A model generated the notes under the pieces. That model was not told the DNA's origin, did no database searches, and saw only the letters and a list, made by a program, of their open reading frames with translations. A program made the position numbers and the translations under genes. Of a stretch of DNA of 64,000 bases, positions 1 to 64,000 are shown in pieces. How positions within the stretch are numbered: the first letter of the stretch is position 1; each line of letters begins with the position of its first letter. Source of the stretch: a virus; the IMG/VR virus record IMGVR_UViG_3300021964_000018, positions 64,001-128,000 of that record; one strand, given 5' to 3'.

Positions 1-2
1 CT

Positions 3-3000
3 GCCGGTACTGCGCTCTCCGGAGGTGGATCTTCTGGTGGTGTAACTGTCAACTTAGATTTGAGTGAATTGTCTGCTGTTACCCCTACTTTATTAGATAG
101 TTTAGCAACCCTCGATTCAGATGGCTCAACTCAACAAAGGACTACAATATCTAATTTGGCAGCAATTCAAGCAGGTTCAGGTATAGGTTCTGATTCTGGG
201 CAATTGACAGCTGACTTGAATAGTTTGTCAATAGGAACAATTGTAGGCGCTGATTCTATTGCTTTTATTGATGCAGATGACAATGTAACTAAAAAAGATA
301 CAATAGGAGACTTTTTAACAGCTGTTGCCGGGAACGGCATAAGTGTATCAAGTAATCAATTAGTAACAGATTTAAATGAATTATCAGATACCGCTATTAA
401 CACTGCAAATGATAGTATAATTTTCATTGACGCAAACGATAATGCGACAAAAAAAGACACAATCGCAGATTTTGTCTCTGGAATAGCTGGTTCTGGTCTT
501 TCAGCAAGTTCAGGACAATTGTCAGTAACAGGTTTAGATGTTTCTCAAGGTGGTACAAATTCAACTTCTTTTTCAGATAAATCTGTTATTATAACTCAAG
601 ATAGCGGCACAGATACTTTGATTGCTGAGCCTATGACGACAAACGGATCTCTTTTAATTGGAGGTACATCAGGTCCTGCTGCATCAACTTTAACTGCTGG
701 AACAAATATTTCTATAACTAATGCTGATGGTTCAATTACAATAACTGCATCTGGCGTTGCCCCAGGAGCTGCAGGAATTGATACACAAGTTCAATTTAAT
801 GATGGTGGCTCTGCATTAGGGACAGATTCTAATTTTACTTTTAATAAGGCAAATGACGCTTTGTCAGTAACAAATATTTCTGGTTCATTAACACAATTAA
901 CAGACGGTACTTCGTATCTTATTGCATCTGGGTCAACAACAATTACATCTCAGTCTAATGGTGCTATAAAAATAAGTTCTGTAAATAGTCAGTATAATGC
1001 CGGCGACGGTATAAGATTAGTCGGAGATACATTATTTGAAGCCGATCTTAAAGAAGGCGGAGGGCTAGAATTCAACATAACGCAAATTCAAGTTAATGAT
1101 TCTATTGTAGCTACACTAACAGGATCCGATTTCTCAGGCACGGTAAAGGCTCCTGCATTTTCCGGATCTTTAACTCAACTTGAGGATGGAACTTCTTATC
1201 TTATTGCAGGAGATAATGTAACAATTGTATCCGAATCTAATGGTTCAATTACTATTAATTCAATAATGAATTCAACAGAAATTGTAGCGGGTTCTGACAC
1301 ACAAGTTCAATTTAATGATGGGGGTTCATCTTTCGGTTCAGACGCTAATTTTACTTTTAATAAAACAACTGATACATTATCTGTTACAAATTTATCTAGT
1401 TCATTAACAAGATTGACGGATGGAACTTCTTATCTCGTTGCTGGTAATAATATAACAATTACAACTCAATCAAATGGATCAATCCTTTTTTCTTCGACTG
1501 ATACAAATACAGAGTATACAGCAGGTAATGGTTTAGACTTAATTGGAACAGAATTTTCGCTAGATCTTAAATCTAATGGAGGGCTTTTAATTGATTCGAC
1601 TGAATTATCAATAGATGATTCTGTTGTTGCAACATTAACAGGTTCACAATTTTCTGGTAATATTGGAGCGACCGGTTCAATTGAAGCAACGTCATTTTTT
1701 AGTGGTTCAATGTTTAAAGCACCTGTGCTAACCGGTTCATTGACTCAATTACATGATGGATCCTCTTATTTGATTGCAGGAAATAACATAACAATTACAT
1801 CCCAGTCAAATGGTTCAATTATTATTTCTTCACAAGATGATGATACATTATATACTGCGGGTACAGGCTTGATTTTAGACGCAGGTGAATTTTCAATAAA
1901 TGACTCTATTGTTGCAACATTAACAGGTTCACAATTTTCTGGAACTATTATAGCACCTTCATTTTCCGGATCTTTGACACACCTTGAAGATGGTACTTCT
2001 TATCTTATTGCTGGAACAGATATATCAATAACAACAGGATCAAATGGTGCTGTTACAATTTCATCAACTGGTGCCGGTGGCGGAGGATCAATTGATGTTG
2101 TATCAGGCTCAACATCAGTTTCTACAGTTTCAACACTTGCAGCATCTGACGGTTTCATCTTAAATGATGAAGGCAGTGGTAGGGCAGCATTAACCTCATC
2201 AATTGGTATATCAGAAGATGGCGATTACACAGATGGATTATTTACAGATTTTACACCACAAACACGTTTAGGCATTGCAATTGACCGATTTAATGAAATA
2301 CTTAAACTTCTTGCTCCTTCACCTGCACCTGCATTAGATGACATTGATGTAAATGTTGATGGAACTGATGCTTATCTTTCTTTTGGCGCCTCGAATGATT
2401 TAGGAGGCGAAGCAACTCCATATTATTCTGTTTCTACGACAGCAGGTTTTTCAGCAGTCGACGTTAATGAATTATATGAAACTGACGTAAGCAGCAATAA
2501 TTTAAGAGCAGCAATATTTGCAGGAGCAACAGAAATTGTTGGTGATCTTAATGAAGATGTTTCAGCTGATGGAGATAATTATCCTGCTAATTCTTTTGGT
2601 AATGCAGATCAAGGTGAACTAAGGTTAGAAATAAACGGATCAGTTATACACACAGTCGATCTTACTTCATTTACAGGCACAGGTGATCCAGGTAGCGGAA
2701 CCGCAGTTACAAATTCAACAGGTTCTTGCTTTACTAATTTTTCAACTGCAGCAGCAGGAACACTAGATAATGGAACAGCGTTTCCTAATTTTCAACACAG
2801 GACAGGTCGATATAAAGTAATTACATCGGATCAACGTCAAGGATGGAATTATCTTCGTGTACTGCACGTTTATGGAACAACAACAATTACAACAAATTAT
2901 GTTGAATGGGTTAACGATGCTGATTCCAATGCACTTGCAGCTGCTGATAATTCTTTAACATTTATAGGATCAGGATCATTACATCTGTCAGGAATTGAAT

Positions 3001-5774
3001 ATTTCACCAGTGGATCTGCTGAATATCTTGTTAAAGTTGATAATGCTTATCGAAATATTTATGATACAACTAACATCACTTTTACAACAGCTACCGGAGG
3101 ATCTTTAAATACTAGCCCGTCATTTTCAATTTCTGCTCAATCTAAACCAACAATAGACACAGGAGCAGGTGAAGATCATACAAAAGCTTTGCATATAACG
3201 GGATCCGCATCAATAACAGCAACTCAAATGTTAAGTGGTTCAATTACAGCTGGTGTTAGTGTAACTCATCCTCTTAAGTCAAATTTGTCAAACGCAGGCC
3301 AAGCATCCGACGAAGGTATCCTTATATATAACCGGTCTAATACTTCAACTGCGTTGGTCGAGACATTTAGAAGAGAAAATTATAGAATCATAAGTGGTGC
3401 TTATGATACGCAAGCTAGTCTAACAGACGCAGGAAATGTTTGGGATTCCACAACACATATGACAGCATCAAATGGTGGACATACAAACGGTCTCCAATTT
3501 TTTAATTCAAGATTGTATTCTCCAATCAATACGTTAAACAGTGGTGATTTTAGCACATTTTCAAATGGCCCTTCTGAAAACCCTGATTATTCAGGAGAAA
3601 CCGGGCAAAGAACATTTTATCGATGGTTTAGAAATGAAACCGGTTCTACGCAATATGATTTTACTGTTGCAATCAATGGATCTTCAACAACAATAGTAAA
3701 TGCAGCAACAGCATTAAATTCAGGCAGAATTAGAGTCTTTGTGAAATTTCCAAATAACGGAACACGAGAAACTGGTTGGTTAGATTTGGCAACAGAATTT
3801 GTTTTGGACAGTTATGCAGATAATGATGGCGCTCACACAGCAAATGGAGGGTTATCATTTGATTCTACACTCAATGCAACAAATTATGTCACACTAGGAA
3901 CTGCGGGTATTTTAGATGATGATTATATCGGTTTGAGAATTGAAGCAGATGCAAGTTGGACAGGTTACGTAAGTCAAATTACGGTTAGTTTTGGTGCTGG
4001 AACAGGCACAATAACAGCAATTCCTGACTTAGATGACATTGATTGTAACGACGACGGAACAGATTGCAATCTTTCTTTTGGTACTTCAAAGTCGATAACA
4101 GGATATACGAATTCATCCACAGCTGCAGGGTTTTCTGCAGTTGACTTAAATGGCTTATATCAAACTGCAACAAGTGGTAACAACCTAAGGCAGTCTGTAT
4201 TTCAATTAGATAGAATTGTTGAAGGTGATCTAAATGAAGATGTTTCAGCAGTATCACCTGATTATGTTGCTAATAGTTTCTCAGATGCAAACAGTGGGTC
4301 TTTAGCGCTCGAGGTTAATGGAAATACGGTGCACACTGTTGAAATAACAGGTTCCTATAATCTAGTTGGTTCTGGTGAACCTGGCAGTGGAACCGGGACT
4401 TCATTAAATGGAAACGGATCCGGATTTTTTGACCTGAGCGTATGGCGACCTGCTGAATACGACAATGGTGTTCCTTATTATTTAGAAAATTATAGAACAG
4501 GAAAGTTTAGAGTTCATACAGCTGACCAAAGAAACGGCTGGAATTATGCACGTGTGGTTCATAGTGGTTCTTGGGGCGCTCGAGCAACAAATTATGTTGA
4601 ATGGGTAAATGATAATAATGCTGATGCAATGAGTTCTGCAGGCGTAGAAATTACTTCCTTTGGTGATGATACATTTGCATATTCTTCAGGCGTTAAATTC
4701 TTTACATCGCCATCGGGAAGTATCTTATCAAGAATATCAAATATCTATAAAAATGTCTATTCAGATAGCTCGAGTGCAATTTCATTTATTAATCTTTCTA
4801 ATGCCACTGGCGCCCAAATTATTCAATCCGGATCTGGTTTATCATTAACAAAAACAACCGCAGCCTCAACAGACTCGTTGCAAACGCTAAATACGAACGC
4901 TGACTCTCAAAATGAATTATTGCACGTATCTGGCACAGTTAATTTTACACTTTCAAAATCTCTACCTGGTAGTTTTACAACTGCGTATAATTGTGCAGGC
5001 GGAATGAGATTTTTACATCCGTTTAAAACACAACTTGATTTATCAACACAAACAGCGACAGATCTTTTAGTATGGACTCCGTCAAATACATCATCAACAA
5101 ACTATAATGAATATTTTACAGATGAAACATATCGCCTGGTAAGTAGTTCATATGATTTACAGTCTGATATTACAGGTGGATCTTATGATTGGAATAGTCA
5201 ACGCTCAATAAATAATAATGCCACATACCCGGAACATGCCACTGGGTTGCTGGTTTATGACACATATATTATGTCACCGCTTAAAGGTGGCGCATCTGGA
5301 GATTTTAGAAATAATGACGATGGCGGTTCAATTGAAGGACCGGCTGGAAATCCAAACTATACGACTTTAACAAATGCAACAAGAGAATTTTATAGAGGGT
5401 TTTTAAATCCAACAACAAATGATTTGGCAAGAATTACAATAGTTATTTATGGTAGCGGAACGATCGTTCCTTTAACTACTTCTTTAGGTGCAAATGGAAA
5501 TGTGCACGTTGAATTAAAAATACCAGAAAAGACAGGCTTTTTAGATTTAGGTACAGCATCAGGAGGTTCAGGAAATATTTCAGATGGAGATGGTTGTCTT
5601 TTTGGAGATCCGGATTTTACAATAGATGCAGATGGCGCAACAAACGTTTGCACATTTAATGGGGTAACTGTAGATGGAACATCATCAGGCGCAGAATATT
5701 TTGTTATAAAGATATCTGCAGACGAAGACTGGACAGGATATATTGATCGTATATCAGTGACGTGGAGCGGCTAA
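3..5774 (+). CDS. Giant repeat-rich virion structural / tail-fibre-like protein (5'-truncated by window edge)
   Basis: Frame is open from position 3 (AGTALSGGG...). Ser/Thr/Gly-rich, with about 5 SGSLTxLxDG(T/S)SYLxA repeats, 2 DTQVQFNDGG repeats and a duplicated C-terminal module. Confidence 0.7.
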   Translation, partial: AGTALSGGGSSGGVTVNLDLSELSAVTPTLLDSLATLDSDGSTQQRTTISNLAAIQAGSGIGSDSGQLTADLNSLSIGTIVGADSIAFIDADDNVTKKDTIGDFLTAVAGNGISVSSNQLVTDLNELSDTAINTANDSIIFIDANDNATKKDTIADFVSGIAGSGLSASSGQLSVTGLDVSQGGTNSTSFSDKSVIITQDSGTDTLIAEPMTTNGSLLIGGTSGPAASTLTAGTNISITNADGSITITASGVAPGAAGIDTQVQFNDGGSALGTDSNFTFNKANDALSVTNISGSLTQLTDGTSYLIASGSTTITSQSNGAIKISSVNSQYNAGDGIRLVGDTLFEADLKEGGGLEFNITQIQVNDSIVATLTGSDFSGTVKAPAFSGSLTQLEDGTSYLIAGDNVTIVSESNGSITINSIMNSTEIVAGSDTQVQFNDGGSSFGSDANFTFNKTTDTLSVTNLSSSLTRLTDGTSYLVAGNNITITTQSNGSILFSSTDTNTEYTAGNGLDLIGTEFSLDLKSNGGLLIDSTELSIDDSVVATLTGSQFSGNIGATGSIEATSFFSGSMFKAPVLTGSLTQLHDGSSYLIAGNNITITSQSNGSIIISSQDDDTLYTAGTGLILDAGEFSINDSIVATLTGSQFSGTIIAPSFSGSLTHLEDGTSYLIAGTDISITTGSNGAVTISSTGAGGGGSIDVVSGSTSVSTVSTLAASDGFILNDEGSGRAALTSSIGISEDGDYTDGLFTDFTPQTRLGIAIDRFNEILKLLAPSPAPALDDIDVNVDGTDAYLSFGASNDLGGEATPYYSVSTTAGFSAVDVNELYETDVSSNNLRAAIFAGATEIVGDLNEDVSADGDNYPANSFGNADQGELRLEINGSVIHTVDLTSFTGTGDPGSGTAVTNSTGSCFTNFSTAAAGTLDNGTAFPNFQHRTGRYKVITSDQRQGWNYLRVLHVYGTTTITTNYVEWVNDADSNALAAADNSLTFIGSGSLHLSGIEYFTSGSAEYLVKVDNAYRNIYDTTNITFTTATGGSLNTSPSFSISAQSKPTIDTGAGEDHTKALHITGSASITATQMLSGSITAGVSVTHPLKSNLSNAGQASDEGILIYNRSNTSTALVETFRRENYRIISGAYDTQASLTDAGNVWDSTTHMTASNGGHTNGLQFFNSRLYSPINTLNSGDFSTFSNGPSENPDYSGETGQRTFYRWFRNETGSTQYDFTVAINGSSTTIVNAATALNSGRIRVFVKFPNNGTRETGWLDLATEFVLDSYADNDGAHTANGGLSFDSTLNATNYVTLGTAGILDDDYIGLRIEADASWTGYVSQITVSFGAGTGTITAIPDLDDIDCNDDGTDCNLSFGTSKSITGYTNSSTAAGFSAVDLNGLYQTATSGNNLRQSVFQLDRIVEGDLNEDVSAVSPDYVANSFSDANSGSLALEVNGNTVHTVEITGSYNLVGSGEPGSGTGTSLNGNGSGFFDLSVWRPAEYDNGVPYYLENYRTGKFRVHTADQRNGWNYARVVHSGSWGARATNYVEWVNDNNADAMSSAGVEITSFGDDTFAYSSGVKFFTSPSGSILSRISNIYKNVYSDSSSAISFINLSNATGAQIIQSGSGLSLTKTTAASTDSLQTLNTNADSQNELLHVSGTVNFTLSKSLPGSFTTAYNCAGGMRFLHPFKTQLDLSTQTATDLLVWTPSNTSSTNYNEYFTDETYRLVSSSYDLQSDITGGSYDWNSQRSINNNATYPEHATGLLVYDTYIMSPLKGGASGDFRNNDDGGSIEGPAGNPNYTTLTNATREFYRGFLNPTTNDLARITIVIYGSGTIVPLTTSLGANGNVHVELKIPEKTGFLDLGTASGGSGNISDGDGCLFGDPDFTIDADGATNVCTFNGVTVDGTSSGAEYFVIKISADEDWTGYIDRISVTWSG

Positions 5775-7309
5775 TGGCAGGAAAAACGAACACGTCAGCA
5801 ACATATTTTGCACAGAAAAAATTATTAGGAAAAGCACACACTTCTAATCTAAAAACAGATGGTGAAGAACTTATTGGTTCAAATATTCAATCTGCTACTT
5901 CACTTATTTTTGGTGAAGCAATTCCCGAAGATCCTGAAAGAACACTTTATCTTTTGCAAAGTGCATCAAATGGTGGACCGGCAACTGCTGAATATATCCA
6001 GTTTAATCTTAACGTTCTAACCGGTACAACTTATGACGCCAACAATACATCTCCTGACGGTGGCGCAGGATCTGACACAGGTGAAGACAGTCAAGTATCT
6101 GGTCCGCACGCCTATAAATTTAGAATCCCGTCAGATTACTCAAGCAATACATCAAATACTCGTGTAGGAAATGGATATTTTAATAATAGCAAATTAATAC
6201 ACGAAACGTTAGGTACGGTCCAATTAATCCCACCTTTCTTTTCACAAGCAGCTCCTAATCCCTATATCGTTAAAATCTATAAAGATGACGGTGGGGGAGG
6301 TGTAGGTGATGAAATTCCTCTTCTTGACAATATTGACTGGAATGTTGATTATTACAATGGAATTCTTTTTCTTCAAGATTACAAAGCAGATAAAATACCT
6401 GCTTTTGCAAGGGCTTTTGCCTATGTCGGTAAAATGGCAGAAGAAGTTATCTCTTCTGGGTCTGGAGGCTCCGGAGGCGGAGGAGGATCTGGAGATTCGG
6501 GCGCCGAATATGTTTTAACAACAGCAACAGGTTCTTTACCAAATGCCAAAGTCATAGAAGCAGGAACAGGAATTACAATCGTAACCGGTTCAAATTCAAT
6601 TACAATTTCATCAACTGCGGCATCAATCAACGGCAGAGAAAAAACAACTTATTTTGTAACAGCATCGCACTCTGCTAATTCTGATTTAGTTATTTCCGGA
6701 CTAGACTTTTCAACCGTACAATATGATTCGAATAAAATTGATATTAACCTAAACGGTCAATTACTACATACTGGATCTTCTTCTCAAGTAACAGCAGGTG
6801 AAAGAGACTATTACTTGTCTAATGCAGGAAGTATTGTCTTTGGATTCGATTTGGAAGCAGATGATATTGTTGATACGATTATTAGTGTTGTAGGCGGTGG
6901 TAGTGGAGGAGGTGCTGGTGAAACAGCAGCATCATATCTTGTCCTGTCAAATACAGGATCGTTGTCAAATGAACGAGCAATATCAATCGGTGCAGGATTA
7001 ACTGCAACAGATGGTGGCGCAAATGGCAATTATTCTATTGTTAACAATAACGGTAATTATGTTTTTAACGAGTATCTAGGGCAAGGAAATGGAACAAACA
7101 CTTTATTTACACTCGATAATACGCCAACAGCAAACAAAAACATTTCAATATACGTTAACGGACTTTTACAAATGCCTGCAACGGATATCACGTCAGCACC
7201 TTTTCAAGACTATTCAGTTACCGGATCAAATGTATATTTTACAACAGCATCCTTGCCTGATGCTGACACAATTATTATGGCAAATTATACAACAAACGAC
7301 GCAATTTAA
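5774..7309 (+). CDS. Virion structural protein (fibre/baseplate-associated)
   Basis: ATG overlaps the upstream TAA (TAATG). Gly-Ser linkers; NGQLL and YVNGLLQ Ig-like modules. Confidence 0.6.
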   Translation: MAGKTNTSATYFAQKKLLGKAHTSNLKTDGEELIGSNIQSATSLIFGEAIPEDPERTLYLLQSASNGGPATAEYIQFNLNVLTGTTYDANNTSPDGGAGSDTGEDSQVSGPHAYKFRIPSDYSSNTSNTRVGNGYFNNSKLIHETLGTVQLIPPFFSQAAPNPYIVKIYKDDGGGGVGDEIPLLDNIDWNVDYYNGILFLQDYKADKIPAFARAFAYVGKMAEEVISSGSGGSGGGGGSGDSGAEYVLTTATGSLPNAKVIEAGTGITIVTGSNSITISSTAASINGREKTTYFVTASHSANSDLVISGLDFSTVQYDSNKIDINLNGQLLHTGSSSQVTAGERDYYLSNAGSIVFGFDLEADDIVDTIISVVGGGSGGGAGETAASYLVLSNTGSLSNERAISIGAGLTATDGGANGNYSIVNNNGNYVFNEYLGQGNGTNTLFTLDNTPTANKNISIYVNGLLQMPATDITSAPFQDYSVTGSNVYFTTASLPDADTIIMANYTTNDAI

Positions 7310-7326
7310 GGACAAGTGAGATAATT

Positions 7327-7554
7327 ATGAATATGAACACATTTCAAACATCAGATATTGGCATAGCCGCGTATGTTATGATGAAAGGCCTTAAATTAAA
7401 ACAAGCGTCTCGAGGTCATAATGGAAGGTTTAGTTTTGAATTTTATGACCCGGACATTAAAGGCACACAGTATGCTGTTGATTATGTAAACTCAGAATCT
7501 GCAAAGTTTGATGCAAACATGAAGAACTTAAAAAATATTTTATATAAATCTTAA
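7327..7554 (+). CDS. Small DUF5659-like protein
   Basis: F-x-T-x-D-I-x-I-A-A-Y...G..L......GRF.F.F pattern recalled for this small phage family. Confidence 0.5.
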   Translation: MNMNTFQTSDIGIAAYVMMKGLKLKQASRGHNGRFSFEFYDPDIKGTQYAVDYVNSESAKFDANMKNLKNILYKS

Positions 7555-7682
7555 CATTGAGATAATTAGGATCATATATTAAAGTTATGTTTAAGATATA
7601 GAGTTTTTGTCCTGTTGTTGATCGTTTTTCATTTAGTTTAAGTATAGTTTTGTAAAACATAATTTAACAAAGGAGGAGTCAA

Positions 7683-9389
7683 ATGGCTTCAAGAACACAA
7701 ATAAGATTGGGTCAAATTACCGGTTCATTTGGTACAGGCGCAATCAACGACCAAATTGCAGCAGCTGCGACAGGTTCAATTGCAACAACAGATTTACAAG
7801 GTGTTTTATCACATCTTGCAGGTGCTATTAAGCGTATTCACGGTGAGGACAGTTTTACACAAAACGCTGCCGGTGAATTTGCAGTAACACTTAAACCTTC
7901 AACAGACGATGGAGCAGCTCTCGGTGGTGCTTCAAACAACTGGTCAGATCTTTTTCTTGCTGACGGTGCTGTTATTAATCTTGGTGATGATCAAGATGTA
8001 AAATTAACACATGTAGCTGATAAAGGTATACTTTTAACAGGTACAGGCTTGAATCAATTAGCTTTCAGAGATGCTGATCTTGTAATTAGTTCTTCTGCAG
8101 ACGGTACTTTAGATATTGAAGCTGATACTCAAATCAACATTGGTACTGATAGAAGTGGAATTGCTATTTCTCTTGGTCATGCAACTTCAGAAGTAACTGT
8201 TAATGATAATCTTACAGTAACTGGTGATTTAACTGTTAACGGTGCAACTACTACTTTAGACACAACCAACCTGCTTGTTGAAGATGTTGTAATTGCATTA
8301 GCATCAGGCGCTGCTTCTCAAAATCAAAATGGCGGTTTAGCAATTTTTTCAGGATCTTCTGATAGCGATTTGGTTTTTGGTCGAGTAGGTAACGATGTTT
8401 GGGGACTTGGTAAAAAAGCAACATTAAAAGGAACAGTAACAGATCTTTCTGACATGACACTGGTTAATGCACGTGCAGCTCGTTATGAAGTTGATGGAGC
8501 AAATGATTATTTAGATGTTGTTTCATCCGATCTCACAGCAGTTGCAGCTGCTAATTTTAAAGTAGATGCTGCTACTGACATTATTCTTGATGCTGACGGT
8601 GCAGATATTTTCTTTGATGACGGTGGTACACGTTTTGGTGGAATCAGCATGAATGCTGGTGCAAGCTACCTTATTGTATCATCATCTGCAGGTAATAATG
8701 TTGCTTTAGCTTCACAAGGTGGGCAGGTTTTTATTGGAGATAAAGATTTTAGCGGTTTAACTATTGCAGCTGATACAGCTAATCAACTTCAATTCATTGA
8801 TAGAGATGATAGATTAAGAATTAATCTTGAAAGTTCTGCAGGTAACGATAGAATCACATTGTCAGGTTCAGTTCAACTTGATAATGGTGCTGCAGCTGCT
8901 CAATTAGTTTTTGAAGAAGCGGCGGCAAATGGTTCTAATACTATTACGTTAGATATCCCAGCATCTGTAGGTACTTCATACACTATTACACTTCCAGCAT
9001 CAAACGGTTCAACTGGTCAAGTTCTCAAACTTGCTGACGGTAACGGTAATCTTGAATTTGGATCATCAGCATCTGGTGTTTCTAAAGTTCAAATGTCTGT
9101 TATTGCTCAATTGTCTTCCGGGTCAGCTCTTGATCCTAATTCTGTGACTGTGTCAAATACTGCTCCTTATACTCGTTCTGATCTAGATCTTTCTGGCATT
9201 GGCGGTTCTGACTTAGACAACCTTGTTGATGTCTATGTTAATGGTCAACTTCTTATCTCAGGTTCTGATGCGAACGTTGGTGCAGGAACAGCTGATTATC
9301 TTGTTTCAGCTCATTCAGCAACTTCACAGCTTAAGTTTGGTTTTGCTTTAGAGGTTGATGATACAGTAATCATTAATCAGAAAGGATAA
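7683..9389 (+). CDS. Virion structural / fibre protein
   Basis: Strong SD (AAGGAGGAG). VTGDLTVNGATTT beta-repeat; C-terminal VYVNGQLL...DY...FGFALE.DD module paralogous to one in 5774..7309. Confidence 0.65.
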   Translation: MASRTQIRLGQITGSFGTGAINDQIAAAATGSIATTDLQGVLSHLAGAIKRIHGEDSFTQNAAGEFAVTLKPSTDDGAALGGASNNWSDLFLADGAVINLGDDQDVKLTHVADKGILLTGTGLNQLAFRDADLVISSSADGTLDIEADTQINIGTDRSGIAISLGHATSEVTVNDNLTVTGDLTVNGATTTLDTTNLLVEDVVIALASGAASQNQNGGLAIFSGSSDSDLVFGRVGNDVWGLGKKATLKGTVTDLSDMTLVNARAARYEVDGANDYLDVVSSDLTAVAAANFKVDAATDIILDADGADIFFDDGGTRFGGISMNAGASYLIVSSSAGNNVALASQGGQVFIGDKDFSGLTIAADTANQLQFIDRDDRLRINLESSAGNDRITLSGSVQLDNGAAAAQLVFEEAAANGSNTITLDIPASVGTSYTITLPASNGSTGQVLKLADGNGNLEFGSSASGVSKVQMSVIAQLSSGSALDPNSVTVSNTAPYTRSDLDLSGIGGSDLDNLVDVYVNGQLLISGSDANVGAGTADYLVSAHSATSQLKFGFALEVDDTVIINQKG

Positions 9390-9416
9390 TTAATTTAAAT
9401 TACCGTTATAATTTAT

Positions 9417-9452
9417 ATCGCCTTAATGTATAATTAAGGCGATTTTTATTTT
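9417..9452 (+). terminator. Rho-independent terminator
   Basis: ATCGCCTTAAT-gtata-ATTAAGGCGAT followed by a T-run. Confidence 0.7.
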
Positions 9453-9463
9453 TGGAGGAATTA

Positions 9464-9754
9464 ATGCTAGAAAAAAATCACAATGATAATTCAAAACAAT
9501 TTATGCAAAAAGTTTTAATGTTTATAGACACTGTTTTAGTAAATGCTTCTTCATCAGATCAAGAAAACGTTAATAAAGTTTTAGTAGGCGGTTTGTTAAA
9601 TGTTAGAGATGCAATTTTTTCTGAAATTGTAAGAGATAATCAAGTTGCACAATTTAATCAATTTTTGCAGCAAAAAGAAGCTAAAAAAAACCAAGAGGAA
9701 GACCCAAAAAGTTTAAGTCAAGAAACCGAATCGGTGAACGACCAATCAGTATAA
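9464..9754 (+). CDS. Hypothetical protein
   Basis: GGAGG SD upstream of ATG 9464. Confidence 0.6.
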   Translation: MLEKNHNDNSKQFMQKVLMFIDTVLVNASSSDQENVNKVLVGGLLNVRDAIFSEIVRDNQVAQFNQFLQQKEAKKNQEEDPKSLSQETESVNDQSV

Positions 9755-9770
9755 AAAAGGTAAGAAATAA

Positions 9771-10019
9771 ATGTCTGTAACAACAGTAATAATTATTTAT
9801 CTTTGCTTTTGCTTAATGTATAGAAATAGACAACTAAGCCATATTTTTATTTTAAGATCATTACAAACGCTTAAGATAAGTAAATATAGGGATGACATTA
9901 GTCTTCGAATTGCAAAACACGAAAGAAGATTTAAATGGTTTCTCGTTTGGCCTCTAATTGACCTATATGAGTGGTATGAAGATTGGAAAACAGATAGAAA
10001 TAGAAACAATAAATCTTAA
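9771..10019 (+). CDS. Small hypothetical membrane protein
   Basis: Hydrophobic N-terminus; tiles between neighbouring ORFs. Confidence 0.45.
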   Translation: MSVTTVIIIYLCFCLMYRNRQLSHIFILRSLQTLKISKYRDDISLRIAKHERRFKWFLVWPLIDLYEWYEDWKTDRNRNNKS

Positions 10020-10698
10020 GCTCTTAACTGAACAATTAGATTTAGCTGAACAGCATTTAAAAGAAGGGACGGATGATTTACATTTCCGTCTTTCTCATTT
10101 TCGTAAGCGAGTTGCTGAAAAAGATATTGACAAATACGACCGGTATTTTTTTGGTGCAAAAATGGATGATATCCAAAGACAATTCGATAATCTTGAAAGG
10201 GAAATTGTTCCTTACGAAGAAAAAGAAGAATTACCTGTTTTATATGAAAAAAAAGACCGTTGGCTAAAATCAATCTACAGAAAAATTGTAGTTTCTACAC
10301 ACCCAGACAAATTTCAAAACTTTCCTGTTGAATCATTAAAAGAAAAATATCTTAATATCTATCGAAAAACAGTTGATGCATGGGCAAAAGGAGAAGACGA
10401 TAGATTATTGCTATCAGCTTATGAAACTGATATTAAAGTTGAGAATCCTAAAGCTTTACCTATTTTAAAACAAGGTAAAAGCAAAAAGAATAACCGATTA
10501 CAAGAAATCCAAAAATTGTTAGCATACCAGTGGTATCATATTCCTGTTGAAAATAGAAGTAAAACTCTTGAAAAATATCTTAAAAAACTAGGATATGAAT
10601 TTACAATAAAAGATGTAGAAAAAGTTGTTAATCTTGCAAGGAAAAGAAAAGTAGGCACTCGTCCAAAAAATTTAAGAAAGCTAAAAAATGTAAAATAA
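9976..10698 (+). CDS. Protein with internal J-domain-like (HPD) segment
   Basis: LKSIYRKIVVSTHPDKF matches J-domain helix II plus the HPD loop. Confidence 0.55.
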   Translation: MKIGKQIEIETINLKLLTEQLDLAEQHLKEGTDDLHFRLSHFRKRVAEKDIDKYDRYFFGAKMDDIQRQFDNLEREIVPYEEKEELPVLYEKKDRWLKSIYRKIVVSTHPDKFQNFPVESLKEKYLNIYRKTVDAWAKGEDDRLLLSAYETDIKVENPKALPILKQGKSKKNNRLQEIQKLLAYQWYHIPVENRSKTLEKYLKKLGYEFTIKDVEKVVNLARKRKVGTRPKNLRKLKNVK

Positions 10699-10716
10699 AA
10701 AATTACTCTTTATAAT
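10689..10716 (+). promoter_or_regulatory. TGTAAA-N16-TATAAT promoter
   Basis: Recurring motif; followed by an AAGGAG SD. Confidence 0.65.
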
Positions 10717-10734
10717 AATAATAAAGGAGTAAGA

Positions 10735-11313
10735 ATGAACATATTTGTACTTGATAAAGATCCGATCAAGGCAGCAGAATATCATTGTAATAAACATGTT
10801 GTAAAAATGATATTAGAAGCAGGTCAAATGTTATGTGCAGCACACTGGTTGCATCTTTTTAAAAACTATTATAAGGGTGAAATAACTGATTTTAAACGTG
10901 TTAAAGACCTTAAGGCTTGGCTGTCTGATGATGCGAATACACACCCACTTGAACGACCTGCGTGGAGCTTAACGCATATGCGACATCCATGCACAATTTG
11001 GACTAATGAGTCATATGATAACTATATGTGGCACTGGCGATTAGGTGTTGCTCTATGTCATGAATACACAAAAAGATATAAGCGTGTACATAAAGCAGAA
11101 CCGGTTTTTCATTGGTTAGGGCAAAACAAGCCTCGCTTTATGCAAAACAAAGGATTAACACCATTCGCAATATGCATGAAAGATGAATACAAAGTAGGTA
11201 ATGATCCAGTTGCCAGTTATAGAAAATACTACATCAAAGATAAAGTTCGGTTCGCAAAGTGGGAACCACATTCAATAACACCAAAATGGTATAAGGAGAT
11301 GTTAAATGCCTGA
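10735..11313 (+). CDS. Pyrimidine-dimer DNA glycosylase / endonuclease V family
   Basis: MNIFVLD...HCNKHVVKMILE.GQML...H..HPCTIW...EYT.RY...H...Y..YY motifs. Confidence 0.8.
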   Translation: MNIFVLDKDPIKAAEYHCNKHVVKMILEAGQMLCAAHWLHLFKNYYKGEITDFKRVKDLKAWLSDDANTHPLERPAWSLTHMRHPCTIWTNESYDNYMWHWRLGVALCHEYTKRYKRVHKAEPVFHWLGQNKPRFMQNKGLTPFAICMKDEYKVGNDPVASYRKYYIKDKVRFAKWEPHSITPKWYKEMLNA

Positions 11314-12115
11314 AGGACCTGAAGTAAAAAGAAATACTGACTTCTTAAATCGCCAACTGTCAGGAAAACAAATAGAGGAAATAAAAATTCTATCAGGAAG
11401 ATATACTAAAGCAAAAGGACCGTTTGTAGGTTACGAAAAGATGTTAGAAAAAATGCTAATAATTTCAGAAGTTCTTTGCAAAGGTAAGTTTATTTATTTT
11501 AAATTTCAAGATGGAACTTCTTTATGGTCAACACTAGGAATGTCTGCAGCTTGGCAGAAAAAAGAAACAAAACATTCTAGAATTTACATTAAAACAAATT
11601 ATGGTAACGAAGTTTTCTTTAACGACATTAGAAATTTTGGTACTTTAAAATATGTTGAAACAGAAAAAGAATTAAAGGATAAACTAAAAACACTTGGTCC
11701 GGACGTTCTAAGCTCTTATGTAGACACAGAGTTGTTTAAAAGTCGTTTAGATAAAAAACCTAAGTGGTCAATTGCAAAGGCTCTTATGAACCAAACAGTT
11801 GTATCTGGCATAGGAAATTATTTAAAGGCTGAAATACTTTATGCAGCTAAAATTTCTCCACATAGGTTATGTGAAGATTTATCCTTGGAAGAAATAGAAT
11901 TAATTGCCGAAAAATCATTTGAAATAACAAATGCTTCATATCAATCAGGCGGTGCAACAATAATGACCTATAGAGACGAAAATAATGAAAAAGGTTTGTA
12001 TAGTAGGAGGTTTATGGTGTATAATCATAAAACTGACCCAATAGGTAATAAAGTAATAAAAGAAACAACAACAGACAAGCGTTCAACTTATTGGGTTCCT
12101 GAAATCCAAAAATAG
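11306..12115 (+). CDS. mutM: Fpg/Nei family DNA glycosylase/AP lyase, zincless-finger type
   Basis: MPEGPEV N-terminus, KGK, LGM, D.RNFG, LGPD, H2TH motif (LMNQ..VSGIGNYL..EILY). C-terminal R.TYWVPEIQ lacks the four Cys. Confidence 0.9.
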   Translation: MPEGPEVKRNTDFLNRQLSGKQIEEIKILSGRYTKAKGPFVGYEKMLEKMLIISEVLCKGKFIYFKFQDGTSLWSTLGMSAAWQKKETKHSRIYIKTNYGNEVFFNDIRNFGTLKYVETEKELKDKLKTLGPDVLSSYVDTELFKSRLDKKPKWSIAKALMNQTVVSGIGNYLKAEILYAAKISPHRLCEDLSLEEIELIAEKSFEITNASYQSGGATIMTYRDENNEKGLYSRRFMVYNHKTDPIGNKVIKETTTDKRSTYWVPEIQK

Positions 12116-12123
12116 GAGATAAT

Positions 12124-12339
12124 ATGAAATTAAATGATGAAGTAATCGCACACATTGCAAAACAATTACAACTGGCAATTTTGACTGGAACTGACATTGT
12201 TGATAACCTTCGAATGATTCGTTTAACTGCAGAAAATAATGAACTTTATTTGGATGCTGAATATTCAGAAATCGCTGAAGAAAACGAAAAAAGAATGCTT
12301 CAAGAAGCAGAAAAACTTGCATCACAGTTGGAAAATTAA
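12124..12339 (+). CDS. Hypothetical protein
   Basis: AGGAG SD; 71 aa ORF. Confidence 0.6.
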   Translation: MKLNDEVIAHIAKQLQLAILTGTDIVDNLRMIRLTAENNELYLDAEYSEIAEENEKRMLQEAEKLASQLEN

Positions 12340-12340
12340 T

Positions 12341-12724
12341 ATGAGTAATTGCAAACTTAAAGAAATGTTCGATTTGAGAGAGTCCTTTATTAAAAGGATG
12401 CAAAAAGAAAGACCGGGTTCATATCCAATACCTGTACCTTTAGAAAATCTTTCAGATAAAAAATCCCAGCAAGTTTGCAGAGATCTAGCTTTACGAGGTG
12501 TTGAAGAAATGTTTGAAGCACTTCAACACCTCAAAAACTGGAAACCTCACAAACTAACAGAAGATAAAGAATTCAACAAGGAAGAATTCTTAGAAGAAAT
12601 TGTGGATGCGTTCAATTATTTCATGGCTTTGTTAATTGTTGTAGATGTTGATGAAGAAAAACTATTTGAAGCATACCTTAAAAAAGATCAAAAAATTAGA
12701 AAAAGATTAGATGAAGGATACTAA
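12341..12724 (+). CDS. MazG-like / dimeric dUTPase-type nucleotide pyrophosphohydrolase
   Basis: EE..EA..HL.NWKPH...EEFLEEIVD motifs of all-alpha NTP-PPases. Confidence 0.75.
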   Translation: MSNCKLKEMFDLRESFIKRMQKERPGSYPIPVPLENLSDKKSQQVCRDLALRGVEEMFEALQHLKNWKPHKLTEDKEFNKEEFLEEIVDAFNYFMALLIVVDVDEEKLFEAYLKKDQKIRKRLDEGY

Positions 12725-13614
12725 TGAAACTTGAAACCCTATTCCAAATGCAAAAAGACTTTCAAGATAAACACGTTGGTTTAAAAGGTGATATTGAAGA
12801 AAGAACACAAAAGTTGGCATTATGCGCGCATTCTGAATTAAGCTCCATGATGGAAGCTGTTAATTATAAAATGCATCACAAGTATAGAGACATTCAGATG
12901 AATGCTGCCTCAGACAAAGTAATGTATGAAGCTGTTGATGTTGTGCGCTACATGATTGCTATCATGAATAACTGGCAGATAACACCAGAACAATTTGCAT
13001 TAGCTTATGATAAGAAAGACACTTATCTTCGAATGACTGCAGAAATTAATGAAAAGAAATGGGAGCAACAACCTGTTGTTATTGTTGACTTAGATGATGT
13101 GGTAGTAGATTTTAGGGTTTGTTTTGCCAATTGGCTTGAAGATAATTATGGTCTTAAAATAGACGTGGAATCTGAAGAATATTATTTTATTTCAGCATTG
13201 TCATCTATTGATGTTAATCCAGAAGCTGTATTTGAAAAATTTATGAACCAAGGTGGGTTTTCTCGACCAGACATTAATTCTGGTGTGTATCGCTATCTTT
13301 GGGATTTAAAAAATCAAGGTTTCTGGATTCAATATTTAACAGCAAGGCCTGGCGATAACCTTCGATGCGTTTATGATACGTATGATTGGATTGCAAAACA
13401 TAGCTTACCTTACGACGGTATTGATTTTTCAACAGAAAAATTTAGATGGTGTGCAAGATCTCGTTACTATAAACATATTAAATTTGCAATTGATGATTCA
13501 CCAAAGCATGCCTTAGAATATGCAAAGCATGGAATAGAATGTCATGTTCCTGTTAAATCATATAATAAACAAACAATCGGAATAAATAATATTAAACGGT
13601 ATAAAATATTTTAA
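12724..13614 (+). CDS. MazG-like domain fused to HAD 5'(3')-nucleotidase
   Basis: N-terminal SELS...NYKMH...YEAVD; C-terminal IVDLDDVVVD, LTARP, K, IDDSP (HAD motifs I-IV). Confidence 0.75.
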   Translation: MKLETLFQMQKDFQDKHVGLKGDIEERTQKLALCAHSELSSMMEAVNYKMHHKYRDIQMNAASDKVMYEAVDVVRYMIAIMNNWQITPEQFALAYDKKDTYLRMTAEINEKKWEQQPVVIVDLDDVVVDFRVCFANWLEDNYGLKIDVESEEYYFISALSSIDVNPEAVFEKFMNQGGFSRPDINSGVYRYLWDLKNQGFWIQYLTARPGDNLRCVYDTYDWIAKHSLPYDGIDFSTEKFRWCARSRYYKHIKFAIDDSPKHALEYAKHGIECHVPVKSYNKQTIGINNIKRYKIF

Positions 13615-13626
13615 ACGGAGAGATAT

Positions 13627-13851
13627 ATGCTAATAATATTATTATCAACACTTTTGCTAGCTGAAGAACCTAAAGTTGTTTATAAAAAAAGGACAGAAAT
13701 TGATTTTGAAGCAGTTGACGTTGAAGGTACACTTAAAAAACCAAATCAAGCATTAATAATGGAAAACAATAGAGCAATTTTTAATCCTCTTGTTCAAATT
13801 AGAAACTCATGGCATGTTGAAATGATTGGCTCTGTTGAAGACATACAATAA
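13627..13851 (+). CDS. CglF/GltF-like small exported protein (gliding-motility family)
   Basis: Signal peptide, then YKKRTEIDFE.VDVEG.LKKP...F.PLV.IR...E...SV.DI, resembling the myxobacterial/Bdellovibrio CglF family as recalled. Confidence 0.65.
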   Translation: MLIILLSTLLLAEEPKVVYKKRTEIDFEAVDVEGTLKKPNQALIMENNRAIFNPLVQIRNSWHVEMIGSVEDIQ

Positions 13852-13874
13852 GAATAAATAAAAATTTAAATTTT

Positions 13875-13909
13875 AAGAGCTTGTACAAGCTCTTTTTTTT
13901 TGTTAAAAT
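13875..13909 (+). promoter_or_regulatory. Palindromic terminator overlapping TGTACA-N16-TAAAAT promoter
   Basis: AAGAGCTTGT|ACAAGCTCTT plus T-run; TGTACA at 13882, TAAAAT at 13904. Confidence 0.65.
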
Positions 13910-13929
13910 AAAAATAAAAAGGAGAAAAT

Positions 13930-14916
13930 ATGCCACAAAATAAAAATCTTACACCTGTTAAACTCCCAATGGAACTTAAATTTGGTCAAGAACCAAAAAC
14001 AAAATTTTATAATAATCTTGAACATCTTAAAGTTGAATTAGTTGATGCGCCCACCAGGTCCCAAGCCCTTAATGTTGCATGGCAATATGTAAAAGCAACA
14101 TGGGCTGATCATCATGACGAAACAAATCCAGCAACTGCTTCATTACAAGAATTGTCTGCAAACCTTGAAGATGTTCTTAACTTTCGTGCATTGCCAACAC
14201 CAATGGAATGTTTAGGTTTTACATTTAAGCTGTCCGGACTTTCATTTCAAGAAGTTACTCACATTATTCGTCATCGAGCCGGCTCTTTTGCAGCACAATG
14301 TACAGGTGATCGCGATCTTCGTGATGATCCAGCCGTTATCCCTGAGGCCGTTGAAAACAGTCCAGAGTTTTTGCAACGATATCGAAAAATTGTTCGTGAT
14401 TCAAAGCAACTTTATGCTGACATGTGTGACTCAAAAGACGTCTCTATGATGGATGCTCGAATGATTCTTCCAAAATGTATGACATCTTTTTATCTAATGC
14501 GTCTTAACCTTAAAGACCTATTAGGTTTTATTGCACAGCGTCAAGATATGCAAATTCAACCTGCAGCAGATAATATTCTTGCAGCTTATATGGCACGTGA
14601 GCTTTTAAAAGTTTTACCAGAAGCGTCAACACGAATTAATTTTAGTAAACCTGACATGCATTACATTAAGACTTTCCGTGTACCAGATGGTAAAGGCGGT
14701 GAAACATCACGTGGTACAAATCTTTATTGGCCAGAACCTAAAAATGATAAGTTTGAATATCACCCAAATGATACAATTTATCAGTCACGTCGAGAAGATA
14801 TTAATGGAACAAATAACCCAGGAACAAAAACAAAATTTACACAACTTTGGGAACAAGCTTTACACGAAATAGCAGGTATACAAATAGCTTATGCACAATT
14901 TATGGGTAGAATTTGA
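13930..14916 (+). CDS. thyX: Divergent ThyX-family flavin-dependent thymidylate synthase-like enzyme
   Basis: E...FTF.LSG....THIIRHRAGSFAAQCTGDR...DARMILP....N...L..FI..R. The canonical RHRx7S motif is altered. Confidence 0.75.
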   Translation: MPQNKNLTPVKLPMELKFGQEPKTKFYNNLEHLKVELVDAPTRSQALNVAWQYVKATWADHHDETNPATASLQELSANLEDVLNFRALPTPMECLGFTFKLSGLSFQEVTHIIRHRAGSFAAQCTGDRDLRDDPAVIPEAVENSPEFLQRYRKIVRDSKQLYADMCDSKDVSMMDARMILPKCMTSFYLMRLNLKDLLGFIAQRQDMQIQPAADNILAAYMARELLKVLPEASTRINFSKPDMHYIKTFRVPDGKGGETSRGTNLYWPEPKNDKFEYHPNDTIYQSRREDINGTNNPGTKTKFTQLWEQALHEIAGIQIAYAQFMGRI

Positions 14917-14992
14917 TTTTTTATAGATAAATGCCTATTTAATTTCATAATTAATAATGTTTAAAAATATTTCATTAAGGAGAAATTTAATT

Positions 14993-15904
14993 ATGAAATT
15001 AAATAGGCATAGTTTAAGAATGTTAATAGAAAGTGTACTTCAAGAAGAAGTAGATGTTTCAAAATTCAAAAAAGGTGAATCCACAATAGTAGCGACAAAA
15101 GGTGCAGCTGCTGATAATAAAGCAGCTTTTGAAGTTTCTGATGTTGACACTATAAAGAAAAAACTAGGTATAAAAATATCAGGAAAATATTATGTATGGA
15201 AAGGAAGTCAAGCAGAAGCAGGTTATAAATTAGGTTCTGTTAGATATTCTTCAGGCGACCCTTATACTTACGAAGAATTATCAAATGGGTTTTACAGAGT
15301 AATGTCCGGACCAGATAGTAACGAAAAAAGAGATAGTGGAAAAAGAATAGGTACGTCTCCAATTGGTGCTAAGTTTAAACCTTCTTCTCCTCCAGACGTT
15401 GTTGTTGATCCTACAAATGTTCTTTCGAAGTTACGCGAAACTCCTGATGGAGATAAAAGATCAGGCAATTTCGATAAAGCTGTGAACATATTGGTGGCGT
15501 GTGCATCTGACAAAAAACAACTAGGTGACGTTATAAGTGAATTAGAAAGTCTAGCAAGTAGACCAATTAGAGGAAAAGATCTTCTCGCTCATCCTGCACA
15601 TTATGTTGCAAGATTGATGATGGGAGGTGTACAACAAGGAGGCGAAGTTTCAGGAACAGGCGCAGCTGCAAGTAATTCCAAAATTATCAATAAATATTTG
15701 TCATTACTGCAGAAGAAGCACGGTATGGGACGTGGTAACGTCGATATAAAATTTGACATGCGGATTAGCCAAGATCGCGCAGATAAATCTAATTTTGGAG
15801 ATTCAGTTAAGTCTGGTGCGAAAACTGGTGGAGGTCAAGCTGAAAAAATGGATGAATCTTTATCACGCGGATCTTTACTAAGAAGACGTTATAGAAGATA
15901 CTAG
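14993..15904 (+). CDS. Hypothetical protein with MKLNR leader
   Basis: AAGGAG SD; starts MKLNRHSLRMLIES. Confidence 0.6.
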   Translation: MKLNRHSLRMLIESVLQEEVDVSKFKKGESTIVATKGAAADNKAAFEVSDVDTIKKKLGIKISGKYYVWKGSQAEAGYKLGSVRYSSGDPYTYEELSNGFYRVMSGPDSNEKRDSGKRIGTSPIGAKFKPSSPPDVVVDPTNVLSKLRETPDGDKRSGNFDKAVNILVACASDKKQLGDVISELESLASRPIRGKDLLAHPAHYVARLMMGGVQQGGEVSGTGAAASNSKIINKYLSLLQKKHGMGRGNVDIKFDMRISQDRADKSNFGDSVKSGAKTGGGQAEKMDESLSRGSLLRRRYRRY

Positions 15905-15925
15905 AATTAGCAAATTATTAATTTT

Positions 15926-15978
15926 AAAAGCGGCAATGCCGCTTTTTTTATGTAAAAAAAAAGCTAACTTAATAAAAT
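15926..15978 (+). terminator. Terminator followed by TGTAAA-N16-TAAAAT promoter
   Basis: AAAAGCGGCA-a-TGCCGCTTTTTTT; promoter boxes at 15951 and 15973. Confidence 0.7.
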
Positions 15979-15998
15979 AAAAATAAAAAGGAGCAAAT

Positions 15999-16442
15999 AT
16001 GAATAAATGTTATATTGCCAGCGGTTGGTTTTCACCTGAATGGCTAGAAGAATTAGAAACAATTAAATCTGTACTTGATAGTCTAAATTTAAAATACTTT
16101 TCACCAAAAGATGAAAATCTTTGCGAGCCGGATTCTGACGTTGGTTTTCAAGATCAAGTCTTTAACGGCAATATTAAAGGGATGGAAGAGTGTGATTGGA
16201 TGATCTGTAATACTCGTAATAAAGATATGGGTAGTATTTTTGAAGCAGGTTATTTTCATAAGTTAGGAAAACCAATTGTTTACTTTTGCGCCGGTCTTCC
16301 TCCTGGTGCGCAATTTAATCTTATGCTAGCTGCATCTGGTAAGACAGTTTGTACATCAATTAAACAACTCAAAGGCTATCTTATCGATTGCCAGGCAACA
16401 GGTGAAATTATTACTCGTCGTTATGAAGGAGATATTGAGTAA
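15999..16442 (+). CDS. Nucleoside 2-deoxyribosyltransferase / dNMP N-glycosidase family
   Basis: YIASGWF, FSP, D.GS.FEAG...GKPIV, N.ML motifs. Confidence 0.85.
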   Translation: MNKCYIASGWFSPEWLEELETIKSVLDSLNLKYFSPKDENLCEPDSDVGFQDQVFNGNIKGMEECDWMICNTRNKDMGSIFEAGYFHKLGKPIVYFCAGLPPGAQFNLMLAASGKTVCTSIKQLKGYLIDCQATGEIITRRYEGDIE

Positions 16443-17437
16443 TGAATATTTTTATTACTGGTGAAAAAGGTTTAATTGCACAAAATATTATTAAAGAAGC
16501 AAAAGAAAACTTTCCTGATGTAAATATTATTACAGGAGCTGTTGATTATCTTAATATGCATCAAGAAGGTGAACCTTGTGTTTATAAAAATTCAATTGAT
16601 CAATGGAAATTCTTTTTTGATTTAAATCAAATTGATGTAATTATTCACAATGCAGCTGTTGTTAATACAGAAGTTGTTGGCATGAATCTTGAGCGCGCAA
16701 CACGAACCAACGACGAAGGTACATATAAGATTTGCATGGCAGCACAAAAATGTGACATTCCTGTTTGTTATATGGGAACGACTGTTATCTATGATGCATT
16801 TAAATATCAAAACGAGAAAATAACAGAAGAATCATCACGTGGACCACATACACTTTACGGCTGTCAAAAGCTAGCAGCAGAATATATTGTTAAGTCTCAT
16901 GCACCGAAATGGATGATTATTCGACCTCTATTTGCATATGGCGGAGAAGGTGATATGAATTCACTAATTGCAAAGTCAATTTATGCATGTCTTAACGGAA
17001 AGCAAGTTGATATGCGCCTAGATCCAACAAAATACAAAGATTATATGCACGTTTCAGATTATGCTAATGCAGTCTTAACAGGAATTACACAGCACCTTTG
17101 GAATGACGAATGGAACATCGCGGCAGAAACACCTCATGTAACAGAAAACATTATCAAAATGATTGAAAAGATTTGTGGTTTAGACATGTCAAATACAATC
17201 AATTGGAAATCTACTTCAGACTATACAGGTAATCATAGGTTGGATTCTAGTAAGTTTAGAAATGCTACCGGCTGGTCTCCTAAAGTTATACTAACCAAAG
17301 GAATTAGAATGTCTTATGAAACAATTCTGAATTCGGAAGGTTATAATCCATTAACACACCTTGAAGAAGCAGAAAAAAGAAACATCGACGTGGGAGAATA
17401 CTTTAATGAAGCAAGAATTGCAAGAAAGTCTATTTAA
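16442..17437 (+). CDS. NAD-dependent nucleotide-sugar epimerase/dehydratase (extended SDR)
   Basis: IFITGEKGLIA (degenerate GxxGxxG), IIHNAA, YGCQK (YxxxK), R...AYG, DYMHVSD. Confidence 0.85.
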   Translation: MNIFITGEKGLIAQNIIKEAKENFPDVNIITGAVDYLNMHQEGEPCVYKNSIDQWKFFFDLNQIDVIIHNAAVVNTEVVGMNLERATRTNDEGTYKICMAAQKCDIPVCYMGTTVIYDAFKYQNEKITEESSRGPHTLYGCQKLAAEYIVKSHAPKWMIIRPLFAYGGEGDMNSLIAKSIYACLNGKQVDMRLDPTKYKDYMHVSDYANAVLTGITQHLWNDEWNIAAETPHVTENIIKMIEKICGLDMSNTINWKSTSDYTGNHRLDSSKFRNATGWSPKVILTKGIRMSYETILNSEGYNPLTHLEEAEKRNIDVGEYFNEARIARKSI

Positions 17438-17708
17438 TGCATACCCAAAGATTTTTGCGCGAAGACATATGCCAAAAGAATACACAGCGATGTGTTATGG
17501 AATTCAATGTCCAGATAGTTGGTATGATTTAATTGATACACTTTGCGGAAGAATTCAATCTTATTCTGACCAAAAAGGAATAATATGTGAAGCAAATCAA
17601 GTAAAATCAAAATTTGGTGGTTTAAGATTTTACGTAACTTATTCAGATCCCTATATTAAAGGATTGTTATCAATGGCAGAAATGATGTCGCTTAAAATAA
17701 AGGAGTAA
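17406..17708 (+). CDS. Conserved phage hypothetical protein
   Basis: YP..F...C..SW.DLI..LC...QVK.KFGGLRFY motif. Confidence 0.55.
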   Translation: MKQELQESLFNAYPKIFARRHMPKEYTAMCYGIQCPDSWYDLIDTLCGRIQSYSDQKGIICEANQVKSKFGGLRFYVTYSDPYIKGLLSMAEMMSLKIKE

Positions 17709-17710
17709 TA

Positions 17711-18457
17711 ATGTCACATTCACAATATAAATGTCAAGTTCAAGGAAAAGAAAGTTATATTGATAATCAATTTGTTATCTTTTCTCAATCTTACTTAATG
17801 AATCAGGTTCATATCTACAATAAAGAAAAAGGTCACACAACAAAAAATCGAGTTAAATTATTAGAATTGGGATGTTATAACGGTCGTGTTATGCACTTTA
17901 TGACGCAACAAATGTTATTTGTTGATTATACAGGTGTTGATGTTACTCATCAGTATCTTGCACATTCACCGGTCGCAAATCGAAAAGACGTAACCTTGCT
18001 TTGCGAAGACGTAACAAAAGGATTGTCATTGGCTGACGGTTCTCAAGATATGATTATCAGCTCAGAAGTGTTAGAGCATATCAATCCAGAAGATTTACCA
18101 GGCGTAATGAGAACACTTTATAACAAGCTTAAAGTAGGTGGGCGATGTTGTGTTGCGTTTCCGATGAATACACGTGACACAATGTTTCACAATCTTGAAA
18201 AAGAACAAGGTTTAGGTCACGTTAATTTTCCTGTCTATGAAGACTTTATTGAACTTTGTGAAAACATCGGATTTACCTTACATCATTATGATAGTGGGTT
18301 TTCGCTTAAATCAAGTTTTAGAACACCTCGTTATGGAAAAGATCCGCTATATGACAAGTTAAGAGATCGACTAGGTTCACCTGCTGCTCGAGCTGTTTGG
18401 ATGACAATAACTGATGATCATACTGGTGGAGGATATTTTACTTTTGATAAGTTGTAA
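17711..18457 (+). CDS. Class I SAM-dependent methyltransferase
   Basis: LLELGC..G, YTGVD, D.I.SSEVLEHI, LK.GG. Confidence 0.85.
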   Translation: MSHSQYKCQVQGKESYIDNQFVIFSQSYLMNQVHIYNKEKGHTTKNRVKLLELGCYNGRVMHFMTQQMLFVDYTGVDVTHQYLAHSPVANRKDVTLLCEDVTKGLSLADGSQDMIISSEVLEHINPEDLPGVMRTLYNKLKVGGRCCVAFPMNTRDTMFHNLEKEQGLGHVNFPVYEDFIELCENIGFTLHHYDSGFSLKSSFRTPRYGKDPLYDKLRDRLGSPAARAVWMTITDDHTGGGYFTFDKL

Positions 18458-18502
18458 TTATTGCGAATAATTAATTATTGATTTATACTTTGTTAAAAAG
18501 GT

Positions 18503-20314
18503 GTGCAAATGATTATAAATGAAAAATTAATTAAAAAACTCATTAAGGAGTCTATTAACAAGTTAATAGTTGAAAAAGCTAAGTTTACAAAAGCAGAAAA
18601 TTTTTTAAAAGATACTGAAAATCATTATGAAATTTTTGAAAATATAAAATATTCCTATAATATTGTCATGTTAAAAGATTTTGAAAATGACCTAGAAGTA
18701 AAAGAAGAAGCAAAGAAAAATATAGAAAACGTCTTTGCTGCTTTTTTACACTCTAGCCCCAAAACAGAAAAAGGAAAGGTATGGTTTTTAGATAAGTCTA
18801 TTAACAGATACGTTACAGACTTAAGCAATATTCCAGAATTTGGCAGTAATCCTTTTTATGATAGTCCAATTTTACTTAAAAGAATAAAGGAAAAAAATAA
18901 TTTTTCCGACCAAGAAGCAAAGAAAAACCTACTAGATAGAATTAAACGTTTCACGAAAGATATATCTAGAGAATTAATAGAACTAGTAAAGAAATCAGTA
19001 ACACATGATTTGCAAAGAAAACTTAAGTCAAATTTTATGGAAAAAAATAAAGACATATTAGAAAGTTTAAACTTTGTTCATTATCCTTATGCGTTTAGAG
19101 AATATTCAGAAACAGACACAACAGGGATCGGCGCAGTCTTAGAAGTCCTAGGAAAGCCCTTGGAATTTTTAAAAGGAACTGTAGTTAATAGTCCTGACGA
19201 ATTAGCTGGGATTGGTTATCCTAAAGGGGAGGAATTAAGAGATTCAATTGGTATGGGTAGCGAGTTAGGAGGAAAAATCGCGTTTCCATATATTGGTTTT
19301 CTTATAACGGGAAAGATTACTTATTTTGATGAAAAAGATGCTCAATCATCAACTTATCGAAGTAGCTTTGTTGGCGGTCAAAGAGACAGCAGCGGTTTTG
19401 TAAGATACCCAAAAGACATTCAAGGTTCAATGTCCAACCAGATACCAGGCGCGTACAAGACAAAGGAGGAATTAGAAAATTATCTTTCTAATTTTGATAA
19501 AAGATTTGGCGCGTTAACAACAGCTGAAAGAAGCGAATCTGAGATAAAAACTGGTTTTAAAAAACATAATTATGGTGAAGCTTTTATTGACAATTGGACA
19601 GCAGTTGGTATGATTGCGCAATGGGATTTAATTGTTAAAAAGTTTAGAGAAAAGCTTTTAGCAACTATAACAGGTTTAGAATTAGATCCTCAAAAAGAAT
19701 TTAAGCAATACCTTTATAAAAATAAAGGTTATTCTCCTTTTAATGATATTCAATTGACACATAGCTTAAGAACAGCTAAAAAAAATCTAGATATCGTTGC
19801 CTTAGGCGAACCTAAAATAGAAGACTTGTCGGTAAATAAAAACCGATACAAGACGGCAAAAGATAATTTAAGTTTTGAATATGGTGGTGACTCAATTCCA
19901 TACTTATCGAAAAAACTAGGTATTCAAAAAGAAGCAGTACCTTCTTTTATTGAAGACTTTATAAAAAATATTGATCCTGTTTTAGAACAACTTAAAACAG
20001 GCGAAATATTATATAGTGAGTTAAATAATCCTAAAGTAGAAGAATTCATAGATAAATATTATGAAGGTGATATAGCTTCAGATTTGCAAAAACAACAACG
20101 CAAAATAAAAAACTTGATTAAAAAAACAGGCTCAGCATCAATAATTTCAACTTTAACAATCGGTCTAGAAAAGATTAATGATGATTTAAGCAAATTTGAA
20201 GATATTAAACTAAAATCATATGATAAAAATTTCAATGAATATGATGTTAAAATATTTACAAATAATATGAGGCAAATAATAGCAGAAGCAATTGCGCAAT
20301 TAAAAAAACGTTAA
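18503..20314 (+). CDS. Hypothetical protein with leader motif; paralog of 54859..56463
   Basis: Shares VHY..AF.E, GGQR..SGF.RY, E.FIDNW...G.IA.W and DKNFNE with 54859..56463. Confidence 0.65.
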   Translation: MQMIINEKLIKKLIKESINKLIVEKAKFTKAENFLKDTENHYEIFENIKYSYNIVMLKDFENDLEVKEEAKKNIENVFAAFLHSSPKTEKGKVWFLDKSINRYVTDLSNIPEFGSNPFYDSPILLKRIKEKNNFSDQEAKKNLLDRIKRFTKDISRELIELVKKSVTHDLQRKLKSNFMEKNKDILESLNFVHYPYAFREYSETDTTGIGAVLEVLGKPLEFLKGTVVNSPDELAGIGYPKGEELRDSIGMGSELGGKIAFPYIGFLITGKITYFDEKDAQSSTYRSSFVGGQRDSSGFVRYPKDIQGSMSNQIPGAYKTKEELENYLSNFDKRFGALTTAERSESEIKTGFKKHNYGEAFIDNWTAVGMIAQWDLIVKKFREKLLATITGLELDPQKEFKQYLYKNKGYSPFNDIQLTHSLRTAKKNLDIVALGEPKIEDLSVNKNRYKTAKDNLSFEYGGDSIPYLSKKLGIQKEAVPSFIEDFIKNIDPVLEQLKTGEILYSELNNPKVEEFIDKYYEGDIASDLQKQQRKIKNLIKKTGSASIISTLTIGLEKINDDLSKFEDIKLKSYDKNFNEYDVKIFTNNMRQIIAEAIAQLKKR

Positions 20315-20384
20315 TAATAATTAATAGTTATTACTAGCATTATGAGGTACAAATATTATAAATTAAACTAAGTTTTGCACCACG

Positions 20385-20422
20385 TGTAAATGTGCCACAT
20401 ACAAATTATAATTTGTATGTGG
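20385..20422 (+). promoter_or_regulatory. dnaE promoter (TGTAAA-N16-TATAAT) with 28-bp perfect palindrome over the -10 box
   Basis: CCACATACAAATTA|TAATTTGTATGTGG at 20395-20422. Confidence 0.65.
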
Positions 20423-20447
20423 TTTTATTGTATTTAAAAGGAGTATT

Positions 20448-23400
20448 ATGCCAGTTCTTATCCCCCCACCGACCAAATTCGTCGGGCTTCATTGTCACTC
20501 AGGATTTAGCGTTTATGATGGTCTAGGTTATCCTGCTGATCATATTGATTTTGTGCTTGAAAATGGCATGGATGCCTGGGCTTTAACCGACCATGGAAAC
20601 GGTTCCGGTCTCGCACACGCACATAAACATGCCGAAAAACTCAGAAAGAAAGGTGTCAAGTATCGACAAATTTATGGTTGTGAATTTTATTTTGTGCCGT
20701 CGCTAAAACAATGGCGCGGTGATTATGAACAAGCAAAAATTGACCGTGCTGCTGCAAAACAAAAAGCAATCAAAGAAGAAGAGGAAGGTGGTCATATTAT
20801 TGAAAACGAAGAAGAAACCAAAACCTTTAAACTATCGAATGATGAATGGAAACGACGTTATCACTTGGTGATCACTGCGCAAAACGCCGAAGGTTTATCC
20901 AATCTCTTTACTCTGATTAAACGCGCCTATACAGATGGTTTCTACAGATATCCTCGAATTGATTTTGATCTTCTTAAAAAATATGGACGCGGTTTAAATG
21001 TGTCGACAGCTTGTCTTGGCGGCATATATTCAAATCGTATTATGCGTGGCAATGCGCTCAAATTATCAGACGAACAAATTCAATCTGAACTGTTGCAGCT
21101 ATCTGATCGTTTTGTTGATGCTGTCGGCGAAGATAATTTTTATCTTGAAGTTCAATTTAATCGACTTAAACAACAACACCTGGTAAATCATCATCTACTT
21201 CGACATGCTGATCAAACTGGTATTCCTCTTTTAGCAACAGCTGATTCTCATTACTATAGCCCGGATAAGTGGGAGGCGCGCGAATTGTATAAAAAACTTG
21301 GTTGGATGGGTGCTGATCCTAGTCCGCTACCTGAGTTTGAAGATTTAAAATGCGAACTATACCCTAAGAACGCAGAACAAATGTGGGGTGAGTTTACAAG
21401 ACATTATGATGAATACGAAGATACATACAAAGGTTATGAAGAAAAAATTAAAGGTGCCATTGAAAGATCGTATGAAATTGCCTGGGATAAATGCGAAGAC
21501 TGTTGGATTGATACTTCTGTTAAGCTTCCCGATTTTAACTCTCCTGAGTCGTCAGCTTTTCAAAAGCTGGGAAAAAAGGTCAAAGAGGCGCTTGTCAAAG
21601 AAGAATTGCACAAAAAACCAGAATATGTCGCCCGAGCAAAGGCAGAATTAGAAGATATCAAATACTTAGGATTTGAAAACTATTTCTTGGTGATGAATGA
21701 GGTATTTCATAAGGCGGCTGACCATACGCTGTTTGGTCCTGCCCGTGGTTCTGGTGGCGGTTCTTTGGTTAATTATTTGTTGGGAATTACTCAGGTTGAC
21801 CCGCTTAAATACGACCTTCTTTGGGAGCGGTTTCTCGGAAGACATCGAACATCTTGGCCTGACATTGATTCTGACGCTGGCGATCGCGATGCTCTTATAA
21901 ATGCAGCCCGAGAACTCTACGGTAATGAAGCTGTTATTCCTGTTTCAAACTTTAACACTCTTAAGCTTAAATCGCTAGTAAAAGATATTGCCAAGTTCTA
22001 TGGCATTGATTTTGGCGAAGTAAATAAAATGACCGGTCCATTACAAAGTGAAGTAATGGCTCAAGCACGCGATGAAAACACAGAAAAATCTGTGTTTGTC
22101 CTTAAACATGCGGATTGCATGAAATATTCAAAAGGCTATCGTGAGTTTATGGAAAAATATCCAAAAGTCAAAGATCACCTTGAAGCCTTATTCATGCAGA
22201 ACAGATCGGTTGGGCGTCATGCTGGCGGTGTTATTATTGGTCCACCCGAAGACCTTGAAAGGTCAATGCCTATTATCGGTGTTCGTGGTGAATTACAAAC
22301 TCCTTGGACGGAAGGTATGAACTTCAGAAATCTTGAGGATAATGGTTTTATTAAGTTTGACTTTCTTGGTTTGACGCTATTAAAAGACGTAGAAAACTGT
22401 ATTAGTCGAATTATTACTCGTGAAACAGGTAAGAAACCAACATTTCTCGAAATACGTGATTGGTTTGATAAACATCTAAATTGTCGTTATGTCACACAAG
22501 ATGATGAAAAGGTTTGGAAACATGTTTATCATCAACGAAGAAAAACAGGTGTCTTTCAATTTACTGCTGAAGGTGCTCGTAAGTTCTGTGAAAATGCCAA
22601 ACCAACTACAATTGAAGAATTAGCAGCATTAACAGCAATCTATCGTCCCGGTCCTCTTCGTGCTAATGTTCATAAAAAATATGTAAAGGATAAAGCCAAT
22701 GCGGAAAACATTGAATATGCACATCCTATTATTAAAGAAATCCTAGGCACGACTTTTGGTCATGTTACGTTTCAAGAACAGTTCATGCTTCTTGCACAGA
22801 AGCTAGGTGGATTCTCTCCGGCTGAATCTGATAAACTTAGAAAGACGTTAGTTAAAAAGTCATTGGATACTATGGGTAAGAAAGGTGATGAACGTGAAGC
22901 TGCTCGAATTAAATTCGTAACCGGTGCCAAAGAAATCAATGGTGTTCCGGAGCATGTATCACAAGAGTTATGGGAACGTATTGAATTCTTCTCGGTTTAT
23001 GGTTTCAATAAGTCTCATGCTATTGCCTATGCTTTGGATTCTTATTATGCAGCATGGTTGCATACTTATTATGAAACTGACTGGCTAGGTACTATTCTGG
23101 AATCCGAGAATAACAATCCTGATGCTTTGGCAAAGGCGATTAGTGAAATTAAGGCTATGGGCTTTGAAGTATCTACACCGGACATTAATGAATCAGGAAT
23201 TGCATGGACATGGTCCGAAAATAAAAAGGCGTTTATTCCACCCTTAACTTCGATTAAAGGTCTTGGTAAAAATGCTGTGAAAGAAATATTTGAAAATCGA
23301 CCTTACGAGTCAATTGATCAAATGTTATTTAATGAAGAAGGCAAATGGTATCACTCTAAACTTAACAAAACTGGATTTGCTGCATTGTGCAAGGTTGAGG

Positions 23401-23960
23401 CATTACATTCACTAAAAGAAATGTGGGATGGAACGATTAAAAATCACCGTCAGCTGCATGAAATTATTATTGAAAATTATGTTCTGCTTAAAAAATCTCG
23501 ATGGGGTATGACAATTCGTCAGGCCCAAAAGAAAGATGCACCTGACTTTTTCTTGCAATTAATTGATGATACAGCTGAAATTGAAGATTGGAATCGATTA
23601 GAAAAACTACAAATGTATCAGGATTTATGTTCAGCGACTCGTGATGACCTCGCATTTCCTGAAGAAATGTTAACTAAAATTCAATCATCAGGCGTCAAAT
23701 CAGTTTTACAGTTCGCGCCTGGTGAAAAATCAATTGGTTGGTTTTGTGTGATTGAATGGATTAAAAAGACAACCAAGAATAAGAAAACCTTTTATCGAAT
23801 TAAGATAACTGATAATCAAAATAATACAGGTTGGCTTCGAATGTGGGGTAATAAGCCTAGTTCAATGACTCCTTATTCTATCTGGCTGACTAAGGCGCAT
23901 AATGATCCGAATTGGGGTGCTTCAACAAGTGTCGCAAAAGTAAGACCTTTAATTGTGTAA
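20448..23960 (+). CDS. dnaE: DNA polymerase III alpha subunit (C family)
   Basis: PHP domain (LHCHS, ALTDHG, ADSHY); PARGSGGGSL, ERFL, PDIDSD, HAGG, KFDFLGL, YGFNKSHA motifs. Confidence 0.95.
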   Translation: MPVLIPPPTKFVGLHCHSGFSVYDGLGYPADHIDFVLENGMDAWALTDHGNGSGLAHAHKHAEKLRKKGVKYRQIYGCEFYFVPSLKQWRGDYEQAKIDRAAAKQKAIKEEEEGGHIIENEEETKTFKLSNDEWKRRYHLVITAQNAEGLSNLFTLIKRAYTDGFYRYPRIDFDLLKKYGRGLNVSTACLGGIYSNRIMRGNALKLSDEQIQSELLQLSDRFVDAVGEDNFYLEVQFNRLKQQHLVNHHLLRHADQTGIPLLATADSHYYSPDKWEARELYKKLGWMGADPSPLPEFEDLKCELYPKNAEQMWGEFTRHYDEYEDTYKGYEEKIKGAIERSYEIAWDKCEDCWIDTSVKLPDFNSPESSAFQKLGKKVKEALVKEELHKKPEYVARAKAELEDIKYLGFENYFLVMNEVFHKAADHTLFGPARGSGGGSLVNYLLGITQVDPLKYDLLWERFLGRHRTSWPDIDSDAGDRDALINAARELYGNEAVIPVSNFNTLKLKSLVKDIAKFYGIDFGEVNKMTGPLQSEVMAQARDENTEKSVFVLKHADCMKYSKGYREFMEKYPKVKDHLEALFMQNRSVGRHAGGVIIGPPEDLERSMPIIGVRGELQTPWTEGMNFRNLEDNGFIKFDFLGLTLLKDVENCISRIITRETGKKPTFLEIRDWFDKHLNCRYVTQDDEKVWKHVYHQRRKTGVFQFTAEGARKFCENAKPTTIEELAALTAIYRPGPLRANVHKKYVKDKANAENIEYAHPIIKEILGTTFGHVTFQEQFMLLAQKLGGFSPAESDKLRKTLVKKSLDTMGKKGDEREAARIKFVTGAKEINGVPEHVSQELWERIEFFSVYGFNKSHAIAYALDSYYAAWLHTYYETDWLGTILESENNNPDALAKAISEIKAMGFEVSTPDINESGIAWTWSENKKAFIPPLTSIKGLGKNAVKEIFENRPYESIDQMLFNEEGKWYHSKLNKTGFAALCKVEALHSLKEMWDGTIKNHRQLHEIIIENYVLLKKSRWGMTIRQAQKKDAPDFFLQLIDDTAEIEDWNRLEKLQMYQDLCSATRDDLAFPEEMLTKIQSSGVKSVLQFAPGEKSIGWFCVIEWIKKTTKNKKTFYRIKITDNQNNTGWLRMWGNKPSSMTPYSIWLTKAHNDPNWGASTSVAKVRPLIV

Positions 23961-23983
23961 ATTAAAAATATTTTAATTAAAAT
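23956..23983 (+). promoter_or_regulatory. TGTAAA-N16-TAAAAT promoter
   Basis: Recurring motif upstream of an AAGGAG SD. Confidence 0.6.
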
Positions 23984-24003
23984 AATACTAAAAGGAGTTT
24001 TTA

Positions 24004-24900
24004 ATGGTTAAGTTTCCTATTGAAAAAATTATAATTGAAGGTCCAGATTTAGCTGGAAAAACAACATTGCTTAATAAAATGCATGATATATCAAAATTCC
24101 GCTGGAATATACAAGATCGTTCTGCATTATCAATGCTAATTTATGCAAAAATGTATAATCGAGATACGTTTCACTTAGTTGAAAATCTTAAAAAAGAACT
24201 GTTTAATCTTAACAATCAAATTGTTTTATTACTACCACCTTTTGAAGTTTTATCAAAAAGGTTTCAAAAACGTGGTGATCCAATACAAAATTTAATATCA
24301 TTGCGAAAGCTTCATAAGCTATTTTCAGAATTTGAAGAAGAATATGGATCTTTACCAAACGTAACAGTTGTTAAAAAAGAAATTAGTGATCATGATTATA
24401 AATCAATTGTAGGTCGTTATCTTGCAATGGAACAACATGCTACAATACATCAATTTCCTGCTATGTGTGTTAATGCTGCTAATACACAGGATAACAAAGA
24501 AGTCGTTGGCCTTAGGTTTACTTATTTTGATGATGGCCAATTCACAGATGTTATTCCAGAACTTATGGAGTATAAAGGGGAAAAAGAATATTATCTTAAA
24601 ATTAGAGAAAAGTTGCATTATAAAATGATGCAAAATCATACTGACAGCCAAGATGTTTCTTCTAGAAGAATAATTTATAGCGATGATAGTTGTATTTCTT
24701 TGGCACATTTTTTAATACGTGAACAAATGTTTGATGCTAAGTTTTTTCTGCGATCATCAAATGTAAAAGATACTTTGAAATATGATATTAATTTTATTCA
24801 TTTTCTAACTAGTCATGTATATCAATCTTATCATTGCAATCAGCCTGTGAAAATAGAACTGACGTTAAACTCGGCACATATTTGTGATAGAATAGATTAG
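24004..24900 (+). CDS. dNMP (thymidylate) kinase fused to a thymidylate-synthase-like domain
   Basis: IIIEGPDLAGKTT, DRS, R..RGD; C-terminal SRR...SCISLAHF..R.......RSSN.....YD resembles the TS-fold core. Confidence 0.7.
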   Translation: MVKFPIEKIIIEGPDLAGKTTLLNKMHDISKFRWNIQDRSALSMLIYAKMYNRDTFHLVENLKKELFNLNNQIVLLLPPFEVLSKRFQKRGDPIQNLISLRKLHKLFSEFEEEYGSLPNVTVVKKEISDHDYKSIVGRYLAMEQHATIHQFPAMCVNAANTQDNKEVVGLRFTYFDDGQFTDVIPELMEYKGEKEYYLKIREKLHYKMMQNHTDSQDVSSRRIIYSDDSCISLAHFLIREQMFDAKFFLRSSNVKDTLKYDINFIHFLTSHVYQSYHCNQPVKIELTLNSAHICDRID

Positions 24901-24902
24901 TT

Positions 24903-25061
24903 ATGAAAAATGATAAGCTTTGGTTATTAATTGATGGCGTACTAAAAAAACTGCATCATGCAAAATTTTGGGCTACTTCTATTGATCCTCACAAAGAAGA
25001 TATAATAAAAGCAATAGAAGCTTTAGAATCTGCAAGAAAGAAAATTGAGGAAGAAAAATGA
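24903..25061 (+). CDS. Small hypothetical protein (52 aa, absent from ORF track)
   Basis: MKNDKLWLLIDG...EEEK*; fills the gap and has an ATGA overlap with dut. Confidence 0.5.
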   Translation: MKNDKLWLLIDGVLKKLHHAKFWATSIDPHKEDIIKAIEALESARKKIEEEK

Positions 25062-25468
25062 AAATTAATATTAAAAAACTGCATCCAAATGCAGTGATCC
25101 CTGCATATGCAAAACAAGGTGATGCAGGTATGGATTTAACAGCAATCGGAATAAAAGAAACCGGTTCTCACATCACATATCATACAGGTTTGGCAATAGA
25201 AATCCCAAGAGGTTATGTGGGTTTATTGTTTCCTAGAAGCTCAATCTATAAAACAGATCAGACACTAACAAATTCAGTAGGCGTTATTGATAGCGGGTAT
25301 CGAGGTGAAATTATGATGAAATTTACTCGAGGAATTAATCATTATTGTATTGGTGATAGAATTGGTCAAATTATGATTTTACCTTATCCGCAAATTGAAT
25401 TTGAAGAAGTTGATCAACTTTCAACTTCAGAAAGAGGGGCTAATGGCTATGGAAGCACAGGAGCCTAA
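25058..25468 (+). CDS. dut: Trimeric dUTPase
   Basis: AGMDL, PRSS, GVIDSGYRGEI, RIGQ, RG.NGYGSTG motifs. Confidence 0.95.
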   Translation: MKINIKKLHPNAVIPAYAKQGDAGMDLTAIGIKETGSHITYHTGLAIEIPRGYVGLLFPRSSIYKTDQTLTNSVGVIDSGYRGEIMMKFTRGINHYCIGDRIGQIMILPYPQIEFEEVDQLSTSERGANGYGSTGA

Positions 25469-25682
25469 TCTAAATTCAGAAGCATATGAATATATTATTT
25501 ATGAGAATAATAAACTAATAGTTTTTCCTTCACCTTCTGGTATGCACGCAGGAATGAAAAGACATTATTATTTTAAAAAAGTTTTTAATGAATATCATTT
25601 GACAATTGTAAATAGGAAATCTTGGGAAAAATTAAAAAATCAATATAAAGTAAAAGTTTTAAAAATTAAGGAGAAAGAATGA
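25449..25682 (+). CDS. Hypothetical protein
   Basis: Tiles between dut and the epimerase. Confidence 0.45.
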   Translation: MEAQEPNLNSEAYEYIIYENNKLIVFPSPSGMHAGMKRHYYFKKVFNEYHLTIVNRKSWEKLKNQYKVKVLKIKEKE

Positions 25683-26710
25683 AAAAAGCACTCGTAACAG
25701 GTGGCTGCGGATTTATCGGTAGTAATCTTACAAAAGAATTAATAAAACAAGGTTGGCAAGTCGATATTGTTGATGACATGTCTAATGGTCATTTAGAGTT
25801 GTTAGGCGGTTTAAAATTTAAAACGCTTCCAAATGCATCTTTTGTTTATCATTTTATGAATCAGATGAAAGGAAAAACACAAAGGGCTAAGAATACTGTG
25901 CTTGTAATTCAAGATGATTTTGCTGCACCAGCGCTTCTTGATTATATTGAAACAAATGCTTACGATGTAATATTTCACCAAGCAGCAGTTCCGAGAGTAA
26001 GTTATTCAGTTGAGTTTCCTTATGAAACTACAATTAATAACATTGCAAAAACTGTATCACTTTTCGATGCTGCTAAAGGTCATGTTAAAAGAATTGTTAA
26101 TGCATCATCTTCATCAGTTTATGGCGGGGCTGATAAATTACCTACTAAGGAAAGTGAAAATCAAAAAAGCCCAAAGTCTCCTTATGCATGGCAAAAAAGT
26201 GCGATTGAAGATTATTCAAAAATCTGTGCCGATTTATATGATTTAGACATTGTAAATTTAAGATATTTTAATGTTTTCGGCCCAGGTCAATATGGTAATA
26301 GTCCTTATTCAACGGCGGTGTCTGCATGGTGTCATGCAATTAAAAATGGATTAGAATGTAGATCTGACGGTGATGGAGAGCAAACCCGCGATATGTGTTA
26401 TATAGACAATATTGTATCAGCTAATATTTTAGCAGCATATGCAACCGGAAAATTTAAAGGTTTGGCATATAATGTTGCATGTGGAGACAGGGTCTCAAAC
26501 AATGAAATTTTAAATTATCTTAAAAACCAGTTTGGAGATCGAGTTAAAGTAAAAAATGCTCCAGAAAGACCAGGTGATGTAAAACATACACAGGCAGATA
26601 TCAGTTGTGCAACACAAGATTTTGGTTATAAACCTCTTGTTCAGTTTTGGGAAGGTTTGGAAAGAACAATCGAGTGGTGGGAAATAAAACCTGACGAATC
26701 AAATAAATAG
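25679..26710 (+). CDS. NDP-sugar 4-epimerase (GalE/WbpP-like SDR)
   Basis: VTGGCGFIGS, HQAA, ASSSSVYG, SPYAWQK, LRYFNVFGP, GDGEQTRD, RPGDV. Confidence 0.9.
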   Translation: MKKALVTGGCGFIGSNLTKELIKQGWQVDIVDDMSNGHLELLGGLKFKTLPNASFVYHFMNQMKGKTQRAKNTVLVIQDDFAAPALLDYIETNAYDVIFHQAAVPRVSYSVEFPYETTINNIAKTVSLFDAAKGHVKRIVNASSSSVYGGADKLPTKESENQKSPKSPYAWQKSAIEDYSKICADLYDLDIVNLRYFNVFGPGQYGNSPYSTAVSAWCHAIKNGLECRSDGDGEQTRDMCYIDNIVSANILAAYATGKFKGLAYNVACGDRVSNNEILNYLKNQFGDRVKVKNAPERPGDVKHTQADISCATQDFGYKPLVQFWEGLERTIEWWEIKPDESNK

Positions 26711-26736
26711 TAATAGACTTTATCCCGGAGGATTAA

Positions 26737-27579
26737 ATGAAACTTGAACCATCACTTGTTGATTGTGTAATTTATCACGCAAATTGTACAGATGGTTTCG
26801 GTGCTGCATACTCAGCATGGAAGCTTTTAGGAAATCGTGCTGAGTATCATGCATGTGTGCATGGCCAAAAGCCACCTGACGTCAAAGGAAAGAATGTTGT
26901 TATACTTGATTTCTCCTTTGACAATAAAACAACTAAAAAATTAATTGAAAAAGCAGAAAACCTTTTAATTATCGATCATCACAAATCTGCAATGGTTGAA
27001 TTACACGATATCAGCAATACACATTTTGACATGACAAAGTCAGGAGCAATGTTATCATGGGAATGGTTTCACCCAGGAAAAGAGCCACCTAAGTTTATTC
27101 AATATATCATGGATAGAGACTTATGGAAATGGGAATTGCCATACTCGAAAGAATTTTCAGCTGCGTTTGATATGGTACCTTATGAATTTGAAGAATTTGA
27201 AAAGTTTGAAGATGATTCAGTTTTTGATGATGCAGTTAAGCGAGGAAGTTTTATTCTTGCATATTCAAAAACTGTAATTAAAAAAGTTTGTGATAAAGCT
27301 GTGCCTAAAAAATTAGACAATAGTAATGTCATGGTCGTTAACAGTTCTCATTGGATGTCAGAAATTGGTGCAAGATTAGCTCCTGACTGTGATTATGCAC
27401 TTATTTGGTATTATGATCATGCAGTTCAAGAATGTCGGGTAAGCCTTCGCGCATTTCATGATAATGTCGATGTTTCAGAAGTAGCCAAAAAGTTTGGAGG
27501 CGGTGGCCACAAGAAGGCTGCTGGTTTTACGTTAAAAGGAAAAATGGTAATTGATGATATTTTTGACAAGGAAAAATAA
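26737..27579 (+). CDS. DHH/DHHA1 phosphoesterase
   Basis: YH..C.DG, LDFS, IDHH, D.DLW, SLR, GGGGH..AAGF. Confidence 0.9.
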   Translation: MKLEPSLVDCVIYHANCTDGFGAAYSAWKLLGNRAEYHACVHGQKPPDVKGKNVVILDFSFDNKTTKKLIEKAENLLIIDHHKSAMVELHDISNTHFDMTKSGAMLSWEWFHPGKEPPKFIQYIMDRDLWKWELPYSKEFSAAFDMVPYEFEEFEKFEDDSVFDDAVKRGSFILAYSKTVIKKVCDKAVPKKLDNSNVMVVNSSHWMSEIGARLAPDCDYALIWYYDHAVQECRVSLRAFHDNVDVSEVAKKFGGGGHKKAAGFTLKGKMVIDDIFDKEK

Positions 27580-28188
27580 ATGTTAACGGCAATGGGCGAC
27601 GTTATGCGAAAAGCACACGAAAAAGGATGGATTACAACAAGAGATGGTAATGTATCTGTTAAAATGACAGGAAAAGATATCCTATATATAACACCTTCTG
27701 GTTGGCGAAAGACAATATTGCATCCTGAACATATTATTAAAGTTAAATTTACCCCTGCAGGTTTAAACGTTCCAGAAGGAACAACACCTTCTGGGGAATT
27801 GCATATGCATTCAAAGCTTCAACGGTTTGCAAAATATACGAGATCGGTTGTTCACCTTCACCCCACAAATATTATTGCAGCAATGTATGCCGGCTGGAAT
27901 TTGCAATCGTTGGCAGCAGAATTTCCTGAGGTATCACGTTATACAAGGGTTGGACCAACTGTTCCAGTTCTTCCTGTCACGTCGAATATACTTGCTGAAG
28001 AAACATTTGAGGCTTTTACTGATTTTGAAGGTACCGGATCTAATAAACTTAAGTTTGATATTGTTGGTCAAAAAAATCATGGAGTTTGTGCAGTAGGCGC
28101 AAATCCATGGGATGCTTATGAACATATTGAAAGGTTAGAACACATTTGTGAAATAGCCTTAAAAAGTGGAAGAAGACCTAATGAATAG
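27580..28188 (+). CDS. Class II aldolase/adducin family protein
   Basis: GNVS, ITPSG, PSGE..MH, VVHLHP, NHG. Confidence 0.85.
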   Translation: MLTAMGDVMRKAHEKGWITTRDGNVSVKMTGKDILYITPSGWRKTILHPEHIIKVKFTPAGLNVPEGTTPSGELHMHSKLQRFAKYTRSVVHLHPTNIIAAMYAGWNLQSLAAEFPEVSRYTRVGPTVPVLPVTSNILAEETFEAFTDFEGTGSNKLKFDIVGQKNHGVCAVGANPWDAYEHIERLEHICEIALKSGRRPNE

Positions 28189-28591
28189 ACCAGAATGGGA
28201 TGATATATGGATGGGTTTTGCTCAAAGTATTGCTAAGAGATCTTGTGATTCAAAATATCAAGTTGGTGCCGTCGTTGTAAATTCAGAAAACACACAAGTT
28301 CTTTCAATAGGATATAATGGTGATCAAAAAGGTGGGTCAAATCAAAGGGACTCTACTGAAACCGGTCAATCAGGATTTATTCATGCAGAAATCAATGCAT
28401 TAATTAAGATGGACTATAATAACCCATGTAAGAAAAAAATGTATTTGACTCTTTCGCCTTGTGAAGTCTGTGCAAAAGCAATCGTCAATGCAGGAATAAC
28501 AGCAGTCGTTTATTCTAAAGAATATGAGCACGGAAAAAAAGGAATATCTATTTTAAATGATGCAGGAATAGTGGTAAGAAACATTAAATGA
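28181..28591 (+). CDS. dCMP deaminase
   Basis: RP.WD, VGAV, GYNG, HAEINA, PCEVC. Confidence 0.9.
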   Translation: MNRPEWDDIWMGFAQSIAKRSCDSKYQVGAVVVNSENTQVLSIGYNGDQKGGSNQRDSTETGQSGFIHAEINALIKMDYNNPCKKKMYLTLSPCEVCAKAIVNAGITAVVYSKEYEHGKKGISILNDAGIVVRNIK

Positions 28592-28619
28592 TGATAATTA
28601 ACTAATATAAGGTTGTGAT

Positions 28620-28886
28620 ATGAGTTATTTAAAAAAACATTTAGAAGAAAATTTGATCAAGATGGGAGGGAAAAAAATAAAAGATTCAATTTCTTTTATT
28701 AAGCCTTCTCTCTTGATTAAACATAAAGAAGCAGGTGTAAAGTATACAATTCAAAAGATATATTTTGATAAAAATCATAACCCTTTTGTTGTGTGTTATC
28801 GATATTATACACCTACAGAAAAATTTCAAAAAAAGGTCTTTGTTGTGTTAGATAAAGACGAGTTTAAAAATTATGAACCGGTATAA
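28620..28886 (+). CDS. Hypothetical protein
   Basis: ORF in operon. Confidence 0.5.
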   Translation: MSYLKKHLEENLIKMGGKKIKDSISFIKPSLLIKHKEAGVKYTIQKIYFDKNHNPFVVCYRYYTPTEKFQKKVFVVLDKDEFKNYEPV

Positions 28887-28888
28887 AT

Positions 28889-29590
28889 ATGGACATGTTA
28901 TTTAATCAAAAGGCAAAGCAAATCATTAAAGATACTCTTAAAACTAGTGAACAAGGATTAAATGAATCTTTTGTTTCGCAGGAAAAGCAATTTGATATCA
29001 ATACAGACTTTCTATCAGAAAAAAATATTAATAATCATAAAGAATTATATAAGAGTTATATTGAAAATTTCAATAAAGTCAGTGCAAAACTAGATTCAGC
29101 AGATAGGTCTAGTGCAGACAAAAATCATTCTGAGTTTCGTTCACTTAAACTTGACGAAACTTTTAATATGAACGGTGCTTATCTTCATGAATTATATTTT
29201 GCCAACATTGCAGATGCTAATTCTCAAATCAATATGGATTCTTTATCTTTTATGCGGATCAATAGAGACTTTGGCTCTTTCGATGCATGGCAAAAAGATT
29301 TGATCGCATGTGGTAAAAGTGCAAGAAATGGATGGGTTATTACATATTTGAACATGTATACACAATCTTATATGAATTGTTTTATTGACCTTCATTCTAA
29401 AAACGTACCGGTTGGAATGTATCCTGTTATTGTAATAGATATGTGGGATCATTCTTATTACAAAGATTATCTTAAAGACTCAAAAACATATTTGATTGCG
29501 ATGATGAAGCAATTAAAATGGAATGTTATTGAAGAAAGAATTAAAAAAGCAGATAAATTATTACAAGTTTTGAGAGGCCATGATGTATAG
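28889..29590 (+). CDS. Fe/Mn superoxide dismutase-like protein
   Basis: H..LY..Y, NG..LHELYF, FGSF..W, GW, H, DMWDHSYY.DY. Confidence 0.85.
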   Translation: MDMLFNQKAKQIIKDTLKTSEQGLNESFVSQEKQFDINTDFLSEKNINNHKELYKSYIENFNKVSAKLDSADRSSADKNHSEFRSLKLDETFNMNGAYLHELYFANIADANSQINMDSLSFMRINRDFGSFDAWQKDLIACGKSARNGWVITYLNMYTQSYMNCFIDLHSKNVPVGMYPVIVIDMWDHSYYKDYLKDSKTYLIAMMKQLKWNVIEERIKKADKLLQVLRGHDV

Positions 29591-30200
29591 AAAAAGATAT
29601 TTATTCGAACAAGAAGAAAAACCTCGAGGGGCCCCAGAAAAAGATATATATGTAAAGGATACTGAAATCAAGGCAAGGAAATCAAAGCATTCAGTCGACG
29701 ATCAAATTGATGCTTTGATTTTAAGATACGAAGCTAGTTCTTTGCAAGAAAAAGATAAAGAATTAAGTTTAATGGAAAGTTTATCAAAAAGGTCTTTAAA
29801 GTTTTTATTAGAACAAGAAGAAGAAGAAGAAGCCGCTGCTGAAGAAGAACCAGCTGAAGAAGCAGGAACTGAGCCGACAGGATCTGAAGAAATGAAAGCT
29901 TCGAAGCCAGGAAAACAAATTATTCCTGATCTGGATATCGATGCATTTGCTAGTCGAACCGTTCGTTTAATTAATAATCCAGAAGCTTTACTTGATATTA
30001 AAACTGCGATCGTCAATAGAATTAAAAACTTTTTAGATGAAAACTATGGTGATCAATTCGTAACCAGATATCTCAGTATTTTGGAAGAAGAATTTGGAAT
30101 AGAATCAACAGAATTTGATGATCAAGAAATGGAGCAAACTTCTGATGATACATTTGCTGTTGGCGCGAATCCTGCTGGAGCAGGAATGAGTGGAGGATAA
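29580..30200 (+). CDS. Acidic hypothetical protein (possible head core/scaffold)
   Basis: LFEQ/LMES/LLEQ motifs and a Glu-rich tract. Confidence 0.5.
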   Translation: MMYRKRYLFEQEEKPRGAPEKDIYVKDTEIKARKSKHSVDDQIDALILRYEASSLQEKDKELSLMESLSKRSLKFLLEQEEEEEAAAEEEPAEEAGTEPTGSEEMKASKPGKQIIPDLDIDAFASRTVRLINNPEALLDIKTAIVNRIKNFLDENYGDQFVTRYLSILEEEFGIESTEFDDQEMEQTSDDTFAVGANPAGAGMSGG

Positions 30201-30206
30201 GAAAAT

Positions 30207-30485
30207 ATGAAGCTTAAAAAATCACTTCATATTAACATGTCAAAAGACGTGCATTCAGAATTTAAGATTCAATGTATGCGCCGTGATCTTTCAATGCAAG
30301 AAGTAATCGAAGCTTTTGCATCACGTGTAGCAGATGAGTCAAATGATATGATGAGATTGCTCGAGCAAATAAAGAAAGATAAGCAAATTAAAGATGTTAA
30401 GCGTTATACAAAATCTGATGCCGATTCTTTATTTGCCATTTTAGAGTCAAATAACCCGTTTGGAGAAGAAGATGAGCGAGAATGA
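30207..30485 (+). CDS. Ribbon-helix-helix-like small protein
   Basis: KSLHINMSKDVH..FK..C....LSMQEVIE pattern. Confidence 0.45.
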   Translation: MKLKKSLHINMSKDVHSEFKIQCMRRDLSMQEVIEAFASRVADESNDMMRLLEQIKKDKQIKDVKRYTKSDADSLFAILESNNPFGEEDERE

Positions 30486-30756
30486 AATAATAAAAGGTAT
30501 TAAAGGCCTTGATGAAGAAAAAAGAAAAGAATTAGGAAAAAAAGTTGTTGATCAACTTTATCTTGATGACAAAGAAAAAGGTATTTTAGATGCGTTGCAA
30601 GAAAAAGCAGTTAGTCGAAAATTACTTGTTTTTATTGTAGCAACATGTTTATTGGTATGGTCAACACTTGACCCGTCTGATTGGTCATTGATTGCTTTAA
30701 TTTACATTGGTGGACAATCTGCAGTTGATATTGCCAAAGTTTGGAAAGGATTATAA
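30472..30756 (+). CDS. Holin-like two-TM membrane protein
   Basis: SRKLLVFIVAT...W..IALIYIGGQS.VD. Confidence 0.5.
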   Translation: MSENEIIKGIKGLDEEKRKELGKKVVDQLYLDDKEKGILDALQEKAVSRKLLVFIVATCLLVWSTLDPSDWSLIALIYIGGQSAVDIAKVWKGL

Positions 30757-30757
30757 A

Positions 30758-31096
30758 ATGAAATTGAATAGAAGAGAATTAAGAAAATTAATTCACGAAT
30801 CGATTAATGAAGCAATGTCGCATGAAAGAAATTTTAGAAAAGCGCAACTTGCTCATGATAATATGCAACAGCCTGATTTTTATGAAGGTGATCCATCAAG
30901 TTTTTATGCCTCGGATGAAGAAATATTTGATTTCGCTGTTGAAAATTTAATTGATTTACTAATTGATCGTGCAGTTGATGAAGGTATTTTAACTGATGAA
31001 CAAGTTGAAAACATGTCCGATGAAGAATTAATTCCAATATTAAGACAGAATTTTAAAAGTGATCTTTATAAAGATGAATATGATCAGTATAATTAA
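30758..31096 (+). CDS. Hypothetical protein with MKLNR leader
   Basis: MKLNRRELRKLIHES. Confidence 0.6.
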   Translation: MKLNRRELRKLIHESINEAMSHERNFRKAQLAHDNMQQPDFYEGDPSSFYASDEEIFDFAVENLIDLLIDRAVDEGILTDEQVENMSDEELIPILRQNFKSDLYKDEYDQYN

Positions 31097-31124
31097 TATA
31101 TATAAAAATTAACAGGAGTAAAAA

Positions 31125-31502
31125 ATGAAAATTACAAGAAAACAATTAAGAAGCTTAATCATGGAAGCAGCTGCTGACGTCGAACAAGGTGTGCGAGACT
31201 ATTTGTCTAGACCAGGGCGAGGAGATCAAGCACATTATAATCCATACCGGGATCCCAATACTGGCCGAGCAAGAGGATTCGGGACAGCAGCAGATTATGA
31301 TTTAACTGGCGAAGAAATAAGAGATCATGCTTTTGGAATGGATTCAGATATGTACGGTGAAGAAGATATTGAACGTGATCAATTTGATTCCGAAGTTCAG
31401 GCAGCATTAGATAAGCTTGTTGATGAAGGAATCTTAGAATTAACTTATGATGGTTATATCATGCTCGACCCGAAGCCTTTAAACAATAAAGGAATTTCTT
31501 AA
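31125..31502 (+). CDS. Hypothetical protein with MKITR leader
   Basis: AGGAG SD; MKITRKQLRSLIME. Confidence 0.6.
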   Translation: MKITRKQLRSLIMEAAADVEQGVRDYLSRPGRGDQAHYNPYRDPNTGRARGFGTAADYDLTGEEIRDHAFGMDSDMYGEEDIERDQFDSEVQAALDKLVDEGILELTYDGYIMLDPKPLNNKGIS

Positions 31503-31874
31503 ATGTTTTTCTTAAGAAAAGCTTGGGATTGGTGTGTTAAACACTGGAAGCTTTTATTGGTTTCCGTTGGTGGTTTTATAGCTTTTCTTATAGGGTATCA
31601 GCGTGCATCAAGAAATACACGGCGTGTTAAATTAGAATTAGACCTGACAAATAAAGACAAAGATCTTCTTGAAGAAAACAATGAAGCATTTCATAATGCG
31701 ACAATTAAACAGATTAAAGAATACGAAGTTGCAAAAGAAGATCTTCATCAAAAGAATATTAAGTCTTTGGCAGATATCGAGTTAAAAAAAGAAGAAGATA
31801 AAAAAGATATCCTAAATTCTGATGAAAAACTTGATAAAATACTTAAAGACAAATGGGGCTTAAAAAAAGAATAG
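31503..31874 (+). CDS. TM plus coiled-coil protein (i-spanin-like?)
   Basis: N-terminal TM followed by a charged helical domain; near the holin-like gene. Confidence 0.4.
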   Translation: MFFLRKAWDWCVKHWKLLLVSVGGFIAFLIGYQRASRNTRRVKLELDLTNKDKDLLEENNEAFHNATIKQIKEYEVAKEDLHQKNIKSLADIELKKEEDKKDILNSDEKLDKILKDKWGLKKE

Positions 31875-31890
31875 CCCGAGGAGAAACACA

Positions 31891-32301
31891 GTGTTAATGT
31901 TATTATTGGGCCTATTAAAACCATTGCAAGCTGAAGAAAAGTATACAGAATTAAAACAGGGAGAACCGGCGCCATATGCCGGTATTTTATTGACAAAAGA
32001 AGCAATTGCTAAAATATATGCTGATCAAGAGGCAGAAATTTCAAAATTAAAAGTCGAACATGAATATCAATTAAATAGTAGCAAATTATCTGCTGATACT
32101 AAATACAATTTACTTGACACGCGTTATAAATTAGATGTAGAAATGTATCAAGCAATGATAAAAAATAGAGATGACGCAATTAAAAAGCTACCTATATATT
32201 CACAAAGTTATAAATCTGACTTAAGTATGATTGGAGGATTTGTCTTTGGCGCAATAACTACTGTCGGAATTGTGTATTCAGTTAATAAAATCACAGAGTA
32301 A
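31891..32301 (+). CDS. Exported coiled-coil protein with C-terminal TM (spanin-like?)
   Basis: Signal peptide, G..APY.G.LL, C-terminal hydrophobic helix. Confidence 0.4.
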   Translation: MLMLLLGLLKPLQAEEKYTELKQGEPAPYAGILLTKEAIAKIYADQEAEISKLKVEHEYQLNSSKLSADTKYNLLDTRYKLDVEMYQAMIKNRDDAIKKLPIYSQSYKSDLSMIGGFVFGAITTVGIVYSVNKITE

Positions 32302-32329
32302 TAAATAATTATTTCTGTTGGAGATAAAA

Positions 32330-35272
32330 ATGAAAATACAAATTAACAAACATGTTTTAGAAGCTTTTAAAAAAAGACTACAAGAAAATAAATCGTCTCG
32401 AGGGGATATGGATTTTAATAGGACAACTGGTTTTTATGGAAATCACGGTTCTGTTAAATCTTTTACAGCGGGAGAAGATGACAGTGAAGAATTGCCTTTA
32501 GAGCCTAGCGCACACATGGCAACTCAATTATCATCCGAAGAACCGCCTGTAGATGATCCTGATTATGTTCCTGCTACAAATAAAGAGTTAGCATTAGCTT
32601 TGAGTAGAATTGCAAGGGAAGTTCCATTTGATCAAATTGAAAAATATTATAGAAAATCTCATAATACGTTAGATGATGTTTTAGATGCGCATGATGCCAA
32701 TCTATTTGAGGCAATTGATTATGAGAAAATTCATCCAATGCACCATAAGGCAATTAAAGATTTAATTAATCAGTATGTTAAAGGTAATTATTCTCCAGAA
32801 GATGCAGCTAAAATTATCAAAAACAATAGAAATGTTTCAAGATATCCAGGCGTAACACTCGATGACATTGTCGATGAATTAAATACAATAGCTAATGAAC
32901 TCGATCCACAAGAAAAAGACACAGCGCCTCTTGAGCCCTCTGATCCTTTTGTTAATCCTCCTGCTGAATTAAAAGACTTAAGCCCGGCTAAAGAAAAAAA
33001 GAAAATTGCAAAGGGTGTTGTAATTGACTATGACAAAGAAAACGCAAAAGTTAAAAAATCAAAAGCTAAGAAACGCCATAGAAAGTTAAAAGACATCGAG
33101 CCGCCCTCAGAAGAAGCAATGGATAAACGTGCTGAAGATGAAATGTTAGATATGCTAGCATCTGCATATTCAGAATTTACTGAGATGGATGAATATGCAG
33201 CAACATGGGACTGGAGCAATTATGAAAACGATGCTCCCTACTTGAAGGTCTTGTTTGATATTATTAAAGTATTGCATCAATTATCTTATAGGGTATTGCA
33301 AGCAAATTATATTAATAAGTATGGTGGTTATGTTTATGACCCGGACGCTGATGTGGGAGGAAACAAAAAAGGCGGTTTTGTTTTATTGCAACAAGGTCCT
33401 ACTTCGAGGCCTGAAGCGCAAGCAATGATAAGAAGAATATATGCAGATTTTGGATTAACATATGAAAATATGATGAGGCAGCAAAATATACTCAAAATGA
33501 GTATTGAAGATTTGTCCGCTGTAATTGAACGTGCTATGATTGGAATATTTCAAAGAGTACCACAATTATATGCTCAATATTTAAAAGCAACGCCTGTTCA
33601 CATGAAAAACGTTGGAATTGAAGGAGATCCTCAAGATGTCGCAAATGAAAACATTGGTTTTTTTGCAACAGTCTTGGCACATAAGTACAAAGGTGAATCT
33701 GAAATTTTAGATAGAGATCTGGTTAATGTTGCAATTGCAGGAATATTCAAAAGATGTTTGTTAGATTTGCCCACAGAGTTAGGAATTCAGACTTCTGTTA
33801 ATCTATCCATTGACACTTTAACTAAAAAGAAAAAACAAAAAACAGATAAAACGTTTGGTTTTAATTTAGCAGGTGCAACTCGAAGATTTGAAAAGTTAAG
33901 AAAAGATCCTAAAATTGCAAAGGTTATAAAAAAATTAATGCCTAAATTAATTTTAGGCAAAATTGAAGAAACAAAAACAGCAAAAGTCAGCAAAAAAGGC
34001 GGCAAATATAATTTTGAAGATAAGTCAACAGGATTAGGTTATGAATTAAGTGTAAAAGAACTTAAAAACAAAATTCAAATATATGTTGATGAAAGATTAA
34101 AAGGAAAGCAACCAACTTTTGATGAAGAAGAAGCAGAAAGAGAAGTAGATCTAGATCCGGAATATGATGCAGAAGCTGAAGAAAAAGAAATAAAAGGCAA
34201 ACTTTCAAAAGATGATTATGAAGTCAGAAAAGCTGTGCAGGAAATGGAAAAAATGATAGCGTCAGGTGATTGGATGCATATAGCACCACTTTTTGGATTT
34301 TCTGGAGCACCAGGTGTAAGACAATGGTATTTAAGATATCCGGAAAGAAAATTCATGATTATGACAGCTGCAAGATCTGACAATGCACCGGCCGGTGCTA
34401 AACGTTATTTAGATGTATTTAGAGAAATGAGAGAAAACTTAGGTAATAGTTTAATAACTTTAAACCAAAATACTCCTGGTGTATTAGACCTCATGATTGA
34501 TGAAATCGCCAACAAGGGCAGCTTAACAACATCAGATCAAGCAATGATTGAACTTTTAGAAGAAATGAGAGGAAACATTGAAGAATTATTAGTATTATAT
34601 GAAGACTATGATTCGTATGAAGAATTAGAAGAACAAAACCCAGAAGAACTTAAACGGCTATCAAATACACCTGGAGGATCACTTTTAAGATTTGGTATTG
34701 GAGCAGTCTTTGATAAAATCATCAAAGACATGGATACAGAATGGCATTCTGAAATGAAAGCTTATCTTGAAACTAAAAATGGTTTAAAAGAAAAAGATGC
34801 ACGTGATTTAGCATATTATTTTACCGGTCTTAAAAATAAGCCTAGTAAAGGAGACTTTTCCGAAGACAAAGATAAATTATCAAAAGCTGCTCAGGCCTTT
34901 GTTGACGTCGGAATGGAAGCTGAGGAGTTTTTTGAGGCATTAAGATATTCACAAGGATGGTTCTTTTCTACATTAGACAGGGAGCTTAGAAAAGGTGTAG
35001 AAGGAGACAATTATTATAATATGGTAAGAGATTTAACTAGTCAACCACTTTACAAAAAAGATAAAAAAGGTGTTATAAAACTTGATAAAAAAGTGTATAA
35101 CATATTTAAAAAGATGATTGAAGGCAAAAACGGTGCAATATCTGCTTATTTAGACAATTTAGCAATTGAAGAGTTTCAACAGGCAACTCAAAAAAAGATT
35201 GAAAAAATAAAGTCAGAAAAGCCTGAAATATTTATGGAAAATTTAAAAAATATTATTAGAAGGTTGATTTAG
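32330..35272 (+). CDS. Large hypothetical protein (possible head-associated)
   Basis: About 980 aa; LQE and FME motifs near the termini. Confidence 0.6.
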   Translation: MKIQINKHVLEAFKKRLQENKSSRGDMDFNRTTGFYGNHGSVKSFTAGEDDSEELPLEPSAHMATQLSSEEPPVDDPDYVPATNKELALALSRIAREVPFDQIEKYYRKSHNTLDDVLDAHDANLFEAIDYEKIHPMHHKAIKDLINQYVKGNYSPEDAAKIIKNNRNVSRYPGVTLDDIVDELNTIANELDPQEKDTAPLEPSDPFVNPPAELKDLSPAKEKKKIAKGVVIDYDKENAKVKKSKAKKRHRKLKDIEPPSEEAMDKRAEDEMLDMLASAYSEFTEMDEYAATWDWSNYENDAPYLKVLFDIIKVLHQLSYRVLQANYINKYGGYVYDPDADVGGNKKGGFVLLQQGPTSRPEAQAMIRRIYADFGLTYENMMRQQNILKMSIEDLSAVIERAMIGIFQRVPQLYAQYLKATPVHMKNVGIEGDPQDVANENIGFFATVLAHKYKGESEILDRDLVNVAIAGIFKRCLLDLPTELGIQTSVNLSIDTLTKKKKQKTDKTFGFNLAGATRRFEKLRKDPKIAKVIKKLMPKLILGKIEETKTAKVSKKGGKYNFEDKSTGLGYELSVKELKNKIQIYVDERLKGKQPTFDEEEAEREVDLDPEYDAEAEEKEIKGKLSKDDYEVRKAVQEMEKMIASGDWMHIAPLFGFSGAPGVRQWYLRYPERKFMIMTAARSDNAPAGAKRYLDVFREMRENLGNSLITLNQNTPGVLDLMIDEIANKGSLTTSDQAMIELLEEMRGNIEELLVLYEDYDSYEELEEQNPEELKRLSNTPGGSLLRFGIGAVFDKIIKDMDTEWHSEMKAYLETKNGLKEKDARDLAYYFTGLKNKPSKGDFSEDKDKLSKAAQAFVDVGMEAEEFFEALRYSQGWFFSTLDRELRKGVEGDNYYNMVRDLTSQPLYKKDKKGVIKLDKKVYNIFKKMIEGKNGAISAYLDNLAIEEFQQATQKKIEKIKSEKPEIFMENLKNIIRRLI

Positions 35273-35682
35273 TGTCTCGGTTATTAGAAAATATAATAAA
35301 TAAAAGTATGTCTATTGATTTTGACATGAGTAAAAGTTATAGTGAAAATATTAATAACAAAAACATATCAAAACTTACTAGCTCATTTAATGATGTACCA
35401 ATTGACCCAATTGAATCAACTTGGCAAGAAGTTAAATATGACAATAAATTATATTTCGAAAAAATTTATACTTTTAATGATACTAAACACATAAAATATT
35501 TTTTAAGCGAATATTTTGATGTGTATAAAAAACTAGGATATGAACCTGAATTATTTATAAAAGGCAGAAAAGTTAAAGTTTATTTAGGGAATCCAGTCTT
35601 TGGAGATGTTTCAGAGTTAGACATTCAATTTTCAAAATTCTTAGACGAAGTGTATGAAGATATATTTTATGTAAGAGATTGA
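35272..35682 (+). CDS. Pterin-4a-carbinolamine dehydratase-like (degenerate)
   Basis: W...K.YTF.D....F......P...I....V.V.L......VSELD......D pattern; the His residues are absent. Confidence 0.5.
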   Translation: MSRLLENIINKSMSIDFDMSKSYSENINNKNISKLTSSFNDVPIDPIESTWQEVKYDNKLYFEKIYTFNDTKHIKYFLSEYFDVYKKLGYEPELFIKGRKVKVYLGNPVFGDVSELDIQFSKFLDEVYEDIFYVRD

Positions 35683-35685
35683 TAC

Positions 35686-36012
35686 ATGTCTTTCTTTATA
35701 AGTGATGAGTTAAAAGATCAAATTAATATTAAAGATTCTGCTAAAGAAGAACAACCTGCAGCATCTTCTTTTTATTTCAAAATAAAAGAAACAAATTATT
35801 ATTTTGATTTAATTTCAATAAAAAGAAAAAACAGTATTTTAACAATGTTTGTCAAGGTCTCATCATACGATCCTATGTTTTTAGTAAAGCCTGATAGTGA
35901 TATTGAAGTATATGACAAAAATGAAATGTTAGGTTTTATGATATATAATGATATTTTTATTGAAAAAAAGAAATCTCATTACAAAATAAAGTTTAAAGTA
36001 TCAGTTTGCTGA
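35686..36012 (+). CDS. Hypothetical protein
   Basis: ORF in operon. Confidence 0.5.
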   Translation: MSFFISDELKDQINIKDSAKEEQPAASSFYFKIKETNYYFDLISIKRKNSILTMFVKVSSYDPMFLVKPDSDIEVYDKNEMLGFMIYNDIFIEKKKSHYKIKFKVSVC

Positions 36013-36042
36013 AATAAATATTAAAAGAATTAGGAGAAAGTT

Positions 36043-36813
36043 ATGATTAAAATTAACACCGAGCAAGAATTAATTCAGTTTTTAAAATTAATTTCTGAAG
36101 AAGCTGTTACGAAGTCTCAACAGGTTTTAGATAAAGATCCTTATATCCAACAATTTAAAATCGAAAATGAAAAAAATAACAAGATATATGAGCAAGAGGA
36201 AGAGGAAGCAGCAGAAGAAGAGGAACCTGCCGAAGAAGAGGAAGCTCCAGCTGAAGAAACTCCTGAGGATTCTGGTGAAGAAGAAGCAGAGGAAGAAGGC
36301 GGAGAAGATGTTGAAGAGGAAGATGACTTAAATCCTGCAGCAAAAAAAGCATTAGAACTTCCTGATTATAAATCAGGAGATGAAGTAACGATCGATCAAG
36401 TATTAACAGCAATTAATCTTGTTCGTGCTGGTAGTTCAACTAAAGATAAAAAGACAAAAACAGAAATTTCCGATTATTTTGATAGATTAGACAAAGAAGA
36501 AAAAGGAGTTTTATTAATCTTTTTAAAAGAGCTAGCAAAAATTATGACCGGAGCTACTGAAGGTGATGATGCTCAAGATCCTAGCGAGCCAAAAGCTTTC
36601 TTTGATATTATTACTACTAAAGATGAAGAAAAAGAAGAAAAACCCTCTCAAGATTCTGAAAAGTCTGCAGATGCTGGTTTAAAATCTAAAGAGCAAATTC
36701 AACCTGATAATCAGTCTAGGGGTGAAGAAGACACAACACCTCCAATTAGAGTCAATGAAGTACAAGATATGACAGCTCTTCGAAATAAAGTAAGAATGTT
36801 AATGAATGGATAA
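36043..36813 (+). CDS. Acidic hypothetical protein (possible head core/scaffold)
   Basis: AGGAG SD; long Glu tract; ISEE and VNE motifs. Confidence 0.55.
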   Translation: MIKINTEQELIQFLKLISEEAVTKSQQVLDKDPYIQQFKIENEKNNKIYEQEEEEAAEEEEPAEEEEAPAEETPEDSGEEEAEEEGGEDVEEEDDLNPAAKKALELPDYKSGDEVTIDQVLTAINLVRAGSSTKDKKTKTEISDYFDRLDKEEKGVLLIFLKELAKIMTGATEGDDAQDPSEPKAFFDIITTKDEEKEEKPSQDSEKSADAGLKSKEQIQPDNQSRGEEDTTPPIRVNEVQDMTALRNKVRMLMNG

Positions 36814-36816
36814 AAA

Positions 36817-37941
36817 ATGAAAATCAAAAGAAGCGACTTAGAAAAATTAATCCAAACTAATCTTATGAATGAAATTGTGTCATTATCTACTGGTGGTACA
36901 AATTATGAAACTGTAGATTATGAAAAGTGTGATATTAAAATACCACAAATTTTTAAAGATGTTTTTTTAAATACATTTTATGACGGTATAACGCCAAGAG
37001 AAGTTCGTTCTGCAATGTCCCAACATTTTGAAGAAAGCAATCCTAGATCAAATAAGGAAAAAGCAGCAAGAATAGCTGCTGTATTTAATGATGATGTTAT
37101 TAATAATATCACAAGTTTATTAACATCTTTTGCAAACATAGCAGGTGTTCCCGCTGTTGTTTGTAATTTTTTACAACTTGCAATAAATGAATTTGAAGAT
37201 CTTTTTAAGACATATGTTGATTTAGACAAAGATGAAGATAATAAGCTAGGTGATAATGTTTTACCTTTTGCTATTAAAAATTTAAAAGATGCATTGACAA
37301 TTGCAATGAGTAGGATTGAAACAGACTCGAATGGTATTAACACCGATATAATATTTATAGATCCTGCCGTTCCAATGCAAAACAACCCAGAATATAATTC
37401 TATATTACTTTTAATCTGCGGAGGTGAATTATTTGAAACACTTCCTCCAAAAGCAGGGGCCATGAAGCTTCAGGATGACGATAGGGAGTTTTTTGCTAAG
37501 CTAAAACAAATTGACAATACATTTATGGATTTTCAAGATGAAATGAATAGGCTTTATTCTAGATTAGATAAAAACTCTACATATATACGCATCGCCTCAG
37601 ATATGACGTCCATTATAAGCGAAAACTTAATTTCAAATAATTTATCTTCGGAACAGTCTAGTGTCGAAAGTGCTATCCAAAATGCATTGACAGATACTAA
37701 GCTTATTGAATCTTTAGAAAAAAATGATGCCGAAGCTTCAGAAGAAAAGGCGGTGGTTAATAAGAAAAAATATGTTAAAAGTTGTATTCAATTATTTGAA
37801 TATATATATTCAATGTGTTATTATCATTTAATAAATGTAATACCTAGAAGGTCAGGAACAAACGATATTCAAATATATTATGAAAATAATCCAAACTTTT
37901 ATACACTTCTTCGACAATTAGCACCAAAATATTTAAGGTAA
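36817..37941 (+). CDS. Hypothetical protein with MKIKR leader
   Basis: MKIKRSDLEKLIQ...MNE. Confidence 0.6.
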   Translation: MKIKRSDLEKLIQTNLMNEIVSLSTGGTNYETVDYEKCDIKIPQIFKDVFLNTFYDGITPREVRSAMSQHFEESNPRSNKEKAARIAAVFNDDVINNITSLLTSFANIAGVPAVVCNFLQLAINEFEDLFKTYVDLDKDEDNKLGDNVLPFAIKNLKDALTIAMSRIETDSNGINTDIIFIDPAVPMQNNPEYNSILLLICGGELFETLPPKAGAMKLQDDDREFFAKLKQIDNTFMDFQDEMNRLYSRLDKNSTYIRIASDMTSIISENLISNNLSSEQSSVESAIQNALTDTKLIESLEKNDAEASEEKAVVNKKKYVKSCIQLFEYIYSMCYYHLINVIPRRSGTNDIQIYYENNPNFYTLLRQLAPKYLR

Positions 37942-38007
37942 AATTTTTATATTTTAGATTTTCTCATTAATATTCCTTAATAAGTTTAACGTTATTAAGG
38001 AGAAGAC

Positions 38008-38361
38008 ATGCGTGACACAAAAAATTGGGTACCAGAAATCATGTACGAAGATGCTGAAGATGGTTTAACTTCTAAAATTCCTTTTATTATGGTTCCAAAA
38101 GAAGAAGAAATGCCAAAACTTTTATTTATGTTTGAAAGTAGAGAAACAGGTGAATATGAACCCGGGCCTGAGGGTGAGCAATTACCTATTATTGACATGG
38201 AATTACATCAATATGCTGACATGGTTTATTTGAAGCAGGGATTAACACCTGAATTATATGACCAAGTAAGACTATGTCTAGGATTAAAGCCTCTGTCTAC
38301 AGCTGTGGTTGAAGGTAAAGAAATAACTGATCGTATCAGAGAAAAAATTACTAATCAATAG
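38008..38361 (+). CDS. Hypothetical protein
   Basis: AAGGAG SD. Confidence 0.6.
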   Translation: MRDTKNWVPEIMYEDAEDGLTSKIPFIMVPKEEEMPKLLFMFESRETGEYEPGPEGEQLPIIDMELHQYADMVYLKQGLTPELYDQVRLCLGLKPLSTAVVEGKEITDRIREKITNQ

Positions 38362-38442
38362 GAATATTTAATTGCAACGTTATATGTATAACAAGTAAAG
38401 TTAAGTCGTAATTTTATTTAATAATAAAGGAGAAATTAAAAG

Positions 38443-38907
38443 ATGCGCTTAGATATGGATAGAATCTGTCAATTAGCAGGTATAAAAGGAACTAGTTCAC
38501 ACAGACGTACAGCAGGAATGCTTCGTGAAAGTGCTCATGATCAAGAAGAAGGTATGCATTACGAAGAAAAAGAAGCTGAAGAAGGTATGCATTACGAATC
38601 ATTAGATAAAGAAGAAGGCGAAGAAGGCGAAGGAGCAAACGAGATGGTAGAGATTGATGAAGTTATGTTAGTTCAAGAACTTCGTCGAGCTAAAAGATTA
38701 ATGAATGAGTCTAGAAAGAGAAAAGCCGCTAAGCGTCAACAACTTCAAGAAATGCAGCTTAAAGCTGTTATTGATCAAGAAGTTAAAAATGTTATCAAGG
38801 ACATGCAATTAAATTCTGGATGGGTTTACGGAGATAGAAAGCCAACTAGATCACGCAATGGTTTTACTCATCAAGGATCCTACCTTAAAGGTATTGGATT
38901 TAAGTAG
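38443..38907 (+). CDS. Hypothetical protein (prohead-core-like)
   Basis: R..QLAGI; LRES/MNES/LQE motifs; EEGMHYE duplication. Confidence 0.55.
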   Translation: MRLDMDRICQLAGIKGTSSHRRTAGMLRESAHDQEEGMHYEEKEAEEGMHYESLDKEEGEEGEGANEMVEIDEVMLVQELRRAKRLMNESRKRKAAKRQQLQEMQLKAVIDQEVKNVIKDMQLNSGWVYGDRKPTRSRNGFTHQGSYLKGIGFK

Positions 38908-38989
38908 GATATAATAATCTTACGACAATTTTATTTATAAATTTGTCCTATTTGACTGTATTATTACCTAGAATTAATTTGGAGGTAGT

Positions 38990-39436
38990 ATGGAGTATCA
39001 AGTAGGACAAATTTTGTATTTGTGTAATGAAAAGAAAATGAATATATTCCCAATACAAGTTGTTGAAGAAGTAATAAGAACAACTTTGGATGGAAAAGAA
39101 AAGACATATATTGTGATGTTGCCAGATAAAGAAAAAACTCAATTTAGTATTGATAAAGTCAAAGATGATTTATTTTTATCTTTGGAAGAAGTTAAAAATC
39201 ATATGATAAAAAATGCGACAACTGCAATAAACAATATGGCAAAATCAGCAAAAGATCTAGAAAGATTAGCATTTAATATCAAGCAAGAAAAAGAACAACA
39301 GCCTGTTTTAAAAGAAGTTCAAAATAATAATGACGTGCAAGTAGATACCAATGATGATATAATAACAGTGGACCTTGGCGGTGGCGTTAAGGCAAAAATG
39401 AATACAAAAAATCTAAACAAGGTAGCAAATCAGTGA
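38990..39436 (+). CDS. Hypothetical protein
   Basis: GGAGG SD. Confidence 0.6.
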   Translation: MEYQVGQILYLCNEKKMNIFPIQVVEEVIRTTLDGKEKTYIVMLPDKEKTQFSIDKVKDDLFLSLEEVKNHMIKNATTAINNMAKSAKDLERLAFNIKQEKEQQPVLKEVQNNNDVQVDTNDDIITVDLGGGVKAKMNTKNLNKVANQ

Positions 39437-40233
39437 AAGTTTTATTTTTAGACGCATATAATTTAATTTACAGAGCACGTAGCGGTTTCACACAAGGGGA
39501 GTATGCTGTTGTATATAACTTCTTCAGAGGTGTCAGGCCTTTAGTTGAAAAATTTTCACCTGATAAGGTGTACTTTGTATTGGAAGGCAATCCTAAATTT
39601 AGAAAACAACTTAGCGAAGGAAATTACAAAGGTAATAGAGAATCTGCAGGTGATGATTTTCATCGACAAAAAGCAGCAATTATTAATATTGTAGGTGAAC
39701 TGTTTCCATTTGAGTCTGTGAGACACCCAGAATTAGAATGTGATGATACAATTGCAACATTAGCAATGCAGCATGCAGCAGATGGAGATGAAATAACAAT
39801 TATTAGTTCAGATTCTGATTTTATTCAGTTGTTAAATATTGACAGGTACGATATTCAAATTTATAATCCTGTTAAAAAGAAATATTTTGAAACACCAGAG
39901 TATGATTACGTTACATGGAAGGCATTACGTGGAGATGCAACTGATAATATACCTGGTATTCCAGGTATTGGTGATAAAACTGCAACTAAAATCGTATCAG
40001 ATCCTCAAAAAATGAAAACGCTTCTTGAAAATAAAGAAAAAAGAGAAATATTTGAAAGAAATGTAAATTTAATTAGACTAGTTGATTTTTCTAACGACAT
40101 GTCAAAATTAGAAAGTAGAACCGGTTCTGGCGATTGGGATATGATCGAACAAACATTTGAAGATTTAGGTTTTGAATCAATGCTAAAAGAAAAGACATGG
40201 AACAAATACGTAAAAACATTTGAGGGGTTATAA
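39433..40233 (+). CDS. 5'-3' exonuclease / flap endonuclease (Pol I N-terminal, T4 RNase H-like)
   Basis: LDAYNLIYRA, YKGNR, ECDD.IAT, SSDSDF.QL, L.GD.TDNIPGI.GIG.KTA. Confidence 0.9.
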   Translation: MKVLFLDAYNLIYRARSGFTQGEYAVVYNFFRGVRPLVEKFSPDKVYFVLEGNPKFRKQLSEGNYKGNRESAGDDFHRQKAAIINIVGELFPFESVRHPELECDDTIATLAMQHAADGDEITIISSDSDFIQLLNIDRYDIQIYNPVKKKYFETPEYDYVTWKALRGDATDNIPGIPGIGDKTATKIVSDPQKMKTLLENKEKREIFERNVNLIRLVDFSNDMSKLESRTGSGDWDMIEQTFEDLGFESMLKEKTWNKYVKTFEGL

Positions 40234-40234
40234 A

Positions 40235-40441
40235 ATGTATTTAAGTGATGACGTACAAAAGACATTAAGAGGGTTAGGAAAAATATCCGAACAAGAGGTT
40301 GTAAAAAAAGAAGGCGACATATACGTTGCATTTAACGTTTTAACCAGCGAAAGTAGAATATTAACATCAGATCACCAACTGATTGAATCATTGTCATCAA
40401 ACAGAGGAGGTCGACCAAATCAACAAATTTTAAAGGGTTAA
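40235..40441 (+). CDS. Hypothetical protein
   Basis: GAGG SD; lacks GroES motifs. Confidence 0.5.
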   Translation: MYLSDDVQKTLRGLGKISEQEVVKKEGDIYVAFNVLTSESRILTSDHQLIESLSSNRGGRPNQQILKG

Positions 40442-40442
40442 T

Positions 40443-42062
40443 ATGGAAATCAAAAGAGAAGTAATTTTTAAAGATAGTTTTGAAAGTAAAATAAAAAAAG
40501 GAATTGACACACTTTCAAATGCAGTTAAAACAACAATGGGGCCTAAAGGAAAATTAGTTCTTATTCAGAGAGAAGGACAACACCCAATCGTAACAAAAGA
40601 TGGCGTAACAGTTGCTAATTCTATCAATCTAGTGGATGAAGTAGAAAATTTAGGCGTTAAAGTTTTAAAAGAAGCAGCATCTAGAACTGCTGATGAAGCG
40701 GGTGACGGAACAACTACCTCAACTGTTTTAGCACAAGCCATTTTTAACGAAGGCTTAAAAATGAAGTCTGCAGGATTTCAAATTGATTTAATTAAAAGAG
40801 GTATTGATTCTTCACTTAAATTAATTAAAGATTATTTACTTGAAGCAAAAAAAGATGTAACGAGTAATGAAGAATTAAAGCAAGTTGCAATGATATCTGC
40901 AAACGGTGAAGAAGAAATTGCTAATCTTATTGTCGACGCAATTCAGGCAGCTGGACCTGATGGGTCAGTCATTGTTGAAGAAGCAAAAGGATTTAAATCA
41001 GAGCTTAATGTTGTTGATGGTTTTCGATTAGAGCGCGGATATTTGTCGCCTTATTTTGTAACAGATAAAAATAAAATGACATGTGAATTTGAACGCCCTT
41101 TAATCCTAATTGCCGACAGAGAATTCAATACAATACACGACCTTATGAAACCATTGGAAACGGCTTTGGATTCATCCAGGCCTATTCTGATCATCGGAAA
41201 TGATATCCAAGGTGATGCTCTTCAAGGAATGGTATTAAATAAAGTAAAAGGATCGTTGCGGGTTTGTGCAATTAAGTCTCCGGGTTTTGGCGGGTCTAGA
41301 CATGATATGTTGGTAGATTTGCAGTCAGTTATAGGAGGTGAAGTAATTACATCTTCGTTTAATATGAGCGAATTTAAAATGGAGCATTTTGGAACGTGTG
41401 AAAAATGTATTATTCATAAAAACATGACAATGATTATTTCAAAAGACACGAAGCAAAAAAATAAAAAGATTGAGGAACGAATCGATTCAATTCGAAGCCG
41501 CCTGCTAGAAAGATATTCATTGCAAGATGGTGAAGAAAACATTTTAAAGTATCGTTTACAACAATTGTCGGGAGGTATTGCAATATTACGAGTTGGAGCT
41601 GCTACAGAATCTGAATTGATTGAGAGGTATGATCGTGTTGATGACGCATTGCATGCAACGAGGGCAGCTTTGCAAGAAGGAATCTTACCAGGTGGAGGAG
41701 TTGCATTAGCAAGAAGTTCAAAAAAGCTTAAGGAATTATCGACAACAATTGATAATCCTGATATAAAAGCTGGAGTTGAAATAATGTTAAGAGCTGTTAC
41801 GTCGCCTTTTAAGCAAATCATAAAAAATGGCAATAAGTCAGATCAAACGTTATTAGATGCTGTGATTGAAAAAGATAATAATACAGGTTATGATTCTAGA
41901 AATAATAAGTTTGGTGATATGTATTCTTTGGGAATTGTGGATCCACATAAAGTTGTTAGATGTGCAATTGAAAATGCAACGTCTGCAGCAACAATGTTGT
42001 TGAGTGTTGAATGTTGTCTTATAAGTTTGAAACAAGAAAATTCAGAAGATAATTATAATTAA
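40443..42062 (+). CDS. groEL: Chaperonin GroEL (phage-type)
   Basis: TMGPKG, TKDGVTVA, AGDGTTT, GYLSPYF, K.PGFG, DAL.AT.AA..EGI.PGGG, G.VDP.KV. No GGM tail. Confidence 0.95.
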   Translation: MEIKREVIFKDSFESKIKKGIDTLSNAVKTTMGPKGKLVLIQREGQHPIVTKDGVTVANSINLVDEVENLGVKVLKEAASRTADEAGDGTTTSTVLAQAIFNEGLKMKSAGFQIDLIKRGIDSSLKLIKDYLLEAKKDVTSNEELKQVAMISANGEEEIANLIVDAIQAAGPDGSVIVEEAKGFKSELNVVDGFRLERGYLSPYFVTDKNKMTCEFERPLILIADREFNTIHDLMKPLETALDSSRPILIIGNDIQGDALQGMVLNKVKGSLRVCAIKSPGFGGSRHDMLVDLQSVIGGEVITSSFNMSEFKMEHFGTCEKCIIHKNMTMIISKDTKQKNKKIEERIDSIRSRLLERYSLQDGEENILKYRLQQLSGGIAILRVGAATESELIERYDRVDDALHATRAALQEGILPGGGVALARSSKKLKELSTTIDNPDIKAGVEIMLRAVTSPFKQIIKNGNKSDQTLLDAVIEKDNNTGYDSRNNKFGDMYSLGIVDPHKVVRCAIENATSAATMLLSVECCLISLKQENSEDNYN

Positions 42063-42086
42063 ACATTATATTGTCGGAGATGCAAC

Positions 42087-42470
42087 ATGAGCAATAAAAA
42101 AGTTATATTAAAAGAATTAGATAAAATAGAGATGATTGCTGAATCTTTATATAAAATGGATAGAAAATTATCTTCAACTACATTAACTTTAAAATTAGAA
42201 AGAGATACTCATGTTCCAGATTTAATGACACGTATTAGAATATTACCGGGTGTAGCTGTAGTTGCACAAAAAGATAAGGTTGCTAGATTTTTTGATGGTG
42301 ATGCACAGTTAATGATAAATATTAAATTTTTGCCAAAATCTAATGCAATTTTAAAATCAATTAAACATTTAGCGAAAATGATTCGCAATTTACCAGGAGT
42401 TAAGTCGATAGCAGTTGAAACGTATGATAAAAGAAAAATATCAATGCACGGAAAAAAATTAATTTTATAA
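42087..42470 (+). CDS. Hypothetical protein
   Basis: Twice-repeated IR.LPGV motif. Confidence 0.55.
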   Translation: MSNKKVILKELDKIEMIAESLYKMDRKLSSTTLTLKLERDTHVPDLMTRIRILPGVAVVAQKDKVARFFDGDAQLMINIKFLPKSNAILKSIKHLAKMIRNLPGVKSIAVETYDKRKISMHGKKLIL

Positions 42471-42483
42471 TGTGAGGTGTTTT

Positions 42484-42684
42484 ATGGAAAAACAAAACAA
42501 TATTATTCCAAATAAAGAATTAACATATAACGAGCTGATGTCATTATCAGAAGATCAATTAAGAGAATTATTTCTTTTAACTCGATCAAAAATCATTACC
42601 GGTCAAAAGTTTAAAAAAGATACTACAGAAATTGAAATTTATAATTGCTATATTACTAAAGCAATTGAAGATAAAGCCAGATAA
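42484..42684 (+). CDS. Hypothetical protein
   Basis: GAGG SD before ATG 42484. Confidence 0.5.
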   Translation: MEKQNNIIPNKELTYNELMSLSEDQLRELFLLTRSKIITGQKFKKDTTEIEIYNCYITKAIEDKAR

Positions 42685-42709
42685 CTAAAAATTAAATTTG
42701 TAAATTTTT

Positions 42710-42748
42710 AAGCTAACTTGTGTAAGTTAGCTTTTTTTATGTTATAAT
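42710..42748 (+). terminator. Terminator overlapping TGTAAG-N16-TATAAT promoter of the sigma gene
   Basis: AAGCTAACTT-gtgt-AAGTTAGCTT plus T-run; boxes at 42721 and 42743. Confidence 0.65.
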
Positions 42749-42775
42749 AATATTGTAAAAACCAAAGGAGAAAAA

Positions 42776-43522
42776 TTGAGTTATAATACAGCAATTAATA
42801 ATTATTTTAAAAGTATAAGAAACATTCCTTTACTTACAAAACAACAAGAAATAGAGCTCGCAAAAAAGATTGAGCAAGGAGACATAAAAGCAAAAAAGAA
42901 AATGGTTGAATCAAACTTAAGGCTAGCAATATCAGTTGCTAAAAAATATGCCAAATACGGATCTAGTTTAGAAGATTTAATTCAAGAATCCAATATTGGT
43001 TTAATTAAGGCAGTTGAAAAGTTTGATTGGCGGAAAGGTTATAAATTTTCAACATATGCAACTTGGTGGATTAAACAAGCAGCAACACGTCATTTAACAG
43101 CAAATAATACTTTATTAAAAGTTCCATCTCATACAATTGCAAATGCAAGTAAAGTTTGGAAACTGATTCAGTCTTATCAAGAAGAATTTAATACAGAGCC
43201 TACAATTGAAGAAATTTCCGAGATTCTTAACATACCAGAAAAACACGTTAAGCAGGCAATTGAATCTTTAAAAACGCGTCATTTAAAATCAATCGACAAA
43301 CCTGTTAGTGATGAAAACAACAGGACTTTAGGAGATATTCTTCCAGATAATGCACCAAGCATTGAAACATTAATGGATCAAGAAATTATCAGACAACAAA
43401 TAGTTACTGCATTTAAATCTTTATCTAAACGAGAAGAAATTGTTTTAAGATTAAGATTTGGAATAACTGATATTGATACTAATAATAATGAAATACATGA
43501 AATTAATAACGAGGAGGAATAA
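42776..43522 (+). CDS. Sigma70-family RNA polymerase sigma factor (regions 1.2, 2, 3, 4.1; lacks 4.2 HTH)
   Basis: [69 protein letters not shown], then stop. Confidence 0.9.
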
Positions 43523-43525
43523 GAT

Positions 43526-43834
43526 ATGTCAATGCCAAAAGGATATAAAAAAGAAACAGGTTATGGAACAACAAAAGCATTAGGAGGTTTATCTTATCAT
43601 GCAATTGCTAATGAAATGAATGAAAGAAACTATAAAATGAACCATTCGACTGCAAGAAATTTATTTGTAAACGCATTGATGAAAATCGCAGAAAACATAT
43701 GTAATGTTTATAATCAAAAGTTTGATCAAGAAAAAATTAAAAAGATTGCAATCGATCCAAGATTTCAAGAATCAGTTGCAGAATACATGAGAGAAATTGA
43801 ATATGAAGCTGAATCACGAGATACTAATAAATAA
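43526..43834 (+). CDS. Sigma region-4.2-like HTH protein
   Basis: LSYHAIANEM...MNHSTARNLFVNALMKIA. Own GAGGAGG SD; in frame with the sigma ORF. Confidence 0.55.
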   Translation: MSMPKGYKKETGYGTTKALGGLSYHAIANEMNERNYKMNHSTARNLFVNALMKIAENICNVYNQKFDQEKIKKIAIDPRFQESVAEYMREIEYEAESRDTNK

Positions 43835-44072
43835 TATTGCCAAAGAAACAGAACTTTTAGAGTCATTAGAATGGGATTATGAAGTTTTAGATGAATTATA
43901 TAAATATTTAGATATTCACTTTTCAGGTGATAGTATTATTACACCTGATTTAATTCTTCAAGAAGTCAAAGAAAAGTTTGGTGAAGAGTGCGAAAAAGTT
44001 TTACGTAAATTATTTGTTGAGGTATCTATAACAAATGGATTACACATATATGACCCAGACATTGAAAATTAA
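43803..44072 (+). CDS. Hypothetical protein
   Basis: ORF in operon. Confidence 0.5.
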   Translation: MKLNHEILINNIAKETELLESLEWDYEVLDELYKYLDIHFSGDSIITPDLILQEVKEKFGEECEKVLRKLFVEVSITNGLHIYDPDIEN

Positions 44073-44226
44073 ACCAGGCGATTTAGTTAAAAATATAACA
44101 ATCAAAAAGAAAGAAAAAAGAGTTGGCGTTTTATTATCAAATTATTTTAAAGAGACTGACTGGTTTTATGTTCTTTGTGATGGCAAAAAAGAACGCTGGC
44201 ATATAAGTAATATAGTTTTAGTATAA
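44050..44226 (+). CDS. Small KOW/SH3-like hypothetical protein
   Basis: IKPGDLV...G motif. Confidence 0.45.
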   Translation: MTQTLKIKPGDLVKNITIKKKEKRVGVLLSNYFKETDWFYVLCDGKKERWHISNIVLV

Positions 44227-44243
44227 TATTTTGGAGATAAATT

Positions 44244-44579
44244 ATGGGAACACATTGGCCGAAACCAGGGTTAAATAGTGTAGCTGAATATCAAGCTTCT
44301 GGCTACGCTTTGCCATTAACAGGATCAACAAACATTAGGTACCTTAAATATGTTGCCAGTTCAATAACATTCACAGAAGCAACCGGATCTTTTACAGTGT
44401 ATGATTCGGCAGGTAATGCTTCAGAAGCAGCAACAATTACATCAGCTTGTACTTTTAAAGGAAAGTTTTTAACTTTCATATCAACAAAAGATTGTATTGT
44501 TGAATTGACAAATATCCCGTCAGCATCGTACGGTGAGCATAATCATATTTCTGCATCTTTTAGCGATGCTCCTTTCTAA
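44244..44579 (+). CDS. Small putative virion protein; paralog of 51282..51686
   Basis: GL..V..YQ.S..P N-terminus and LTxI near the C-terminus are shared. Confidence 0.55.
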   Translation: MGTHWPKPGLNSVAEYQASGYALPLTGSTNIRYLKYVASSITFTEATGSFTVYDSAGNASEAATITSACTFKGKFLTFISTKDCIVELTNIPSASYGEHNHISASFSDAPF

Positions 44580-44596
44580 TAATAACAGAGGTTAAG

Positions 44597-44881
44597 ATAT
44601 TTCCCCTAAAATTATTTCCAGGCGACTTAGTTGAAATAGAAAAAGCATCATTTATATTGTGTTGTACTAGGCAAGCTGTATCACATGATTGGATTGGGAG
44701 GGCGTTAGATCGCCCTTTGCTTTTTGGTTTGATTTTAGAAAAAGGGGAAAAGTCTTTTATGAAAGTTGTCTATGACGACGAATGGATGTCAACTGATAAA
44801 GAACAAAAAATTATGTACAAAGTTTATGTTCTTGGTAAAATAGTAAAATTAGATGAACGCTCTTTTGGAGAAAAATTGTGA
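44597..44881 (+). CDS. Small hypothetical protein (start uncertain)
   Basis: Frame is open upstream of TTG 44657 and reads LKLFPGDLVE; AGAGG SD precedes ATA 44597. Confidence 0.4.
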   Translation: MFPLKLFPGDLVEIEKASFILCCTRQAVSHDWIGRALDRPLLFGLILEKGEKSFMKVVYDDEWMSTDKEQKIMYKVYVLGKIVKLDERSFGEKL

Positions 44882-45333
44882 GTAAAAAGAAAAAGAAAAT
44901 AGTTGCAGTATCTGGTGGTTTCGATCCAATTCATATCGGGCATGTTAGAATGATACAGGATGCAAGAAAATTAGGGAACGTTATTGTATTCTTAAACACA
45001 GACGAATGGCTTAAAAGAAAAAAAGGTTATGTTTTTATGCCTTGGGAAGAAAGAGCAGAAATACTTTTAGGTATTAAAGGTGTAAAAGAAGTCTATTCAG
45101 CAATGGATGATGATGATACTGTTTGTGAAGCTCTCAAGTTTTATAAACCGGAGGTGTTTGCAAACGGTGGGGATAGAAAACCTGGTCATGTACCAGAATA
45201 TCAAATATGTGAAGAGTTAGGAATTGAAATGGCATTTTCAGTGGGAGGTGATGATAAACCTCAATCTTCTTCATGGTTAGTTGACAAAGCAAAATATGCT
45301 AAAATCGATCATGGCGATGGGATTGTATTTTAA
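44878..45333 (+). CDS. Cytidylyl/adenylyltransferase (HIGH family, TagD/RfaE-like)
   Basis: SGGFDPIHIGH, N.D.WL.RKKG, ER.E, NGGDR, SSS. Confidence 0.9.
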   Translation: MSKKKKKIVAVSGGFDPIHIGHVRMIQDARKLGNVIVFLNTDEWLKRKKGYVFMPWEERAEILLGIKGVKEVYSAMDDDDTVCEALKFYKPEVFANGGDRKPGHVPEYQICEELGIEMAFSVGGDDKPQSSSWLVDKAKYAKIDHGDGIVF

Positions 45334-46115
45334 TGAATAAATTATTTTTATTTGACATGGACGGAACCTTAACACCGGCCAGAAAGAAAATGAATCACAG
45401 CGTATTGACTGCATTGGAAGCATTACAAATGTCAGGTTGGGATATAGGAATAATTAGCGGTTCAGATTATGAATACATAGAACAACAGTGTAGTTTATTA
45501 TTTGATCTTACGCCTATTGACGTTACAAAAATACATTTTCTACCTTGCAACGGAACAAAATATTACTATAGCTTCAAAAAAGTTTGGGAATATGATATGC
45601 GTTCAAAGTTAGGTTCTAGTTTCATGAATAACATATATCGTAAATTATTAGAATATCAAAATACAATTGTTTCTTTATATAATCAAGATATTCCTTTAAC
45701 AGGTAATTTTTTTCAAATGAGAGGTTCTGTTTTAAACTGGTGTCCGATTGGTCGTAATGCATTACCTGAAGACAGAGAAAAATGGGTTGAAATAGACAGA
45801 AAAAAAGGAATTAGGGAATTATTCATATCAATTTTTAATAAAGTATATGATCCTAATTTAATTACGATTAAACTTGGCGGAGAAACTAGTTTTGACATCT
45901 ACCCAAAAGGATGGAATAAAACATTTCCGCTAGACAAAGAACCTTTTTTAAATTATCAAAAAATATATTTTGCAGGAGATAGATGTTTTAAATCAGGTAA
46001 TGATGAAGAATTGTATAGATGTTTAAAAGCAAAAAAGAATTGCAATGCATTTCAGGTAAATAAACCAGAAGACACAATAGAATTAATAGAAAAAGTAATT
46101 CGGGAGAAAAATTGA
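45333..46115 (+). CDS. Eukaryote-type phosphomannomutase (HAD-IIB)
   Basis: FDMDGTLT..R, GSD, NG, R...N.CPIGR, GG..SFDI.P.GW.K, GD....GND. Confidence 0.85.
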   Translation: MNKLFLFDMDGTLTPARKKMNHSVLTALEALQMSGWDIGIISGSDYEYIEQQCSLLFDLTPIDVTKIHFLPCNGTKYYYSFKKVWEYDMRSKLGSSFMNNIYRKLLEYQNTIVSLYNQDIPLTGNFFQMRGSVLNWCPIGRNALPEDREKWVEIDRKKGIRELFISIFNKVYDPNLITIKLGGETSFDIYPKGWNKTFPLDKEPFLNYQKIYFAGDRCFKSGNDEELYRCLKAKKNCNAFQVNKPEDTIELIEKVIREKN

Positions 46116-46306
46116 AAAAAGAAGAAGTAGAAAAGTTAGTTAGTTTACGTCAATTATTAGTTGAAAAATTTTCAAAATTAAGAGATTATAAAAGTAATAC
46201 AAATGCAATCATGAAAGAATTTGATCATGCACAAGTATTACACAAGACAATCGTAGAAATAGATGGACTTTTAAAAGATTATGTAAGTTTTTCAGATAAA
46301 AAATAA
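46112..46306 (+). CDS. Hypothetical protein
   Basis: GGAG SD with TTG start. Confidence 0.5.
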   Translation: MKKEEVEKLVSLRQLLVEKFSKLRDYKSNTNAIMKEFDHAQVLHKTIVEIDGLLKDYVSFSDKK

Positions 46307-46363
46307 AAACTTATTACAAGATTGTTTCAACCCCTCATATGTAAAAATATGGGGGGTTTTTTT

Positions 46364-47938
46364 ATGTTGTTTTCTTTTTTAATGCTATACTTGGGTTGTA
46401 ATGATTCTACATTAATGAAAGTCGTAGAACAAAAAACTGACATTATTGTACATCCTCAAGAATTATTCTTTGGACATATCGAATCCGGACAAGAATCCGG
46501 GGAAGAAATGTTTTCAATCATGAATACAGGAAACGCTGTACTTTATGTTGAGCCGGTCTTAATGGACGGAAGTACGAGATATATCATTCCTGAATTTGAA
46601 AATGAACAGCTTATAATACAACCAGGGGAAATATTAGATGTTCCTGTCGCTTATCTGCCAATCACCTACGAACATAATGGTGCAGTAGTTAAGGTATTGT
46701 CAAATGACGAAGATAACCCGGAAATATTTGTCAGATTAGAAGGATATGGTGATGCACCAAAAATAGAGGTCAATCCGGAATATGTTGATTATGGAGATAT
46801 TTCAATTGGCTGTGATAATGAATATCGTGTGACGATTAAAAATATCGGTAATTTAGAACTAGAAATTGAAGATGTTATACAAATGACAACATTGCCTAAT
46901 GATATTAATATTGATTACGGCAGTCTACCTGAACCTCCTTGGGAGTTGTCACAAAATGAAGAGATAGACCTTTTAATAAAATATACTCCAAATGATATTG
47001 GTCTAGACGAAAGTATTGTTAAAATTAATAGCAATGATCCAATTAATGAAAGCTTAGAAATAGTACAGGAAGGAAATGGGGATGTTGAGCACTGGATAAT
47101 TCAAGAATGGATTCAAGAAGAAGAAATGATTTATGATATTCTTTGGATTATTGACAATAGCGGATCGATGAATACATTTCAAACCCGCCTATCAGCAAAC
47201 ATGGCAAATTTTATGTCATATATAAATGCATCTGGTAATGTAAATTTTAGAATGGGTTTCATAACAACAGATCAATATCAATTAGTTGCAGCTTATATTG
47301 ACAATAATACCCCTAATGTTAATGTTGCAGCTGCTAATATCGTTGACAGTATAGGAATTCACGGATCAGGTACTGAGAAGGGTTTAGAAAAAGCAGCATT
47401 AGCACTGGAATATTTTACTTTGACAGGTACATTTTTAAGAGAAGATGCTAACTTAATTATGATATTTGTTTCTGACGAATATGACTATTCTCCGCATGGA
47501 ACTGCTGTTTATATTAATGATTATTTATCTTATAAATCTTCAGATAAAATAAAGGCATATGCAGTTATTGGTGATCCTCCAACTGGATGTCAAACTTCAA
47601 ACGGTACTTGGAGCGTAAATGCACACTTTGGTGTTGAATATTATGATGTTGCAATGGCTTTGGGAGGGAGTTGGTATTCGATATGTGAATATGATTGGTC
47701 AAATAATATGACAAATTTGGCACAAGATATTACAATTAAATCTTCATTTGGATTAGAAGAACCTGATCCGATTGTTGATACAATTGAAGTTTATGTTAAT
47801 GGACAACTAGTAACGTCAGGATGGAGTTATGACCCGGCAGAAAATTGGATACGTTTTGATCAAAATAATATTCCTGCAGGAGGTCAAACAATAAGAATTG
47901 AATATGCAACTTATGGTTGCGGAGAAATTGAACAATGA
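46364..47938 (+). CDS. Lipoprotein with two Ig-like (ASH/choice-of-anchor D) domains and a VWA domain
   Basis: Lipobox LYLGC; I.N.G...L repeats with SND; DILWIIDNSGSM MIDAS, TTD, E.GL, VSDE.D.S. Confidence 0.75.
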   Translation: MLFSFLMLYLGCNDSTLMKVVEQKTDIIVHPQELFFGHIESGQESGEEMFSIMNTGNAVLYVEPVLMDGSTRYIIPEFENEQLIIQPGEILDVPVAYLPITYEHNGAVVKVLSNDEDNPEIFVRLEGYGDAPKIEVNPEYVDYGDISIGCDNEYRVTIKNIGNLELEIEDVIQMTTLPNDINIDYGSLPEPPWELSQNEEIDLLIKYTPNDIGLDESIVKINSNDPINESLEIVQEGNGDVEHWIIQEWIQEEEMIYDILWIIDNSGSMNTFQTRLSANMANFMSYINASGNVNFRMGFITTDQYQLVAAYIDNNTPNVNVAAANIVDSIGIHGSGTEKGLEKAALALEYFTLTGTFLREDANLIMIFVSDEYDYSPHGTAVYINDYLSYKSSDKIKAYAVIGDPPTGCQTSNGTWSVNAHFGVEYYDVAMALGGSWYSICEYDWSNNMTNLAQDITIKSSFGLEEPDPIVDTIEVYVNGQLVTSGWSYDPAENWIRFDQNNIPAGGQTIRIEYATYGCGEIEQ

Positions 47939-48423
47939 AAGCTATTGCGAGTTTTCTTTTCTTTTTATCTGTCGCATGTGTATTTTCAGTAGGAAAACAT
48001 GCAAAAACATTACCGGCTTATATTTGGGATATGCCTCCGTCAATTGTGAATTGTATCGACAAAGAAGATATGAACCCAAAATTATTTGATGATGCTGTTA
48101 AATTTTGGGAATCATATGGTCATGAATTCTTGTTCAAGGAAAACAATAAAAGTGACATATGTGAATCAGATTACCCTTATGGTTTTATTATTGTAAAAGT
48201 ATCATATGATTTAGAATATTATATTTTAGGGCAAACAGAAAAAATATATAGAAAACCAACAAATAAAATGAAGGGTTCGATAATTTATTTAAATTATTAT
48301 TATATCGACGATGGTTTAATCCTTGCTCATGAAATTGGGCATGCTTTAGGATATAAACATGTAGATCAGATAGGACATATTATGAATCCAATGAGGCCTA
48401 ACGCCGATTATTACTTTTATTAA
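47935..48423 (+). CDS. Matrixin-like metzincin metalloprotease, exported
   Basis: Signal peptide; HEIGHALGYKH plus Met-turn (IMNP). Confidence 0.85.
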   Translation: MKAIASFLFFLSVACVFSVGKHAKTLPAYIWDMPPSIVNCIDKEDMNPKLFDDAVKFWESYGHEFLFKENNKSDICESDYPYGFIIVKVSYDLEYYILGQTEKIYRKPTNKMKGSIIYLNYYYIDDGLILAHEIGHALGYKHVDQIGHIMNPMRPNADYYFY

Positions 48424-48983
48424 ATATGATATCCGTTATCTGTTCCAGCATCGTAAAAATAAAAACCTGCTCCATTTGATTGCCATGTTCCAGCATCCCT
48501 TCTAAACTCAACTGTGCAAGTTCCTGGGCCAGTGTTGTTGGCAGCAAAAATACAGATAGGATAATAAATTCCTGCATTTAGCGTAATGTTTCCACTGGTT
48601 CTAGTTTGAGGGAGGTGCACCCCGCCATTATCGACAGTAGCATCAGCATTCACCATGTTTGCATTTGTTTGCTGTGCAGCATTTCTTGGTTCTCCGGTGT
48701 CTTCCCTATTAATCCAAAGAAATGATGCATCATCAGAATTAGTTCTAAATTGCCAAGTAGTGGAGTCTTGATCGGGAAGAAAATAACCACGCCATATAAC
48801 TGCATCAGTTGTAGATATTGTAAAAGAATTTATGGAAGTACTTACACTTTCTGCATCCGGGTCTCCTCCTGAAGCTGCAATTGCAGCTGGATCTGCATAA
48901 TACGCATCGTGCCAAGCTTGATAATACAAACCGGCTGTATAAACTCTTATCTGTCCAGGATTTTGTATTTGATTAATAATCAT
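48420..48983 (-). CDS. PA14/GLEYA-like carbohydrate-binding protein
   Basis: W.GYF.P....W.F...SDDAS.LWI...DNGG.H......I.L.AG.YYPI.I. Confidence 0.75.
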   Translation of the reverse strand: MIINQIQNPGQIRVYTAGLYYQAWHDAYYADPAAIAASGGDPDAESVSTSINSFTISTTDAVIWRGYFLPDQDSTTWQFRTNSDDASFLWINREDTGEPRNAAQQTNANMVNADATVDNGGVHLPQTRTSGNITLNAGIYYPICIFAANNTGPGTCTVEFRRDAGTWQSNGAGFYFYDAGTDNGYHI

Positions 48984-51217
48984 AAAGATCTCCTGTAATA
49001 TAATATTACTTTTAATCCTCTGGCTCCGGTTCCTGCGGTATCAACATCAATTGTTATTTGATCATCATCGTTAATTGTAGTTGTTGTAAGTGCAGCTGCT
49101 GTTGTTGCCGATGTTGAAGTTCCTTCATCAGCATCGATAGTGAGCTTATTTGTAGTCATGATCGTTGTTCCGTCAACATTAATGTCTACAGTTGTCCCGC
49201 TTGTGCCATTTGTTGACAAACTGGCACGAGGTATTTGATAGAGTTCCATTCCGAAAGGAGCACGAAGTGTAACTAAACCTGTACCTGTTTGTAAATCTGT
49301 GTTATCTGCTGAAACTGTGATCATCATAAAATCTTGAATGCTAGCTGTTTGTTCAACTTGTAGGCTACCGCTGATTAACATAGCGCCACCAAAAACAGAC
49401 ATGTCTTGACCGGTTCCTATAGAACCTGACACGTAAAAATTAGTATCACTCGGTAGGTCAGTCGCTGATGCATTACCATCTGATTGTCCTACTTCAAATT
49501 TTACCTTTCCGTCATCAAAAACTCGAAAAGGAAAAGTATAAGGATCCTCACCTACATTTGTTCTTTGTTGAAGATAAAAATCAGCGCCTCTACCTGGAGA
49601 AATATAAATATGCTCTGCTTGCTGGTATGCAAAATATGCGTTATATGATGTTCCGTCATCAGCATTTTTAAACTGAATAAAGCTAATTTCTGATTCTCCT
49701 TTTTGAAAGATTAAATCAGAACCATTGTCTATTTTAACATTGCCACTAACTACTAAATCTCCACCAAACAATGACGTACCGGAAGTACCTGTACCACCTA
49801 TTGATCCGGATACGTAAAAGAAAACATCAGCTCCCGGATCAGCAATGTTGGAATGCATATCATTAATTTGTATTTGTTCTCCAGCAAGAAAAGTATTGTT
49901 TTCACCACTTAAAAATAAGTCTAACGTACTCATTCCTAATTGATCATCTTTACCTGTTACAGTTCCTGACAGAACAAGATTTCCTCCGGAATCTAAATCC
50001 ATCAATTTAGTGCCAGTAGTGTTTAAATTTCCCATTCCATTTGCGTTATAATAAGGAATATTGTTTTTCCATTCAAATCCAGCTGTATTATATTGAGAAA
50101 AGAATACTATTTTTTGGTCATTGTCTGTCACAGTTCCGTTAAGTGCCATTCCTCCAAAATGTGAGCCAGTTTTATGTAATGTAAACATAACATTTTCTAT
50201 AGCTGAATTATTCGAGATATAAGTTAAACCTTCACCACTAGTATAATTTCCTAAAATAGGATTGTCTTTATTAATCGCAATCCCAAAACCACCCTGATCA
50301 TAAATTGGGTGTGTTCCTCCTAATTGTAATGATTCGAATGCTTTTAGATTATTTCCTTGAATATTCTCAAATCGATAGTTAGAACCACCTAAAGAAGCAC
50401 CACCATCTGTAATTGGAATAATACCAGCAGAACCAACAACCAATTGATCCTGAACAGTCACTTGGTTGTTATAACATTCAATTGCAATATTATCAATATC
50501 CCCTTCTTTTGTTACGTAAAATCTTAATCTTCCATCTCCATCGCTATCTGTTGTTGTATAAATCATTGCGGATCTTTTAAGTGTTGATGAACCTGTGTGA
50601 GCAAAGAATTGGATTCTTGCAATCTCATCATTTGTGTTGACACCGGTTGGAGAACTTGGTGTTCCTCTGGCTTTCGCGAAACTCCAATATGCACCACCAA
50701 CAGAATCCGCAGCGGAGTCTATAGAGAAGCTTGCCGCGTCTGTTGCATCTCCAACTACATGAAACTTATGCTCAGGACCAGTTATAGAAACCCACTGATC
50801 ACTTGCGTTTCTACCTCCGCCTAAGTCAGTTCCAACTCCTATAGCTTCTTTTGAGATAAGTGATCCGGAAACCTTTAGATTAAAACTTGAATCAATAAGA
50901 ATTCCGTTATTTCCTGCAAAAGATCCATCATCATTAAATTGAACATGTCTGTCTAAACCGCCTGGTGTAACTGCACCTGATCCTGTTTGGGCTGTTTGGA
51001 ATGTAAGATTGCCTGCGCCATCTGTTGTAAGCACTTGATTTGCATTTCCGTCTGTTGATGGAAAAGTATATGCATCTTCAATGCTTAATGAACCTTGTTT
51101 AATTGCAACTGATCCTGTTACGACTAAGGACGGAGTATCTGTTCCAGCTGAACCGGTTACAATAACACCTTCTCCGAAACGCATAGTTGCAGTTCCCATA
51201 TTTTTTATTTTTGCCAT
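48980..51217 (-). CDS. Tail-fibre-like virion protein
   Basis: FP.TDG..NQVL.TDG.GNL.F, VQFNDDG, repeated F.VSGS.G; C-terminal module ending GLKV.L. Confidence 0.65.
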   Translation of the reverse strand: MAKIKNMGTATMRFGEGVIVTGSAGTDTPSLVVTGSVAIKQGSLSIEDAYTFPSTDGNANQVLTTDGAGNLTFQTAQTGSGAVTPGGLDRHVQFNDDGSFAGNNGILIDSSFNLKVSGSLISKEAIGVGTDLGGGRNASDQWVSITGPEHKFHVVGDATDAASFSIDSAADSVGGAYWSFAKARGTPSSPTGVNTNDEIARIQFFAHTGSSTLKRSAMIYTTTDSDGDGRLRFYVTKEGDIDNIAIECYNNQVTVQDQLVVGSAGIIPITDGGASLGGSNYRFENIQGNNLKAFESLQLGGTHPIYDQGGFGIAINKDNPILGNYTSGEGLTYISNNSAIENVMFTLHKTGSHFGGMALNGTVTDNDQKIVFFSQYNTAGFEWKNNIPYYNANGMGNLNTTGTKLMDLDSGGNLVLSGTVTGKDDQLGMSTLDLFLSGENNTFLAGEQIQINDMHSNIADPGADVFFYVSGSIGGTGTSGTSLFGGDLVVSGNVKIDNGSDLIFQKGESEISFIQFKNADDGTSYNAYFAYQQAEHIYISPGRGADFYLQQRTNVGEDPYTFPFRVFDDGKVKFEVGQSDGNASATDLPSDTNFYVSGSIGTGQDMSVFGGAMLISGSLQVEQTASIQDFMMITVSADNTDLQTGTGLVTLRAPFGMELYQIPRASLSTNGTSGTTVDINVDGTTIMTTNKLTIDADEGTSTSATTAAALTTTTINDDDQITIDVDTAGTGARGLKVILYYRRSL

Positions 51218-51281
51218 TTTAACTCCACTTTAAGTATAATTATTATTTAAGAATTATAAATTAATTAAAATGAGTTAGAAG

Positions 51282-51686
51282 ATGTATTTAAATATGCCTC
51301 GCGGGCTAGGACATGTTCCTTCCTATCAGTCATCCGCTGTTCCTTATCTTACGAGTTCTTTAATTGTTCCCGGGACAAATAATGAACCAATAGAAGTATC
51401 TTTTCCAAACGTAACTAGATTTATAATCATAACAAATACTTACGATGGTGATCAAAATATTCCCTTAAGGTTTGGGTTTAGCGCTAACGGAATTAAAGGC
51501 GTTGAAAATAATAATTACGCAATACTAAACAATGGAGAAAGCTTTGAAGCAGATTTTAGAGTTTCAAAAGTTTTTTTGTTGAGCGATTCAGTTTTTTCTA
51601 CATCCGGATCTATTGTAGCCGGATTAACTGACATTAAAGAAAATTTATTACCCAATAATTGGACAGGTTCTGCCGGGATAGGATAA
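51282..51686 (+). CDS. Small putative virion protein
   Basis: GLGHVPSYQSSAVP; paralog of 44244..44579. Confidence 0.55.
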   Translation: MYLNMPRGLGHVPSYQSSAVPYLTSSLIVPGTNNEPIEVSFPNVTRFIIITNTYDGDQNIPLRFGFSANGIKGVENNNYAILNNGESFEADFRVSKVFLLSDSVFSTSGSIVAGLTDIKENLLPNNWTGSAGIG

Positions 51687-53227
51687 TGGGATTTACAGAT
51701 TTAAATAATAAAAACAACAATACAACATCAACAAAAGGTAATTCAAACATTGGGTTTGGAGGTTTAGAAATAACGCAGCTGCATCCTGTTGCGCAAGGTG
51801 ATTTTGTTTACGGCATACAAACACCTCAGACTTTTGTCACTGCATCTTTTGTAGGCTCTTCTGTTACAGCAGCAGACGGGATGGCAGTATTAAATTGTGG
51901 TACTGGTGTATCCGGATCAGCTGTTTTGAATTTAAGAAGAGGTATAAAATATAGACCGGGACAAGGTTCGATTATGAGAGCGACGGCTCTTTTTGATACA
52001 CCTGTGGAAGATAATCTTCAATTACTCGGTCTAGCAAATAACGAAACCGGTTATTCATTTGGCTATCAAGGAACAAATTTTGGAATATTACACAGAGAAA
52101 CAGGTCAGCTAGAAATAAGAAAACTAACCATAACAACCGGTGCAGCAAACGGAGATACGATTACGGTTACTTTAGACGGTGACGCATTTACTTTTGATAT
52201 TACTATTGACGGCACTACTTCAACCACACAAACAGCTTATAAGTTATCTTTGCAAGATTATACTCAACTTGGAAAAACAGGATTTTTGGTTGATGTTGTG
52301 GGTTCTGATGTATATTTTATTTCCGGAAGATGTAATCCTAATTTAACAGGAACGTATTCTATTTCAGGAGGCTCAGTCGTCGGAAATTTTACACGCATAC
52401 TAGCGGGTACGGACTATACAGAAACTTTTATTCCAACAGGATCTTTTAATATTGATAAGTTAGATGGTACTGGAACTTCAGAGATGATTATTAATCCTCA
52501 AAGAGGAAACGTATATGAAATCGATTTTCAGTATCTTGGGTTTGGTAACGCAAGATTTGCCGTTGAAGATCCCAATACAGGAAGGTTTGCTAATTGTCAT
52601 ATGATTAAAAATGCAAACAATCGAACCACTCCTGTACTTAAAAACCCAAACGTTCAAATTAGATTAGAATCATCAAATAACGGAAACACCAGTGGGGTTT
52701 CGGTTAGGTCTGCTTCTATGGCAGGTTTTATTACTGGTGAAGTAGTAAAATTAGATCCAAAATTTGCTCAAAGTTTTGCTTTTGAGAATCTCAATAAAAC
52801 AACTTATCACCCGCTAGCAATGATTAAAGCAAATAGAATTCATAAAAATCAATCTTGTTTTGGAGAGTTTGATATATTAAGGTTGGCAGGTTCAAATGAA
52901 GTAAGTTCTAAAACTTTAATTATTGGTTTCTTTTTAGGCGCAGAAATAACAGGAGATGTTAATTACGAATATGTTGATGATGAAAACAGTATTGTTTCAA
53001 TAGCAACTTTAGACCCAACAACAAACTCACCTGCGAATACAATTAGTAATTTAAGTGATATTGTTCCTTTCCATGAAATTGTTGTAGGTCCTTTGGCGGG
53101 TGTATCTGAAGATTTGGACAAGCTTGAATTTATATTCCCGCCGGGTATTCCGCTTTTAATTGCTGTTAAAGCTACAAATACCGGTGTTAATGGCTCAGTT
53201 TCTATTAATTGGTTTGAGCAACAATAA
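51686..53227 (+). CDS. Putative virion structural protein
   Basis: TAATG coupling; YRPGQG, D.LDG.G.S, FQYLG.G motifs; beta-rich. Confidence 0.55.
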   Translation: MGFTDLNNKNNNTTSTKGNSNIGFGGLEITQLHPVAQGDFVYGIQTPQTFVTASFVGSSVTAADGMAVLNCGTGVSGSAVLNLRRGIKYRPGQGSIMRATALFDTPVEDNLQLLGLANNETGYSFGYQGTNFGILHRETGQLEIRKLTITTGAANGDTITVTLDGDAFTFDITIDGTTSTTQTAYKLSLQDYTQLGKTGFLVDVVGSDVYFISGRCNPNLTGTYSISGGSVVGNFTRILAGTDYTETFIPTGSFNIDKLDGTGTSEMIINPQRGNVYEIDFQYLGFGNARFAVEDPNTGRFANCHMIKNANNRTTPVLKNPNVQIRLESSNNGNTSGVSVRSASMAGFITGEVVKLDPKFAQSFAFENLNKTTYHPLAMIKANRIHKNQSCFGEFDILRLAGSNEVSSKTLIIGFFLGAEITGDVNYEYVDDENSIVSIATLDPTTNSPANTISNLSDIVPFHEIVVGPLAGVSEDLDKLEFIFPPGIPLLIAVKATNTGVNGSVSINWFEQQ

Positions 53228-53238
53228 TTAAAATAATT

Positions 53239-53265
53239 TGTAAAAACTTTAAAAATTAGTATAAT
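53239..53265 (+). promoter_or_regulatory. Promoter of tmRNA (TGTAAA-N15-TATAAT)
   Basis: Variant of the recurring motif, 20 nt upstream of ssrA. Confidence 0.55.
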
Positions 53266-53284
53266 AAATAAGTATTTATATTTT

Positions 53285-53652
53285 GGGCCCGCAAAGGTTT
53301 CGACGGGGTAGGAGTAAGTGTTGTGGTGCATGTAGGTAAGAATCAGCCTTAATTGTTCAAAAATTTTATAAATGCCAATAATAATAAGCATTTCGCTCTT
53401 GCAGCTTAACAGCCTTTAGCGACGTCTGAATAGAATATGTATGGGTATCTATTTGGGCGTGTAAGACCATACTAATCCTGAGAGTCGTTTTAATGGTGGC
53501 GGCTTAGGGGATAATAAAGGAACCAGGTAAAATCCATTACGTGTTATTCTAGGGTTCTCTCTTCCAATTTAATACGTATAATTGAGAGTAAACATGTAGG
53601 ACCACTATTTATTTTATGCCGGACGGGGGTTCGACTCCCCCCGGGTCCACCA
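53285..53652 (+). ncRNA. ssrA: tmRNA, tag (A)ANNNKHFALAA
   Basis: 5' GGGCCCG..GGTTTCGAC; T-arm GGGGGTTCGACTCCCCC; 3' CGGGTCCACCA gives an acceptor stem with G3.U70. Tag ORF at 53374-53409. Confidence 0.95.
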
Positions 53653-53663
53653 CTTAAAAATGT

Positions 53664-53691
53664 TGTACAAATAAAAAAGACAACGTATAAT
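53664..53691 (+). promoter_or_regulatory. TGTACA-N16-TATAAT promoter of hsp20
   Basis: Recurring motif. Confidence 0.6.
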
Positions 53692-53756
53692 TATTATTGC
53701 AACGCCATAATGGGTTGTATACATAAGTCAAAACTTGCTTACATAAGGAGGATAAT

Positions 53757-54191
53757 ATGACAAGGTTTGCATTAACTCACGTACCCGCATTGTTAGGAAA
53801 CGGTGCAATTGACAGGCTTTTTGAGGAATTTTTTCAAAACCCGGAGCCCTATGTCAAACAAACAACAAACGGATATCCACTAACAGATATCTACAAAGAA
53901 GAAGACGGCAGTCAAGTGATCGAAATGGCACTGGCTGGATTTTCTAAAGAAGACATCCTTATTAATACTGAGGCGAATAAAATTACTATCAGCGCTGACG
54001 GTTCTAAATTAAAGGGTCAACTAGCAGAAAATCGACGTCGAATTGCAAAGCGAGCATTTAAGAAATCATTTGTTGACTACCACAATACACTTGATTTTGG
54101 AAACTCAAATGCAACATTTGAAAACGGTTTGTTAAGAATTCAAATTCCTTTGCGGGATGAAGTTAAACCACGTCAAATTACTATTAAGTAA
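53757..54191 (+). CDS. Small heat-shock protein Hsp20 (IbpA-like)
   Basis: YP..DI, IEMALAGFSKEDI, IA.RAF..SF, A.FENGLL.I.I, P..I.I. Confidence 0.9.
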   Translation: MTRFALTHVPALLGNGAIDRLFEEFFQNPEPYVKQTTNGYPLTDIYKEEDGSQVIEMALAGFSKEDILINTEANKITISADGSKLKGQLAENRRRIAKRAFKKSFVDYHNTLDFGNSNATFENGLLRIQIPLRDEVKPRQITIK

Positions 54192-54269
54192 ATAATTTTA
54201 TATAAATCTTTAATATCTCTAACTTTAACAAATAGTTATTGTTAGAGATATTTTTTAATTGGAGAAAAA

Positions 54270-54779
54270 ATGAAACTTAATAGAAAAAACTTAAGAAAAT
54301 TAATTAACGAAGTTCTCACTGAATCTAAAGTTAATAGAAACCCTATTTACGCTAGAAACCCTGCATTTCTTTATCAGAACATTGCAAAGCCTGGACCTGG
54401 TAACGTGGAACTATATCAAAATATGGCCAAACCATCACAGTTTAAAGTAGACGGTCCTGATTTAGAAAGTGCATTAAGAGCTATGAAAAAAGAAAACAAT
54501 GTAAAGAATTTAGAAGGGCGCTACGAAGTTATTCTTCAACACTTAGTAGATTCTCGTTATTATACACCAGCTAATAAATCTTTCTTAATGGATGAATTTA
54601 GATTAATATTAAGAGATATGGAAAATTATATGACACACGAATTAGACGCTAATACCTTAGCACGAATTACCAGCGCAGGAAAAGATGATGATGATCCTTT
54701 GAGCCCAAGAAAAATTATTTATGACTTTTTCAAGTTTGGTAAGGGAAACTTAGAACATGATGGATTTGCAGGATTTTAA
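54270..54779 (+). CDS. Hypothetical protein with MKLNR leader
   Basis: MKLNRKNLRKLINEVLTE; LYQNxAKP duplication. Confidence 0.6.
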   Translation: MKLNRKNLRKLINEVLTESKVNRNPIYARNPAFLYQNIAKPGPGNVELYQNMAKPSQFKVDGPDLESALRAMKKENNVKNLEGRYEVILQHLVDSRYYTPANKSFLMDEFRLILRDMENYMTHELDANTLARITSAGKDDDDPLSPRKIIYDFFKFGKGNLEHDGFAGF

Positions 54780-54811
54780 TTAATTGTATAAAAGCTAAAA
54801 AGCTAAAATCT

Positions 54812-54853
54812 TTATAAACCTCTGTTTGTAGCAAATAGTTATAAACGGAGGTT
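54812..54853 (+). repeat. 33-bp direct repeat / RBS-sequestering hairpin, copy A
   Basis: TTATAAACCTCTGTTTGTAGCAAATAGTTATAA (54812-54844) is identical to 56481-56513. Confidence 0.85.
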
Positions 54854-54858
54854 GTTTT

Positions 54859-56463
54859 ATGTTTATAAATGAAAATAGAATTAATGAAATTATACGACAT
54901 GTAATTTTAGAAAACATGGCACAGATGGGCCGAGCTTTTTTTGATAGTAAAGAAAGGAAAGCACAAGTTGAAAAAGAGCATCAAAGAAAAAGTAAAATTG
55001 CATATAAAAATCTAATACAAAACATGCATGCATTTATTAAAAACGAAGATTTGAATTCTATTATTTCATTCATTGTAAATAAGTCAGACACATATCTATT
55101 AGGTCCAGCTTATAATTATTACTTTAAAGGAAAGATTAATTATGTGCCATCTGGTACATCAGGTTATGCAGGATCAGACGCACTTAAAAAAGAATTTTTT
55201 GATTATATGTCTGAAAACGGGAAGGAAAAGTTATCAAAATTTTTAAATAGCTTGATCAAAAAAATAGGTCCCGGTTTAGAAAATGTCAAGCCAGGTTCCG
55301 GAACTAGTTCTGCAGATGAACAATTTTTAAGAGTGTTGGAGGATTACAAAAGACAGTTTTATAGTGCAATTGAATCTAACAAAAAAGATTTGGAAAAAAT
55401 AATTTCGCTTAATGAAAAGTCTATTAACTACATAGAAAACTTTAAAAACAAATATGACAAGCAAGGTTTTGATTTTGATGCACCAGGTGATTTTGAAAAA
55501 AGAGCGACTAAAAAAGAGTTTGATAATGTTGAAAAGGCAGAAGAATATAAGAAATTAACATTTGAAAAGTTTGAAGAAAAAATAATTTCAATAACTAAAA
55601 ACGAATATATAAGTTATAATTTAATTGCAGTTTTACAACAGATTTTAAAAAAACACATAAGTGATTTAAAAATTTCAAAGTCTGATAATATTATTGCACA
55701 AGCAAGAGTTGATAAGCGAAACTATTCAGAAGTAATAAAAAACAACCCCGGTTGGTTTATTGTACATTATATTAATGCATTTACTGAGCAAGACTATCAG
55801 GACGTTTTTCCTGGCGTATTATCTTGGGTCAACTATTTTGGAGGTAAAAGATCAAAAGATGAATTTGCAGGTGTTGCTTATCACAAAGATAATAAATACT
55901 TAGGAGATAATATTGGAAGAGGGACAGGAACAAGAGACAAATTACCAAGAGTAGGCGCTATACTGCAGGGATATGTTACTGCTATTTATGATGGCGATGT
56001 TGGGTCAACTACTTTTTCTCAAAGTAACCCTTATGGCGGTCAAAGAGAAGAAAGCGGATTTACAAGATACGCAGGTGATATGGGTGATTATTCTAGTCAA
56101 AGTAAAAGATTAATTATCGATTTAGAAAAATATAAAGAAAGTGTACAGGGAAAGGATTTTCTTTACAATGAAGGTTTTATAGACAATTGGCAGCCAACAG
56201 GAATAATAGCTGATTGGGAAGAAATTAAAAAAGTTTATATTAATAATGCAAATTCATTTTATCCAGAGTTAAGCGGGAAAGAAAAACCAGAAATTGTTAA
56301 AGCGTTATCAAACATTCTTTTGAGGATACCGCTAGCTTGCCAAGAAAAAGGCATGAAAATATTTGATAAAAACTTTAATGAAATTAACGCAAAAGATTTT
56401 ATAAAAATACTTAAAGATATGATAGATAACATATCTAATGTTTTATCTAGTCCTGGAAAATAA
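54859..56463 (+). CDS. Hypothetical protein; paralog of 18503..20314
   Basis: Shared C-terminal motif blocks. Confidence 0.65.
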   Translation: MFINENRINEIIRHVILENMAQMGRAFFDSKERKAQVEKEHQRKSKIAYKNLIQNMHAFIKNEDLNSIISFIVNKSDTYLLGPAYNYYFKGKINYVPSGTSGYAGSDALKKEFFDYMSENGKEKLSKFLNSLIKKIGPGLENVKPGSGTSSADEQFLRVLEDYKRQFYSAIESNKKDLEKIISLNEKSINYIENFKNKYDKQGFDFDAPGDFEKRATKKEFDNVEKAEEYKKLTFEKFEEKIISITKNEYISYNLIAVLQQILKKHISDLKISKSDNIIAQARVDKRNYSEVIKNNPGWFIVHYINAFTEQDYQDVFPGVLSWVNYFGGKRSKDEFAGVAYHKDNKYLGDNIGRGTGTRDKLPRVGAILQGYVTAIYDGDVGSTTFSQSNPYGGQREESGFTRYAGDMGDYSSQSKRLIIDLEKYKESVQGKDFLYNEGFIDNWQPTGIIADWEEIKKVYINNANSFYPELSGKEKPEIVKALSNILLRIPLACQEKGMKIFDKNFNEINAKDFIKILKDMIDNISNVLSSPGK

Positions 56464-56480
56464 AATATTTTATCATAATC

Positions 56481-56521
56481 TTATAAACCTCTGTTTGTAG
56501 CAAATAGTTATAAGCAGAGGT
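56481..56521 (+). repeat. 33-bp direct repeat / RBS-sequestering hairpin, copy B
   Basis: Same 33-mer as copy A. Confidence 0.85.
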
Positions 56522-56527
56522 ATTTTT

Positions 56528-57562
56528 ATGCAAGCAAGAAAAGGTGAATGGTTTTCTTTATCATGGGATATTATAGGTACTCATGATGAAAAAGCATATA
56601 GTCATTTTTATAATGCTCCTAAATTTTTGTATGCAGAAGAAGACAGCAAACAAATTGAAGCTGAAGTCATTAATGAATTTTATCGATTACGGCTGGCCAG
56701 AATATTTATCACATCAGTTTTCGTAACTGATACAGAAGGAAATAAAGTCCCTACACATTATCGAATTGGTGAATTTATGCCAGGAGATAATAAATCTTAT
56801 GACAAATGGTTGGCAAGGTACCATAAGATTAATTTTGAAGTTACGGAATATGTTCGTGCTAAAGAAGCACTAAATCAAAAAAATGTATATCTTGAACATT
56901 CGGCTAAAATTATTCGTCATGATATGCATAGCGGAATTAATACTTACATTCCACGAGGATTTAAAAGTTTAATTCGTAGATTACCAGAAAACATAATTAA
57001 AGAAAACCGTTTAGAAACTGCGCTTAAGCTATTAAAAGAAGGTATTGATCACGCCCAGAGAGTTTATAGTGGAGTTTATGCATTCACAAACTTGGTAAAA
57101 GAAGATAGCGTTTTAGAACAAGAAATATGCGATTTGAGAGAAGTAATTAAAGATTATCTCAGAGGAACAGCATATTCAGACCAAGTTATTGTTGAAGAAT
57201 TAATTGAATTAGAGGTTAATAGTTCTTTATTTTGCACAGCAATCGACAACTTAATAAGAAACGGTTTAAAATATAATGACAGTCCAACCAAATTTGTTCG
57301 TATATATATGGAAGATGAAGAAACAATCTGTGTCCAAGATAATGGTAGGGGATTGTCCCGAAGAGACTTTTTATATTTTTGCAAACCTTATGTAAGAAAA
57401 AGAGGTCAAGCTGAGTCTGGCTCAGGTTTAGGGCTTAACATCGCAGCTGCTATATTTACAGAGCACGGTTTTTCAATTGACCCAGAAAAGTTAGAAAATG
57501 GCACAATTATGAGGATAAAATTAAATGCAGGTGATAAAAAGTATATTATTAGTGGACGATGA
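56528..57562 (+). CDS. Sensor histidine kinase (cytoplasmic)
   Basis: IRHDM H-box, NLIRNGLKYN N-box, DNGRG G1, GSGLGL G2. Confidence 0.9.
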   Translation: MQARKGEWFSLSWDIIGTHDEKAYSHFYNAPKFLYAEEDSKQIEAEVINEFYRLRLARIFITSVFVTDTEGNKVPTHYRIGEFMPGDNKSYDKWLARYHKINFEVTEYVRAKEALNQKNVYLEHSAKIIRHDMHSGINTYIPRGFKSLIRRLPENIIKENRLETALKLLKEGIDHAQRVYSGVYAFTNLVKEDSVLEQEICDLREVIKDYLRGTAYSDQVIVEELIELEVNSSLFCTAIDNLIRNGLKYNDSPTKFVRIYMEDEETICVQDNGRGLSRRDFLYFCKPYVRKRGQAESGSGLGLNIAAAIFTEHGFSIDPEKLENGTIMRIKLNAGDKKYIISGR

Positions 57563-57962
57563 AACTCTATTTCATCTTGTTTTTGATGACGCATGCAACA
57601 TCTTAGACATCTCTTTAAATCTTGAAACTGTATCTTCTTCAGACACAGCTGAAAATATGTTTAAAGGGTTTCAAACAAATCAAGATGATAAGCCTGAATG
57701 TGTTTTTGTTGACCTAAACATTATTGGGTCATCATTTGATGGGATAGAATTGGTTCGTAGAATTAATTATCAATACGGAAATGGTGTTGTAATAGGGATT
57801 ATTTCAAGTTCATCAGATCCTATTGAGATTGATAAGGCAAAAGGTGCAGGTGCGCAGTTTTGGATTGTAAAATCAGATGATATTGAGCCTCGCTTGGAAC
57901 AATTTAAAGCTGATTATCCTAATTATAAAAACAGGACAGGTGCTTTTAAGGTGTACAAATGA
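57525..57962 (+). CDS. Single-domain response regulator
   Basis: ILLVDD, VFVDLN, DG.E, ISSS, GA..WIVK. Confidence 0.9.
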   Translation: MQVIKSILLVDDETLFHLVFDDACNILDISLNLETVSSSDTAENMFKGFQTNQDDKPECVFVDLNIIGSSFDGIELVRRINYQYGNGVVIGIISSSSDPIEIDKAKGAGAQFWIVKSDDIEPRLEQFKADYPNYKNRTGAFKVYK

Positions 57963-58522
57963 TTAAAATCTTAGATGAAGATAAAGCAGCTTTTATAAGG
58001 CTCGCTTTAGAAAATAAAATATATTTAGAAGGTCCTGTTTTAAAAATGATCGACACAGAGGATGATCAAGCATTTAAGATTTATCTTGCTGAAGCGATTG
58101 AAAATGATCAAAGTAATAGAAAAAAAAGATTAGCAATTACAAAGCAAATCCAGGCGCAAAATGCAGAGCTCCAGAAAAAAGCAGAAGAAAATGATAGTTT
58201 AATGGACGAGTTAAAAGATGCAGTGCAAAAAGCTGAAGACGCAAAAAAAGCTGCAATTAATGATTTAGATTTAGTTCAGAAGAAAACTCAGTTTGAATTA
58301 ATTGGTAATATTGTCAATGTTGCTTTATACACAATTATGGGCGTAGGTATTATTACAACTGGACTATACGCCGCGGCATTGTTTTGGGGGAATACTCAAG
58401 ATACAACGTTATTAGGAAATACCTGGAGTAATCTTTTTGGTATTTTGTTAACAAACTCTTTTAGTATTATTGGCACAATTATGGGTGTCAAATATGCCAG
58501 CGAAAAAGGTGAAGGAAAATGA
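57959..58522 (+). CDS. Coiled-coil plus two-TM membrane protein linked to the two-component system
   Basis: ATGA overlap; C-terminal hydrophobic helices. Confidence 0.6.
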   Translation: MIKILDEDKAAFIRLALENKIYLEGPVLKMIDTEDDQAFKIYLAEAIENDQSNRKKRLAITKQIQAQNAELQKKAEENDSLMDELKDAVQKAEDAKKAAINDLDLVQKKTQFELIGNIVNVALYTIMGVGIITTGLYAAALFWGNTQDTTLLGNTWSNLFGILLTNSFSIIGTIMGVKYASEKGEGK

Positions 58523-58707
58523 AAAAGCATTTAAAAGAAATTAACATGTCTTATTTTCAGCATATGAAATGCGCATTAGGCTATGCTAAAGAAAGTGGAA
58601 AAGCAATGATATATTTTTTTATTCACGCTTTCTTACCTGATATTTGGGTTGTAAAAGGCTCAAAAAAACTTAAAGAAATAAATAAGTCAATTGAGGATAG
58701 AAAATGA
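58519..58707 (+). CDS. Small DUF6356-like protein
   Basis: HL.E..MSYF.H...A.......IHA..P. Confidence 0.55.
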   Translation: MKKHLKEINMSYFQHMKCALGYAKESGKAMIYFFIHAFLPDIWVVKGSKKLKEINKSIEDRK

Positions 58708-59141
58708 AATTAACAAGAAACGGATTAAGAAGATTGATTTTAAAAGAATTTAAAGATGTAGCAGGTGGTAGCAACTATCGAATTGGAGGTGGCGGCTTTG
58801 GTTTGCCACCTGACGAACCTGACGACGGTGAAGGACCAGGAAAACCATTGACACCTTGTGAAAATTTTGACTCTAAATCACATAAAAAATCTCTTGAAAT
58901 AGTTCAATCATTATTTCAACAAGCATATGAATTAAGAGGTGAGTCAGATATATTTTTAAATCAATCTGGTTTTTTTAGCGAAGATCAGTTATTTTCAATT
59001 GACAAAGACGCAGAAATTTATTTGGAGTCTGATTTGGCTACGGAATTGTGTAAGGCTGGAAATACTTTAGAAAAAAGAATGGAAATACTAATTAGACTGA
59101 CTGATCCTAAAGCTTTATTTAGTATGCTTAACGACTATTAA
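58704..59141 (+). CDS. Hypothetical protein with MKLTR leader
   Basis: MKLTRNGLRRLILKEF. Confidence 0.6.
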   Translation: MKLTRNGLRRLILKEFKDVAGGSNYRIGGGGFGLPPDEPDDGEGPGKPLTPCENFDSKSHKKSLEIVQSLFQQAYELRGESDIFLNQSGFFSEDQLFSIDKDAEIYLESDLATELCKAGNTLEKRMEILIRLTDPKALFSMLNDY

Positions 59142-59187
59142 AAGTTTTAATTTTTATAGATATAATTAAAAACAAACAGGAGTTTAT

Positions 59188-60141
59188 ATGTTAGAAGAGT
59201 TGCGCCAAAAAATCAAAGACAAGGGCGGTTTTGTCAATGCCCATTCCCATTTAGATCGAGCCAATACGGCTCGTTTTTTTTCGAAAGAAGAACAGTATAA
59301 GTTCTTAGAAGAAAAATGGAAATTGGTAGATCGAATTAAAAAAGACAGCAATTACTGGTCTTACTATTCCCGTATCGATCAAGTCGTTTCTGATCAAATT
59401 GAAAAAGGTGTATCAACTATTTGTACATTCGTTGATGTTGATCCTATTACAACAAATAAGGCATATATTGCGGCACATGAAGTTGCAAGGGCTAGAAAAT
59501 TCGATGTTAATCTTTTGACTGCAATGCAAACACTAAAAGGTGTATTAGATCCAAGTTTAAAATCAATAGTTGACAATGCTGCTTTTTCTGTTAATATTAT
59601 AGGTTCTTTACCCGGTGCTGATCGAGGTAGAGAAGATGAACATATTGATTGGGTTATGAATGCAGCAAAGAAGTATGGAAAACGTGTACATGTGCATGTC
59701 GATCAATTAAACACTCCAAAAGAAAAAGAAACAGAATGGTTAGCAAGAAAAACAATTGAGCATGGACTAGAAGGACGGGTAACGGCAGTTCATTCAATTT
59801 CATTAGCATGTCATCCAATTGCATACAGAAAAGAAGTCTATAAAATCTGTCAGGATGCAGGATTAAGTTTTATTACTTGCCCCGGGGCTTGGATCGACCA
59901 CCAAAGAAGAGAAGACCTGGCACCGATTCATAATGCAATTACACCTGTTGATGAATTGCTTGAACATGATTTAGTAGTTGCTATTGGATCTGATAACATC
60001 TATGACGTTTATAAACCATTCGCTGACGGTGATATGATGTTTGAGTTACGATTGCTTCTTGAAGCTTGCAAAATTTACGACGTTAATGAGTTGGTTAAAA
60101 TTGCTACAATAAACGGAAAAAAAGTCCTAGGATTAAGATAA
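59188..60141 (+). CDS. Cytosine deaminase-like amidohydrolase
   Basis: GFVNAHSHLD, HVHVD, VTAVH, P..EL, GSDN..D...PF. Confidence 0.85.
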   Translation: MLEELRQKIKDKGGFVNAHSHLDRANTARFFSKEEQYKFLEEKWKLVDRIKKDSNYWSYYSRIDQVVSDQIEKGVSTICTFVDVDPITTNKAYIAAHEVARARKFDVNLLTAMQTLKGVLDPSLKSIVDNAAFSVNIIGSLPGADRGREDEHIDWVMNAAKKYGKRVHVHVDQLNTPKEKETEWLARKTIEHGLEGRVTAVHSISLACHPIAYRKEVYKICQDAGLSFITCPGAWIDHQRREDLAPIHNAITPVDELLEHDLVVAIGSDNIYDVYKPFADGDMMFELRLLLEACKIYDVNELVKIATINGKKVLGLR

Positions 60142-60162
60142 TTATCCTAGAGGGATAATTTT

Positions 60163-60642
60163 GTGAAGTTAACCAAGAAACATTTAAAGCGCCTGATTAA
60201 AGAAGCATATCAACAGCATGCTTTTATTGATGCATTACACGATAAGTTCTCAGTAGAAGATGTAACTCCTGCTGAAGAAGCACCATATCGAGGTTATTAT
60301 AAAATAACCAAACAGTTTAGAATATGCAAGGTTATTTTATTTTTTACGCAATATGATGACGGTCACATTTATATATCAGATCTTTCAACAGTAGATGTTT
60401 TTGGCAGACCTAACGAAAATTGCTTTAGAAAAGGATATGCGAAACATGTATTACAAGATTTTGTAAGTTTGGCCGATCAGTTTGATATTGACATGTCTTT
60501 AACTGCTGCATCACTGGACAAAGAAAGATTTCCAAATCCTGAACTGATTAAGTTTTATGAAAAGCACGGGTTCGGAGGTGGAAATCCAAATTCAGACTGG
60601 GTTGAAATGATAAGAGATAGAAAAAGTGAGAGATCTATATGA
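60163..60642 (+). CDS. GNAT acetyltransferase with MKLTK leader
   Basis: FRKGYA...L, LIKFYEKHGF. Confidence 0.7.
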   Translation: MKLTKKHLKRLIKEAYQQHAFIDALHDKFSVEDVTPAEEAPYRGYYKITKQFRICKVILFFTQYDDGHIYISDLSTVDVFGRPNENCFRKGYAKHVLQDFVSLADQFDIDMSLTAASLDKERFPNPELIKFYEKHGFGGGNPNSDWVEMIRDRKSERSI

Positions 60643-61532
60643 AACTAACCAGAACACATTTACAAAACTTACTTATTGAACAAGTCCTATTCTCTGAGGG
60701 ACTACGTTATCATATAGAGAACTCTATTCCTCTTTATGATTGTATATATAGGCCTGGCTCAAAAGGTTTCTTCAGCCTTATTTCTGAATCACGCAAGATG
60801 TACAATAGTGGCCTGTTGCGTGTGGATGAAGATGAATTAGATATGTTAAATTCTGACATGGGGAGATTTGCAAACTACGGAAACAGAGAGGTTGCATTAG
60901 ATTTTCCAATCAGTCAAGAAGCCGATGATATGATGATGTTAAATAGCCAAGGTTTTCATAAATCAGAAGAGATGATGACTCGAGTTTTTAATAATGAGTT
61001 TGGAAATGAAATTGAAGTTGAAGTTCGAGGCTCTCATTATAATGACTTTATGGACGGTGAAAAACCCTATGAAGGAGTTTTTATTAGAATAACCGGGCCA
61101 GATAGTGAATCAAGTCAAGTTATAACAAGAATGGAAGCAGAAACGCTATTAGAGCTTTTAAGCAACTATTTCAATGAAGAACCAGAAAGACTTGATGAAA
61201 AGAAAAGACGCAAAAGAAAGAAATCAAAAGCAAAGAAATCGGGAAGCTACTATAAAGGACGCAAAGTAAAATTAAATAAACCAAAGCGTAATTCAGGTTC
61301 AGGTGGTAAATTTGTTGTTTATGTTAGAAATCAAAAAACAGGAAATATAAAGCGGATTACATTTGGTGCCCGTGGTATGACAACCGGATTAAGAAATCCT
61401 GCGCGTCGTAAATCATTTGCTGCTCGTCATCGATGTGCACAGAAAAAAGATAAACTTGCACCAGGCTATTGGGCATGTCGAATAGGTCGATACCCAGCTG
61501 TTTCTGGCGCTCCTTATACAACATGGTGGTAG
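60639..61532 (+). CDS. Leader-bearing protein with basic, conserved phage C-terminal domain
   Basis: MKLTRTHLQNLLIE; KVKLNKP...KF.VYV...I.FG..G...P.RR.SF.ARH.C...K..PGYWAC. Confidence 0.6.
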   Translation: MKLTRTHLQNLLIEQVLFSEGLRYHIENSIPLYDCIYRPGSKGFFSLISESRKMYNSGLLRVDEDELDMLNSDMGRFANYGNREVALDFPISQEADDMMMLNSQGFHKSEEMMTRVFNNEFGNEIEVEVRGSHYNDFMDGEKPYEGVFIRITGPDSESSQVITRMEAETLLELLSNYFNEEPERLDEKKRRKRKKSKAKKSGSYYKGRKVKLNKPKRNSGSGGKFVVYVRNQKTGNIKRITFGARGMTTGLRNPARRKSFAARHRCAQKKDKLAPGYWACRIGRYPAVSGAPYTTWW

Positions 61533-61533
61533 T

Positions 61534-61905
61534 ATGAAAATAACAAAAAAACAATTAAGAAAAATAATACTTTTAGAAATGCAAAATGACAACCTAAATG
61601 ATCATAGTCGTCATTACCCAATAATAGCTCAGTTTTTACTTAGCCCTGATCATGAAACGTTTAAGCATGGGATTCTCCTAGGAGAATCATTAGAGTTGCT
61701 CGTAATAAGTGATGACCACCCAGGATACTATCATGATAGATCGTCTAGACATGTATACGAGCTTAGGATATGGTCTTCAGATTTTGCCCAATATCTTCAG
61801 CAAAACCATCCAGACGGTCCACAGCAGTCTGGTACTCAATACATTAATTATAAATTTCGTCCTGATATTAATTATTATAGCATGACAGTAAATATAGACA
61901 CATAA
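61534..61905 (+). CDS. Hypothetical protein with MKITK leader
   Basis: MKITKKQLRKIILLE. Confidence 0.6.
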   Translation: MKITKKQLRKIILLEMQNDNLNDHSRHYPIIAQFLLSPDHETFKHGILLGESLELLVISDDHPGYYHDRSSRHVYELRIWSSDFAQYLQQNHPDGPQQSGTQYINYKFRPDINYYSMTVNIDT

Positions 61906-61917
61906 TTTAGAAAAACA

Positions 61918-62418
61918 ATGAAATTAACAAGAAAAGCATTAAGAAAAATTATAAGTGAGTTTAGATTACCAGAAAAGATGTATACACCTAATATTACTTC
62001 TGGTGATGGGTTTCCTCCTCCAGTTGACAATCCTGGAAACGGTGATGGTCAAAATAAATGTCAAAACTTTGAAGAAGTTCATGACGCAATATCTTATTTG
62101 CATGGTGAATTAACAGAATATTTTATCAATATGCCTATTGCTGATTATGAACACCTTAACGTTTATGAATTTACAGATATACCTTTTGACATAGCAGCTA
62201 GAAATCACGGTATACAAGTTGCTAAAGAATTAATTGCTAAATGTGGTAGATATAATTCTAGTGTTATGGTATTAATGACAAATCCGAAAGTACTTTTAGG
62301 CGACGATCCAATACGTTCTTATAATCAAAACTTTCAAAACATGTCGAGGCAAGGAATTGAAAGAAATGAATTAAAACATACAATTTTAATACTTCGTCAA
62401 GCGATACGGATGGTATAA
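61918..62418 (+). CDS. Hypothetical protein with MKLTR leader
   Basis: MKLTRKALRKIISE; Gly/Pro linker plus C.NF shared with 58704..59141. Confidence 0.6.
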   Translation: MKLTRKALRKIISEFRLPEKMYTPNITSGDGFPPPVDNPGNGDGQNKCQNFEEVHDAISYLHGELTEYFINMPIADYEHLNVYEFTDIPFDIAARNHGIQVAKELIAKCGRYNSSVMVLMTNPKVLLGDDPIRSYNQNFQNMSRQGIERNELKHTILILRQAIRMV

Positions 62419-62419
62419 A

Positions 62420-63232
62420 ATGAAGTTAACAAGAAGACAACTTAGATATTTAATTAGCGAAGCGGTTTTTAAAGAATCAGCCGGTGCATCTCCACCTGTT
62501 GATTTCATGTATGATATGATTGATGTAGGATCACCAATGGTTAAGCAACTATTTAAATATGTTTTTCCTCACAAGAATAAATTAAGTTTTAAAATCGAAC
62601 AAGATGATTTCAATGTTAAAGTTTTTATGTATTATAACAATATACAAATAGGGTCGGTGAAATCTCGTCTTGCTAATCCAAGACACGGAAGACAAGATCC
62701 TAAATTCAACCCTAGAAAAGAAAAAATAAATTTATTTGAAATTAAATCAGCTTTTCTAAGTTTAGGAAAAGATGTTCCTGAATTATTTAAAGAAAAAGGT
62801 TTTGGTCCCATTTTGTATGAACTTTGTTTAGAAGTAGTTTCTGCGAAAGGTAAAGATTATTATTTAACTTGCGACAGATATTCACTTCAACCAGACGCAT
62901 ATAATGTCTGGGCTTTTTATTATCACAATAGAAGAAACGATGTAGAGCAAAAACAACTAGACAATTCTTTTCTTCCAAGTCAATATAGCATAACAGACAA
63001 TCCTAATTTAAGATATCCTGGTTTTACCTCAGAAGATTTTTATGATGCATTCACAGAAAAAACAATTTTCCCACAAGGAGCTGACGAGGACGAGGACGAA
63101 ACAATTGGAGATTATATGGAGTATGCAAAAAAGAAAGATCCGTTAATGAAAGCATATCGAAAAGATGACGCGCCGTTTTTGACTATGCTAAAACTATATG
63201 GTGTCAAAGTAGAAGAAATTAATTTAACATGA
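62420..63232 (+). CDS. GNAT-like protein with MKLTR leader
   Basis: KGFGPILYE..LE...LT.DR.S...A..VW. Confidence 0.55.
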   Translation: MKLTRRQLRYLISEAVFKESAGASPPVDFMYDMIDVGSPMVKQLFKYVFPHKNKLSFKIEQDDFNVKVFMYYNNIQIGSVKSRLANPRHGRQDPKFNPRKEKINLFEIKSAFLSLGKDVPELFKEKGFGPILYELCLEVVSAKGKDYYLTCDRYSLQPDAYNVWAFYYHNRRNDVEQKQLDNSFLPSQYSITDNPNLRYPGFTSEDFYDAFTEKTIFPQGADEDEDETIGDYMEYAKKKDPLMKAYRKDDAPFLTMLKLYGVKVEEINLT

Positions 63233-63489
63233 ACCCGTACAAAGAAATACAGCAAGGTGAAATAACAATTCGAACATTTAAAAAAGATGTGGAAGATAAT
63301 GAGTTAGTGTGGCATAGAGACAGAGAAGATCGAGAAGTTAAAGTAGTTAAAGGTAGTGGGTGGCAATTTCAAAGAGAGGATCACTTGCCTATTTTACTTA
63401 AAGAAGGCGATGTTATACAAATAAAAAAAGAAGAATGGCATCGAATAATTAAAGGAAGAACAGATTTGATTGTAGAGGTAAGAGAATGA
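63229..63489 (+). CDS. Small cupin-fold protein
   Basis: LVWHRD.EDR...V.G.G...L..GD.I.I....WHR. Confidence 0.65.
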   Translation: MNPYKEIQQGEITIRTFKKDVEDNELVWHRDREDREVKVVKGSGWQFQREDHLPILLKEGDVIQIKKEEWHRIIKGRTDLIVEVRE

Positions 63490-64000
63490 AAATTACAAAT
63501 AAAAAAATTAAAAAATTAATTAAAGAATCGATCGAAAATATTTTATTTGAAGAATACAAAGGAATAATCGGAGGGGAGCTTAAAAAAGATCCGGAAACAG
63601 GAAAGTGGATTAGCGACAGAGATGAAGATGAATCAGGTGAACCAATAGTTTTTGATTCAGATGAAAGAAATCAGTTGTCTGCAGCATTTAGTGATGAAGA
63701 ATTTGTATCAAAAATACCTGATGAAAGAACTAGAAAGGCTATCGGGCCCGTACCTAAAGCCCCCGCTGCTAAGCAGAAAAAAACAGGTGCCAGACTATTT
63801 AAAGGAAAAAAGTTTAAAGATGCAAGATGGATGTGGGGTGAAAAAGCATTCCCAGGATCCAACGTATATTTAATTCCAGTTTTAGGTGGATCAAGAGAAG
63901 CAGCAAAATTAATGTTCGGAACAGATCCAAGTAAAAGAATAGGAGCTGATTCAATTGAATTTAGTAGGGCTGATCTAGTATATTCTGATAGTGAAAATAA
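63486..64000 (+). CDS. Hypothetical protein with MKIT leader (3'-truncated)
   Basis: ATG 63486 reads MKITNKKIKKLIKESIENILFEE; missing from the ORF track because it runs off the window. Confidence 0.6.
   Translation, partial: MKITNKKIKKLIKESIENILFEEYKGIIGGELKKDPETGKWISDRDEDESGEPIVFDSDERNQLSAAFSDEEFVSKIPDERTRKAIGPVPKAPAAKQKKTGARLFKGKKFKDARWMWGEKAFPGSNVYLIPVLGGSREAAKLMFGTDPSKRIGADSIEFSRADLVYSDSEN

What the first reader, a model, noticed from the sequence alone, without database searches (positions are those of the whole stretch)
12341..28591. Candidate novel DNA base-replacement or hypermodification pathway surrounding dnaE
Seen, clustered around the phage's own polymerase: three nucleotide pyrophosphatases (two MazG-like, one trimeric dUTPase), a HAD nucleotidase, an atypical ThyX, a deoxyribosyltransferase, an NDP-sugar SDR co-transcribed with a SAM methyltransferase, a dNMP kinase/TS-like fusion, a second epimerase, DHH, class II aldolase and dCMP deaminase. 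Established: phages that replace a base (T4 hmC, SPO1 hmU) combine a TS-fold enzyme, a dedicated kinase and pyrophosphatases that remove the canonical dNTP. Inference: synthesis of a modified, possibly sugar-bearing, pyrimidine at the nucleotide level. No recognisable DNA glycosyltransferase is in the window.
Basis: partly seen in the sequence, partly recalled or inferred. Interest (0 to 1): 0.8.

Follow-up and report, generated by a model that had tools for sequence, protein, structure and literature searches.

The report
Phage cytosine-modification module around dnaE
An uncultured estuarine giant phage carries, around its own DNA polymerase, a conserved gene block for reshaping nucleotide pools, and one gene in it fuses a nucleotide kinase to a stripped-down thymidylate-synthase domain built for dCMP, so the phage probably puts a modified cytosine into its DNA, although this is unproven.

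Summary
The core order is kept in about 80 related IMG/VR contigs: MazG, MazG-HAD, ThyX-like, NDT, SDR1, DnaE, kinase/TS-like fusion, SDR2, DHH, dCMP deaminase. The SAM methyltransferase, the class II aldolase and the ORFs of 315 and 603 aa are not conserved.

The key gene is 24004-24900. It fuses a TMPK/YorR-like kinase to a roughly 150-aa minimal thymidylate-synthase fold. The best structural match of that fold is the flavin-dependent dCMP hydroxylase AfhB of phage HY126. It keeps the Cys nucleophile, has Asp at the U/C-specificity site, and here has Asn at the E. coli D169 site, the published signature of 5-hydroxy-dCMP synthases.

A long, rewired ThyX-like gene accompanies this domain in four separate phage lineages. 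One is cultured Geobacillus phage GR1, where the two genes overlap. Some relatives also carry a canonical ThyX.

My best reading (about 0.5) is a T4-style pre-replicative replacement of cytosine. The sugar-bearing part is unsupported: the 141-kb contig has no glycosyltransferase, and the glycosyltransferase island examined in one complete relative looks like an ordinary glycan island.

The scan noted this fusion before on other DNA (e1-5354489). No paper found describes it.

The parts
11306..12115 (+). Fpg/Nei-family DNA glycosylase, directly upstream of the block. In some relatives it lies between NDT and SDR1.
   Evidence: Pfam Fapy_DNA_glyco, H2TH and C-terminal domain. Homologues in 46 of 80 related loci.
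12239..12724 (+). MazG-like all-alpha NTP pyrophosphohydrolase (MazG1). Candidate dCTPase. The likely start is the ATG at 12341.
   Evidence: PHROG 12184 at 8e-15 and PHROG 173 at 2e-10. No Pfam, NCBIfam or PDB sequence match. Present in 71 of 80 related loci.
12724..13614 (+). Fusion of a MazG/dimeric-dUTPase-like pyrophosphatase (residues 1-120) with a HAD phosphatase of the NT5C 5'-deoxynucleotidase type (residues 106-283).
   Evidence: Pfam NT5C 1.5e-5 and dUTPase_2 1.1e-3; PHROG 173 and 415. Present in 66 of 80 loci. Its start overlaps the stop of MazG1 by one base.
13930..14916 (+). Long ThyX-like flavoprotein (328 aa) with a rewired substrate loop and a conserved C-terminal extension of about 90 aa.
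   Evidence: Thy1 3.8e-18. TIGR02170 scores 41.6 bits against a cut-off of 87.9. The motif RHRAGSFAAQCTGDRDLR is invariant in 13 relatives. AF2 model pLDDT 85.7; Foldseek finds PolB, atypical C. glutamicum ThyX and T. maritima ThyX with TM about 0.7.
15999..16442 (+). Nucleoside 2-deoxyribosyltransferase family enzyme. Its stop overlaps the start of SDR1.
   Evidence: Pfam 3.9e-14 and PHROG 7995 at 4e-25. Aligns to NDT 6evs (5e-7) and PTD 1s2d, with the D..G..FE.G nucleophile motif kept. Present in 77 of 80 loci.
16442..17437 (+). Extended SDR (SDR1), RmlB/RmlD/GalE-like, with a YxxxK catalytic motif.
   Evidence: Pfam Epimerase 9e-24. All NCBIfam equivalogs score far below their cut-offs. Present in 58 of 80 loci.
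17711..18457 (+). Class I SAM methyltransferase. No homologue found in the related loci, so probably not part of the core pathway.
   Evidence: Methyltransf_23/11/25. 0 of 80 loci.
20448..23960 (+). DnaE-type replicative polymerase (PHP, pol III alpha, finger, HhH).
   Evidence: Pfam. Less than 30% identical to the DnaE of cultured phages.
24004..24900 (+). Fusion of a P-loop dNMP/dN kinase (residues 1-147) with a minimal thymidylate-synthase fold (about 148-298). This is the candidate dCMP C5-modifying enzyme with a built-in kinase.
   Evidence: AF2 pLDDT 91.5. Foldseek top hits are 9iqu/9iqc AfhB, then ThyA, MilA and T4 dCH. VIA: YorR Z 14.0 for residues 7-148 and AfhB Z 12.1 for 66-296. The profile hits T4 dCH 1b49 at E 0.0017 and AfhB at 0.04. 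Conserved residues: E193, R221, R222, C230, R250, S251, D261, H292.
25058..25468 (+). Trimeric dUTPase.
   Evidence: Pfam 6e-19 and PHROG 135 at 1e-49.
25679..26710 (+). Extended SDR (SDR2), UDP-sugar 4-epimerase-like (TviC/GalE best), with GxxGxxG and YxxxK motifs.
   Evidence: Pfam Epimerase 9e-43. NCBIfam TviC scores 149 bits against a cut-off of 760. Follows Kin in the relatives.
26737..27579 (+). DHH/DHHA1 phosphoesterase.
   Evidence: PHROG 4771 at 2.8e-76.
27580..28188 (+). Class II aldolase/epimerase family protein (MtnB/FucA/AraD-like). No homologue found in the flanks of the relatives.
   Evidence: Pfam 1.8e-27. Best NCBIfam hit is MtnB at 61.7 bits against a cut-off of 137. 0 of 80 loci.
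28166..28591 (+). dCMP deaminase.
   Evidence: Pfam 4e-21 and PHROG 174 at 2e-43.
44878..46115 (+). Outside the finding: a cytidylyltransferase-like nucleotidyltransferase (44878-45333) whose stop overlaps the start of a phosphomannomutase (45333-46115). Together they could supply an NDP-sugar.
   Evidence: Pfam CTP_transf_like 1e-13 and PMM 7e-35.

Best explanation
The block is the nucleotide-pool module of a distant T4-like jumbo myovirus that replicates with its own DnaE. I propose that it works like the T4 and RB69 pre-replicative cytosine-replacement pathways.

Inferred steps: MazG-like pyrophosphatases turn dCTP, and perhaps other dNTPs, into monophosphates. The minimal TS domain of gene 24004-24900 attacks C6 of dCMP with Cys230 and installs a substituent at C5. 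In this phage the substituent is most likely a hydroxyl, made with a flavin and O2 as in AfhB and RB69 gp48. The fused kinase domain immediately phosphorylates the product, so that the host NDP kinase and the phage DnaE can put it into DNA. The long ThyX-like flavoprotein is a dedicated partner of this enzyme, supplying either a reduced flavin or a one-carbon unit. It may also make dTMP. dCMP deaminase and dUTPase feed dUMP into dTMP for a genome that is 68% AT. The MazG-HAD fusion and NDT strip and recycle unwanted canonical deoxynucleotides.

Shown here: the folds, the conserved catalytic residues, the fusion and the gene linkage. Inferred: every substrate, every product and the presence of a modified base in the DNA.
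For: 1. TS fold fused to a kinase. The model has pLDDT 91.5. AfhB is the best TS-type match in both Foldseek (E 4e-6) and VIA-align (Z 12.1, 148 residues, rmsd 2.9). MilA, T4 dCH and ThyA follow.

2. Independent sequence support. The domain profile hits T4 dCMP hydroxymethylase (E 0.0017) and AfhB (E 0.04). The alignment places C230 on the nucleophile, R250-S251 on the RS pair, N253 on E. coli D169 and D261 on E. coli N177 / T4 D179.

3. Conservation in 150 cluster representatives: Cys in 137 of 142 aligned, Asp261 in 137 of 137, R250 in 139, S251 in 140, His292 in 125 of 127. This pattern fits a catalytic site and fits a mere binding site less well.

4. Lee et al. 2026 (PMC13326640) showed experimentally that TS homologues carrying N177D together with D169N make 5-hydroxy-dCMP, and that incorporation into DNA was detectable by UV only when the cognate dNMP kinase was co-expressed. 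The window's protein reads RSSN...D, and the kinase is fused to it. RB69 keeps a TMPK-like kinase and a MazG-like dCTPase in or near the same cluster.

5. The domain ends a few residues after the His strand, as AfhB does. It therefore lacks the C-terminal segment that closes over folate in classical TS (the role of that segment is from my own knowledge of TS).

6. The kinase linkage holds in split form. Locus L093 has NT5C, a TMPK-like gene and a stand-alone mini-TS as adjacent genes.

7. A long ThyX-like gene accompanies the mini-TS in four lineages. In the window's clade they share one module. In Geobacillus phage GR1 the two genes overlap. In L095 two genes separate them. In L096 they are adjacent. 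Ten relatives and L095 also carry a canonical ThyX with the full RHRxxSYNExSxRY motif, so the long form is not simply the dTMP synthase.

8. In all 23 related loci that reach past a complete DnaE, the fusion gene follows it directly.

9. C/G-containing palindromes are not avoided (median observed/expected 1.05 for 4-mers and 1.14 for 6-mers). This is weak evidence, but it is consistent with protected DNA.
Against: No experiment exists on any member of this family, and no cultured phage other than GR1 has it.

The TS domain is only about 150 residues. It lacks the N-terminal half of AfhB and T4 dCH, and Pfam's Thymidylat_synt model does not detect it at E<=0.01. Its cofactor site is therefore unknown.

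About half of the family has Asp or Glu, not Asn, at the D169 position, so the 5-hydroxy assignment cannot hold for the family as a whole. L095 carries both an AfhB-like TS (RSAN...D) and a D-type fusion, which suggests that the fusion does something other than what AfhB does.

The phage keeps an Fpg/Nei glycosylase next to the block. From general knowledge, Nei removes oxidised pyrimidines, including 5-hydroxycytosine.

Every other enzyme in the block has an ordinary role in dTTP and dATP supply. The variable inserts in relatives are ordinary nucleotide-metabolism genes: PurA, IMPDH/GMP reductase, adenylosuccinate-lyase-type Lyase_1, RNR, thymidine kinase.

No DNA glycosyltransferase is present on the contig.
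Confidence: 0.5

Rival explanations
1. This is ordinary dNTP supply and pool conversion for an AT-rich jumbo phage. MazG enzymes and DHH release dNMPs from host nucleotides and oligonucleotides. dCMP deaminase, dUTPase and the ThyX-like enzyme make dTMP. HAD plus NDT swap bases on deoxyribose (for example dG or dC into dA or dT), and the kinase re-phosphorylates the products. The minimal TS domain is a dNMP-binding, regulatory or substrate-channelling appendage of the kinase. The virion DNA is canonical.
For: Every conserved gene except the TS domain has such a role. The genome is about 32% GC. Inserts in relatives add the GMP-to-AMP conversion route (IMPDH/GMP reductase, PurA, Lyase_1), RNR and thymidine kinase. 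The ThyX-like protein keeps the ThyX fold, RHR and the ARxxLP arginine. No glycosyltransferase or other post-replicative modifier lies on the contig. A Nei-type glycosylase is kept.
Against: It does not explain near-universal conservation of the Cys nucleophile, the RR and RS pairs, the Asp at the specificity site and the His in 150 diverged clusters. It does not explain why a long ThyX-like gene travels with the domain, even in lineages that also have a canonical ThyX and where the long form has lost RHR. The ThyX-like protein fails the thyX equivalog cut-off and lacks the S/R/Y substrate loop and His53.
Confidence: 0.3
2. On the sugar part only: the SDRs, the aldolase, the methyltransferase and the PMM/nucleotidyltransferase pair serve glycan synthesis (host envelope or virion glycosylation), as in cyanophage-type sugar islands. 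They have nothing to do with DNA. This reading can be true whether or not cytosine is modified.
For: The 100%-complete relative G001 has an island of about 25 kb. It holds a true GDP-mannose dehydratase (1e-127), four SDRs, GT1, GT2, GT6 and GT11 glycosyltransferases, a carbamoyltransferase, a PfkB kinase, a cupin, a class II aldolase, a transaldolase, a radical SAM enzyme and a Methyltransf_23. Iyer et al. 2021 (PMC7824862) describe this kind of island in jumbo phages. No homologue of the window's aldolase or methyltransferase was found in the related loci. All NCBIfam sugar equivalogs score far below their cut-offs.
Against: SDR1 directly follows NDT (overlapping here), and SDR2 directly follows the kinase fusion in most relatives and in L094 and L097. 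That is inside the nucleotide module and not in the glycan island. L096 has three glycosyltransferases 6 kb from the fusion gene, and GR1 has an annotated glycosyltransferase between NDT and the kinase. RB69 and DLP3 pair a 5-hydroxy-dCMP synthase with NDP-sugar genes.
Confidence: 0.55
3. The TS-like, NDT and SDR enzymes make a free modified nucleoside or nucleotide that is not destined for DNA. It could be an inhibitor of host metabolism or of a defence system. The logic would resemble the MilA (TS-like) plus MilB (NDT-family) pair in mildiomycin biosynthesis.
For: TS-fold, NDT-family and uronate-type SDR enzymes co-occur in one module. MilA is among the best structural matches. The MilA/MilB parallel comes from my own knowledge and was not tested here.
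Against: The fused dNMP kinase and the position next to DnaE point to a polymerase substrate. The NDT aligns to true transferases (6evs, 1s2d), and no MilB or DNPH1 chain appeared at E<=1.
Confidence: 0.07

Closest known systems
Flavin-dependent 5-hydroxy-dCMP synthases: HY126 AfhB (PDB 9iqu, 9iqc), RB69 gp48, DLP3 gp80 (Lee et al., NAR 2026, PMC13326640)
   Same: TS fold, and the best structural match. Cys nucleophile, RS pair, Asn at E. coli D169, Asp at E. coli N177 and a polar or acidic residue at L143. The chain ends just after the His strand. It works together with a TMPK-like dNMP kinase and a MazG-type dCTPase in a T4-like phage.
   Different: The domain has only about 150 residues and lacks the N-terminal part of AfhB. 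It is covalently fused to the kinase. Pfam PF00303 does not detect it. Half of the family has Asp or Glu at the D169 site. It is accompanied by a long ThyX-like protein, which is not reported for the AfhB systems. No arabinose pathway or DNA glycosyltransferase lies beside it.
T4 dCMP hydroxymethylase (gp42) pathway with gp56 dCTPase, gp1 dNMP kinase, cd and td
   Same: Same overall logic and the same set of activities: pyrophosphatase, TS-fold enzyme specific for dCMP (Asp at the N177 site), kinase, dCMP deaminase, a thymidylate synthase and the phage's own polymerase. T4-like structural genes lie on the same contig. T4 dCH is the best sequence-profile match of the domain.
   Different: No folate-closing C-terminus. 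ThyX-type rather than ThyA-type TS. DnaE rather than a family B polymerase. No alpha- or beta-glucosyltransferase.
Flavin-dependent thymidylate synthase ThyX and its divergent relatives (PolB UMP methylase 4p5b; atypical C. glutamicum ThyX 3fnn/3ge9)
   Same: ThyX fold (TM about 0.7), the RHR triad, the ARxxLP arginine and the R...Q region.
   Different: The ThyX motif is replaced by RHRAGSFAAQCTGDRDLR. The His53 equivalent is Leu. There is a conserved C-terminal extension of 90 aa. The protein scores below the TIGR02170 cut-off. It co-occurs with a canonical ThyX in some genomes.
Geobacillus phage GR1 (OK896991), the only cultured phage with the same parts
   Same: ThyX-like protein 46% identical over its full length; a mini-TS ORF (N type) overlapping the end of that gene; a separate P-loop kinase; NDT; a 5'-deoxynucleotidase; DHH; DnaE; dUTPase.
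   Different: A 79-kb siphovirus of a thermophilic Firmicute. The kinase and mini-TS are separate genes. The nucleotidase is of the HD (YfbR) type. It has an annotated glycosyltransferase and a nitroreductase-type flavoenzyme in the cluster. Its paper contains no DNA-modification data.

Membership tests
Thymidylate synthase superfamily (ThyA / dCMP hydroxymethylase fold) | TS alpha/beta fold with the central sheet and helices B and J | tested here: met
   Foldseek hits to AfhB, ThyA, MilA and T4 dCH at E 4e-6 to 3e-4. VIA Z 10.7-12.1 over model residues 146-298.
Thymidylate synthase superfamily (ThyA / dCMP hydroxymethylase fold) | Catalytic Cys, Arg-Arg and Arg-Ser phosphate binders, His of the last strand | tested here: met
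   C230, R221-R222, R250-S251 and H292 are invariant in 23 relatives and nearly so in 150 cluster representatives.
Thymidylate synthase superfamily (ThyA / dCMP hydroxymethylase fold) | Match to the Pfam model PF00303 | tested here: not met
   No match in the whole contig at E<=0.01. hmmscan of the protein lists only kinase families.
Thymidylate synthase superfamily (ThyA / dCMP hydroxymethylase fold) | Folate-binding elements (small domain, C-terminal closing segment) | tested here: not met
   The domain has about 150 aa and ends 6 residues after H292. Only 28 residues lie between E193 and R221. The mapping to the folate elements comes from my own knowledge of E. coli TS.
5-hydroxy-dCMP synthase (AfhB / RB69 gp48 type) | Asn at E. 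coli D169 together with Asp at N177 (the diagnostic of Lee et al. 2026) | tested here: met
   RSSN253 and D261, aligned to RSQN and D of AfhB. The signature is from PMC13326640. Only 62 of 150 family representatives have Asn.
5-hydroxy-dCMP synthase (AfhB / RB69 gp48 type) | Flavin cofactor, O2-dependent hydroxylation, product 5hodCMP | not testable with these tools
   Needs purified protein or the in vivo plasmid LC-MS assay.
5-hydroxy-dCMP synthase (AfhB / RB69 gp48 type) | Full-length single-domain TS homologue of about 220-250 aa | tested here: not met
   The TS part has about 150 aa and is fused to a kinase. The profile-to-AfhB alignment covers only AfhB residues 159-223, plus the SRR strand.
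Flavin-dependent thymidylate synthase ThyX | ThyX fold and Pfam Thy1 above the gathering score | tested here: met
   Thy1 scores 66.4 bits against 24.8. Foldseek TM about 0.7 to ThyX and PolB.
Flavin-dependent thymidylate synthase ThyX | ThyX motif RHRxxSxxxxSxR(Y) and the folate-stacking His (Tm H53) | tested here: not met
   RHR is kept. In the HMMER alignment to T. maritima ThyX, E86 becomes A, S88 becomes C, R90 becomes G, Y91 becomes D and H53 becomes L. MAFFT offers a different alignment in which the loop is deleted.
Flavin-dependent thymidylate synthase ThyX | NCBIfam equivalog TIGR02170 cut-off | tested here: not met
   41.6 bits against a cut-off of 87.9.
Nucleoside 2-deoxyribosyltransferase | Pfam PF05014 above the cut-off and the catalytic Glu in the D..G..FE.G motif | tested here: met
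   53.2 bits against 28.8. Aligned to 6evs and 1s2d with the Glu conserved.
T4-type pre-replicative base replacement with post-replicative glycosylation | A pyrophosphatase specific for the canonical dNTP | tested here: inconclusive
   Two MazG-like proteins are present, but no match informs on their specificity.
T4-type pre-replicative base replacement with post-replicative glycosylation | A DNA glycosyltransferase | tested here: not met
   No glycosyltransferase family among ORFs of 100 aa or more on the 141-kb contig at E<=1e-4. The contig is only 54% complete. Relatives have glycosyltransferase islands elsewhere.

The most novel reading that the evidence does not exclude
The long ThyX-like flavoprotein and the kinase-fused minimal TS domain form a previously unrecognised two-component, folate-independent system. 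It would make a 5-substituted deoxycytidine nucleotide that is neither hmC nor simply the AfhB product. NDT and SDR1 would act on the same nucleoside. On this reading, a large and abundant clade of marine and estuarine jumbo phages, about 400 protein clusters in all, carries an undescribed DNA base.
Probability: 0.15. Interest if true: 0.9.

Novelty: new variant of a known kind. Interest (0 to 1): 0.72.

Why it matters
Pre-replicative pyrimidine replacement by TS homologues is known mainly from cultured phages of enterobacteria, Bacillus, Acinetobacter and Rhizobium. Here the same logic appears in a compact, fused and so far uncharacterised form. It is found in at least 409 protein clusters and in phages that recur in estuary and marine metagenomes from 24 studies.

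If the product is a modified cytosine, three things follow:
- Sequencing-based and restriction-based surveys of marine viromes would need to take it into account.
- The TS superfamily would gain a minimal catalytic core.
- The ThyX family would gain a second function.

The case is directly testable, because Geobacillus phage GR1 is in culture and a published in vivo assay exists.

Tried and rejected
- **ThyX-like / mini-TS complex.** Complex prediction on the ThyX-like protein (A1) with the mini-TS domain (A5) gave no verdict: score 0.00, controls not run. It is not evidence either way.
- **Cultured relatives.** Megablast of the block against cultured phages found nothing. tblastn of the fusion protein against 50,697 phage records found nothing. 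An exact-pattern scan of IMG/VR with the fusion protein found nothing, because the protein is too diverged.
- **PDB sequence searches.** Searches with the single ThyX-like, fusion, MazG1 and MazG2-HAD proteins gave nothing useful.
- **Unassigned ORFs as hidden glycosyltransferases.** The 603-aa ORF 18503-20314 has no family, a poor Atlas model and no homologue in the related loci. The 538-aa ORF 46322-47938 is an Ig-like HYDIN/DUF1573 protein. Neither is a hidden glycosyltransferase. The 315-aa and 603-aa ORFs begin with the basic helical leader that other readers of this genome noted, so I left them out of the pathway.
- **GR1 glycosyltransferase.** It has no Pfam match and no homologue in this genome or in the related loci.
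- **Sequencing runs.** All 24 holders are Logan contigs of DNA runs. No RNA holder was listed and there were no raw long reads, so neither base-modification signal nor expression could be examined.
- **Palindrome avoidance.** None was found. I treat this only as weak, non-specific evidence.

Full report
**What the DNA is.** The window is bases 64001-128000 of a 141-kb IMG/VR viral contig. CheckV rates it 54% complete, which implies a genome of about 260 kb. GC content is about 32% and almost all genes lie on the + strand. A Pfam census of the rest of the contig finds T4-type structural and replication genes: gp23 capsid, gp20 portal, prohead protease, sheath, baseplate, T4-type terminase, gp32, RecA, RNR and DnaB. 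This is therefore a distant T4-like jumbo myovirus that uses a DnaE polymerase. Near-identical sequence occurs in estuary and marine metagenomes from 24 studies.

**The observation.** Support for the two MazG-like proteins rests on PHROG profiles and one sub-threshold Pfam match. The other assignments are clear at family level, but none reaches an NCBIfam equivalog cut-off.

The clustering is real. Eighty related IMG/VR loci (60-88% identity in the ThyX-like protein) keep the order MazG1, MazG2-HAD, ThyX-like, NDT, SDR1, DnaE, kinase fusion, SDR2, DHH, dCMP deaminase. In all 23 loci that extend beyond a complete DnaE, the kinase fusion follows it directly.

The SAM methyltransferase, the class II aldolase and the 603-aa ORF have no homologue in those loci, and the 315-aa ORF has one in only 3. 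The 315-aa and 603-aa ORFs start with a basic helical leader, so I treat them as inserts. Inserts in relatives are mostly ordinary nucleotide-metabolism genes (PurA, IMPDH/GMP reductase, Lyase_1, RNR, thymidine kinase, NUDIX, a phosphoribosyltransferase) plus chaperones. No glycosyltransferase appears among the 25 commonest of the 41 families detected.

**The key gene.** An alignment of 23 orthologues of 24004-24900 shows an N-terminal P-loop kinase. The C-terminal half has invariant E193, R221, R222, C230, R250, S251, D261 and H292. The AlphaFold model is confident (pLDDT 91.5).

Foldseek ranks the HY126 dCMP hydroxylase AfhB first (9iqu, E 4e-6; 9iqc). Next come YorR for the kinase half, and ThyA, MilA and T4 dCMP hydroxymethylase. 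VIA-align gives Z 14.0 for YorR over residues 7-148 and Z 12.1 for AfhB (148 residues, rmsd 2.9). MilA scores 11.5 and classical TS 10.7 over residues 146-298.

A profile of the C-terminal domain alone hits T4 dCMP hydroxymethylase (E 0.0017) and AfhB (E 0.04) in the PDB sequences. This is independent of the fold search. The alignments place C230 on the nucleophile, R250-S251 on the RS pair, N253 on E. coli D169 and D261 on E. coli N177 / T4 D179. Pfam's TS model does not see the domain. The domain is about 150 residues long and stops just after the His strand, as AfhB does.

**Comparison with published work.** Lee et al. (NAR 2026, PMC13326640) showed that RB69 gp48, DLP3 gp80 and nine further TS homologues make 5-hydroxy-dCMP. 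These enzymes bind a flavin and use O2. Incorporation into DNA was detectable by UV only when the cognate dNMP kinase was co-expressed. The diagnostic signature is N177D with D169N, and a polar or acidic residue at L143 correlates with non-methyl products.

The window's protein carries that signature: D227 by ungapped offset, N253 and D261. It also has the kinase fused to it. RB69 likewise keeps a TMPK-like kinase in the cluster and encodes a MazG-type dCTPase. I found no paper that describes the fusion.

**Size and variation of the family.** A search of 1.84 billion cluster representatives finds 409 clusters at E<=1e-3 and 165 at E<=1e-10. Most are fusions of about 300 aa, and some are stand-alone proteins of 170-200 aa. 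In the best 150, the Cys, the two Arg, the Ser, the Asp and the His are nearly universal. Position 253 is Asn in 62, Asp in 63 and Glu in 8. The dCMP-type specificity residue is therefore a family trait, while the hydroxylase signature holds for only about half, including this phage and GR1.

**Gene linkage in other lineages.**
- In L093 an NT5C nucleotidase, a TMPK-like kinase and a stand-alone mini-TS are consecutive genes.
- In Geobacillus phage GR1 the annotated 'FAD-dependent thymidylate synthase' is 46% identical to the window's ThyX-like protein over its full length. The gene overlaps a 151-aa 'hypothetical' ORF that matches the mini-TS profile (E 3e-10, with motifs DECIS, QRSSN, DDVQFF, PHVF). 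A P-loop protein 2 kb upstream matches the kinase half (E 5e-15). NDT, a YfbR-type 5'-deoxynucleotidase, DHH, DnaE, dUTPase, a nitroreductase-type flavoenzyme and an annotated glycosyltransferase lie in the same 15 kb.
- In L095 (a PolA phage) a 342-aa Thy1-like protein lies two genes upstream of a D-type fusion. An AfhB-like TS (RSAN...D) lies next to that Thy1-like gene, and a canonical 221-aa ThyX lies further along.
- In L096 the fusion is directly followed by a 273-aa Thy1-like gene, with three glycosyltransferases 6 kb away.

**The ThyX-like protein.** It has the ThyX fold, RHR and the ARxxLP arginine. Its substrate loop reads RHRAGSFAAQCTGDRDLR in all relatives examined. The His53 equivalent is Leu, and there is a conserved C-terminal extension of 90 aa. 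It scores 41.6 bits against the thyX equivalog cut-off of 87.9.

Ten relatives carry an additional canonical ThyX (RHRTWSYNEISRRY) a few kb upstream. In L095 and L096 the partner has even lost RHR. Together with the linkage above, this makes the long form more likely an accessory of the mini-TS than a plain dTMP synthase. In this phage, however, it is the only TS-type gene found on the contig, so a role in dTMP synthesis cannot be excluded. A complex prediction gave no verdict.

**The sugar question.** SDR1 overlaps the end of NDT, and SDR2 follows the fusion gene in most relatives and in L094 and L097. Both have catalytic YxxxK motifs. A nucleotidyltransferase-PMM pair lies 16 kb downstream.

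The 141-kb contig has no Pfam glycosyltransferase. Three of four large relatives have glycosyltransferases about 100 kb from the module. In the complete relative these lie in an island with Gmd, four SDRs, GT1/2/6/11, a carbamoyltransferase, PfkB, a cupin, an aldolase, a radical SAM enzyme and a methyltransferase. This is the kind of glycan island described for jumbo phages (PMC7824862). A sugar-bearing base is therefore possible, but nothing here supports it.

**Assessment.** The evidence consists of fold, catalytic residues, fusion and conserved linkage, with no chemistry.

The ordinary reading is pool conversion for an AT-rich genome. It explains most of the genes, and the adjacent Nei-type glycosylase sits uneasily with 5-hydroxycytosine in DNA. 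The lack of palindrome avoidance is only weakly informative.

I put the modified-cytosine reading at about 0.5 and the purely canonical reading at about 0.3. The specific product 5-hydroxy-dC is the most likely single guess for this phage, but its probability is well below one half. Earlier notes of this scan made the same reading of the fusion gene on this genome. A follow-up on another genome (e1-5354489) reached the same closest-known family, and I re-derived that independently here.

Noticed in passing
window 11306-12115: An Fpg/Nei-family DNA glycosylase lies directly upstream of the MazG genes. It is conserved in 46 of 80 relatives and sits between NDT and SDR1 in some. Its role in a phage that may carry an oxidised-looking cytosine is unclear.
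   Followed up: partly
window 44878-46115: A cytidylyltransferase-like nucleotidyltransferase and a eukaryotic-type phosphomannomutase have overlapping stop and start codons. Together they could supply an NDP-sugar.
   Followed up: partly
L042, L054-L057, L060, L075, L076, L080, L081 (for example L060:6108-6806): Ten relatives carry a second ThyX of canonical size with the full RHRTWSYNEISRRY motif, a few kb upstream of the long ThyX-like gene.
   Followed up: yes
L082 (Geobacillus phage GR1) 12149-15173: The GR1 proteins annotated 'P-loop NTPase' (UDY80706) and 'hypothetical protein' (UDY80710) are the split kinase and mini-TS halves. The mini-TS ORF overlaps the end of the ThyX-like gene.
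   Followed up: yes
L095 6805-7485: A PolA phage contig encodes an AfhB-like short TS homologue (RSAN...D), a Thy1-like protein of 342 aa without RHR, a D-type kinase/mini-TS fusion and a canonical ThyX, all within 10 kb.
   Followed up: partly
G001 (record of L049) about 125-150 kb; L098, L099: The complete 284-kb relative has a glycan-type island of about 25 kb with Gmd, four SDRs, GT1/2/6/11 glycosyltransferases, a carbamoyltransferase, PfkB, a cupin, a transaldolase, a radical SAM enzyme and a methyltransferase.
   Followed up: partly
window 14957-15904 and 18503-20314: Both non-conserved ORFs begin with a basic amphipathic leader (for example MKLNRHSLRMLIESV). Other first-reader notes on this genome reported this leader on a dozen or more unrelated proteins.
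   Followed up: no
L071 16126-19985, L072 13257-17116, L096 1021-4579: DnaE is split into two consecutive ORFs in some relatives. L016 has a truncated DnaE followed by genes on the opposite strand.
   Followed up: no
whole contig G000: 4-bp and 6-bp palindromes are not avoided under a maximal-order Markov model, apart from TATA, TAATTA and GGTACC.
   Followed up: yes
related loci, variable inserts between ThyX-like and DnaE: The inserts include adenylosuccinate synthetase, IMPDH/GMP reductase and an adenylosuccinate-lyase-type Lyase_1. These enzymes would convert GMP into AMP, the purine counterpart of the dCMP-to-dTMP conversion.
   Followed up: no

What the first reader, a model, noticed from the sequence alone, without database searches (positions are those of the whole stretch)
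14993..64000. About 15 unrelated proteins share one N-terminal leader: candidate capsid-cargo targeting system
Seen: MK(L/I)(T/N)(R/K)xxL(R/K)x(L/I)IxE at 14993, 30758, 31125, 54270, 58704, 60163, 60639, 61534, 61918, 62420 and 63486, with variants at 18509, 36817, 54859 and 32330. Downstream domains are unrelated (two GNATs, a paralog pair, unknowns), and the DNA encoding the leaders is not identical, so conservation is at the peptide level. None of the replication or metabolic enzymes carries it. Established: T4 internal proteins use a short N-terminal capsid-targeting sequence removed by the prohead protease after Glu. Inference: a portable amphipathic tag loading diverse effector proteins into the head for injection.
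Basis: partly seen in the sequence, partly recalled or inferred. Interest (0 to 1): 0.85.

Follow-up and report, generated by a model that had tools for sequence, protein, structure and literature searches.

The report
Shared capsid-loading leader on phage proteins
An uncultured estuarine T4-type jumbo phage starts about two dozen unrelated, mostly unknown proteins with one 14-16-residue peptide that ends in its head protease's cutting motif. This is most likely a much enlarged version of phage T4's "load into the head, then clip" tag, and thousands of environmental phage proteins carry it, but no experiment has tested it.

Summary
Eleven window ORFs start with MK(L/I)(T/N)(R/K)xxL(R/K)x(L/I)IxE. 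Two listed variants (18509, 36817) are weaker but real. 54859 is a decayed copy, because its orthologues start with a canonical leader. 32330 is not a leader. The whole 141-kb record has about 24 leader genes, all on the + strand and all at true ORF starts.

The cargo regions are unrelated apart from one paralogue pair, and almost all match no family. One has a GNAT fold and a second only weakly resembles one.

The record has a T4-type head: gp20-type portal, gp21-family S77 protease and gp23-type capsid protein. The leader ends in hydrophobic-hydrophobic-x-Glu, the same form as the conserved maturation site of this clade's capsid protein and as T4 gp21 sites. At that position Glu outnumbers Asp 71:1 in leaders found without using it.

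The leader is conserved as a peptide across genomes of 26-55% GC. It occurs in at least 119 IMG/VR contigs and 9,413 protein clusters. It co-occurs with S77 in 13 of 15 large records and was absent from seven cultured T4-like phages.

Best reading (about 0.6): a T4-CTS-like capsid-targeting propeptide. Packaging, cleavage and injection are untested. This scan reached the same reading on the neighbouring window of this genome (e1-5790703).

The parts
14993..15904 (+). Leader gene, 303 aa. Starts MKLNRHSLRMLIE; cargo unknown, pI 9.6.
   Evidence: Leave-one-out PSSM 21.3. AAGGAG lies 8-13 nt upstream of this ATG. No Pfam or PHROG family.
18509..20314 (+). Weak-variant leader gene, 601 aa. Starts MIINEKLIKKLIKE; paralogue of the 54859 protein.
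   Evidence: PSSM 14.1. BLASTP to the 54859 protein: 31% identity, E 9e-16. No family.
30758..31096 (+). Leader gene, 112 aa, acidic cargo (pI 4.1).
   Evidence: Leave-one-out PSSM 25.7. No family. pI.
31125..31502 (+). Leader gene, 125 aa, acidic cargo (pI 4.2).
   Evidence: Leave-one-out PSSM 27.1. No family.
36817..37941 (+). Weak-variant leader gene, 374 aa. Starts MKIKRSDLEKLIQT; first Glu after a hydrophobic pair is at residue 19.
   Evidence: PSSM 13.0. No Glu at residue 14. No family.
54270..54779 (+). Leader gene, 169 aa, preceded by a hairpin that covers the ribosome-binding site.
   Evidence: Leave-one-out PSSM 29.2. Hairpin.
54859..56463 (+). Decayed leader gene, 534 aa. Starts MFINENRINEIIRHVILE.
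   Evidence: PSSM -2.5. Orthologues at 71-83% identity start with canonical-like leaders. Paralogue of the 18509 protein.
58704..59141 (+). Leader gene, 145 aa. Leader ends ILKE at residue 15.
   Evidence: Leave-one-out PSSM 18.9. Motif position.
60163..60642 (+). Leader gene, 159 aa, GTG start. The cargo has a GNAT (acyl-CoA N-acyltransferase) fold.
   Evidence: Leave-one-out PSSM 25.7. AF2 pLDDT 74.7. Top Foldseek matches are almost all GNATs, probability 0.8-0.99. Atlas GNAT clusters score 0.92-0.93. All 6 homologues keep the leader.
60639..61532 (+). Leader gene, 297 aa. The C-terminal part matches phrog_7595 (function unknown).
   Evidence: Leave-one-out PSSM 11.6. PHROG match E 1.7e-13.
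61534..61905 (+). Leader gene, 123 aa. Leader ends ILLE at residue 15.
   Evidence: Leave-one-out PSSM 22.6. Motif position.
61918..62418 (+). Leader gene, 166 aa.
   Evidence: Leave-one-out PSSM 30.6. No Pfam or PHROG family.
62420..63232 (+). Leader gene, 270 aa, the best-scoring leader. The cargo may be GNAT-like, on weak evidence.
   Evidence: Leave-one-out PSSM 32.5. All 15 other aligned homologues (of 21 found), down to 33% identity, keep the leader: M1, R9 and I12 invariant; K2, L8, L11 and E14 at 90% or more. AF2 pLDDT 60. VIA Z at most 5.5, many GNATs. Foldseek found nothing.
63486..64000 (+). Leader gene of 410 aa that runs past the window end, to genome 128718.
   Evidence: Leave-one-out PSSM 15.5. 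Full ORF. No family.
32330..35272 (+). Not part of the system.
   Evidence: PSSM -15.4, within the null range.

Best explanation
The shared N-terminus is a portable capsid-targeting propeptide of a T4-type head, working like the capsid targeting sequence (CTS) of T4's internal proteins.

Proposed mechanism:
1. The leader is a basic amphipathic helix of about 14-16 residues. Consensus here is MKLTRKxLRKLIxE; consensus in related phages is MKITKxQLKQIIKEE.
2. During prohead assembly it docks the attached protein onto the scaffolding core. That core includes a very acidic scaffold-like protein and a conserved core protein whose own N-terminus resembles the leader.
3. The phage's gp21-family serine protease then cuts after the Glu of the terminal hydrophobic-hydrophobic-x-Glu motif. 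This frees the mature cargo inside the head, so that it travels with the DNA.

Shown by sequence: the tag exists, it is N-terminal, and it is conserved as a peptide on unrelated cargo. The head is T4-type with an apparently intact protease. The tag ends in that protease family's site form. The tag is confined to phages that carry this protease.

Inferred, not shown: docking to the core, cleavage, presence in virions, injection, and any effector role. The cargo includes a GNAT-fold protein in the window. Outside the window it includes a lysozyme+LysM protein and a protein with an HNH/endonuclease VII-like domain (PHROG matches; Pfam HNH below its cut-off).
For: (1) The tag is real and sits at true N-termini.
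- Leave-one-out scores are 11.6-32.5 bits against a null of -13.9 +/- 7.
- The best six-frame hits are almost all on the + strand and at ORF starts.

(2) The tag is portable.
- 24 cargo regions in this genome contain only one paralogue pair.
- 257 leader proteins from this genome and the IMG/VR loci fall into 223 BLAST clusters, 207 of them singletons.

(3) Selection acts on the peptide.
- Across 247 leaders from loci of 26-55% GC, residues 1-5, 8, 11, 12 and 14-16 stay fixed while synonymous codons vary freely. Leu8, for example, uses all six codons. Conservation stops at residue 16.
- Homologues down to 33% identity keep the leader.

(4) The head is T4-type.
- Portal_T4 at E 7e-71, Peptidase_S77 at E 3e-26 and Gp23 at E 6e-34.
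- The protease is 30% identical to T4 gp21 (E 2e-22), and the GE.DHP and SSRG.GS motifs align.

(5) The cleavage logic fits.
- The capsid protein of this phage and of five relatives keeps QLL(R/K/N)E followed by A, Q or T. This lies at about residue 61, close to the 65-residue propeptide that gp21 removes from T4 gp23 (PMC9958956).
- T4 sites read from its record have the same form: gp24 MAKINELLRE, gp21 LLIE, gp23 FLTE, IPII/IPIII FIAE.
- 19 of 24 leaders have this motif ending at residue 10-17, against 7 of 132 other proteins.
- In 85 leaders found from residues 2-12 only, and not matching the ascertainment pattern, residue 14 is Glu in 71 and Asp in 1. In T4, Asp at the equivalent site blocks processing (PMC9026906).

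(6) There are links to the head core.
- The gene right after the protease starts with a leader-like peptide followed by KEC(L/V)xE. This holds here and in five related genomes.
- Nine leader genes lie between the capsid gene and the neck/tail genes.
- The scaffold-like protein has a net charge of -51, while the leaders have pI of about 11.

(7) Distribution.
- At least 119 IMG/VR contigs carry the leader.
- 9,413 representative proteins match at E <= 1e-3.
- 13 of 15 large leader-bearing records encode S77, including all four that are at least 96% complete.
- In 596 Gb of cellular genomes there are only 99 hits. The multi-copy ones sit on contigs of marine MAGs, which I take to be phage contigs binned with them.
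Against: - There is no direct evidence that any leader protein is in a virion, is cleaved or is injected.
- No cultured phage tested carries the leader: T4, P-SSM2, Syn9, HTVC008M, RM378, Flavobacterium immuto and Microcystis Mel-JY01. No published virion proteome can therefore be consulted.
- The leader has no sequence similarity to the T4 CTS. It is basic where the T4 CTS is acidic, and most cargo is acidic (pI 4-6), whereas T4's IPs are described as basic proteins (PMC9026906).
- Many leader genes in the window lie among nucleotide-metabolism and regulatory genes, not structural ones.
- I found no late-promoter signature. TATAAATA is not enriched, so expression timing is unknown.
- Motif enrichment is partly circular, because the motif is part of the leader definition.
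- The S77 co-occurrence has no measured base rate for large contigs that lack the leader.
- In the GNAT model the leader runs on as one long helix (residues 5-28) into the domain, rather than being set off by a linker.
- Within this genome the leaders share more identical codons than codon usage predicts. Some DNA-level cause, such as recombination or common descent, is also at work.
Confidence: 0.6

Rival explanations
1. The leader is a docking or oligomerisation helix for some target other than the prohead. Candidates are a host hub protein, the phage-encoded GroEL or another phage complex, or nucleic acid bound in the manner of an arginine-rich motif. On this reading it is not removed by the head protease.
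For: The leader is a basic amphipathic helix with one conserved hydrophobic face. In the GNAT model it continues into the first helix of the domain. Many leader genes sit among non-structural genes. The genome encodes a GroEL. Nothing shows virion incorporation.
Against: This reading does not explain several findings. Glu outnumbers Asp 71:1 at residue 14. The end of the leader has the same form as the capsid-protein maturation site. There is a leader-like core gene beside the protease. The leader is confined to S77-encoding phages.
Confidence: 0.2
2. The leader does target proteins to the prohead, but the proteins are assembly or core components, or DNA-packing filler. They are degraded or retained, and are not effectors delivered to the host.
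For: T4 gp67, gp68 and gp22 are core proteins that gp21 degrades (PMC9958956). Most cargo is small, with a median of 121 aa, acidic and without any recognisable enzyme family. A true core gene carries a leader-like start.
Against: Cargo diversity is extreme: 207 singletons among 257 proteins. The genes also form variable arrays. Both suit accessory or arms-race genes better than assembly parts. Some cargo is enzymatic: a GNAT fold, lysozyme+LysM, and an HNH/endonuclease VII-like domain by PHROGs.
Confidence: 0.12
3. The shared start is a nucleotide-level feature, and the peptide is a by-product. It could be an A-rich, unstructured translation-initiation region, an operator for a translational repressor, or a recombination handle.
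For: Within this genome, same-codon identity among leaders is 0.657, against 0.47 expected even from N-terminal codon usage. T4 ipII and ipIII share an identical 30-nt leader. Hairpins that cover the ribosome-binding site precede two leader genes.
Against: Across genomes of 26-55% GC the amino acids stay fixed while synonymous codons vary freely. A GC-rich version still encodes MKMTKNELKDLIKE. The hydrophobic periodicity and the Glu-not-Asp rule are properties of a protein. A recombination role could coexist with the targeting role.
Confidence: 0.04
4. All leader proteins are one homologous family. Their C-terminal parts have diverged beyond recognition, so the leader is a conserved family N-terminus rather than a portable tag.
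For: Tandem arrays and the excess codon identity suggest spread by duplication. Most cargo is unclassifiable.
Against: Cargo lengths run from 64 to 934 aa. The cargo includes distinct known folds: GNAT, and phage lysozyme plus LysM. An HNH/endonuclease VII-like domain is seen by PHROGs. Conservation ends abruptly at residue 16.
Confidence: 0.04

Closest known systems
Phage T4 capsid targeting sequence (CTS) of internal proteins IPII/IPIII, with IPI and Alt propeptides, removed by prohead protease gp21 (Mullaney & Black 1996, as reviewed in PMC9026906, PMC9958956, PMC3012670)
   Same: Both are short N-terminal peptides shared by otherwise unrelated, fast-evolving proteins. Both occur in a genome with a T4-type portal, gp21-family protease and gp23-type capsid protein. 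Both end in hydrophobic-hydrophobic-x-Glu, the protease's site form. In both, the equivalent Glu cannot be Asp, by experiment in T4 and by the 71:1 count here.
   Different: There is no sequence similarity: MKTYQEFIAE against MKLTRKxLRKLIxE. The leader here is 14-16 residues rather than 10, and strongly basic rather than acidic. About 24 genes per 141-kb fragment carry it, whereas two T4 genes share the exact T4 CTS. It is found on thousands of protein clusters in uncultured marine and estuarine phages. Cargo is mostly acidic. Function here is untested.
Long N-terminal propeptides of ejection and inner-body proteins in giant phages phiKZ, 201phi2-1 and SPN3US (PMC5694885, PMC7411985)
   Same: Both involve a large phage head loaded with many proteins. 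Both have propeptides removed by a T4-related prohead protease after Glu. In SPN3US, identical N-termini on diverged paralogues (gp53/gp54) were noted as CTS-like.
   Different: Those propeptides are 100 residues or more and are not one shared short tag. Their motif is A/S-x-E rather than (L/I)(L/I)-x-E. Their heads lack T4-type core genes, whereas this phage has a clear T4-type head module.
Encapsulin cargo-loading peptides
   Same: Both are short, portable peptides that direct diverse cargo into an HK97-fold protein shell by docking to its interior.
   Different: Encapsulin peptides are usually C-terminal and bind the shell protein itself. They are not removed by a maturation protease and do not serve delivery into another cell. 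This is an analogy only (from my own knowledge, not tested here).

Membership tests
T4-type capsid targeting sequence (CTS) system | Short peptide at the extreme N-terminus, shared by otherwise unrelated proteins of one phage | tested here: met
   13 window ORFs score above the null, plus one decayed copy. About 24 genes in the record carry it. Cargo is unrelated except for one pair.
T4-type capsid targeting sequence (CTS) system | Same genome encodes a gp21-family (Peptidase_S77) prohead protease with a T4-type portal and capsid protein | tested here: met
   PF03420 at E 3e-26, PF07230 at E 7e-71 and PF07068 at E 6e-34. The protease is 30% identical to T4 gp21, and the His and Ser motifs align.
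T4-type capsid targeting sequence (CTS) system | Tag ends in the protease's cleavage motif, with Glu at P1 and a hydrophobic residue at P3 (and P4) | tested here: met
   19 of 24 leaders have the motif ending at residue 10-17. Glu:Asp is 71:1 at residue 14 in independently found leaders. The capsid maturation site of the clade and the T4 sites have the same form. This is sequence evidence only.
T4-type capsid targeting sequence (CTS) system | Sequence similarity to the T4 CTS (MKTYQEFIAE) | tested here: not met
   The T4 CTS pattern finds ipII and ipIII in T4. It finds nothing in this genome, even with 3 mismatches allowed.
T4-type capsid targeting sequence (CTS) system | Tagged proteins are incorporated into the prohead core, and the tag is removed during maturation | not testable with these tools
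   This needs virion proteomics or protease assays. No cultured carrier was found, and no RNA run was listed.
T4-type capsid targeting sequence (CTS) system | Tag is sufficient to load a foreign protein into heads and deliver it on infection | not testable with these tools
   This needs leader-reporter fusions in a cultivable relative or a reconstituted prohead system.
GNAT acyl-CoA N-acyltransferase fold (cargo of 60163-60642) | GNAT fold of the cargo domain | tested here: inconclusive
   The AF2 model has pLDDT 74.7. The top Foldseek rows are almost all GNATs, at probability 0.8-0.99, but E is 1e-3 to 1e-2 and TM is 0.3-0.4. Atlas GNAT clusters score 0.92-0.93. Pfam finds nothing.
GNAT acyl-CoA N-acyltransferase fold (cargo of 62420-63232) | GNAT fold of the cargo domain | tested here: inconclusive
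   The model has pLDDT 60. Foldseek finds no match. VIA gives Z of at most 5.5 with many GNATs among the rows. Atlas GNAT hints are at 0.92-0.95. A profile search of the PDB finds nothing.

The most novel reading that the evidence does not exclude
A large clade of uncultured marine and estuarine T4-type phages uses one portable peptide 'zip code' to load thousands of unrelated, mostly unknown protein families into the capsid for co-injection with the DNA. Enzymes such as GNAT-fold proteins and a lysozyme are among them. If so, the leader would be a simple sequence handle for picking out virion-delivered effector and counter-defence proteins directly from metagenomes, and a ready-made tag for loading foreign cargo into such heads.
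Probability: 0.45. Interest if true: 0.85.

Novelty: new variant of a known kind. Interest (0 to 1): 0.72.

Why it matters
T4's capsid targeting sequence is the textbook case of a phage loading proteins into its head to inject them ahead of gene expression. There it covers only a handful of proteins.

Here the same logic appears on about 24 genes in one partial genome and on at least 9,400 protein clusters in public data, using a different peptide. Almost all of these proteins have no known family.

If the reading is right, it would give:
- a sequence-only way to list virion-delivered proteins of uncultured phages, which are likely to be rich in counter-defence and host-takeover functions;
- a predicted mature N-terminus for each one;
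- a second, independent targeting tag for engineering cargo into T4-type capsids.

I found no paper describing this leader, using four text searches that ran plus one rejected query.

Tried and rejected
- Near-identity search of the window against INPHARED phages found no match.
- tblastn of a typical IMG/VR leader protein against cultured phages found no match.
- blastn of a 51-nt leader stretch gave only chance-level hits. The best was a metagenomic 484-kb phage record.
- Literature word searches for the peptide itself (MKITK, MKLTR, IIKEE and others) returned unrelated papers. Combined-term searches returned only the T4 and SPN3US literature.
- The T4 late-promoter motif TATAAATA occurs 5 times on the + strand and 6 on the - strand, and is not placed before leader genes. 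Intergenic regions show TATAAT-like boxes before both structural and non-structural genes. Timing could therefore not be inferred.
- BLASTP of the 153-aa core protein against T4 gp67 and gp68 showed no similarity.
- A profile of the 62420 protein family against PDB sequences found nothing.
- Pfam on 20 large IMG/VR cargo proteins gave only DUF7178 above its cut-off.
- No RNA holder was listed among the sequencing runs.
- I considered and rejected a secretion signal (no hydrophobic core).
- I considered and rejected a phage-nucleus import signal (the head and genome are T4-type, and no such signal is known to me).

Full report
**Where the window lies.** The window is bases 64001-128000 of a 141,038-bp IMG/VR virus record that CheckV rates 54% complete. 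GC content is about 33%. Near-identical DNA occurs in many estuary, marine and seawater metagenomes from separate studies. Eleven non-source runs hold at least half of the sampled words. It has no close relative among 50,697 deposited phage genomes.

**Checking the observation.**
- A regular-expression scan of all six frames of the whole record found 16 matches. All are on the + strand, and each sits at the start of an ORF of 96 aa or more.
- I built a position-specific matrix from 13 clear copies. The 21 best six-frame windows, and 27 of the best 31, are on the + strand, and nearly all of those lie at residue 1-2 of an ORF.
- In leave-one-out tests the 11 main window sites score 11.6-32.5 bits. 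The N-termini of 135 other called genes average -13.9 bits (sd 7.0), and the only high scorer among them is another leader gene at genome 134198.
- Of the four listed variants, 18509 (14.1 bits) and 36817 (13.0 bits) are weak but real.
- 54859 scores -2.5. Its orthologues at 71-83% identity start with canonical-like leaders, and it is a paralogue of the 18509 protein. It is a decayed copy.
- 32330 scores -15.4 and is not a leader.

**Further leader genes outside the window.** They lie at genome 3825, 21605, 24314, 24664, 25884, 27014, 28150, 28821 and 134198, with a leader-like core gene at 15191.

**The cargo.**
- BLASTP among 24 cargo regions finds only the 18509/54859 pair.
- Pfam and PHROGs find no family for any window leader protein. 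The one exception is an unknown-function PHROG on the C-terminus of 60639-61532.
- 60163-60642 gives an AlphaFold model at pLDDT 74.7. Its Foldseek matches are almost all GNAT acetyltransferases, at probability 0.8-0.99 and E 1e-3 to 1e-2. The Atlas agrees.
- 62420-63232 has only weak GNAT hints.
- Outside the window, leader genes include a phage lysozyme+LysM protein and a protein with PHROG matches to endonuclease VII and HNH endonuclease. Its Pfam HNH match (18.9 bits) is below the 21.4-bit cut-off.
- Leaderless neighbours are ordinary enzymes and regulators: DnaE, GroEL, Hsp20, a histidine kinase, a response regulator, an amidohydrolase, a deoxyribosyltransferase, an epimerase and a methyltransferase.
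- Mature cargo is mostly acidic (pI 4-6), while the leader has a pI of about 11.

**Peptide or DNA.**
- Within this genome, pairs of leaders that share an amino acid use the same codon 65.7% of the time. Genome-wide codon usage, and usage at codons 2-16 of other genes, both predict 47% (sd 3.8%). There is therefore a DNA-level component, consistent with spread by duplication or recombination. T4 ipII and ipIII likewise share an identical 30-nt leader.
- Across genomes the picture is clear. In 247 leaders from IMG/VR loci of 26-55% GC, residues 1-5, 8, 11, 12 and 14-16 stay fixed while synonymous codons vary freely. Leu8 uses all six codons, and Ile12 is ATC 114, ATT 103 and ATA 20. Column entropy rises from under 0.3 bits at the most conserved columns to about 3.5-3.9 bits after residue 16.
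- Homologues of the 62420 protein, down to 33% identity, keep the leader. M1, R9 and I12 are invariant, and K2, L8, L11 and E14 are kept in at least 90%, against 54% mean column identity.

**The head module.**
- Upstream of the window the record encodes a large terminase, a T4-type portal (PF07230, E 7e-71), a gp21-family prohead protease (PF03420, E 3e-26) and a gp23-type capsid protein (PF07068, E 6e-34).
- It also encodes a very acidic scaffold-like protein with 25 (L/I)xE sites and a net charge of -51.
- The protease is 30% identical to T4 gp21 (E 2e-22), and the GE.DHP and SSRG.GS motifs align.
- By portal similarity the nearest cultured phages are Microcystis phage Mel-JY01 (40%), Flavobacterium 'immuto' phages (37.5%) and Rhodothermus RM378 (34%).

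**Link between the leader and the protease.**
- According to the T4 literature, the first 10 residues of IPIII suffice to target proteins into the head. Residues 4 and 7 serve targeting, and residues 8 and 10 serve processing. Asp at residue 10 blocks processing (PMC9026906). gp21 removes N-terminal peptides from the IPs, Alt, gp23 and gp24 (PMC9958956).
- Read from the T4 record, the sites are FIAE (IPII/IPIII), LLRE (gp24, residue 10), LLIE (gp21, residue 9) and FLTE (gp23, residue 65). Each has two hydrophobic residues, any residue, then Glu.
- The capsid proteins of this phage and of five relatives keep QLL(R/K/N)E followed by A, Q or T at about residue 61, close to where T4 gp23 is cut.
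- The leaders end L-I-x-E, I-I-x-E or L-L-x-E. 19 of 24 have the motif ending at residue 10-17, against 7 of 132 other proteins. This count is partly circular.
- For a non-circular test I found 85 further leaders in the IMG/VR loci, using residues 2-12 only and excluding any that matched the ascertainment pattern. Residue 14 is Glu in 71 and Asp in 1. 74 of the 85 have the four-residue motif within residues 9-18.
- A docking helix should tolerate Asp now and then. A Glu-specific protease would not.

**Link to the head core.**
- The gene right after the protease (genome 15191, 153 aa) starts MSKITKNDLKGIVKECLIE.
- The gene beside the protease in five related genomes likewise starts with a leader-like peptide followed by KEC(L/V)xE.
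- It has no BLAST similarity to T4 gp67 or gp68.
- Nine leader genes lie between the capsid gene and the neck/tail genes, on the same strand.

**Distribution.**
Many carry 3-10 leader genes in tandem.
- One 242-kb contig has 18 strict matches, all forward, and none for the reversed control pattern.
- A complete 190.5-kb genome has 17 matrix hits, all on one strand. Eleven form one array that spans the record's ends.
- 257 leader proteins fall into 223 BLAST clusters, 207 of them singletons. Median length is 121 aa.
- A profile of 79 leaders found 9,413 representatives at E <= 1e-3 among 1.84 billion cluster representatives. Only the best 150 could be inspected, so the low end of the list is unverified.
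- Peptidase_S77 is encoded in 10 of 10 large leader-bearing IMG/VR contigs. It is also encoded in 3 of 5 further records, and the two without it are 62% and 27% complete.
- The strict pattern found nothing in the Flavobacterium phage immuto and Microcystis Mel-JY01 records. Allowing one mismatch, it found nothing in T4, P-SSM2, Syn9, HTVC008M or RM378.
- In 596 Gb of prokaryote genomes there are only 99 stretches, mostly single chance-like matches. The multi-copy ones sit on contigs of marine MAGs, which I take to be phage contigs binned with them.

**Conclusion.**
- The best reading is a T4-CTS-like capsid-targeting propeptide with a different sequence and charge, greatly expanded in number of genes. 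I put this at about 0.6.
- The sequence evidence shows the tag, its portability, the selection at peptide level, the T4-type head and protease, the matching site form and the association with the protease.
- Docking, cleavage, virion presence and injection are inferred.
- Main rival: a docking helix for a target outside the capsid (0.2).
- Second rival: prohead targeting of assembly parts rather than delivered effectors (0.12).
- A purely nucleotide-level feature, and a single diverged family, are both unlikely (0.04 each).

**Earlier scan notes.** A follow-up on the neighbouring window of this genome (e1-5790703) reached the same reading. I used it as a lead for the head-core gene and the protease motif, and tested both myself.

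Noticed in passing
window 54209-54258, 54812-54861, 56481-56530: Three copies of a ~50-nt element lie directly upstream of the starts at 54270, 54859 and 56528. They fold into 15-17-bp hairpins (dG -19 to -22 kcal/mol, z -4.5 to -7). In the two near-identical copies (before 54859 and 56528) the 3' arm contains the Shine-Dalgarno bases. This may be a translational control element that hides the ribosome-binding site. Two of the three genes carry the leader.
   Followed up: partly
L012:6008-6232 and L012:12695-13975 (genome 133008-133232 and 139695-140975): Two ORFs outside the window end in leader-like basic amphipathic helices (..KLSEARIRKLIKEAL.., ..ITETYLRRLIRKAL..). These are among the few high matrix scores that are not at an N-terminus. 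T4 Alt and gp21 are reported to have C-terminal propeptides, so these might be C-terminal versions, or they might be chance.
   Followed up: no
P0022-P0052; L019:10337-11050; L041:10904-11521: Some ORFs contain two or three in-frame leader-plus-cargo modules, each internal leader beginning with Met. The top 150 hits of the leader profile are all of this kind. Six of 7 internal copies in the IMG/VR loci have their own Shine-Dalgarno. They may be polyproteins cut at each leader, nested genes, or fused neighbours.
   Followed up: partly
L009:8821-9483 (genome 28821-29483): This leader-bearing 220-aa head-module ORF lies at the place where an earlier scan note (e1-5790702) reports a phage selenoprotein with an in-frame UGA. 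If both readings hold, a selenoprotein would be capsid cargo.
   Followed up: no
window 56528-57962: A histidine-kinase-like ATPase gene (HATPase_c) and a response-regulator receiver gene sit together, just upstream of the 58.7-64 kb leader array. This looks like a phage-encoded two-component pair.
   Followed up: no
window 40443-42062 and 53757-54191: The phage encodes a GroEL-type chaperonin (Cpn60, E 7e-70) and an Hsp20-family small heat-shock protein.
   Followed up: no
window-wide intergenic regions, e.g. 9390-9451, 42685-42775, 59142-59187: Many intergenic gaps carry TATAAT-like (often TGnTATAAT) boxes before both structural and non-structural genes. The T4 late motif TATAAATA is not enriched.
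   Followed up: partly

What the first reader, a model, noticed from the sequence alone, without database searches (positions are those of the whole stretch)
24004..24900. dNMP kinase fused to a minimal thymidylate-synthase-fold domain
Seen: a P-loop kinase followed by SRR...SCISLAHF...RSSN...YD, which parallels the TS core (catalytic Cys, RSxD, and Asp at the specificity site as in dCMP-modifying enzymes) but looks too short for the folate-binding parts. A ThyX-like gene is also present, so ordinary dTMP synthesis would be redundant. Inference: a folate-independent pyrimidine C5-modifying enzyme coupled to the kinase for its product.
Basis: partly seen in the sequence, partly recalled or inferred. 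Interest (0 to 1): 0.7.

Follow-up and report, generated by a model that had tools for sequence, protein, structure and literature searches.

The report
Nucleotide kinase fused to stripped-down thymidylate-synthase domain
An uncultured marine giant phage encodes one protein that joins a nucleotide kinase to a miniature thymidylate-synthase-type domain. The domain keeps its nucleotide-binding and catalytic residues but lacks the folate-binding parts, so it probably makes and then phosphorylates a modified cytosine nucleotide for the phage's DNA.

Summary
ORF 24004-24900 (298 aa) has two domains.

- **Kinase domain (residues 1-145):** a YorR/dTMP-kinase-like P-loop kinase (VIA Z 13.5 to 2axp).
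- **TS-fold domain (residues 146-298):** a true thymidylate-synthase fold. The AF2 model has pLDDT 95. The best Foldseek hit is the flavin-dependent dCMP 5-hydroxylase AfhB (E 9.5e-7). hhalign against RB69 gp48-type 5hodCMP synthases gives 96-97% probability, E about 1e-9.
- **Residues kept:** Cys230 (=C146), R221/R222, R250/S251, Asp261 (=N177D, the cytosine-type residue), H292 and Y196. These are 95-100% conserved across orthologues.
- **Parts lost:** the helix-B/W80-W83 cofactor wall, the C-terminal lid and R21.

The fusion sits directly after DnaE in 80 of 80 related IMG/VR contigs, inside a nucleotide-metabolism module. Known 5-hydroxycytosine phages carry a homologous kinase as a separate gene beside their synthase.

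My best reading is a bifunctional enzyme that modifies dCMP at C5 without folate, most likely by hydroxylation, and then phosphorylates the product. The chemistry is inferred. The Asn253 "hydroxylase signature" switches between N, D and E among close orthologues, and I found no glycosyltransferase.

This is a new variant of a known kind. The scan had already flagged this stretch in overlapping windows of the same genome, not on other DNA.

The parts
24004..24900 (+). Whole gene: 298-aa kinase/TS-fold fusion protein (P0001), stop codon included
   Evidence: ORF list and translation. It is a single ORF of about 300 aa in more than 190 metagenomic orthologues and in 80 of 80 IMG/VR loci.
24004..24438 (+). 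N-terminal YorR/dTMP-kinase-like P-loop nucleotide kinase domain (aa 1-145)
   Evidence: Pfam Thymidylate_kin E 3.8e-6. PDB profile hit to YorR 2axp E 3.4e-14. VIA Z 13.5 to 2axp and 11.5 to dTMP kinase. hhalign to the RB69 gp45 family 97.5-98%, E 5e-12.
24040..24066 (+). P-loop GPDLAGKTT (G13, G18, K19 conserved 98-100%)
24115..24120 (+). DR motif (D38-R39), the counterpart of the DRY/DRx motif of dTMP kinases; R39 is 100% conserved
24259..24279 (+). LID-type segment RFQKRGD (R86 100%, R90/G91/D92 at least 95%)
24439..24897 (+). C-terminal minimal thymidylate-synthase-fold domain (aa 146-298)
   Evidence: Foldseek top hits AfhB 9iqu/9iqc, ThyA, MilA and T4 dCH. VIA Z 11.9/11.0/10.2/8.7. hhalign versus the 5hodCMP synthase family E about 1e-9.
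24499..24501 (+). Glu166 (93-97% conserved). It aligns with the invariant Glu43 of RB69 gp48-type enzymes and Glu35 of T4 dCH, which is Leu in E. coli ThyA.
24580..24594 (+). EKEYY: Glu193 (97-100%) and Tyr196 (91-100%). Tyr196 aligns with gp48 Tyr116 (= E. coli Tyr94). An alternative alignment puts Glu193 near T4 dCH Glu60/62.
24661..24669 (+). SRR (S220, R221, R222) = the E. coli ThyA S125-R126-R127 phosphate clamp, which the partner subunit donates in TS
24691..24693 (+). Cys230 = the catalytic nucleophile (E. coli C146, T4 dCH C148); 95-100% conserved
24751..24762 (+). RSSN: R250/S251 = R166/S167. N253 sits at the D169 cofactor-contact position and switches between N, D and E among orthologues.
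24784..24786 (+). Asp261 = E. coli N177 / T4 dCH D179, the cytosine-specificity residue; 98% conserved
   Evidence: meaning of the residue from PMC13326640
24877..24879 (+). His292 = E. coli H207 (SAHI versus GDTH / SAHV); 95-98% conserved
20448..23960 (+). DnaE-type DNA polymerase gene immediately upstream. This is context, not part of the protein.
   Evidence: Adjacent in 80 of 80 related loci

Best explanation
The gene encodes a bifunctional nucleotide-modifying enzyme. [quoted passage not shown]

Proposed mechanism:
1. The domain binds a cytosine 5'-mononucleotide, most likely dCMP. The phosphate is held by R221/R222/R250/S251, the base by Asp261 and the sugar 3'-OH by His292.
2. Cys230 attacks C6, which makes C5 nucleophilic.
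3. C5 then takes up an electrophile that is not delivered by a classically bound folate, because the folate-binding wall and lid are deleted. The best candidate is oxygen from a flavin hydroperoxide, giving 5-hydroxy-dCMP as in phage AfhB / RB69 gp48.
4. The fused YorR/dTMP-kinase-like domain phosphorylates the modified dNMP to the dNDP. It can then reach the triphosphate pool and be incorporated by the adjacent DnaE polymerase.

Shown here: the two folds, the residue correspondences, their conservation, the fusion and its synteny.

Inferred: that the domain is catalytically active, the substrate, the electrophile, and that the kinase acts on the product.

Rough odds: TS fold 0.97; active Cys-dependent C5 chemistry on a cytosine nucleotide 0.65; hydroxylation specifically 0.3; kinase acts on the product 0.5.
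For: - **Fold:** AF2 pLDDT 95.3. Foldseek's best hits are AfhB 9iqu at 9.5e-7 and 9iqc at 5.3e-6, ahead of all ThyA chains. VIA Z is 11.9 for AfhB, 10-11 for ThyA and 10.2 for MilA.
- **Sequence:** only TS-family chains are hit in the PDB. hhalign to the 5hodCMP synthase family gives 93% and 96-97%, E 1.7e-9 to 2.3e-10, with the deeper profile. T4 dCH gives 80%, E 1.7e-6. E. coli ThyA gives only 8%.
- **Branch-specific residues shared with gp48 and T4 dCH:** E166, R239 and D261.
- **Conservation:** the active-site set C230, R221, R222, Y196, E193, R250, S251, D261 and H292 is 95-100% conserved in two sequence sets. The kinase residues K19, D38, R39, R86 and R90 are equally conserved.
- **Fusion logic:** in DLP3 the YorR-like kinase gp78 lies beside the synthase gp80. 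The same pairing occurs in RB69 (gp45/gp48) and RL38J1 (gp214/gp216) (PMC13326640; RB69 map). The RB69 gp45 family is homologous to the N-terminal domain. Efficient 5hodC incorporation needed a co-expressed dNMP kinase.
- **Context:** MazG-type NTP pyrophosphatases, dCMP deaminase, dUTPase and a ThyX-like gene lie around DnaE. There is no canonical ThyA or dCH in the 141-kb record.
- **Independent support:** ESM Atlas neighbours are small viral PF00303-bearing proteins.
Against: - About 70 residues that are invariant in 5hodCMP synthases are missing (INRI..Y..F.FMISGGT.., NFNTF, and the 16 aa before the Cys). So are the R21 equivalent and the C-terminal lid. It is therefore unclear where any cofactor would bind.
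- Asn253, the D169N 'hydroxylase' signature, is not stable. In 80 IMG/VR orthologues it is N in 26, D in 38 and E in 15 (one has a gap). The tree of 81 sequences (those 80 plus the window protein) needs at least 11 changes, some between close relatives in identical context.
- Pfam PF00303 gives no hit even at E 10.
- No GT1, GT2 or GT4 glycosyltransferase, NDP-sugar pyrophosphorylase, DHFR or flavin reductase was found in the record, which is about 54% complete.
- The conserved neighbours TK, dCMP deaminase and ThyX-like would also fit plain thymidylate metabolism with the kinase acting as dTMP kinase.
- In RB69 the experimentally shown 5hodCMP kinase is the gp1-type dNMPK, not the gp45-type kinase.
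- Structure alone does not separate AfhB from ThyA, since the Z difference is under 1.
Confidence: 0.5

Rival explanations
1. The protein is a phage dTMP/dNMP kinase whose TS-like domain is non-catalytic. On this view the domain is a dCMP/dNMP-binding regulatory or scaffolding module, for example one that docks the kinase into a dNTP-synthesising complex with the ThyX-like enzyme, dCMP deaminase and DnaE.
For: - The cofactor wall, the lid and R21 are lost.
- The conserved neighbours are thymidine kinase (70 of 80 loci), dCMP deaminase (70 of 80) and DnaE (80 of 80), which makes a thymidylate-centred module.
- The kinase scores best against dTMP kinase models.
Against: - The nucleophile Cys230 is conserved 95-100%. 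So are Y196 and E193, which are residues needed for chemistry rather than binding.
- The specificity residue is Asp (cytosine type), not Asn.
- The D169-equivalent position stays polar (N, D or E) rather than drifting.
Confidence: 0.2
2. The domain is a folate-dependent dCMP hydroxymethylase or methylase, like T4 gp42 or XP12-type enzymes, with a remodelled folate site. That site could be completed by the fused kinase domain or by the dimer partner. It would make 5hm-dCMP or 5m-dCMP, which the kinase then phosphorylates.
For: - By HMMER, T4 dCH is the best PDB sequence hit (E 0.022, against 0.27 for AfhB).
- Most of the more distant orthologues carry Asp or Glu at the D169 position, the state seen in folate enzymes.
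- Acidic residues precede the Cys (D227/D228), as at L143D/E in hydroxymethylases.
Against: - The segments carrying E58, I79/W80/W83 and the C-terminal tail, which hold the pterin and PABA-Glu in TS and dCH, are deleted.
- No DHFR is present in the record.
- The best structural and profile matches are to the flavin enzymes.
Confidence: 0.15
3. The domain belongs to a MilA/MilB-like route. It would modify a cytosine (ribo)nucleotide, which the neighbouring NDT-family N-glycosidase then cleaves or transfers. The product would be a free modified base or an exchanged nucleoside rather than a direct DNA precursor.
For: - MilA is a strong structural match (Z 10.2; Foldseek 1.2e-4).
- An NDT-family gene lies at 15999-16442 and recurs within 10 kb in 39-41 of the 80 loci.
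Against: - NDT is absent from about half of the loci, whereas DnaE is universal.
- Fusion to an NMP kinase argues that the product stays a nucleotide.
- His292 (H207, the contact to the deoxyribose 3'-OH) is conserved.
Confidence: 0.1

Closest known systems
Flavin-dependent dCMP 5-hydroxylase / 5hodCMP synthase (phage HY126 AfhB, PDB 9iqu/9iqc; RB69 gp48; DLP3 gp80)
   Same: - TS fold; best Foldseek and profile match.
- Catalytic Cys, the SRR clamp, RS-x-N in this protein, Asp at the N177 position, a SAH(I/V) motif, and the shared E166/R239 equivalents.
- Folate-independent precedent.
- Sits with a TMPK/YorR-like kinase gene.
   Different: - About 153 aa instead of 217-238.
- Lacks the invariant INRI...GGT...NFNTF block, the 16-aa insert before the Cys, R37 (the R21 equivalent) and the C-terminal end.
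- The Asn is not conserved among orthologues.
- Fused to the kinase rather than encoded separately.
- No Pfam PF00303 hit.
T4 gp42 dCMP hydroxymethylase (PDB 1b49/1b5d)
   Same: Best HMMER PDB hit. C148, R168/S169, D179 and H216 align with C230, R250/S251, D261 and H292. hhalign gives 80%, E 1.7e-6 over the whole domain.
   Different: T4 dCH has the folate-binding helix with E60 and the C-terminal part, and Asp at the D169 position. It has 246 aa and is a stand-alone protein.
Thymidylate synthase ThyA (PF00303)
   Same: Same core fold (Z 10-11) and the same catalytic Cys / Arg-Ser phosphate site.
   Different: ThyA has Asn at 177, which gives dUMP specificity, and full folate-binding elements. 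hhalign to E. coli ThyA gives only 8% probability. There is no Pfam hit.
YorR (B. subtilis SPbeta prophage, PDB 2axp/3kb2) and dTMP kinases; RB69 gp45 / DLP3 gp78 'nucleotide kinases'
   Same: The N-terminal domain shares the EGPDxxGK(T/S)T P-loop, the DR motif and the R..RGD LID. Z is 13.5 to YorR. hhalign to the gp45 family gives 98%.
   Different: - Below NCBIfam's dTMP-kinase equivalog cut-off (32 bits against 83).
- RB69 gp45 has a 36-aa insert and lacks the RGD LID.
- None of these is fused to a TS-fold domain.
- The substrates of YorR and gp45 are unknown.

Membership tests
Thymidylate synthase / dCMP hydroxymethylase superfamily (fold level) | TS alpha/beta fold with a central sheet carrying the catalytic loop | tested here: met
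   Foldseek probability 0.97-1.00 for about 48 TS-family chains. VIA Z 10-12 with 143-150 residues aligned.
Thymidylate synthase / dCMP hydroxymethylase superfamily (fold level) | Match to Pfam PF00303 at the gathering threshold | tested here: not met
   No PF00303 hit at E up to 10. No hit in the whole 141-kb record either.
Thymidylate synthase / dCMP hydroxymethylase superfamily (fold level) | Catalytic cysteine (E. coli C146) | tested here: met
   Cys230 aligns with T4 dCH C148 and the AfhB Cys. It is 95-100% conserved.
Thymidylate synthase / dCMP hydroxymethylase superfamily (fold level) | 5'-phosphate site R126'/R127'/R166/S167 | tested here: met
   R221, R222, R250 and S251 align and are 95-100% conserved.
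Thymidylate synthase / dCMP hydroxymethylase superfamily (fold level) | Fourth phosphate arginine (E. coli R21) | tested here: not met
   The segment aligned to gp48 R37-G39 has no conserved Arg.
Thymidylate synthase / dCMP hydroxymethylase superfamily (fold level) | Folate-binding elements (helix B with E58, I79/W80/W83 loop, C-terminal lid) | tested here: not met
   hhalign shows about 45-residue and C-terminal deletions covering these segments. The domain has about 153 aa against 238-264.
Thymidylate synthase / dCMP hydroxymethylase superfamily (fold level) | Obligate homodimer with a shared active site | not testable with these tools
   Only monomer prediction is available. Conservation of SRR suggests a dimer but does not show it.
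5hodCMP synthase (AfhB / RB69 gp48 type) | Asn in place of D169 (diagnostic residue per PMC13326640) | tested here: inconclusive
   This protein has N253. Orthologues in the same context switch between N 26, D 38 and E 15, and the tree of 81 sequences (these plus the window protein) needs at least 11 changes.
5hodCMP synthase (AfhB / RB69 gp48 type) | Asp in place of N177 (dCMP specificity) | tested here: met
   Asp261 is 98% conserved.
5hodCMP synthase (AfhB / RB69 gp48 type) | Acidic residue at L143 (three residues before the Cys) | tested here: inconclusive
   D227 and D228 precede C230. Position 228 is D or E in 84% of orthologues, and position 227 varies. The register is uncertain because of a 16-aa gap.
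5hodCMP synthase (AfhB / RB69 gp48 type) | Family-invariant N-terminal half (R37, G39, INRI, GGT, NFNTFYGPR) | tested here: not met
   Only E43 and Y116 have counterparts (E166, Y196). The rest is deleted.
5hodCMP synthase (AfhB / RB69 gp48 type) | Flavin binding and O2-dependent hydroxylation of dCMP | not testable with these tools
   This needs biochemistry. The He et al. 2026 paper is not held.
dTMP kinase / YorR-like P-loop NMP kinases | P-loop GxxxxGK[ST], DRx motif, LID arginines | tested here: met
   GPDLAGKTT, D38-R39 and R86/R90 are 96-100% conserved.
dTMP kinase / YorR-like P-loop NMP kinases | Fold | tested here: met
   VIA Z 13.5 to YorR 2axp and 10.6-11.5 to dTMP kinases.
dTMP kinase / YorR-like P-loop NMP kinases | Curated model cut-offs (Pfam PF02223, 27 bits; NCBIfam TIGR00041, 83.25 bits) | tested here: inconclusive
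   Pfam gives 27.2 bits, just over the cut-off. TIGR00041 gives 32.4 bits, far below it. The domain is therefore a relative of bona fide dTMP kinase, not an equivalog.

The most novel reading that the evidence does not exclude
A large, uncultured clade of marine giant phages with a DnaE polymerase replaces cytosine with a C5-modified base made by a new, minimal class of TS-fold enzyme. This enzyme would have no cofactor-binding wall of its own. It would complete its active site with the covalently fused kinase domain or a partner flavoprotein such as the rewired ThyX paralogue, and channel the product directly into phosphorylation. That would be an undescribed catalytic architecture, and possibly an undescribed modification, within the thymidylate synthase superfamily.
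Probability: 0.25. Interest if true: 0.85.

Novelty: new variant of a known kind. Interest (0 to 1): 0.66.

Why it matters
TS-superfamily enzymes set which pyrimidine a phage puts into its DNA: T, 5hmC, 5hmU, 5mC and, since 2025-26, 5hoC. Here the same catalytic core appears in its smallest known form, about 150 aa, with no recognisable folate or flavin wall. It is permanently fused to a nucleotide kinase and locked next to the replicative polymerase in at least 80 IMG/VR contigs and in hundreds of marine metagenome proteins.

If the domain is active, three things follow:
- It would point to widespread cytosine modification in abundant, uncultured ocean phages. That bears on restriction and CRISPR evasion, on sequencing bias, and on how metaviromes are interpreted.
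- It would define the minimal set of residues needed for Cys-dependent C5 chemistry.
- The fusion would act as a 'Rosetta stone', assigning a role to the unexplained YorR/gp45-type kinases that accompany 5hodCMP synthases in RB69, DLP3 and RL38J1.

The protein is small, soluble-looking and easy to test by expression and LC-MS.

Tried and rejected
- **Family libraries:** Pfam, PHROGs and NCBIfam give no TS assignment for the C-terminal half. PHROGs offers only phrog_35203, of unknown function.
- **Single-sequence searches:** phmmer against the PDB found nothing. tblastn against 50,697 cultured-phage records found nothing, so no cultured relative is known.
- **Structure libraries:** BFVD shows separate TMPK-like and TS-like viral proteins but no convincing two-domain counterpart.
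- **Split forms:** the search for stand-alone short forms returned only contig-end fragments.
- **Closed or unsuitable tools:** The genome-contig scan with P0001 found no relative, and alignments A1 and A2 were not accepted for that collection. Host and prophage occurrence are therefore untested.
- **Literature:** He et al. 2026 (Nat Chem Biol; AfhB structure and mechanism) is not held, so I could not map the flavin-contact residues.
- **D169N signature:** I first took N253 as strong evidence for hydroxylation. I downgraded it after finding repeated N/D/E switching among syntenic orthologues.
- **Glycosylated-5hoC pathway:** GT1 (PF00534), GT2 (PF00535), GT1_4 (PF13692), NTP_transferase (PF00483), DHFR (PF00186) and flavin reductase (PF01613) were all absent from the 141-kb record, which is about 54% complete. 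Divergent DNA glycosyltransferases would be missed. This neither supports nor excludes glycosylation.
- **Domain geometry:** model coordinates are not exposed, so I could not measure how the kinase and TS active sites lie relative to each other.
Full report
**What is there.** The window is part of a 141-kb IMG/VR viral record, about 54% complete by CheckV, so the genome is probably over 200 kb. ORF 24004-24900 (+) encodes 298 aa. It has an AAGGAG ribosome-binding site and starts 44 nt after the stop of a 1170-aa DnaE-type polymerase gene.

**N-terminal domain (aa 1-145).**
- Pfam gives Thymidylate_kin (E 3.8e-6, 27.2 bits, at the cut-off) and dNK.
- PHROGs gives phrog_761, 'thymidylate kinase'.
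- NCBIfam's dTMP-kinase equivalog scores far below its cut-off.
- A family profile hits the SPbeta prophage protein YorR (2axp/3kb2) at E 3.4e-14, and dTMP kinases more weakly.
- The AF2 model superposes on YorR with Z 13.5 (rmsd 2.6 over 137 residues) and on dTMP and dN kinases with Z 10.6-11.5.
- The P-loop (K19), D38-R39 and the LID R86/R90-G-D are 96-100% conserved.

This is a catalytically intact YorR/dTMP-kinase-like nucleotide kinase whose exact substrate is unknown.

**C-terminal domain (aa 146-298).** No family library recognises it. Single-sequence phmmer against the PDB finds nothing. The evidence for a TS fold comes from structure and profiles:
- The AF2 model, built on a 64-sequence alignment, is very confident (pLDDT 95.3, pTM 0.91).
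- Foldseek against the PDB returns only TS-superfamily chains at the top. The first two are the 2025 structures of phage HY126 AfhB, a flavin-dependent dCMP hydroxylase (9iqu at 9.5e-7, 9iqc at 5.3e-6). Next come human, bacterial and viral ThyA, MilA and T4 dCMP hydroxymethylase.
- A Foldseek-independent search gives Z 11.9 for AfhB (150 residues aligned), 10.0-11.0 for ThyA, 10.2 for MilA and 8.7 for T4 dCH. These alignments cover essentially the whole 153-residue domain.
- A profile of the C-terminal half alone hits seven PDB sequences at E below 10, and all are TS family: T4 dCH 0.022, AfhB 0.27.
- hhalign against a 25-sequence alignment of RB69 gp48-type 5hodCMP synthases gives 93%, E 3e-7. 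With a 192-sequence profile it gives 96-97%, E 1.7e-9 to 2.3e-10 over 129-150 columns.
- Against single sequences, T4 dCH gives 80% (E 1.7e-6) and E. coli ThyA only 8%.
- ESM-Atlas neighbours are small viral proteins, some of which carry PF00303.

The TS fold is therefore established. The domain belongs nearer the dCMP-modifying branch than to ThyA.

**Residue map.** The HMMER and hhalign alignments reproduce the published catalytic numbering of T4 dCH (C148, D179, E60), which validates the register.

| This protein | Equivalent |
|---|---|
| S220-R221-R222 | E. coli S125-R126-R127 |
| C230 | C146 |
| R250-S251 | R166-S167 |
| N253 | D169 |
| D261 | N177 (Asp in dCMP enzymes) |
| H292 | H207 |
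| Y196 | gp48 Y116 = Y94 |
| E166, R239 | residues invariant in gp48-type enzymes and present in T4 dCH, but not in ThyA |

In 192 metagenomic and 81 IMG/VR orthologues these residues are 91-100% conserved, and they are the most conserved positions of the domain.

**What is missing.**
- The roughly 45-residue stretch that in TS, dCH and gp48 forms helix B (E58/E60) and the W80/W83 wall.
- A 16-residue insert before the Cys.
- The R21 equivalent.
- The C-terminal lid.

**Distribution and context.** The fusion is a family, not a one-off.
- 369 proteins score at E below 1e-3 in the 90%-clustered database.
- 236 representatives are found at the 50% clustering level, nearly all about 300 aa and covering both domains.
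- Sources are Tara and other marine metagenomes.
- No cultured phage carries it, and no close relative exists in prokaryote genomes.
- The DnaE is under 30% identical to any cultured phage's.

In 80 IMG/VR loci the gene always follows DnaE (80 of 80). It usually precedes an NDP-sugar-type SDR (72 loci), a thymidine kinase (70), a DHH phosphoesterase (60) and a dCMP deaminase (70). A ThyX-like gene (30-31), an NDT-family gene (39-41) and MazG/MazG-HAD genes (19-21) often lie within 10 kb. In the window itself the neighbours are:

| Coordinates | Gene |
|---|---|
| 12239-13614 | MazG and MazG-HAD |
| 13930-14916 | ThyX-like |
| 15999-16442 | NDT |
| 16442-17437 and 25679-26710 | SDRs |
| 17711-18457 | methyltransferase |
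| 25058-25468 | dUTPase |
| 26737-27579 | DHH |
| 27580-28188 | class II aldolase |
| 28166-28591 | dCMP deaminase |

The record has no canonical ThyA or dCH.

**Link to known biology.** Lee et al. (NAR 2026, PMC13326640) showed that RB69 gp48, DLP3 gp80 and diverse TS homologues make 5-hydroxy-dCMP from dCMP using O2 and a loosely bound flavin. They proposed N177D plus D169N as the signature. Robust incorporation into DNA needed a co-expressed dNMP kinase. Their Table 1 lists a 'nucleotide kinase' of YorR/TMPK type beside the synthase in all three model phages: DLP3_078, RB69p045 and RL38J1_214.

I confirmed the RB69 arrangement, with gp45 three genes from gp48. I also showed that the gp45 family is homologous over its full length to the N-terminal domain here (hhalign 97.5-98%, E 5e-12 to 8e-13). 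The marine gene therefore fuses the two components that travel together in 5hoC phages.

**Most likely mechanism.**
1. The TS-fold domain binds dCMP. This follows from the phosphate clamp, Asp261 and His292.
2. Cys230 adds to C6.
3. The activated C5 captures an electrophile supplied without a classical folate site.
4. The kinase converts the product to the diphosphate for the DnaE replisome.

MazG-type pyrophosphatases could provide dCMP and exclude dCTP, as in T-even phages; this step rests on established knowledge and inference, not on a test here.

Hydroxylation by a flavin hydroperoxide is the leading candidate because AfhB/gp48 are the best structural and profile matches and this protein has RSSN. 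I hold that loosely, at about 0.3, for three reasons:
- The region carrying most gp48-family invariants is deleted.
- Position 253 flips among N, D and E at least 11 times on the orthologue tree, including between close relatives in identical context. Either it does not determine the chemistry here, or the chemistry diversifies as it does between T4 and RB69.
- No glycosyltransferase, sugar nucleotidyltransferase, flavin reductase or DHFR was detected in the partial record.

That position 253 always stays N, D or E suggests something polar, perhaps a cofactor, still binds there.

**Rivals.**
- A non-catalytic nucleotide-binding or scaffold domain on a phage dTMP/dNMP kinase (0.2). The thymidylate-centred neighbours support it. 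The near-absolute conservation of Cys230, Y196 and E193 argues against it.
- A folate-dependent hydroxymethylase or methylase with a remodelled site (0.15).
- A MilA/MilB-like route together with the NDT enzyme (0.1).

**Novelty.** I found no description of a kinase/TS-fold fusion or of a 150-aa TS core. The NAR paper does not mention fusions. Both domains belong to known superfamilies and the pathway logic is known. What is new is the architecture: the minimal cofactor-less core, the covalent fusion, the strict coupling to DnaE, and the occurrence in an uncultured marine clade. I class it as a new variant of a known kind.

**Earlier notes of this scan.** Other notes flag the same stretch in overlapping windows of the same genome and describe the surrounding cluster and the rewired ThyX. 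I checked the gene content independently but not their pathway claims.

Noticed in passing
window 53285-53652 (+): ARAGORN calls a tmRNA gene with tag peptide ANNNKHFALAA inside this phage record.
   Followed up: no
window 13930-14916 (+): The ThyX-like protein (Pfam Thy1, 66 bits) carries RHRAGSFAAQC. That is RHR-x7-Cys where canonical ThyX has RHR-x7-Ser (recalled from memory, not tested). It has 328 aa, with a long C-terminal extension.
   Followed up: partly
L002:15337-15915 and 69 other loci; window 27580-28188: A thymidine kinase (PF00265, E 1e-40) sits between the SDR and DHH genes in 70 of 80 related contigs. It is missing from that module in the window, which instead has a class II aldolase/AraD-like gene after DHH. 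The aldolase was found in only 1 of the 80 loci.
   Followed up: partly
window 28889-29590 (+): An Fe/Mn superoxide-dismutase-like protein (Sod_Fe_C, E 1.4e-16) is conserved downstream of dCMP deaminase in 65 of 80 related loci. That is unusual for a replication or nucleotide module.
   Followed up: no
window 25679-26710 (+) and 16442-17437 (+): Two NDP-sugar epimerase/dehydratase-type SDRs are present. The first is adjacent to the fusion gene in about 70 of 80 loci. No glycosyltransferase or sugar nucleotidyltransferase was detectable in the record, so the SDR substrate is unexplained.
   Followed up: partly
L022:11921-12979: Some relatives carry an IMP dehydrogenase / GMP reductase gene (PF00478, E 1.7e-92) directly after the SDR next to the fusion gene.
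   Followed up: no
L001:4048-4596 (RB69 gp45): The RB69 gp45-type kinase in the 5hoC cluster lacks the R..RGD LID arginines that are invariant in the marine fusion and in YorR. It also has a 36-aa insert after the P-loop helix, so its activity may differ.
   Followed up: no
window 11306-12115 (+): A phage-encoded Fpg/Nei-type DNA glycosylase with all three Pfam domains lies in the same module. It recurs in about 10 of 80 related loci.
   Followed up: no
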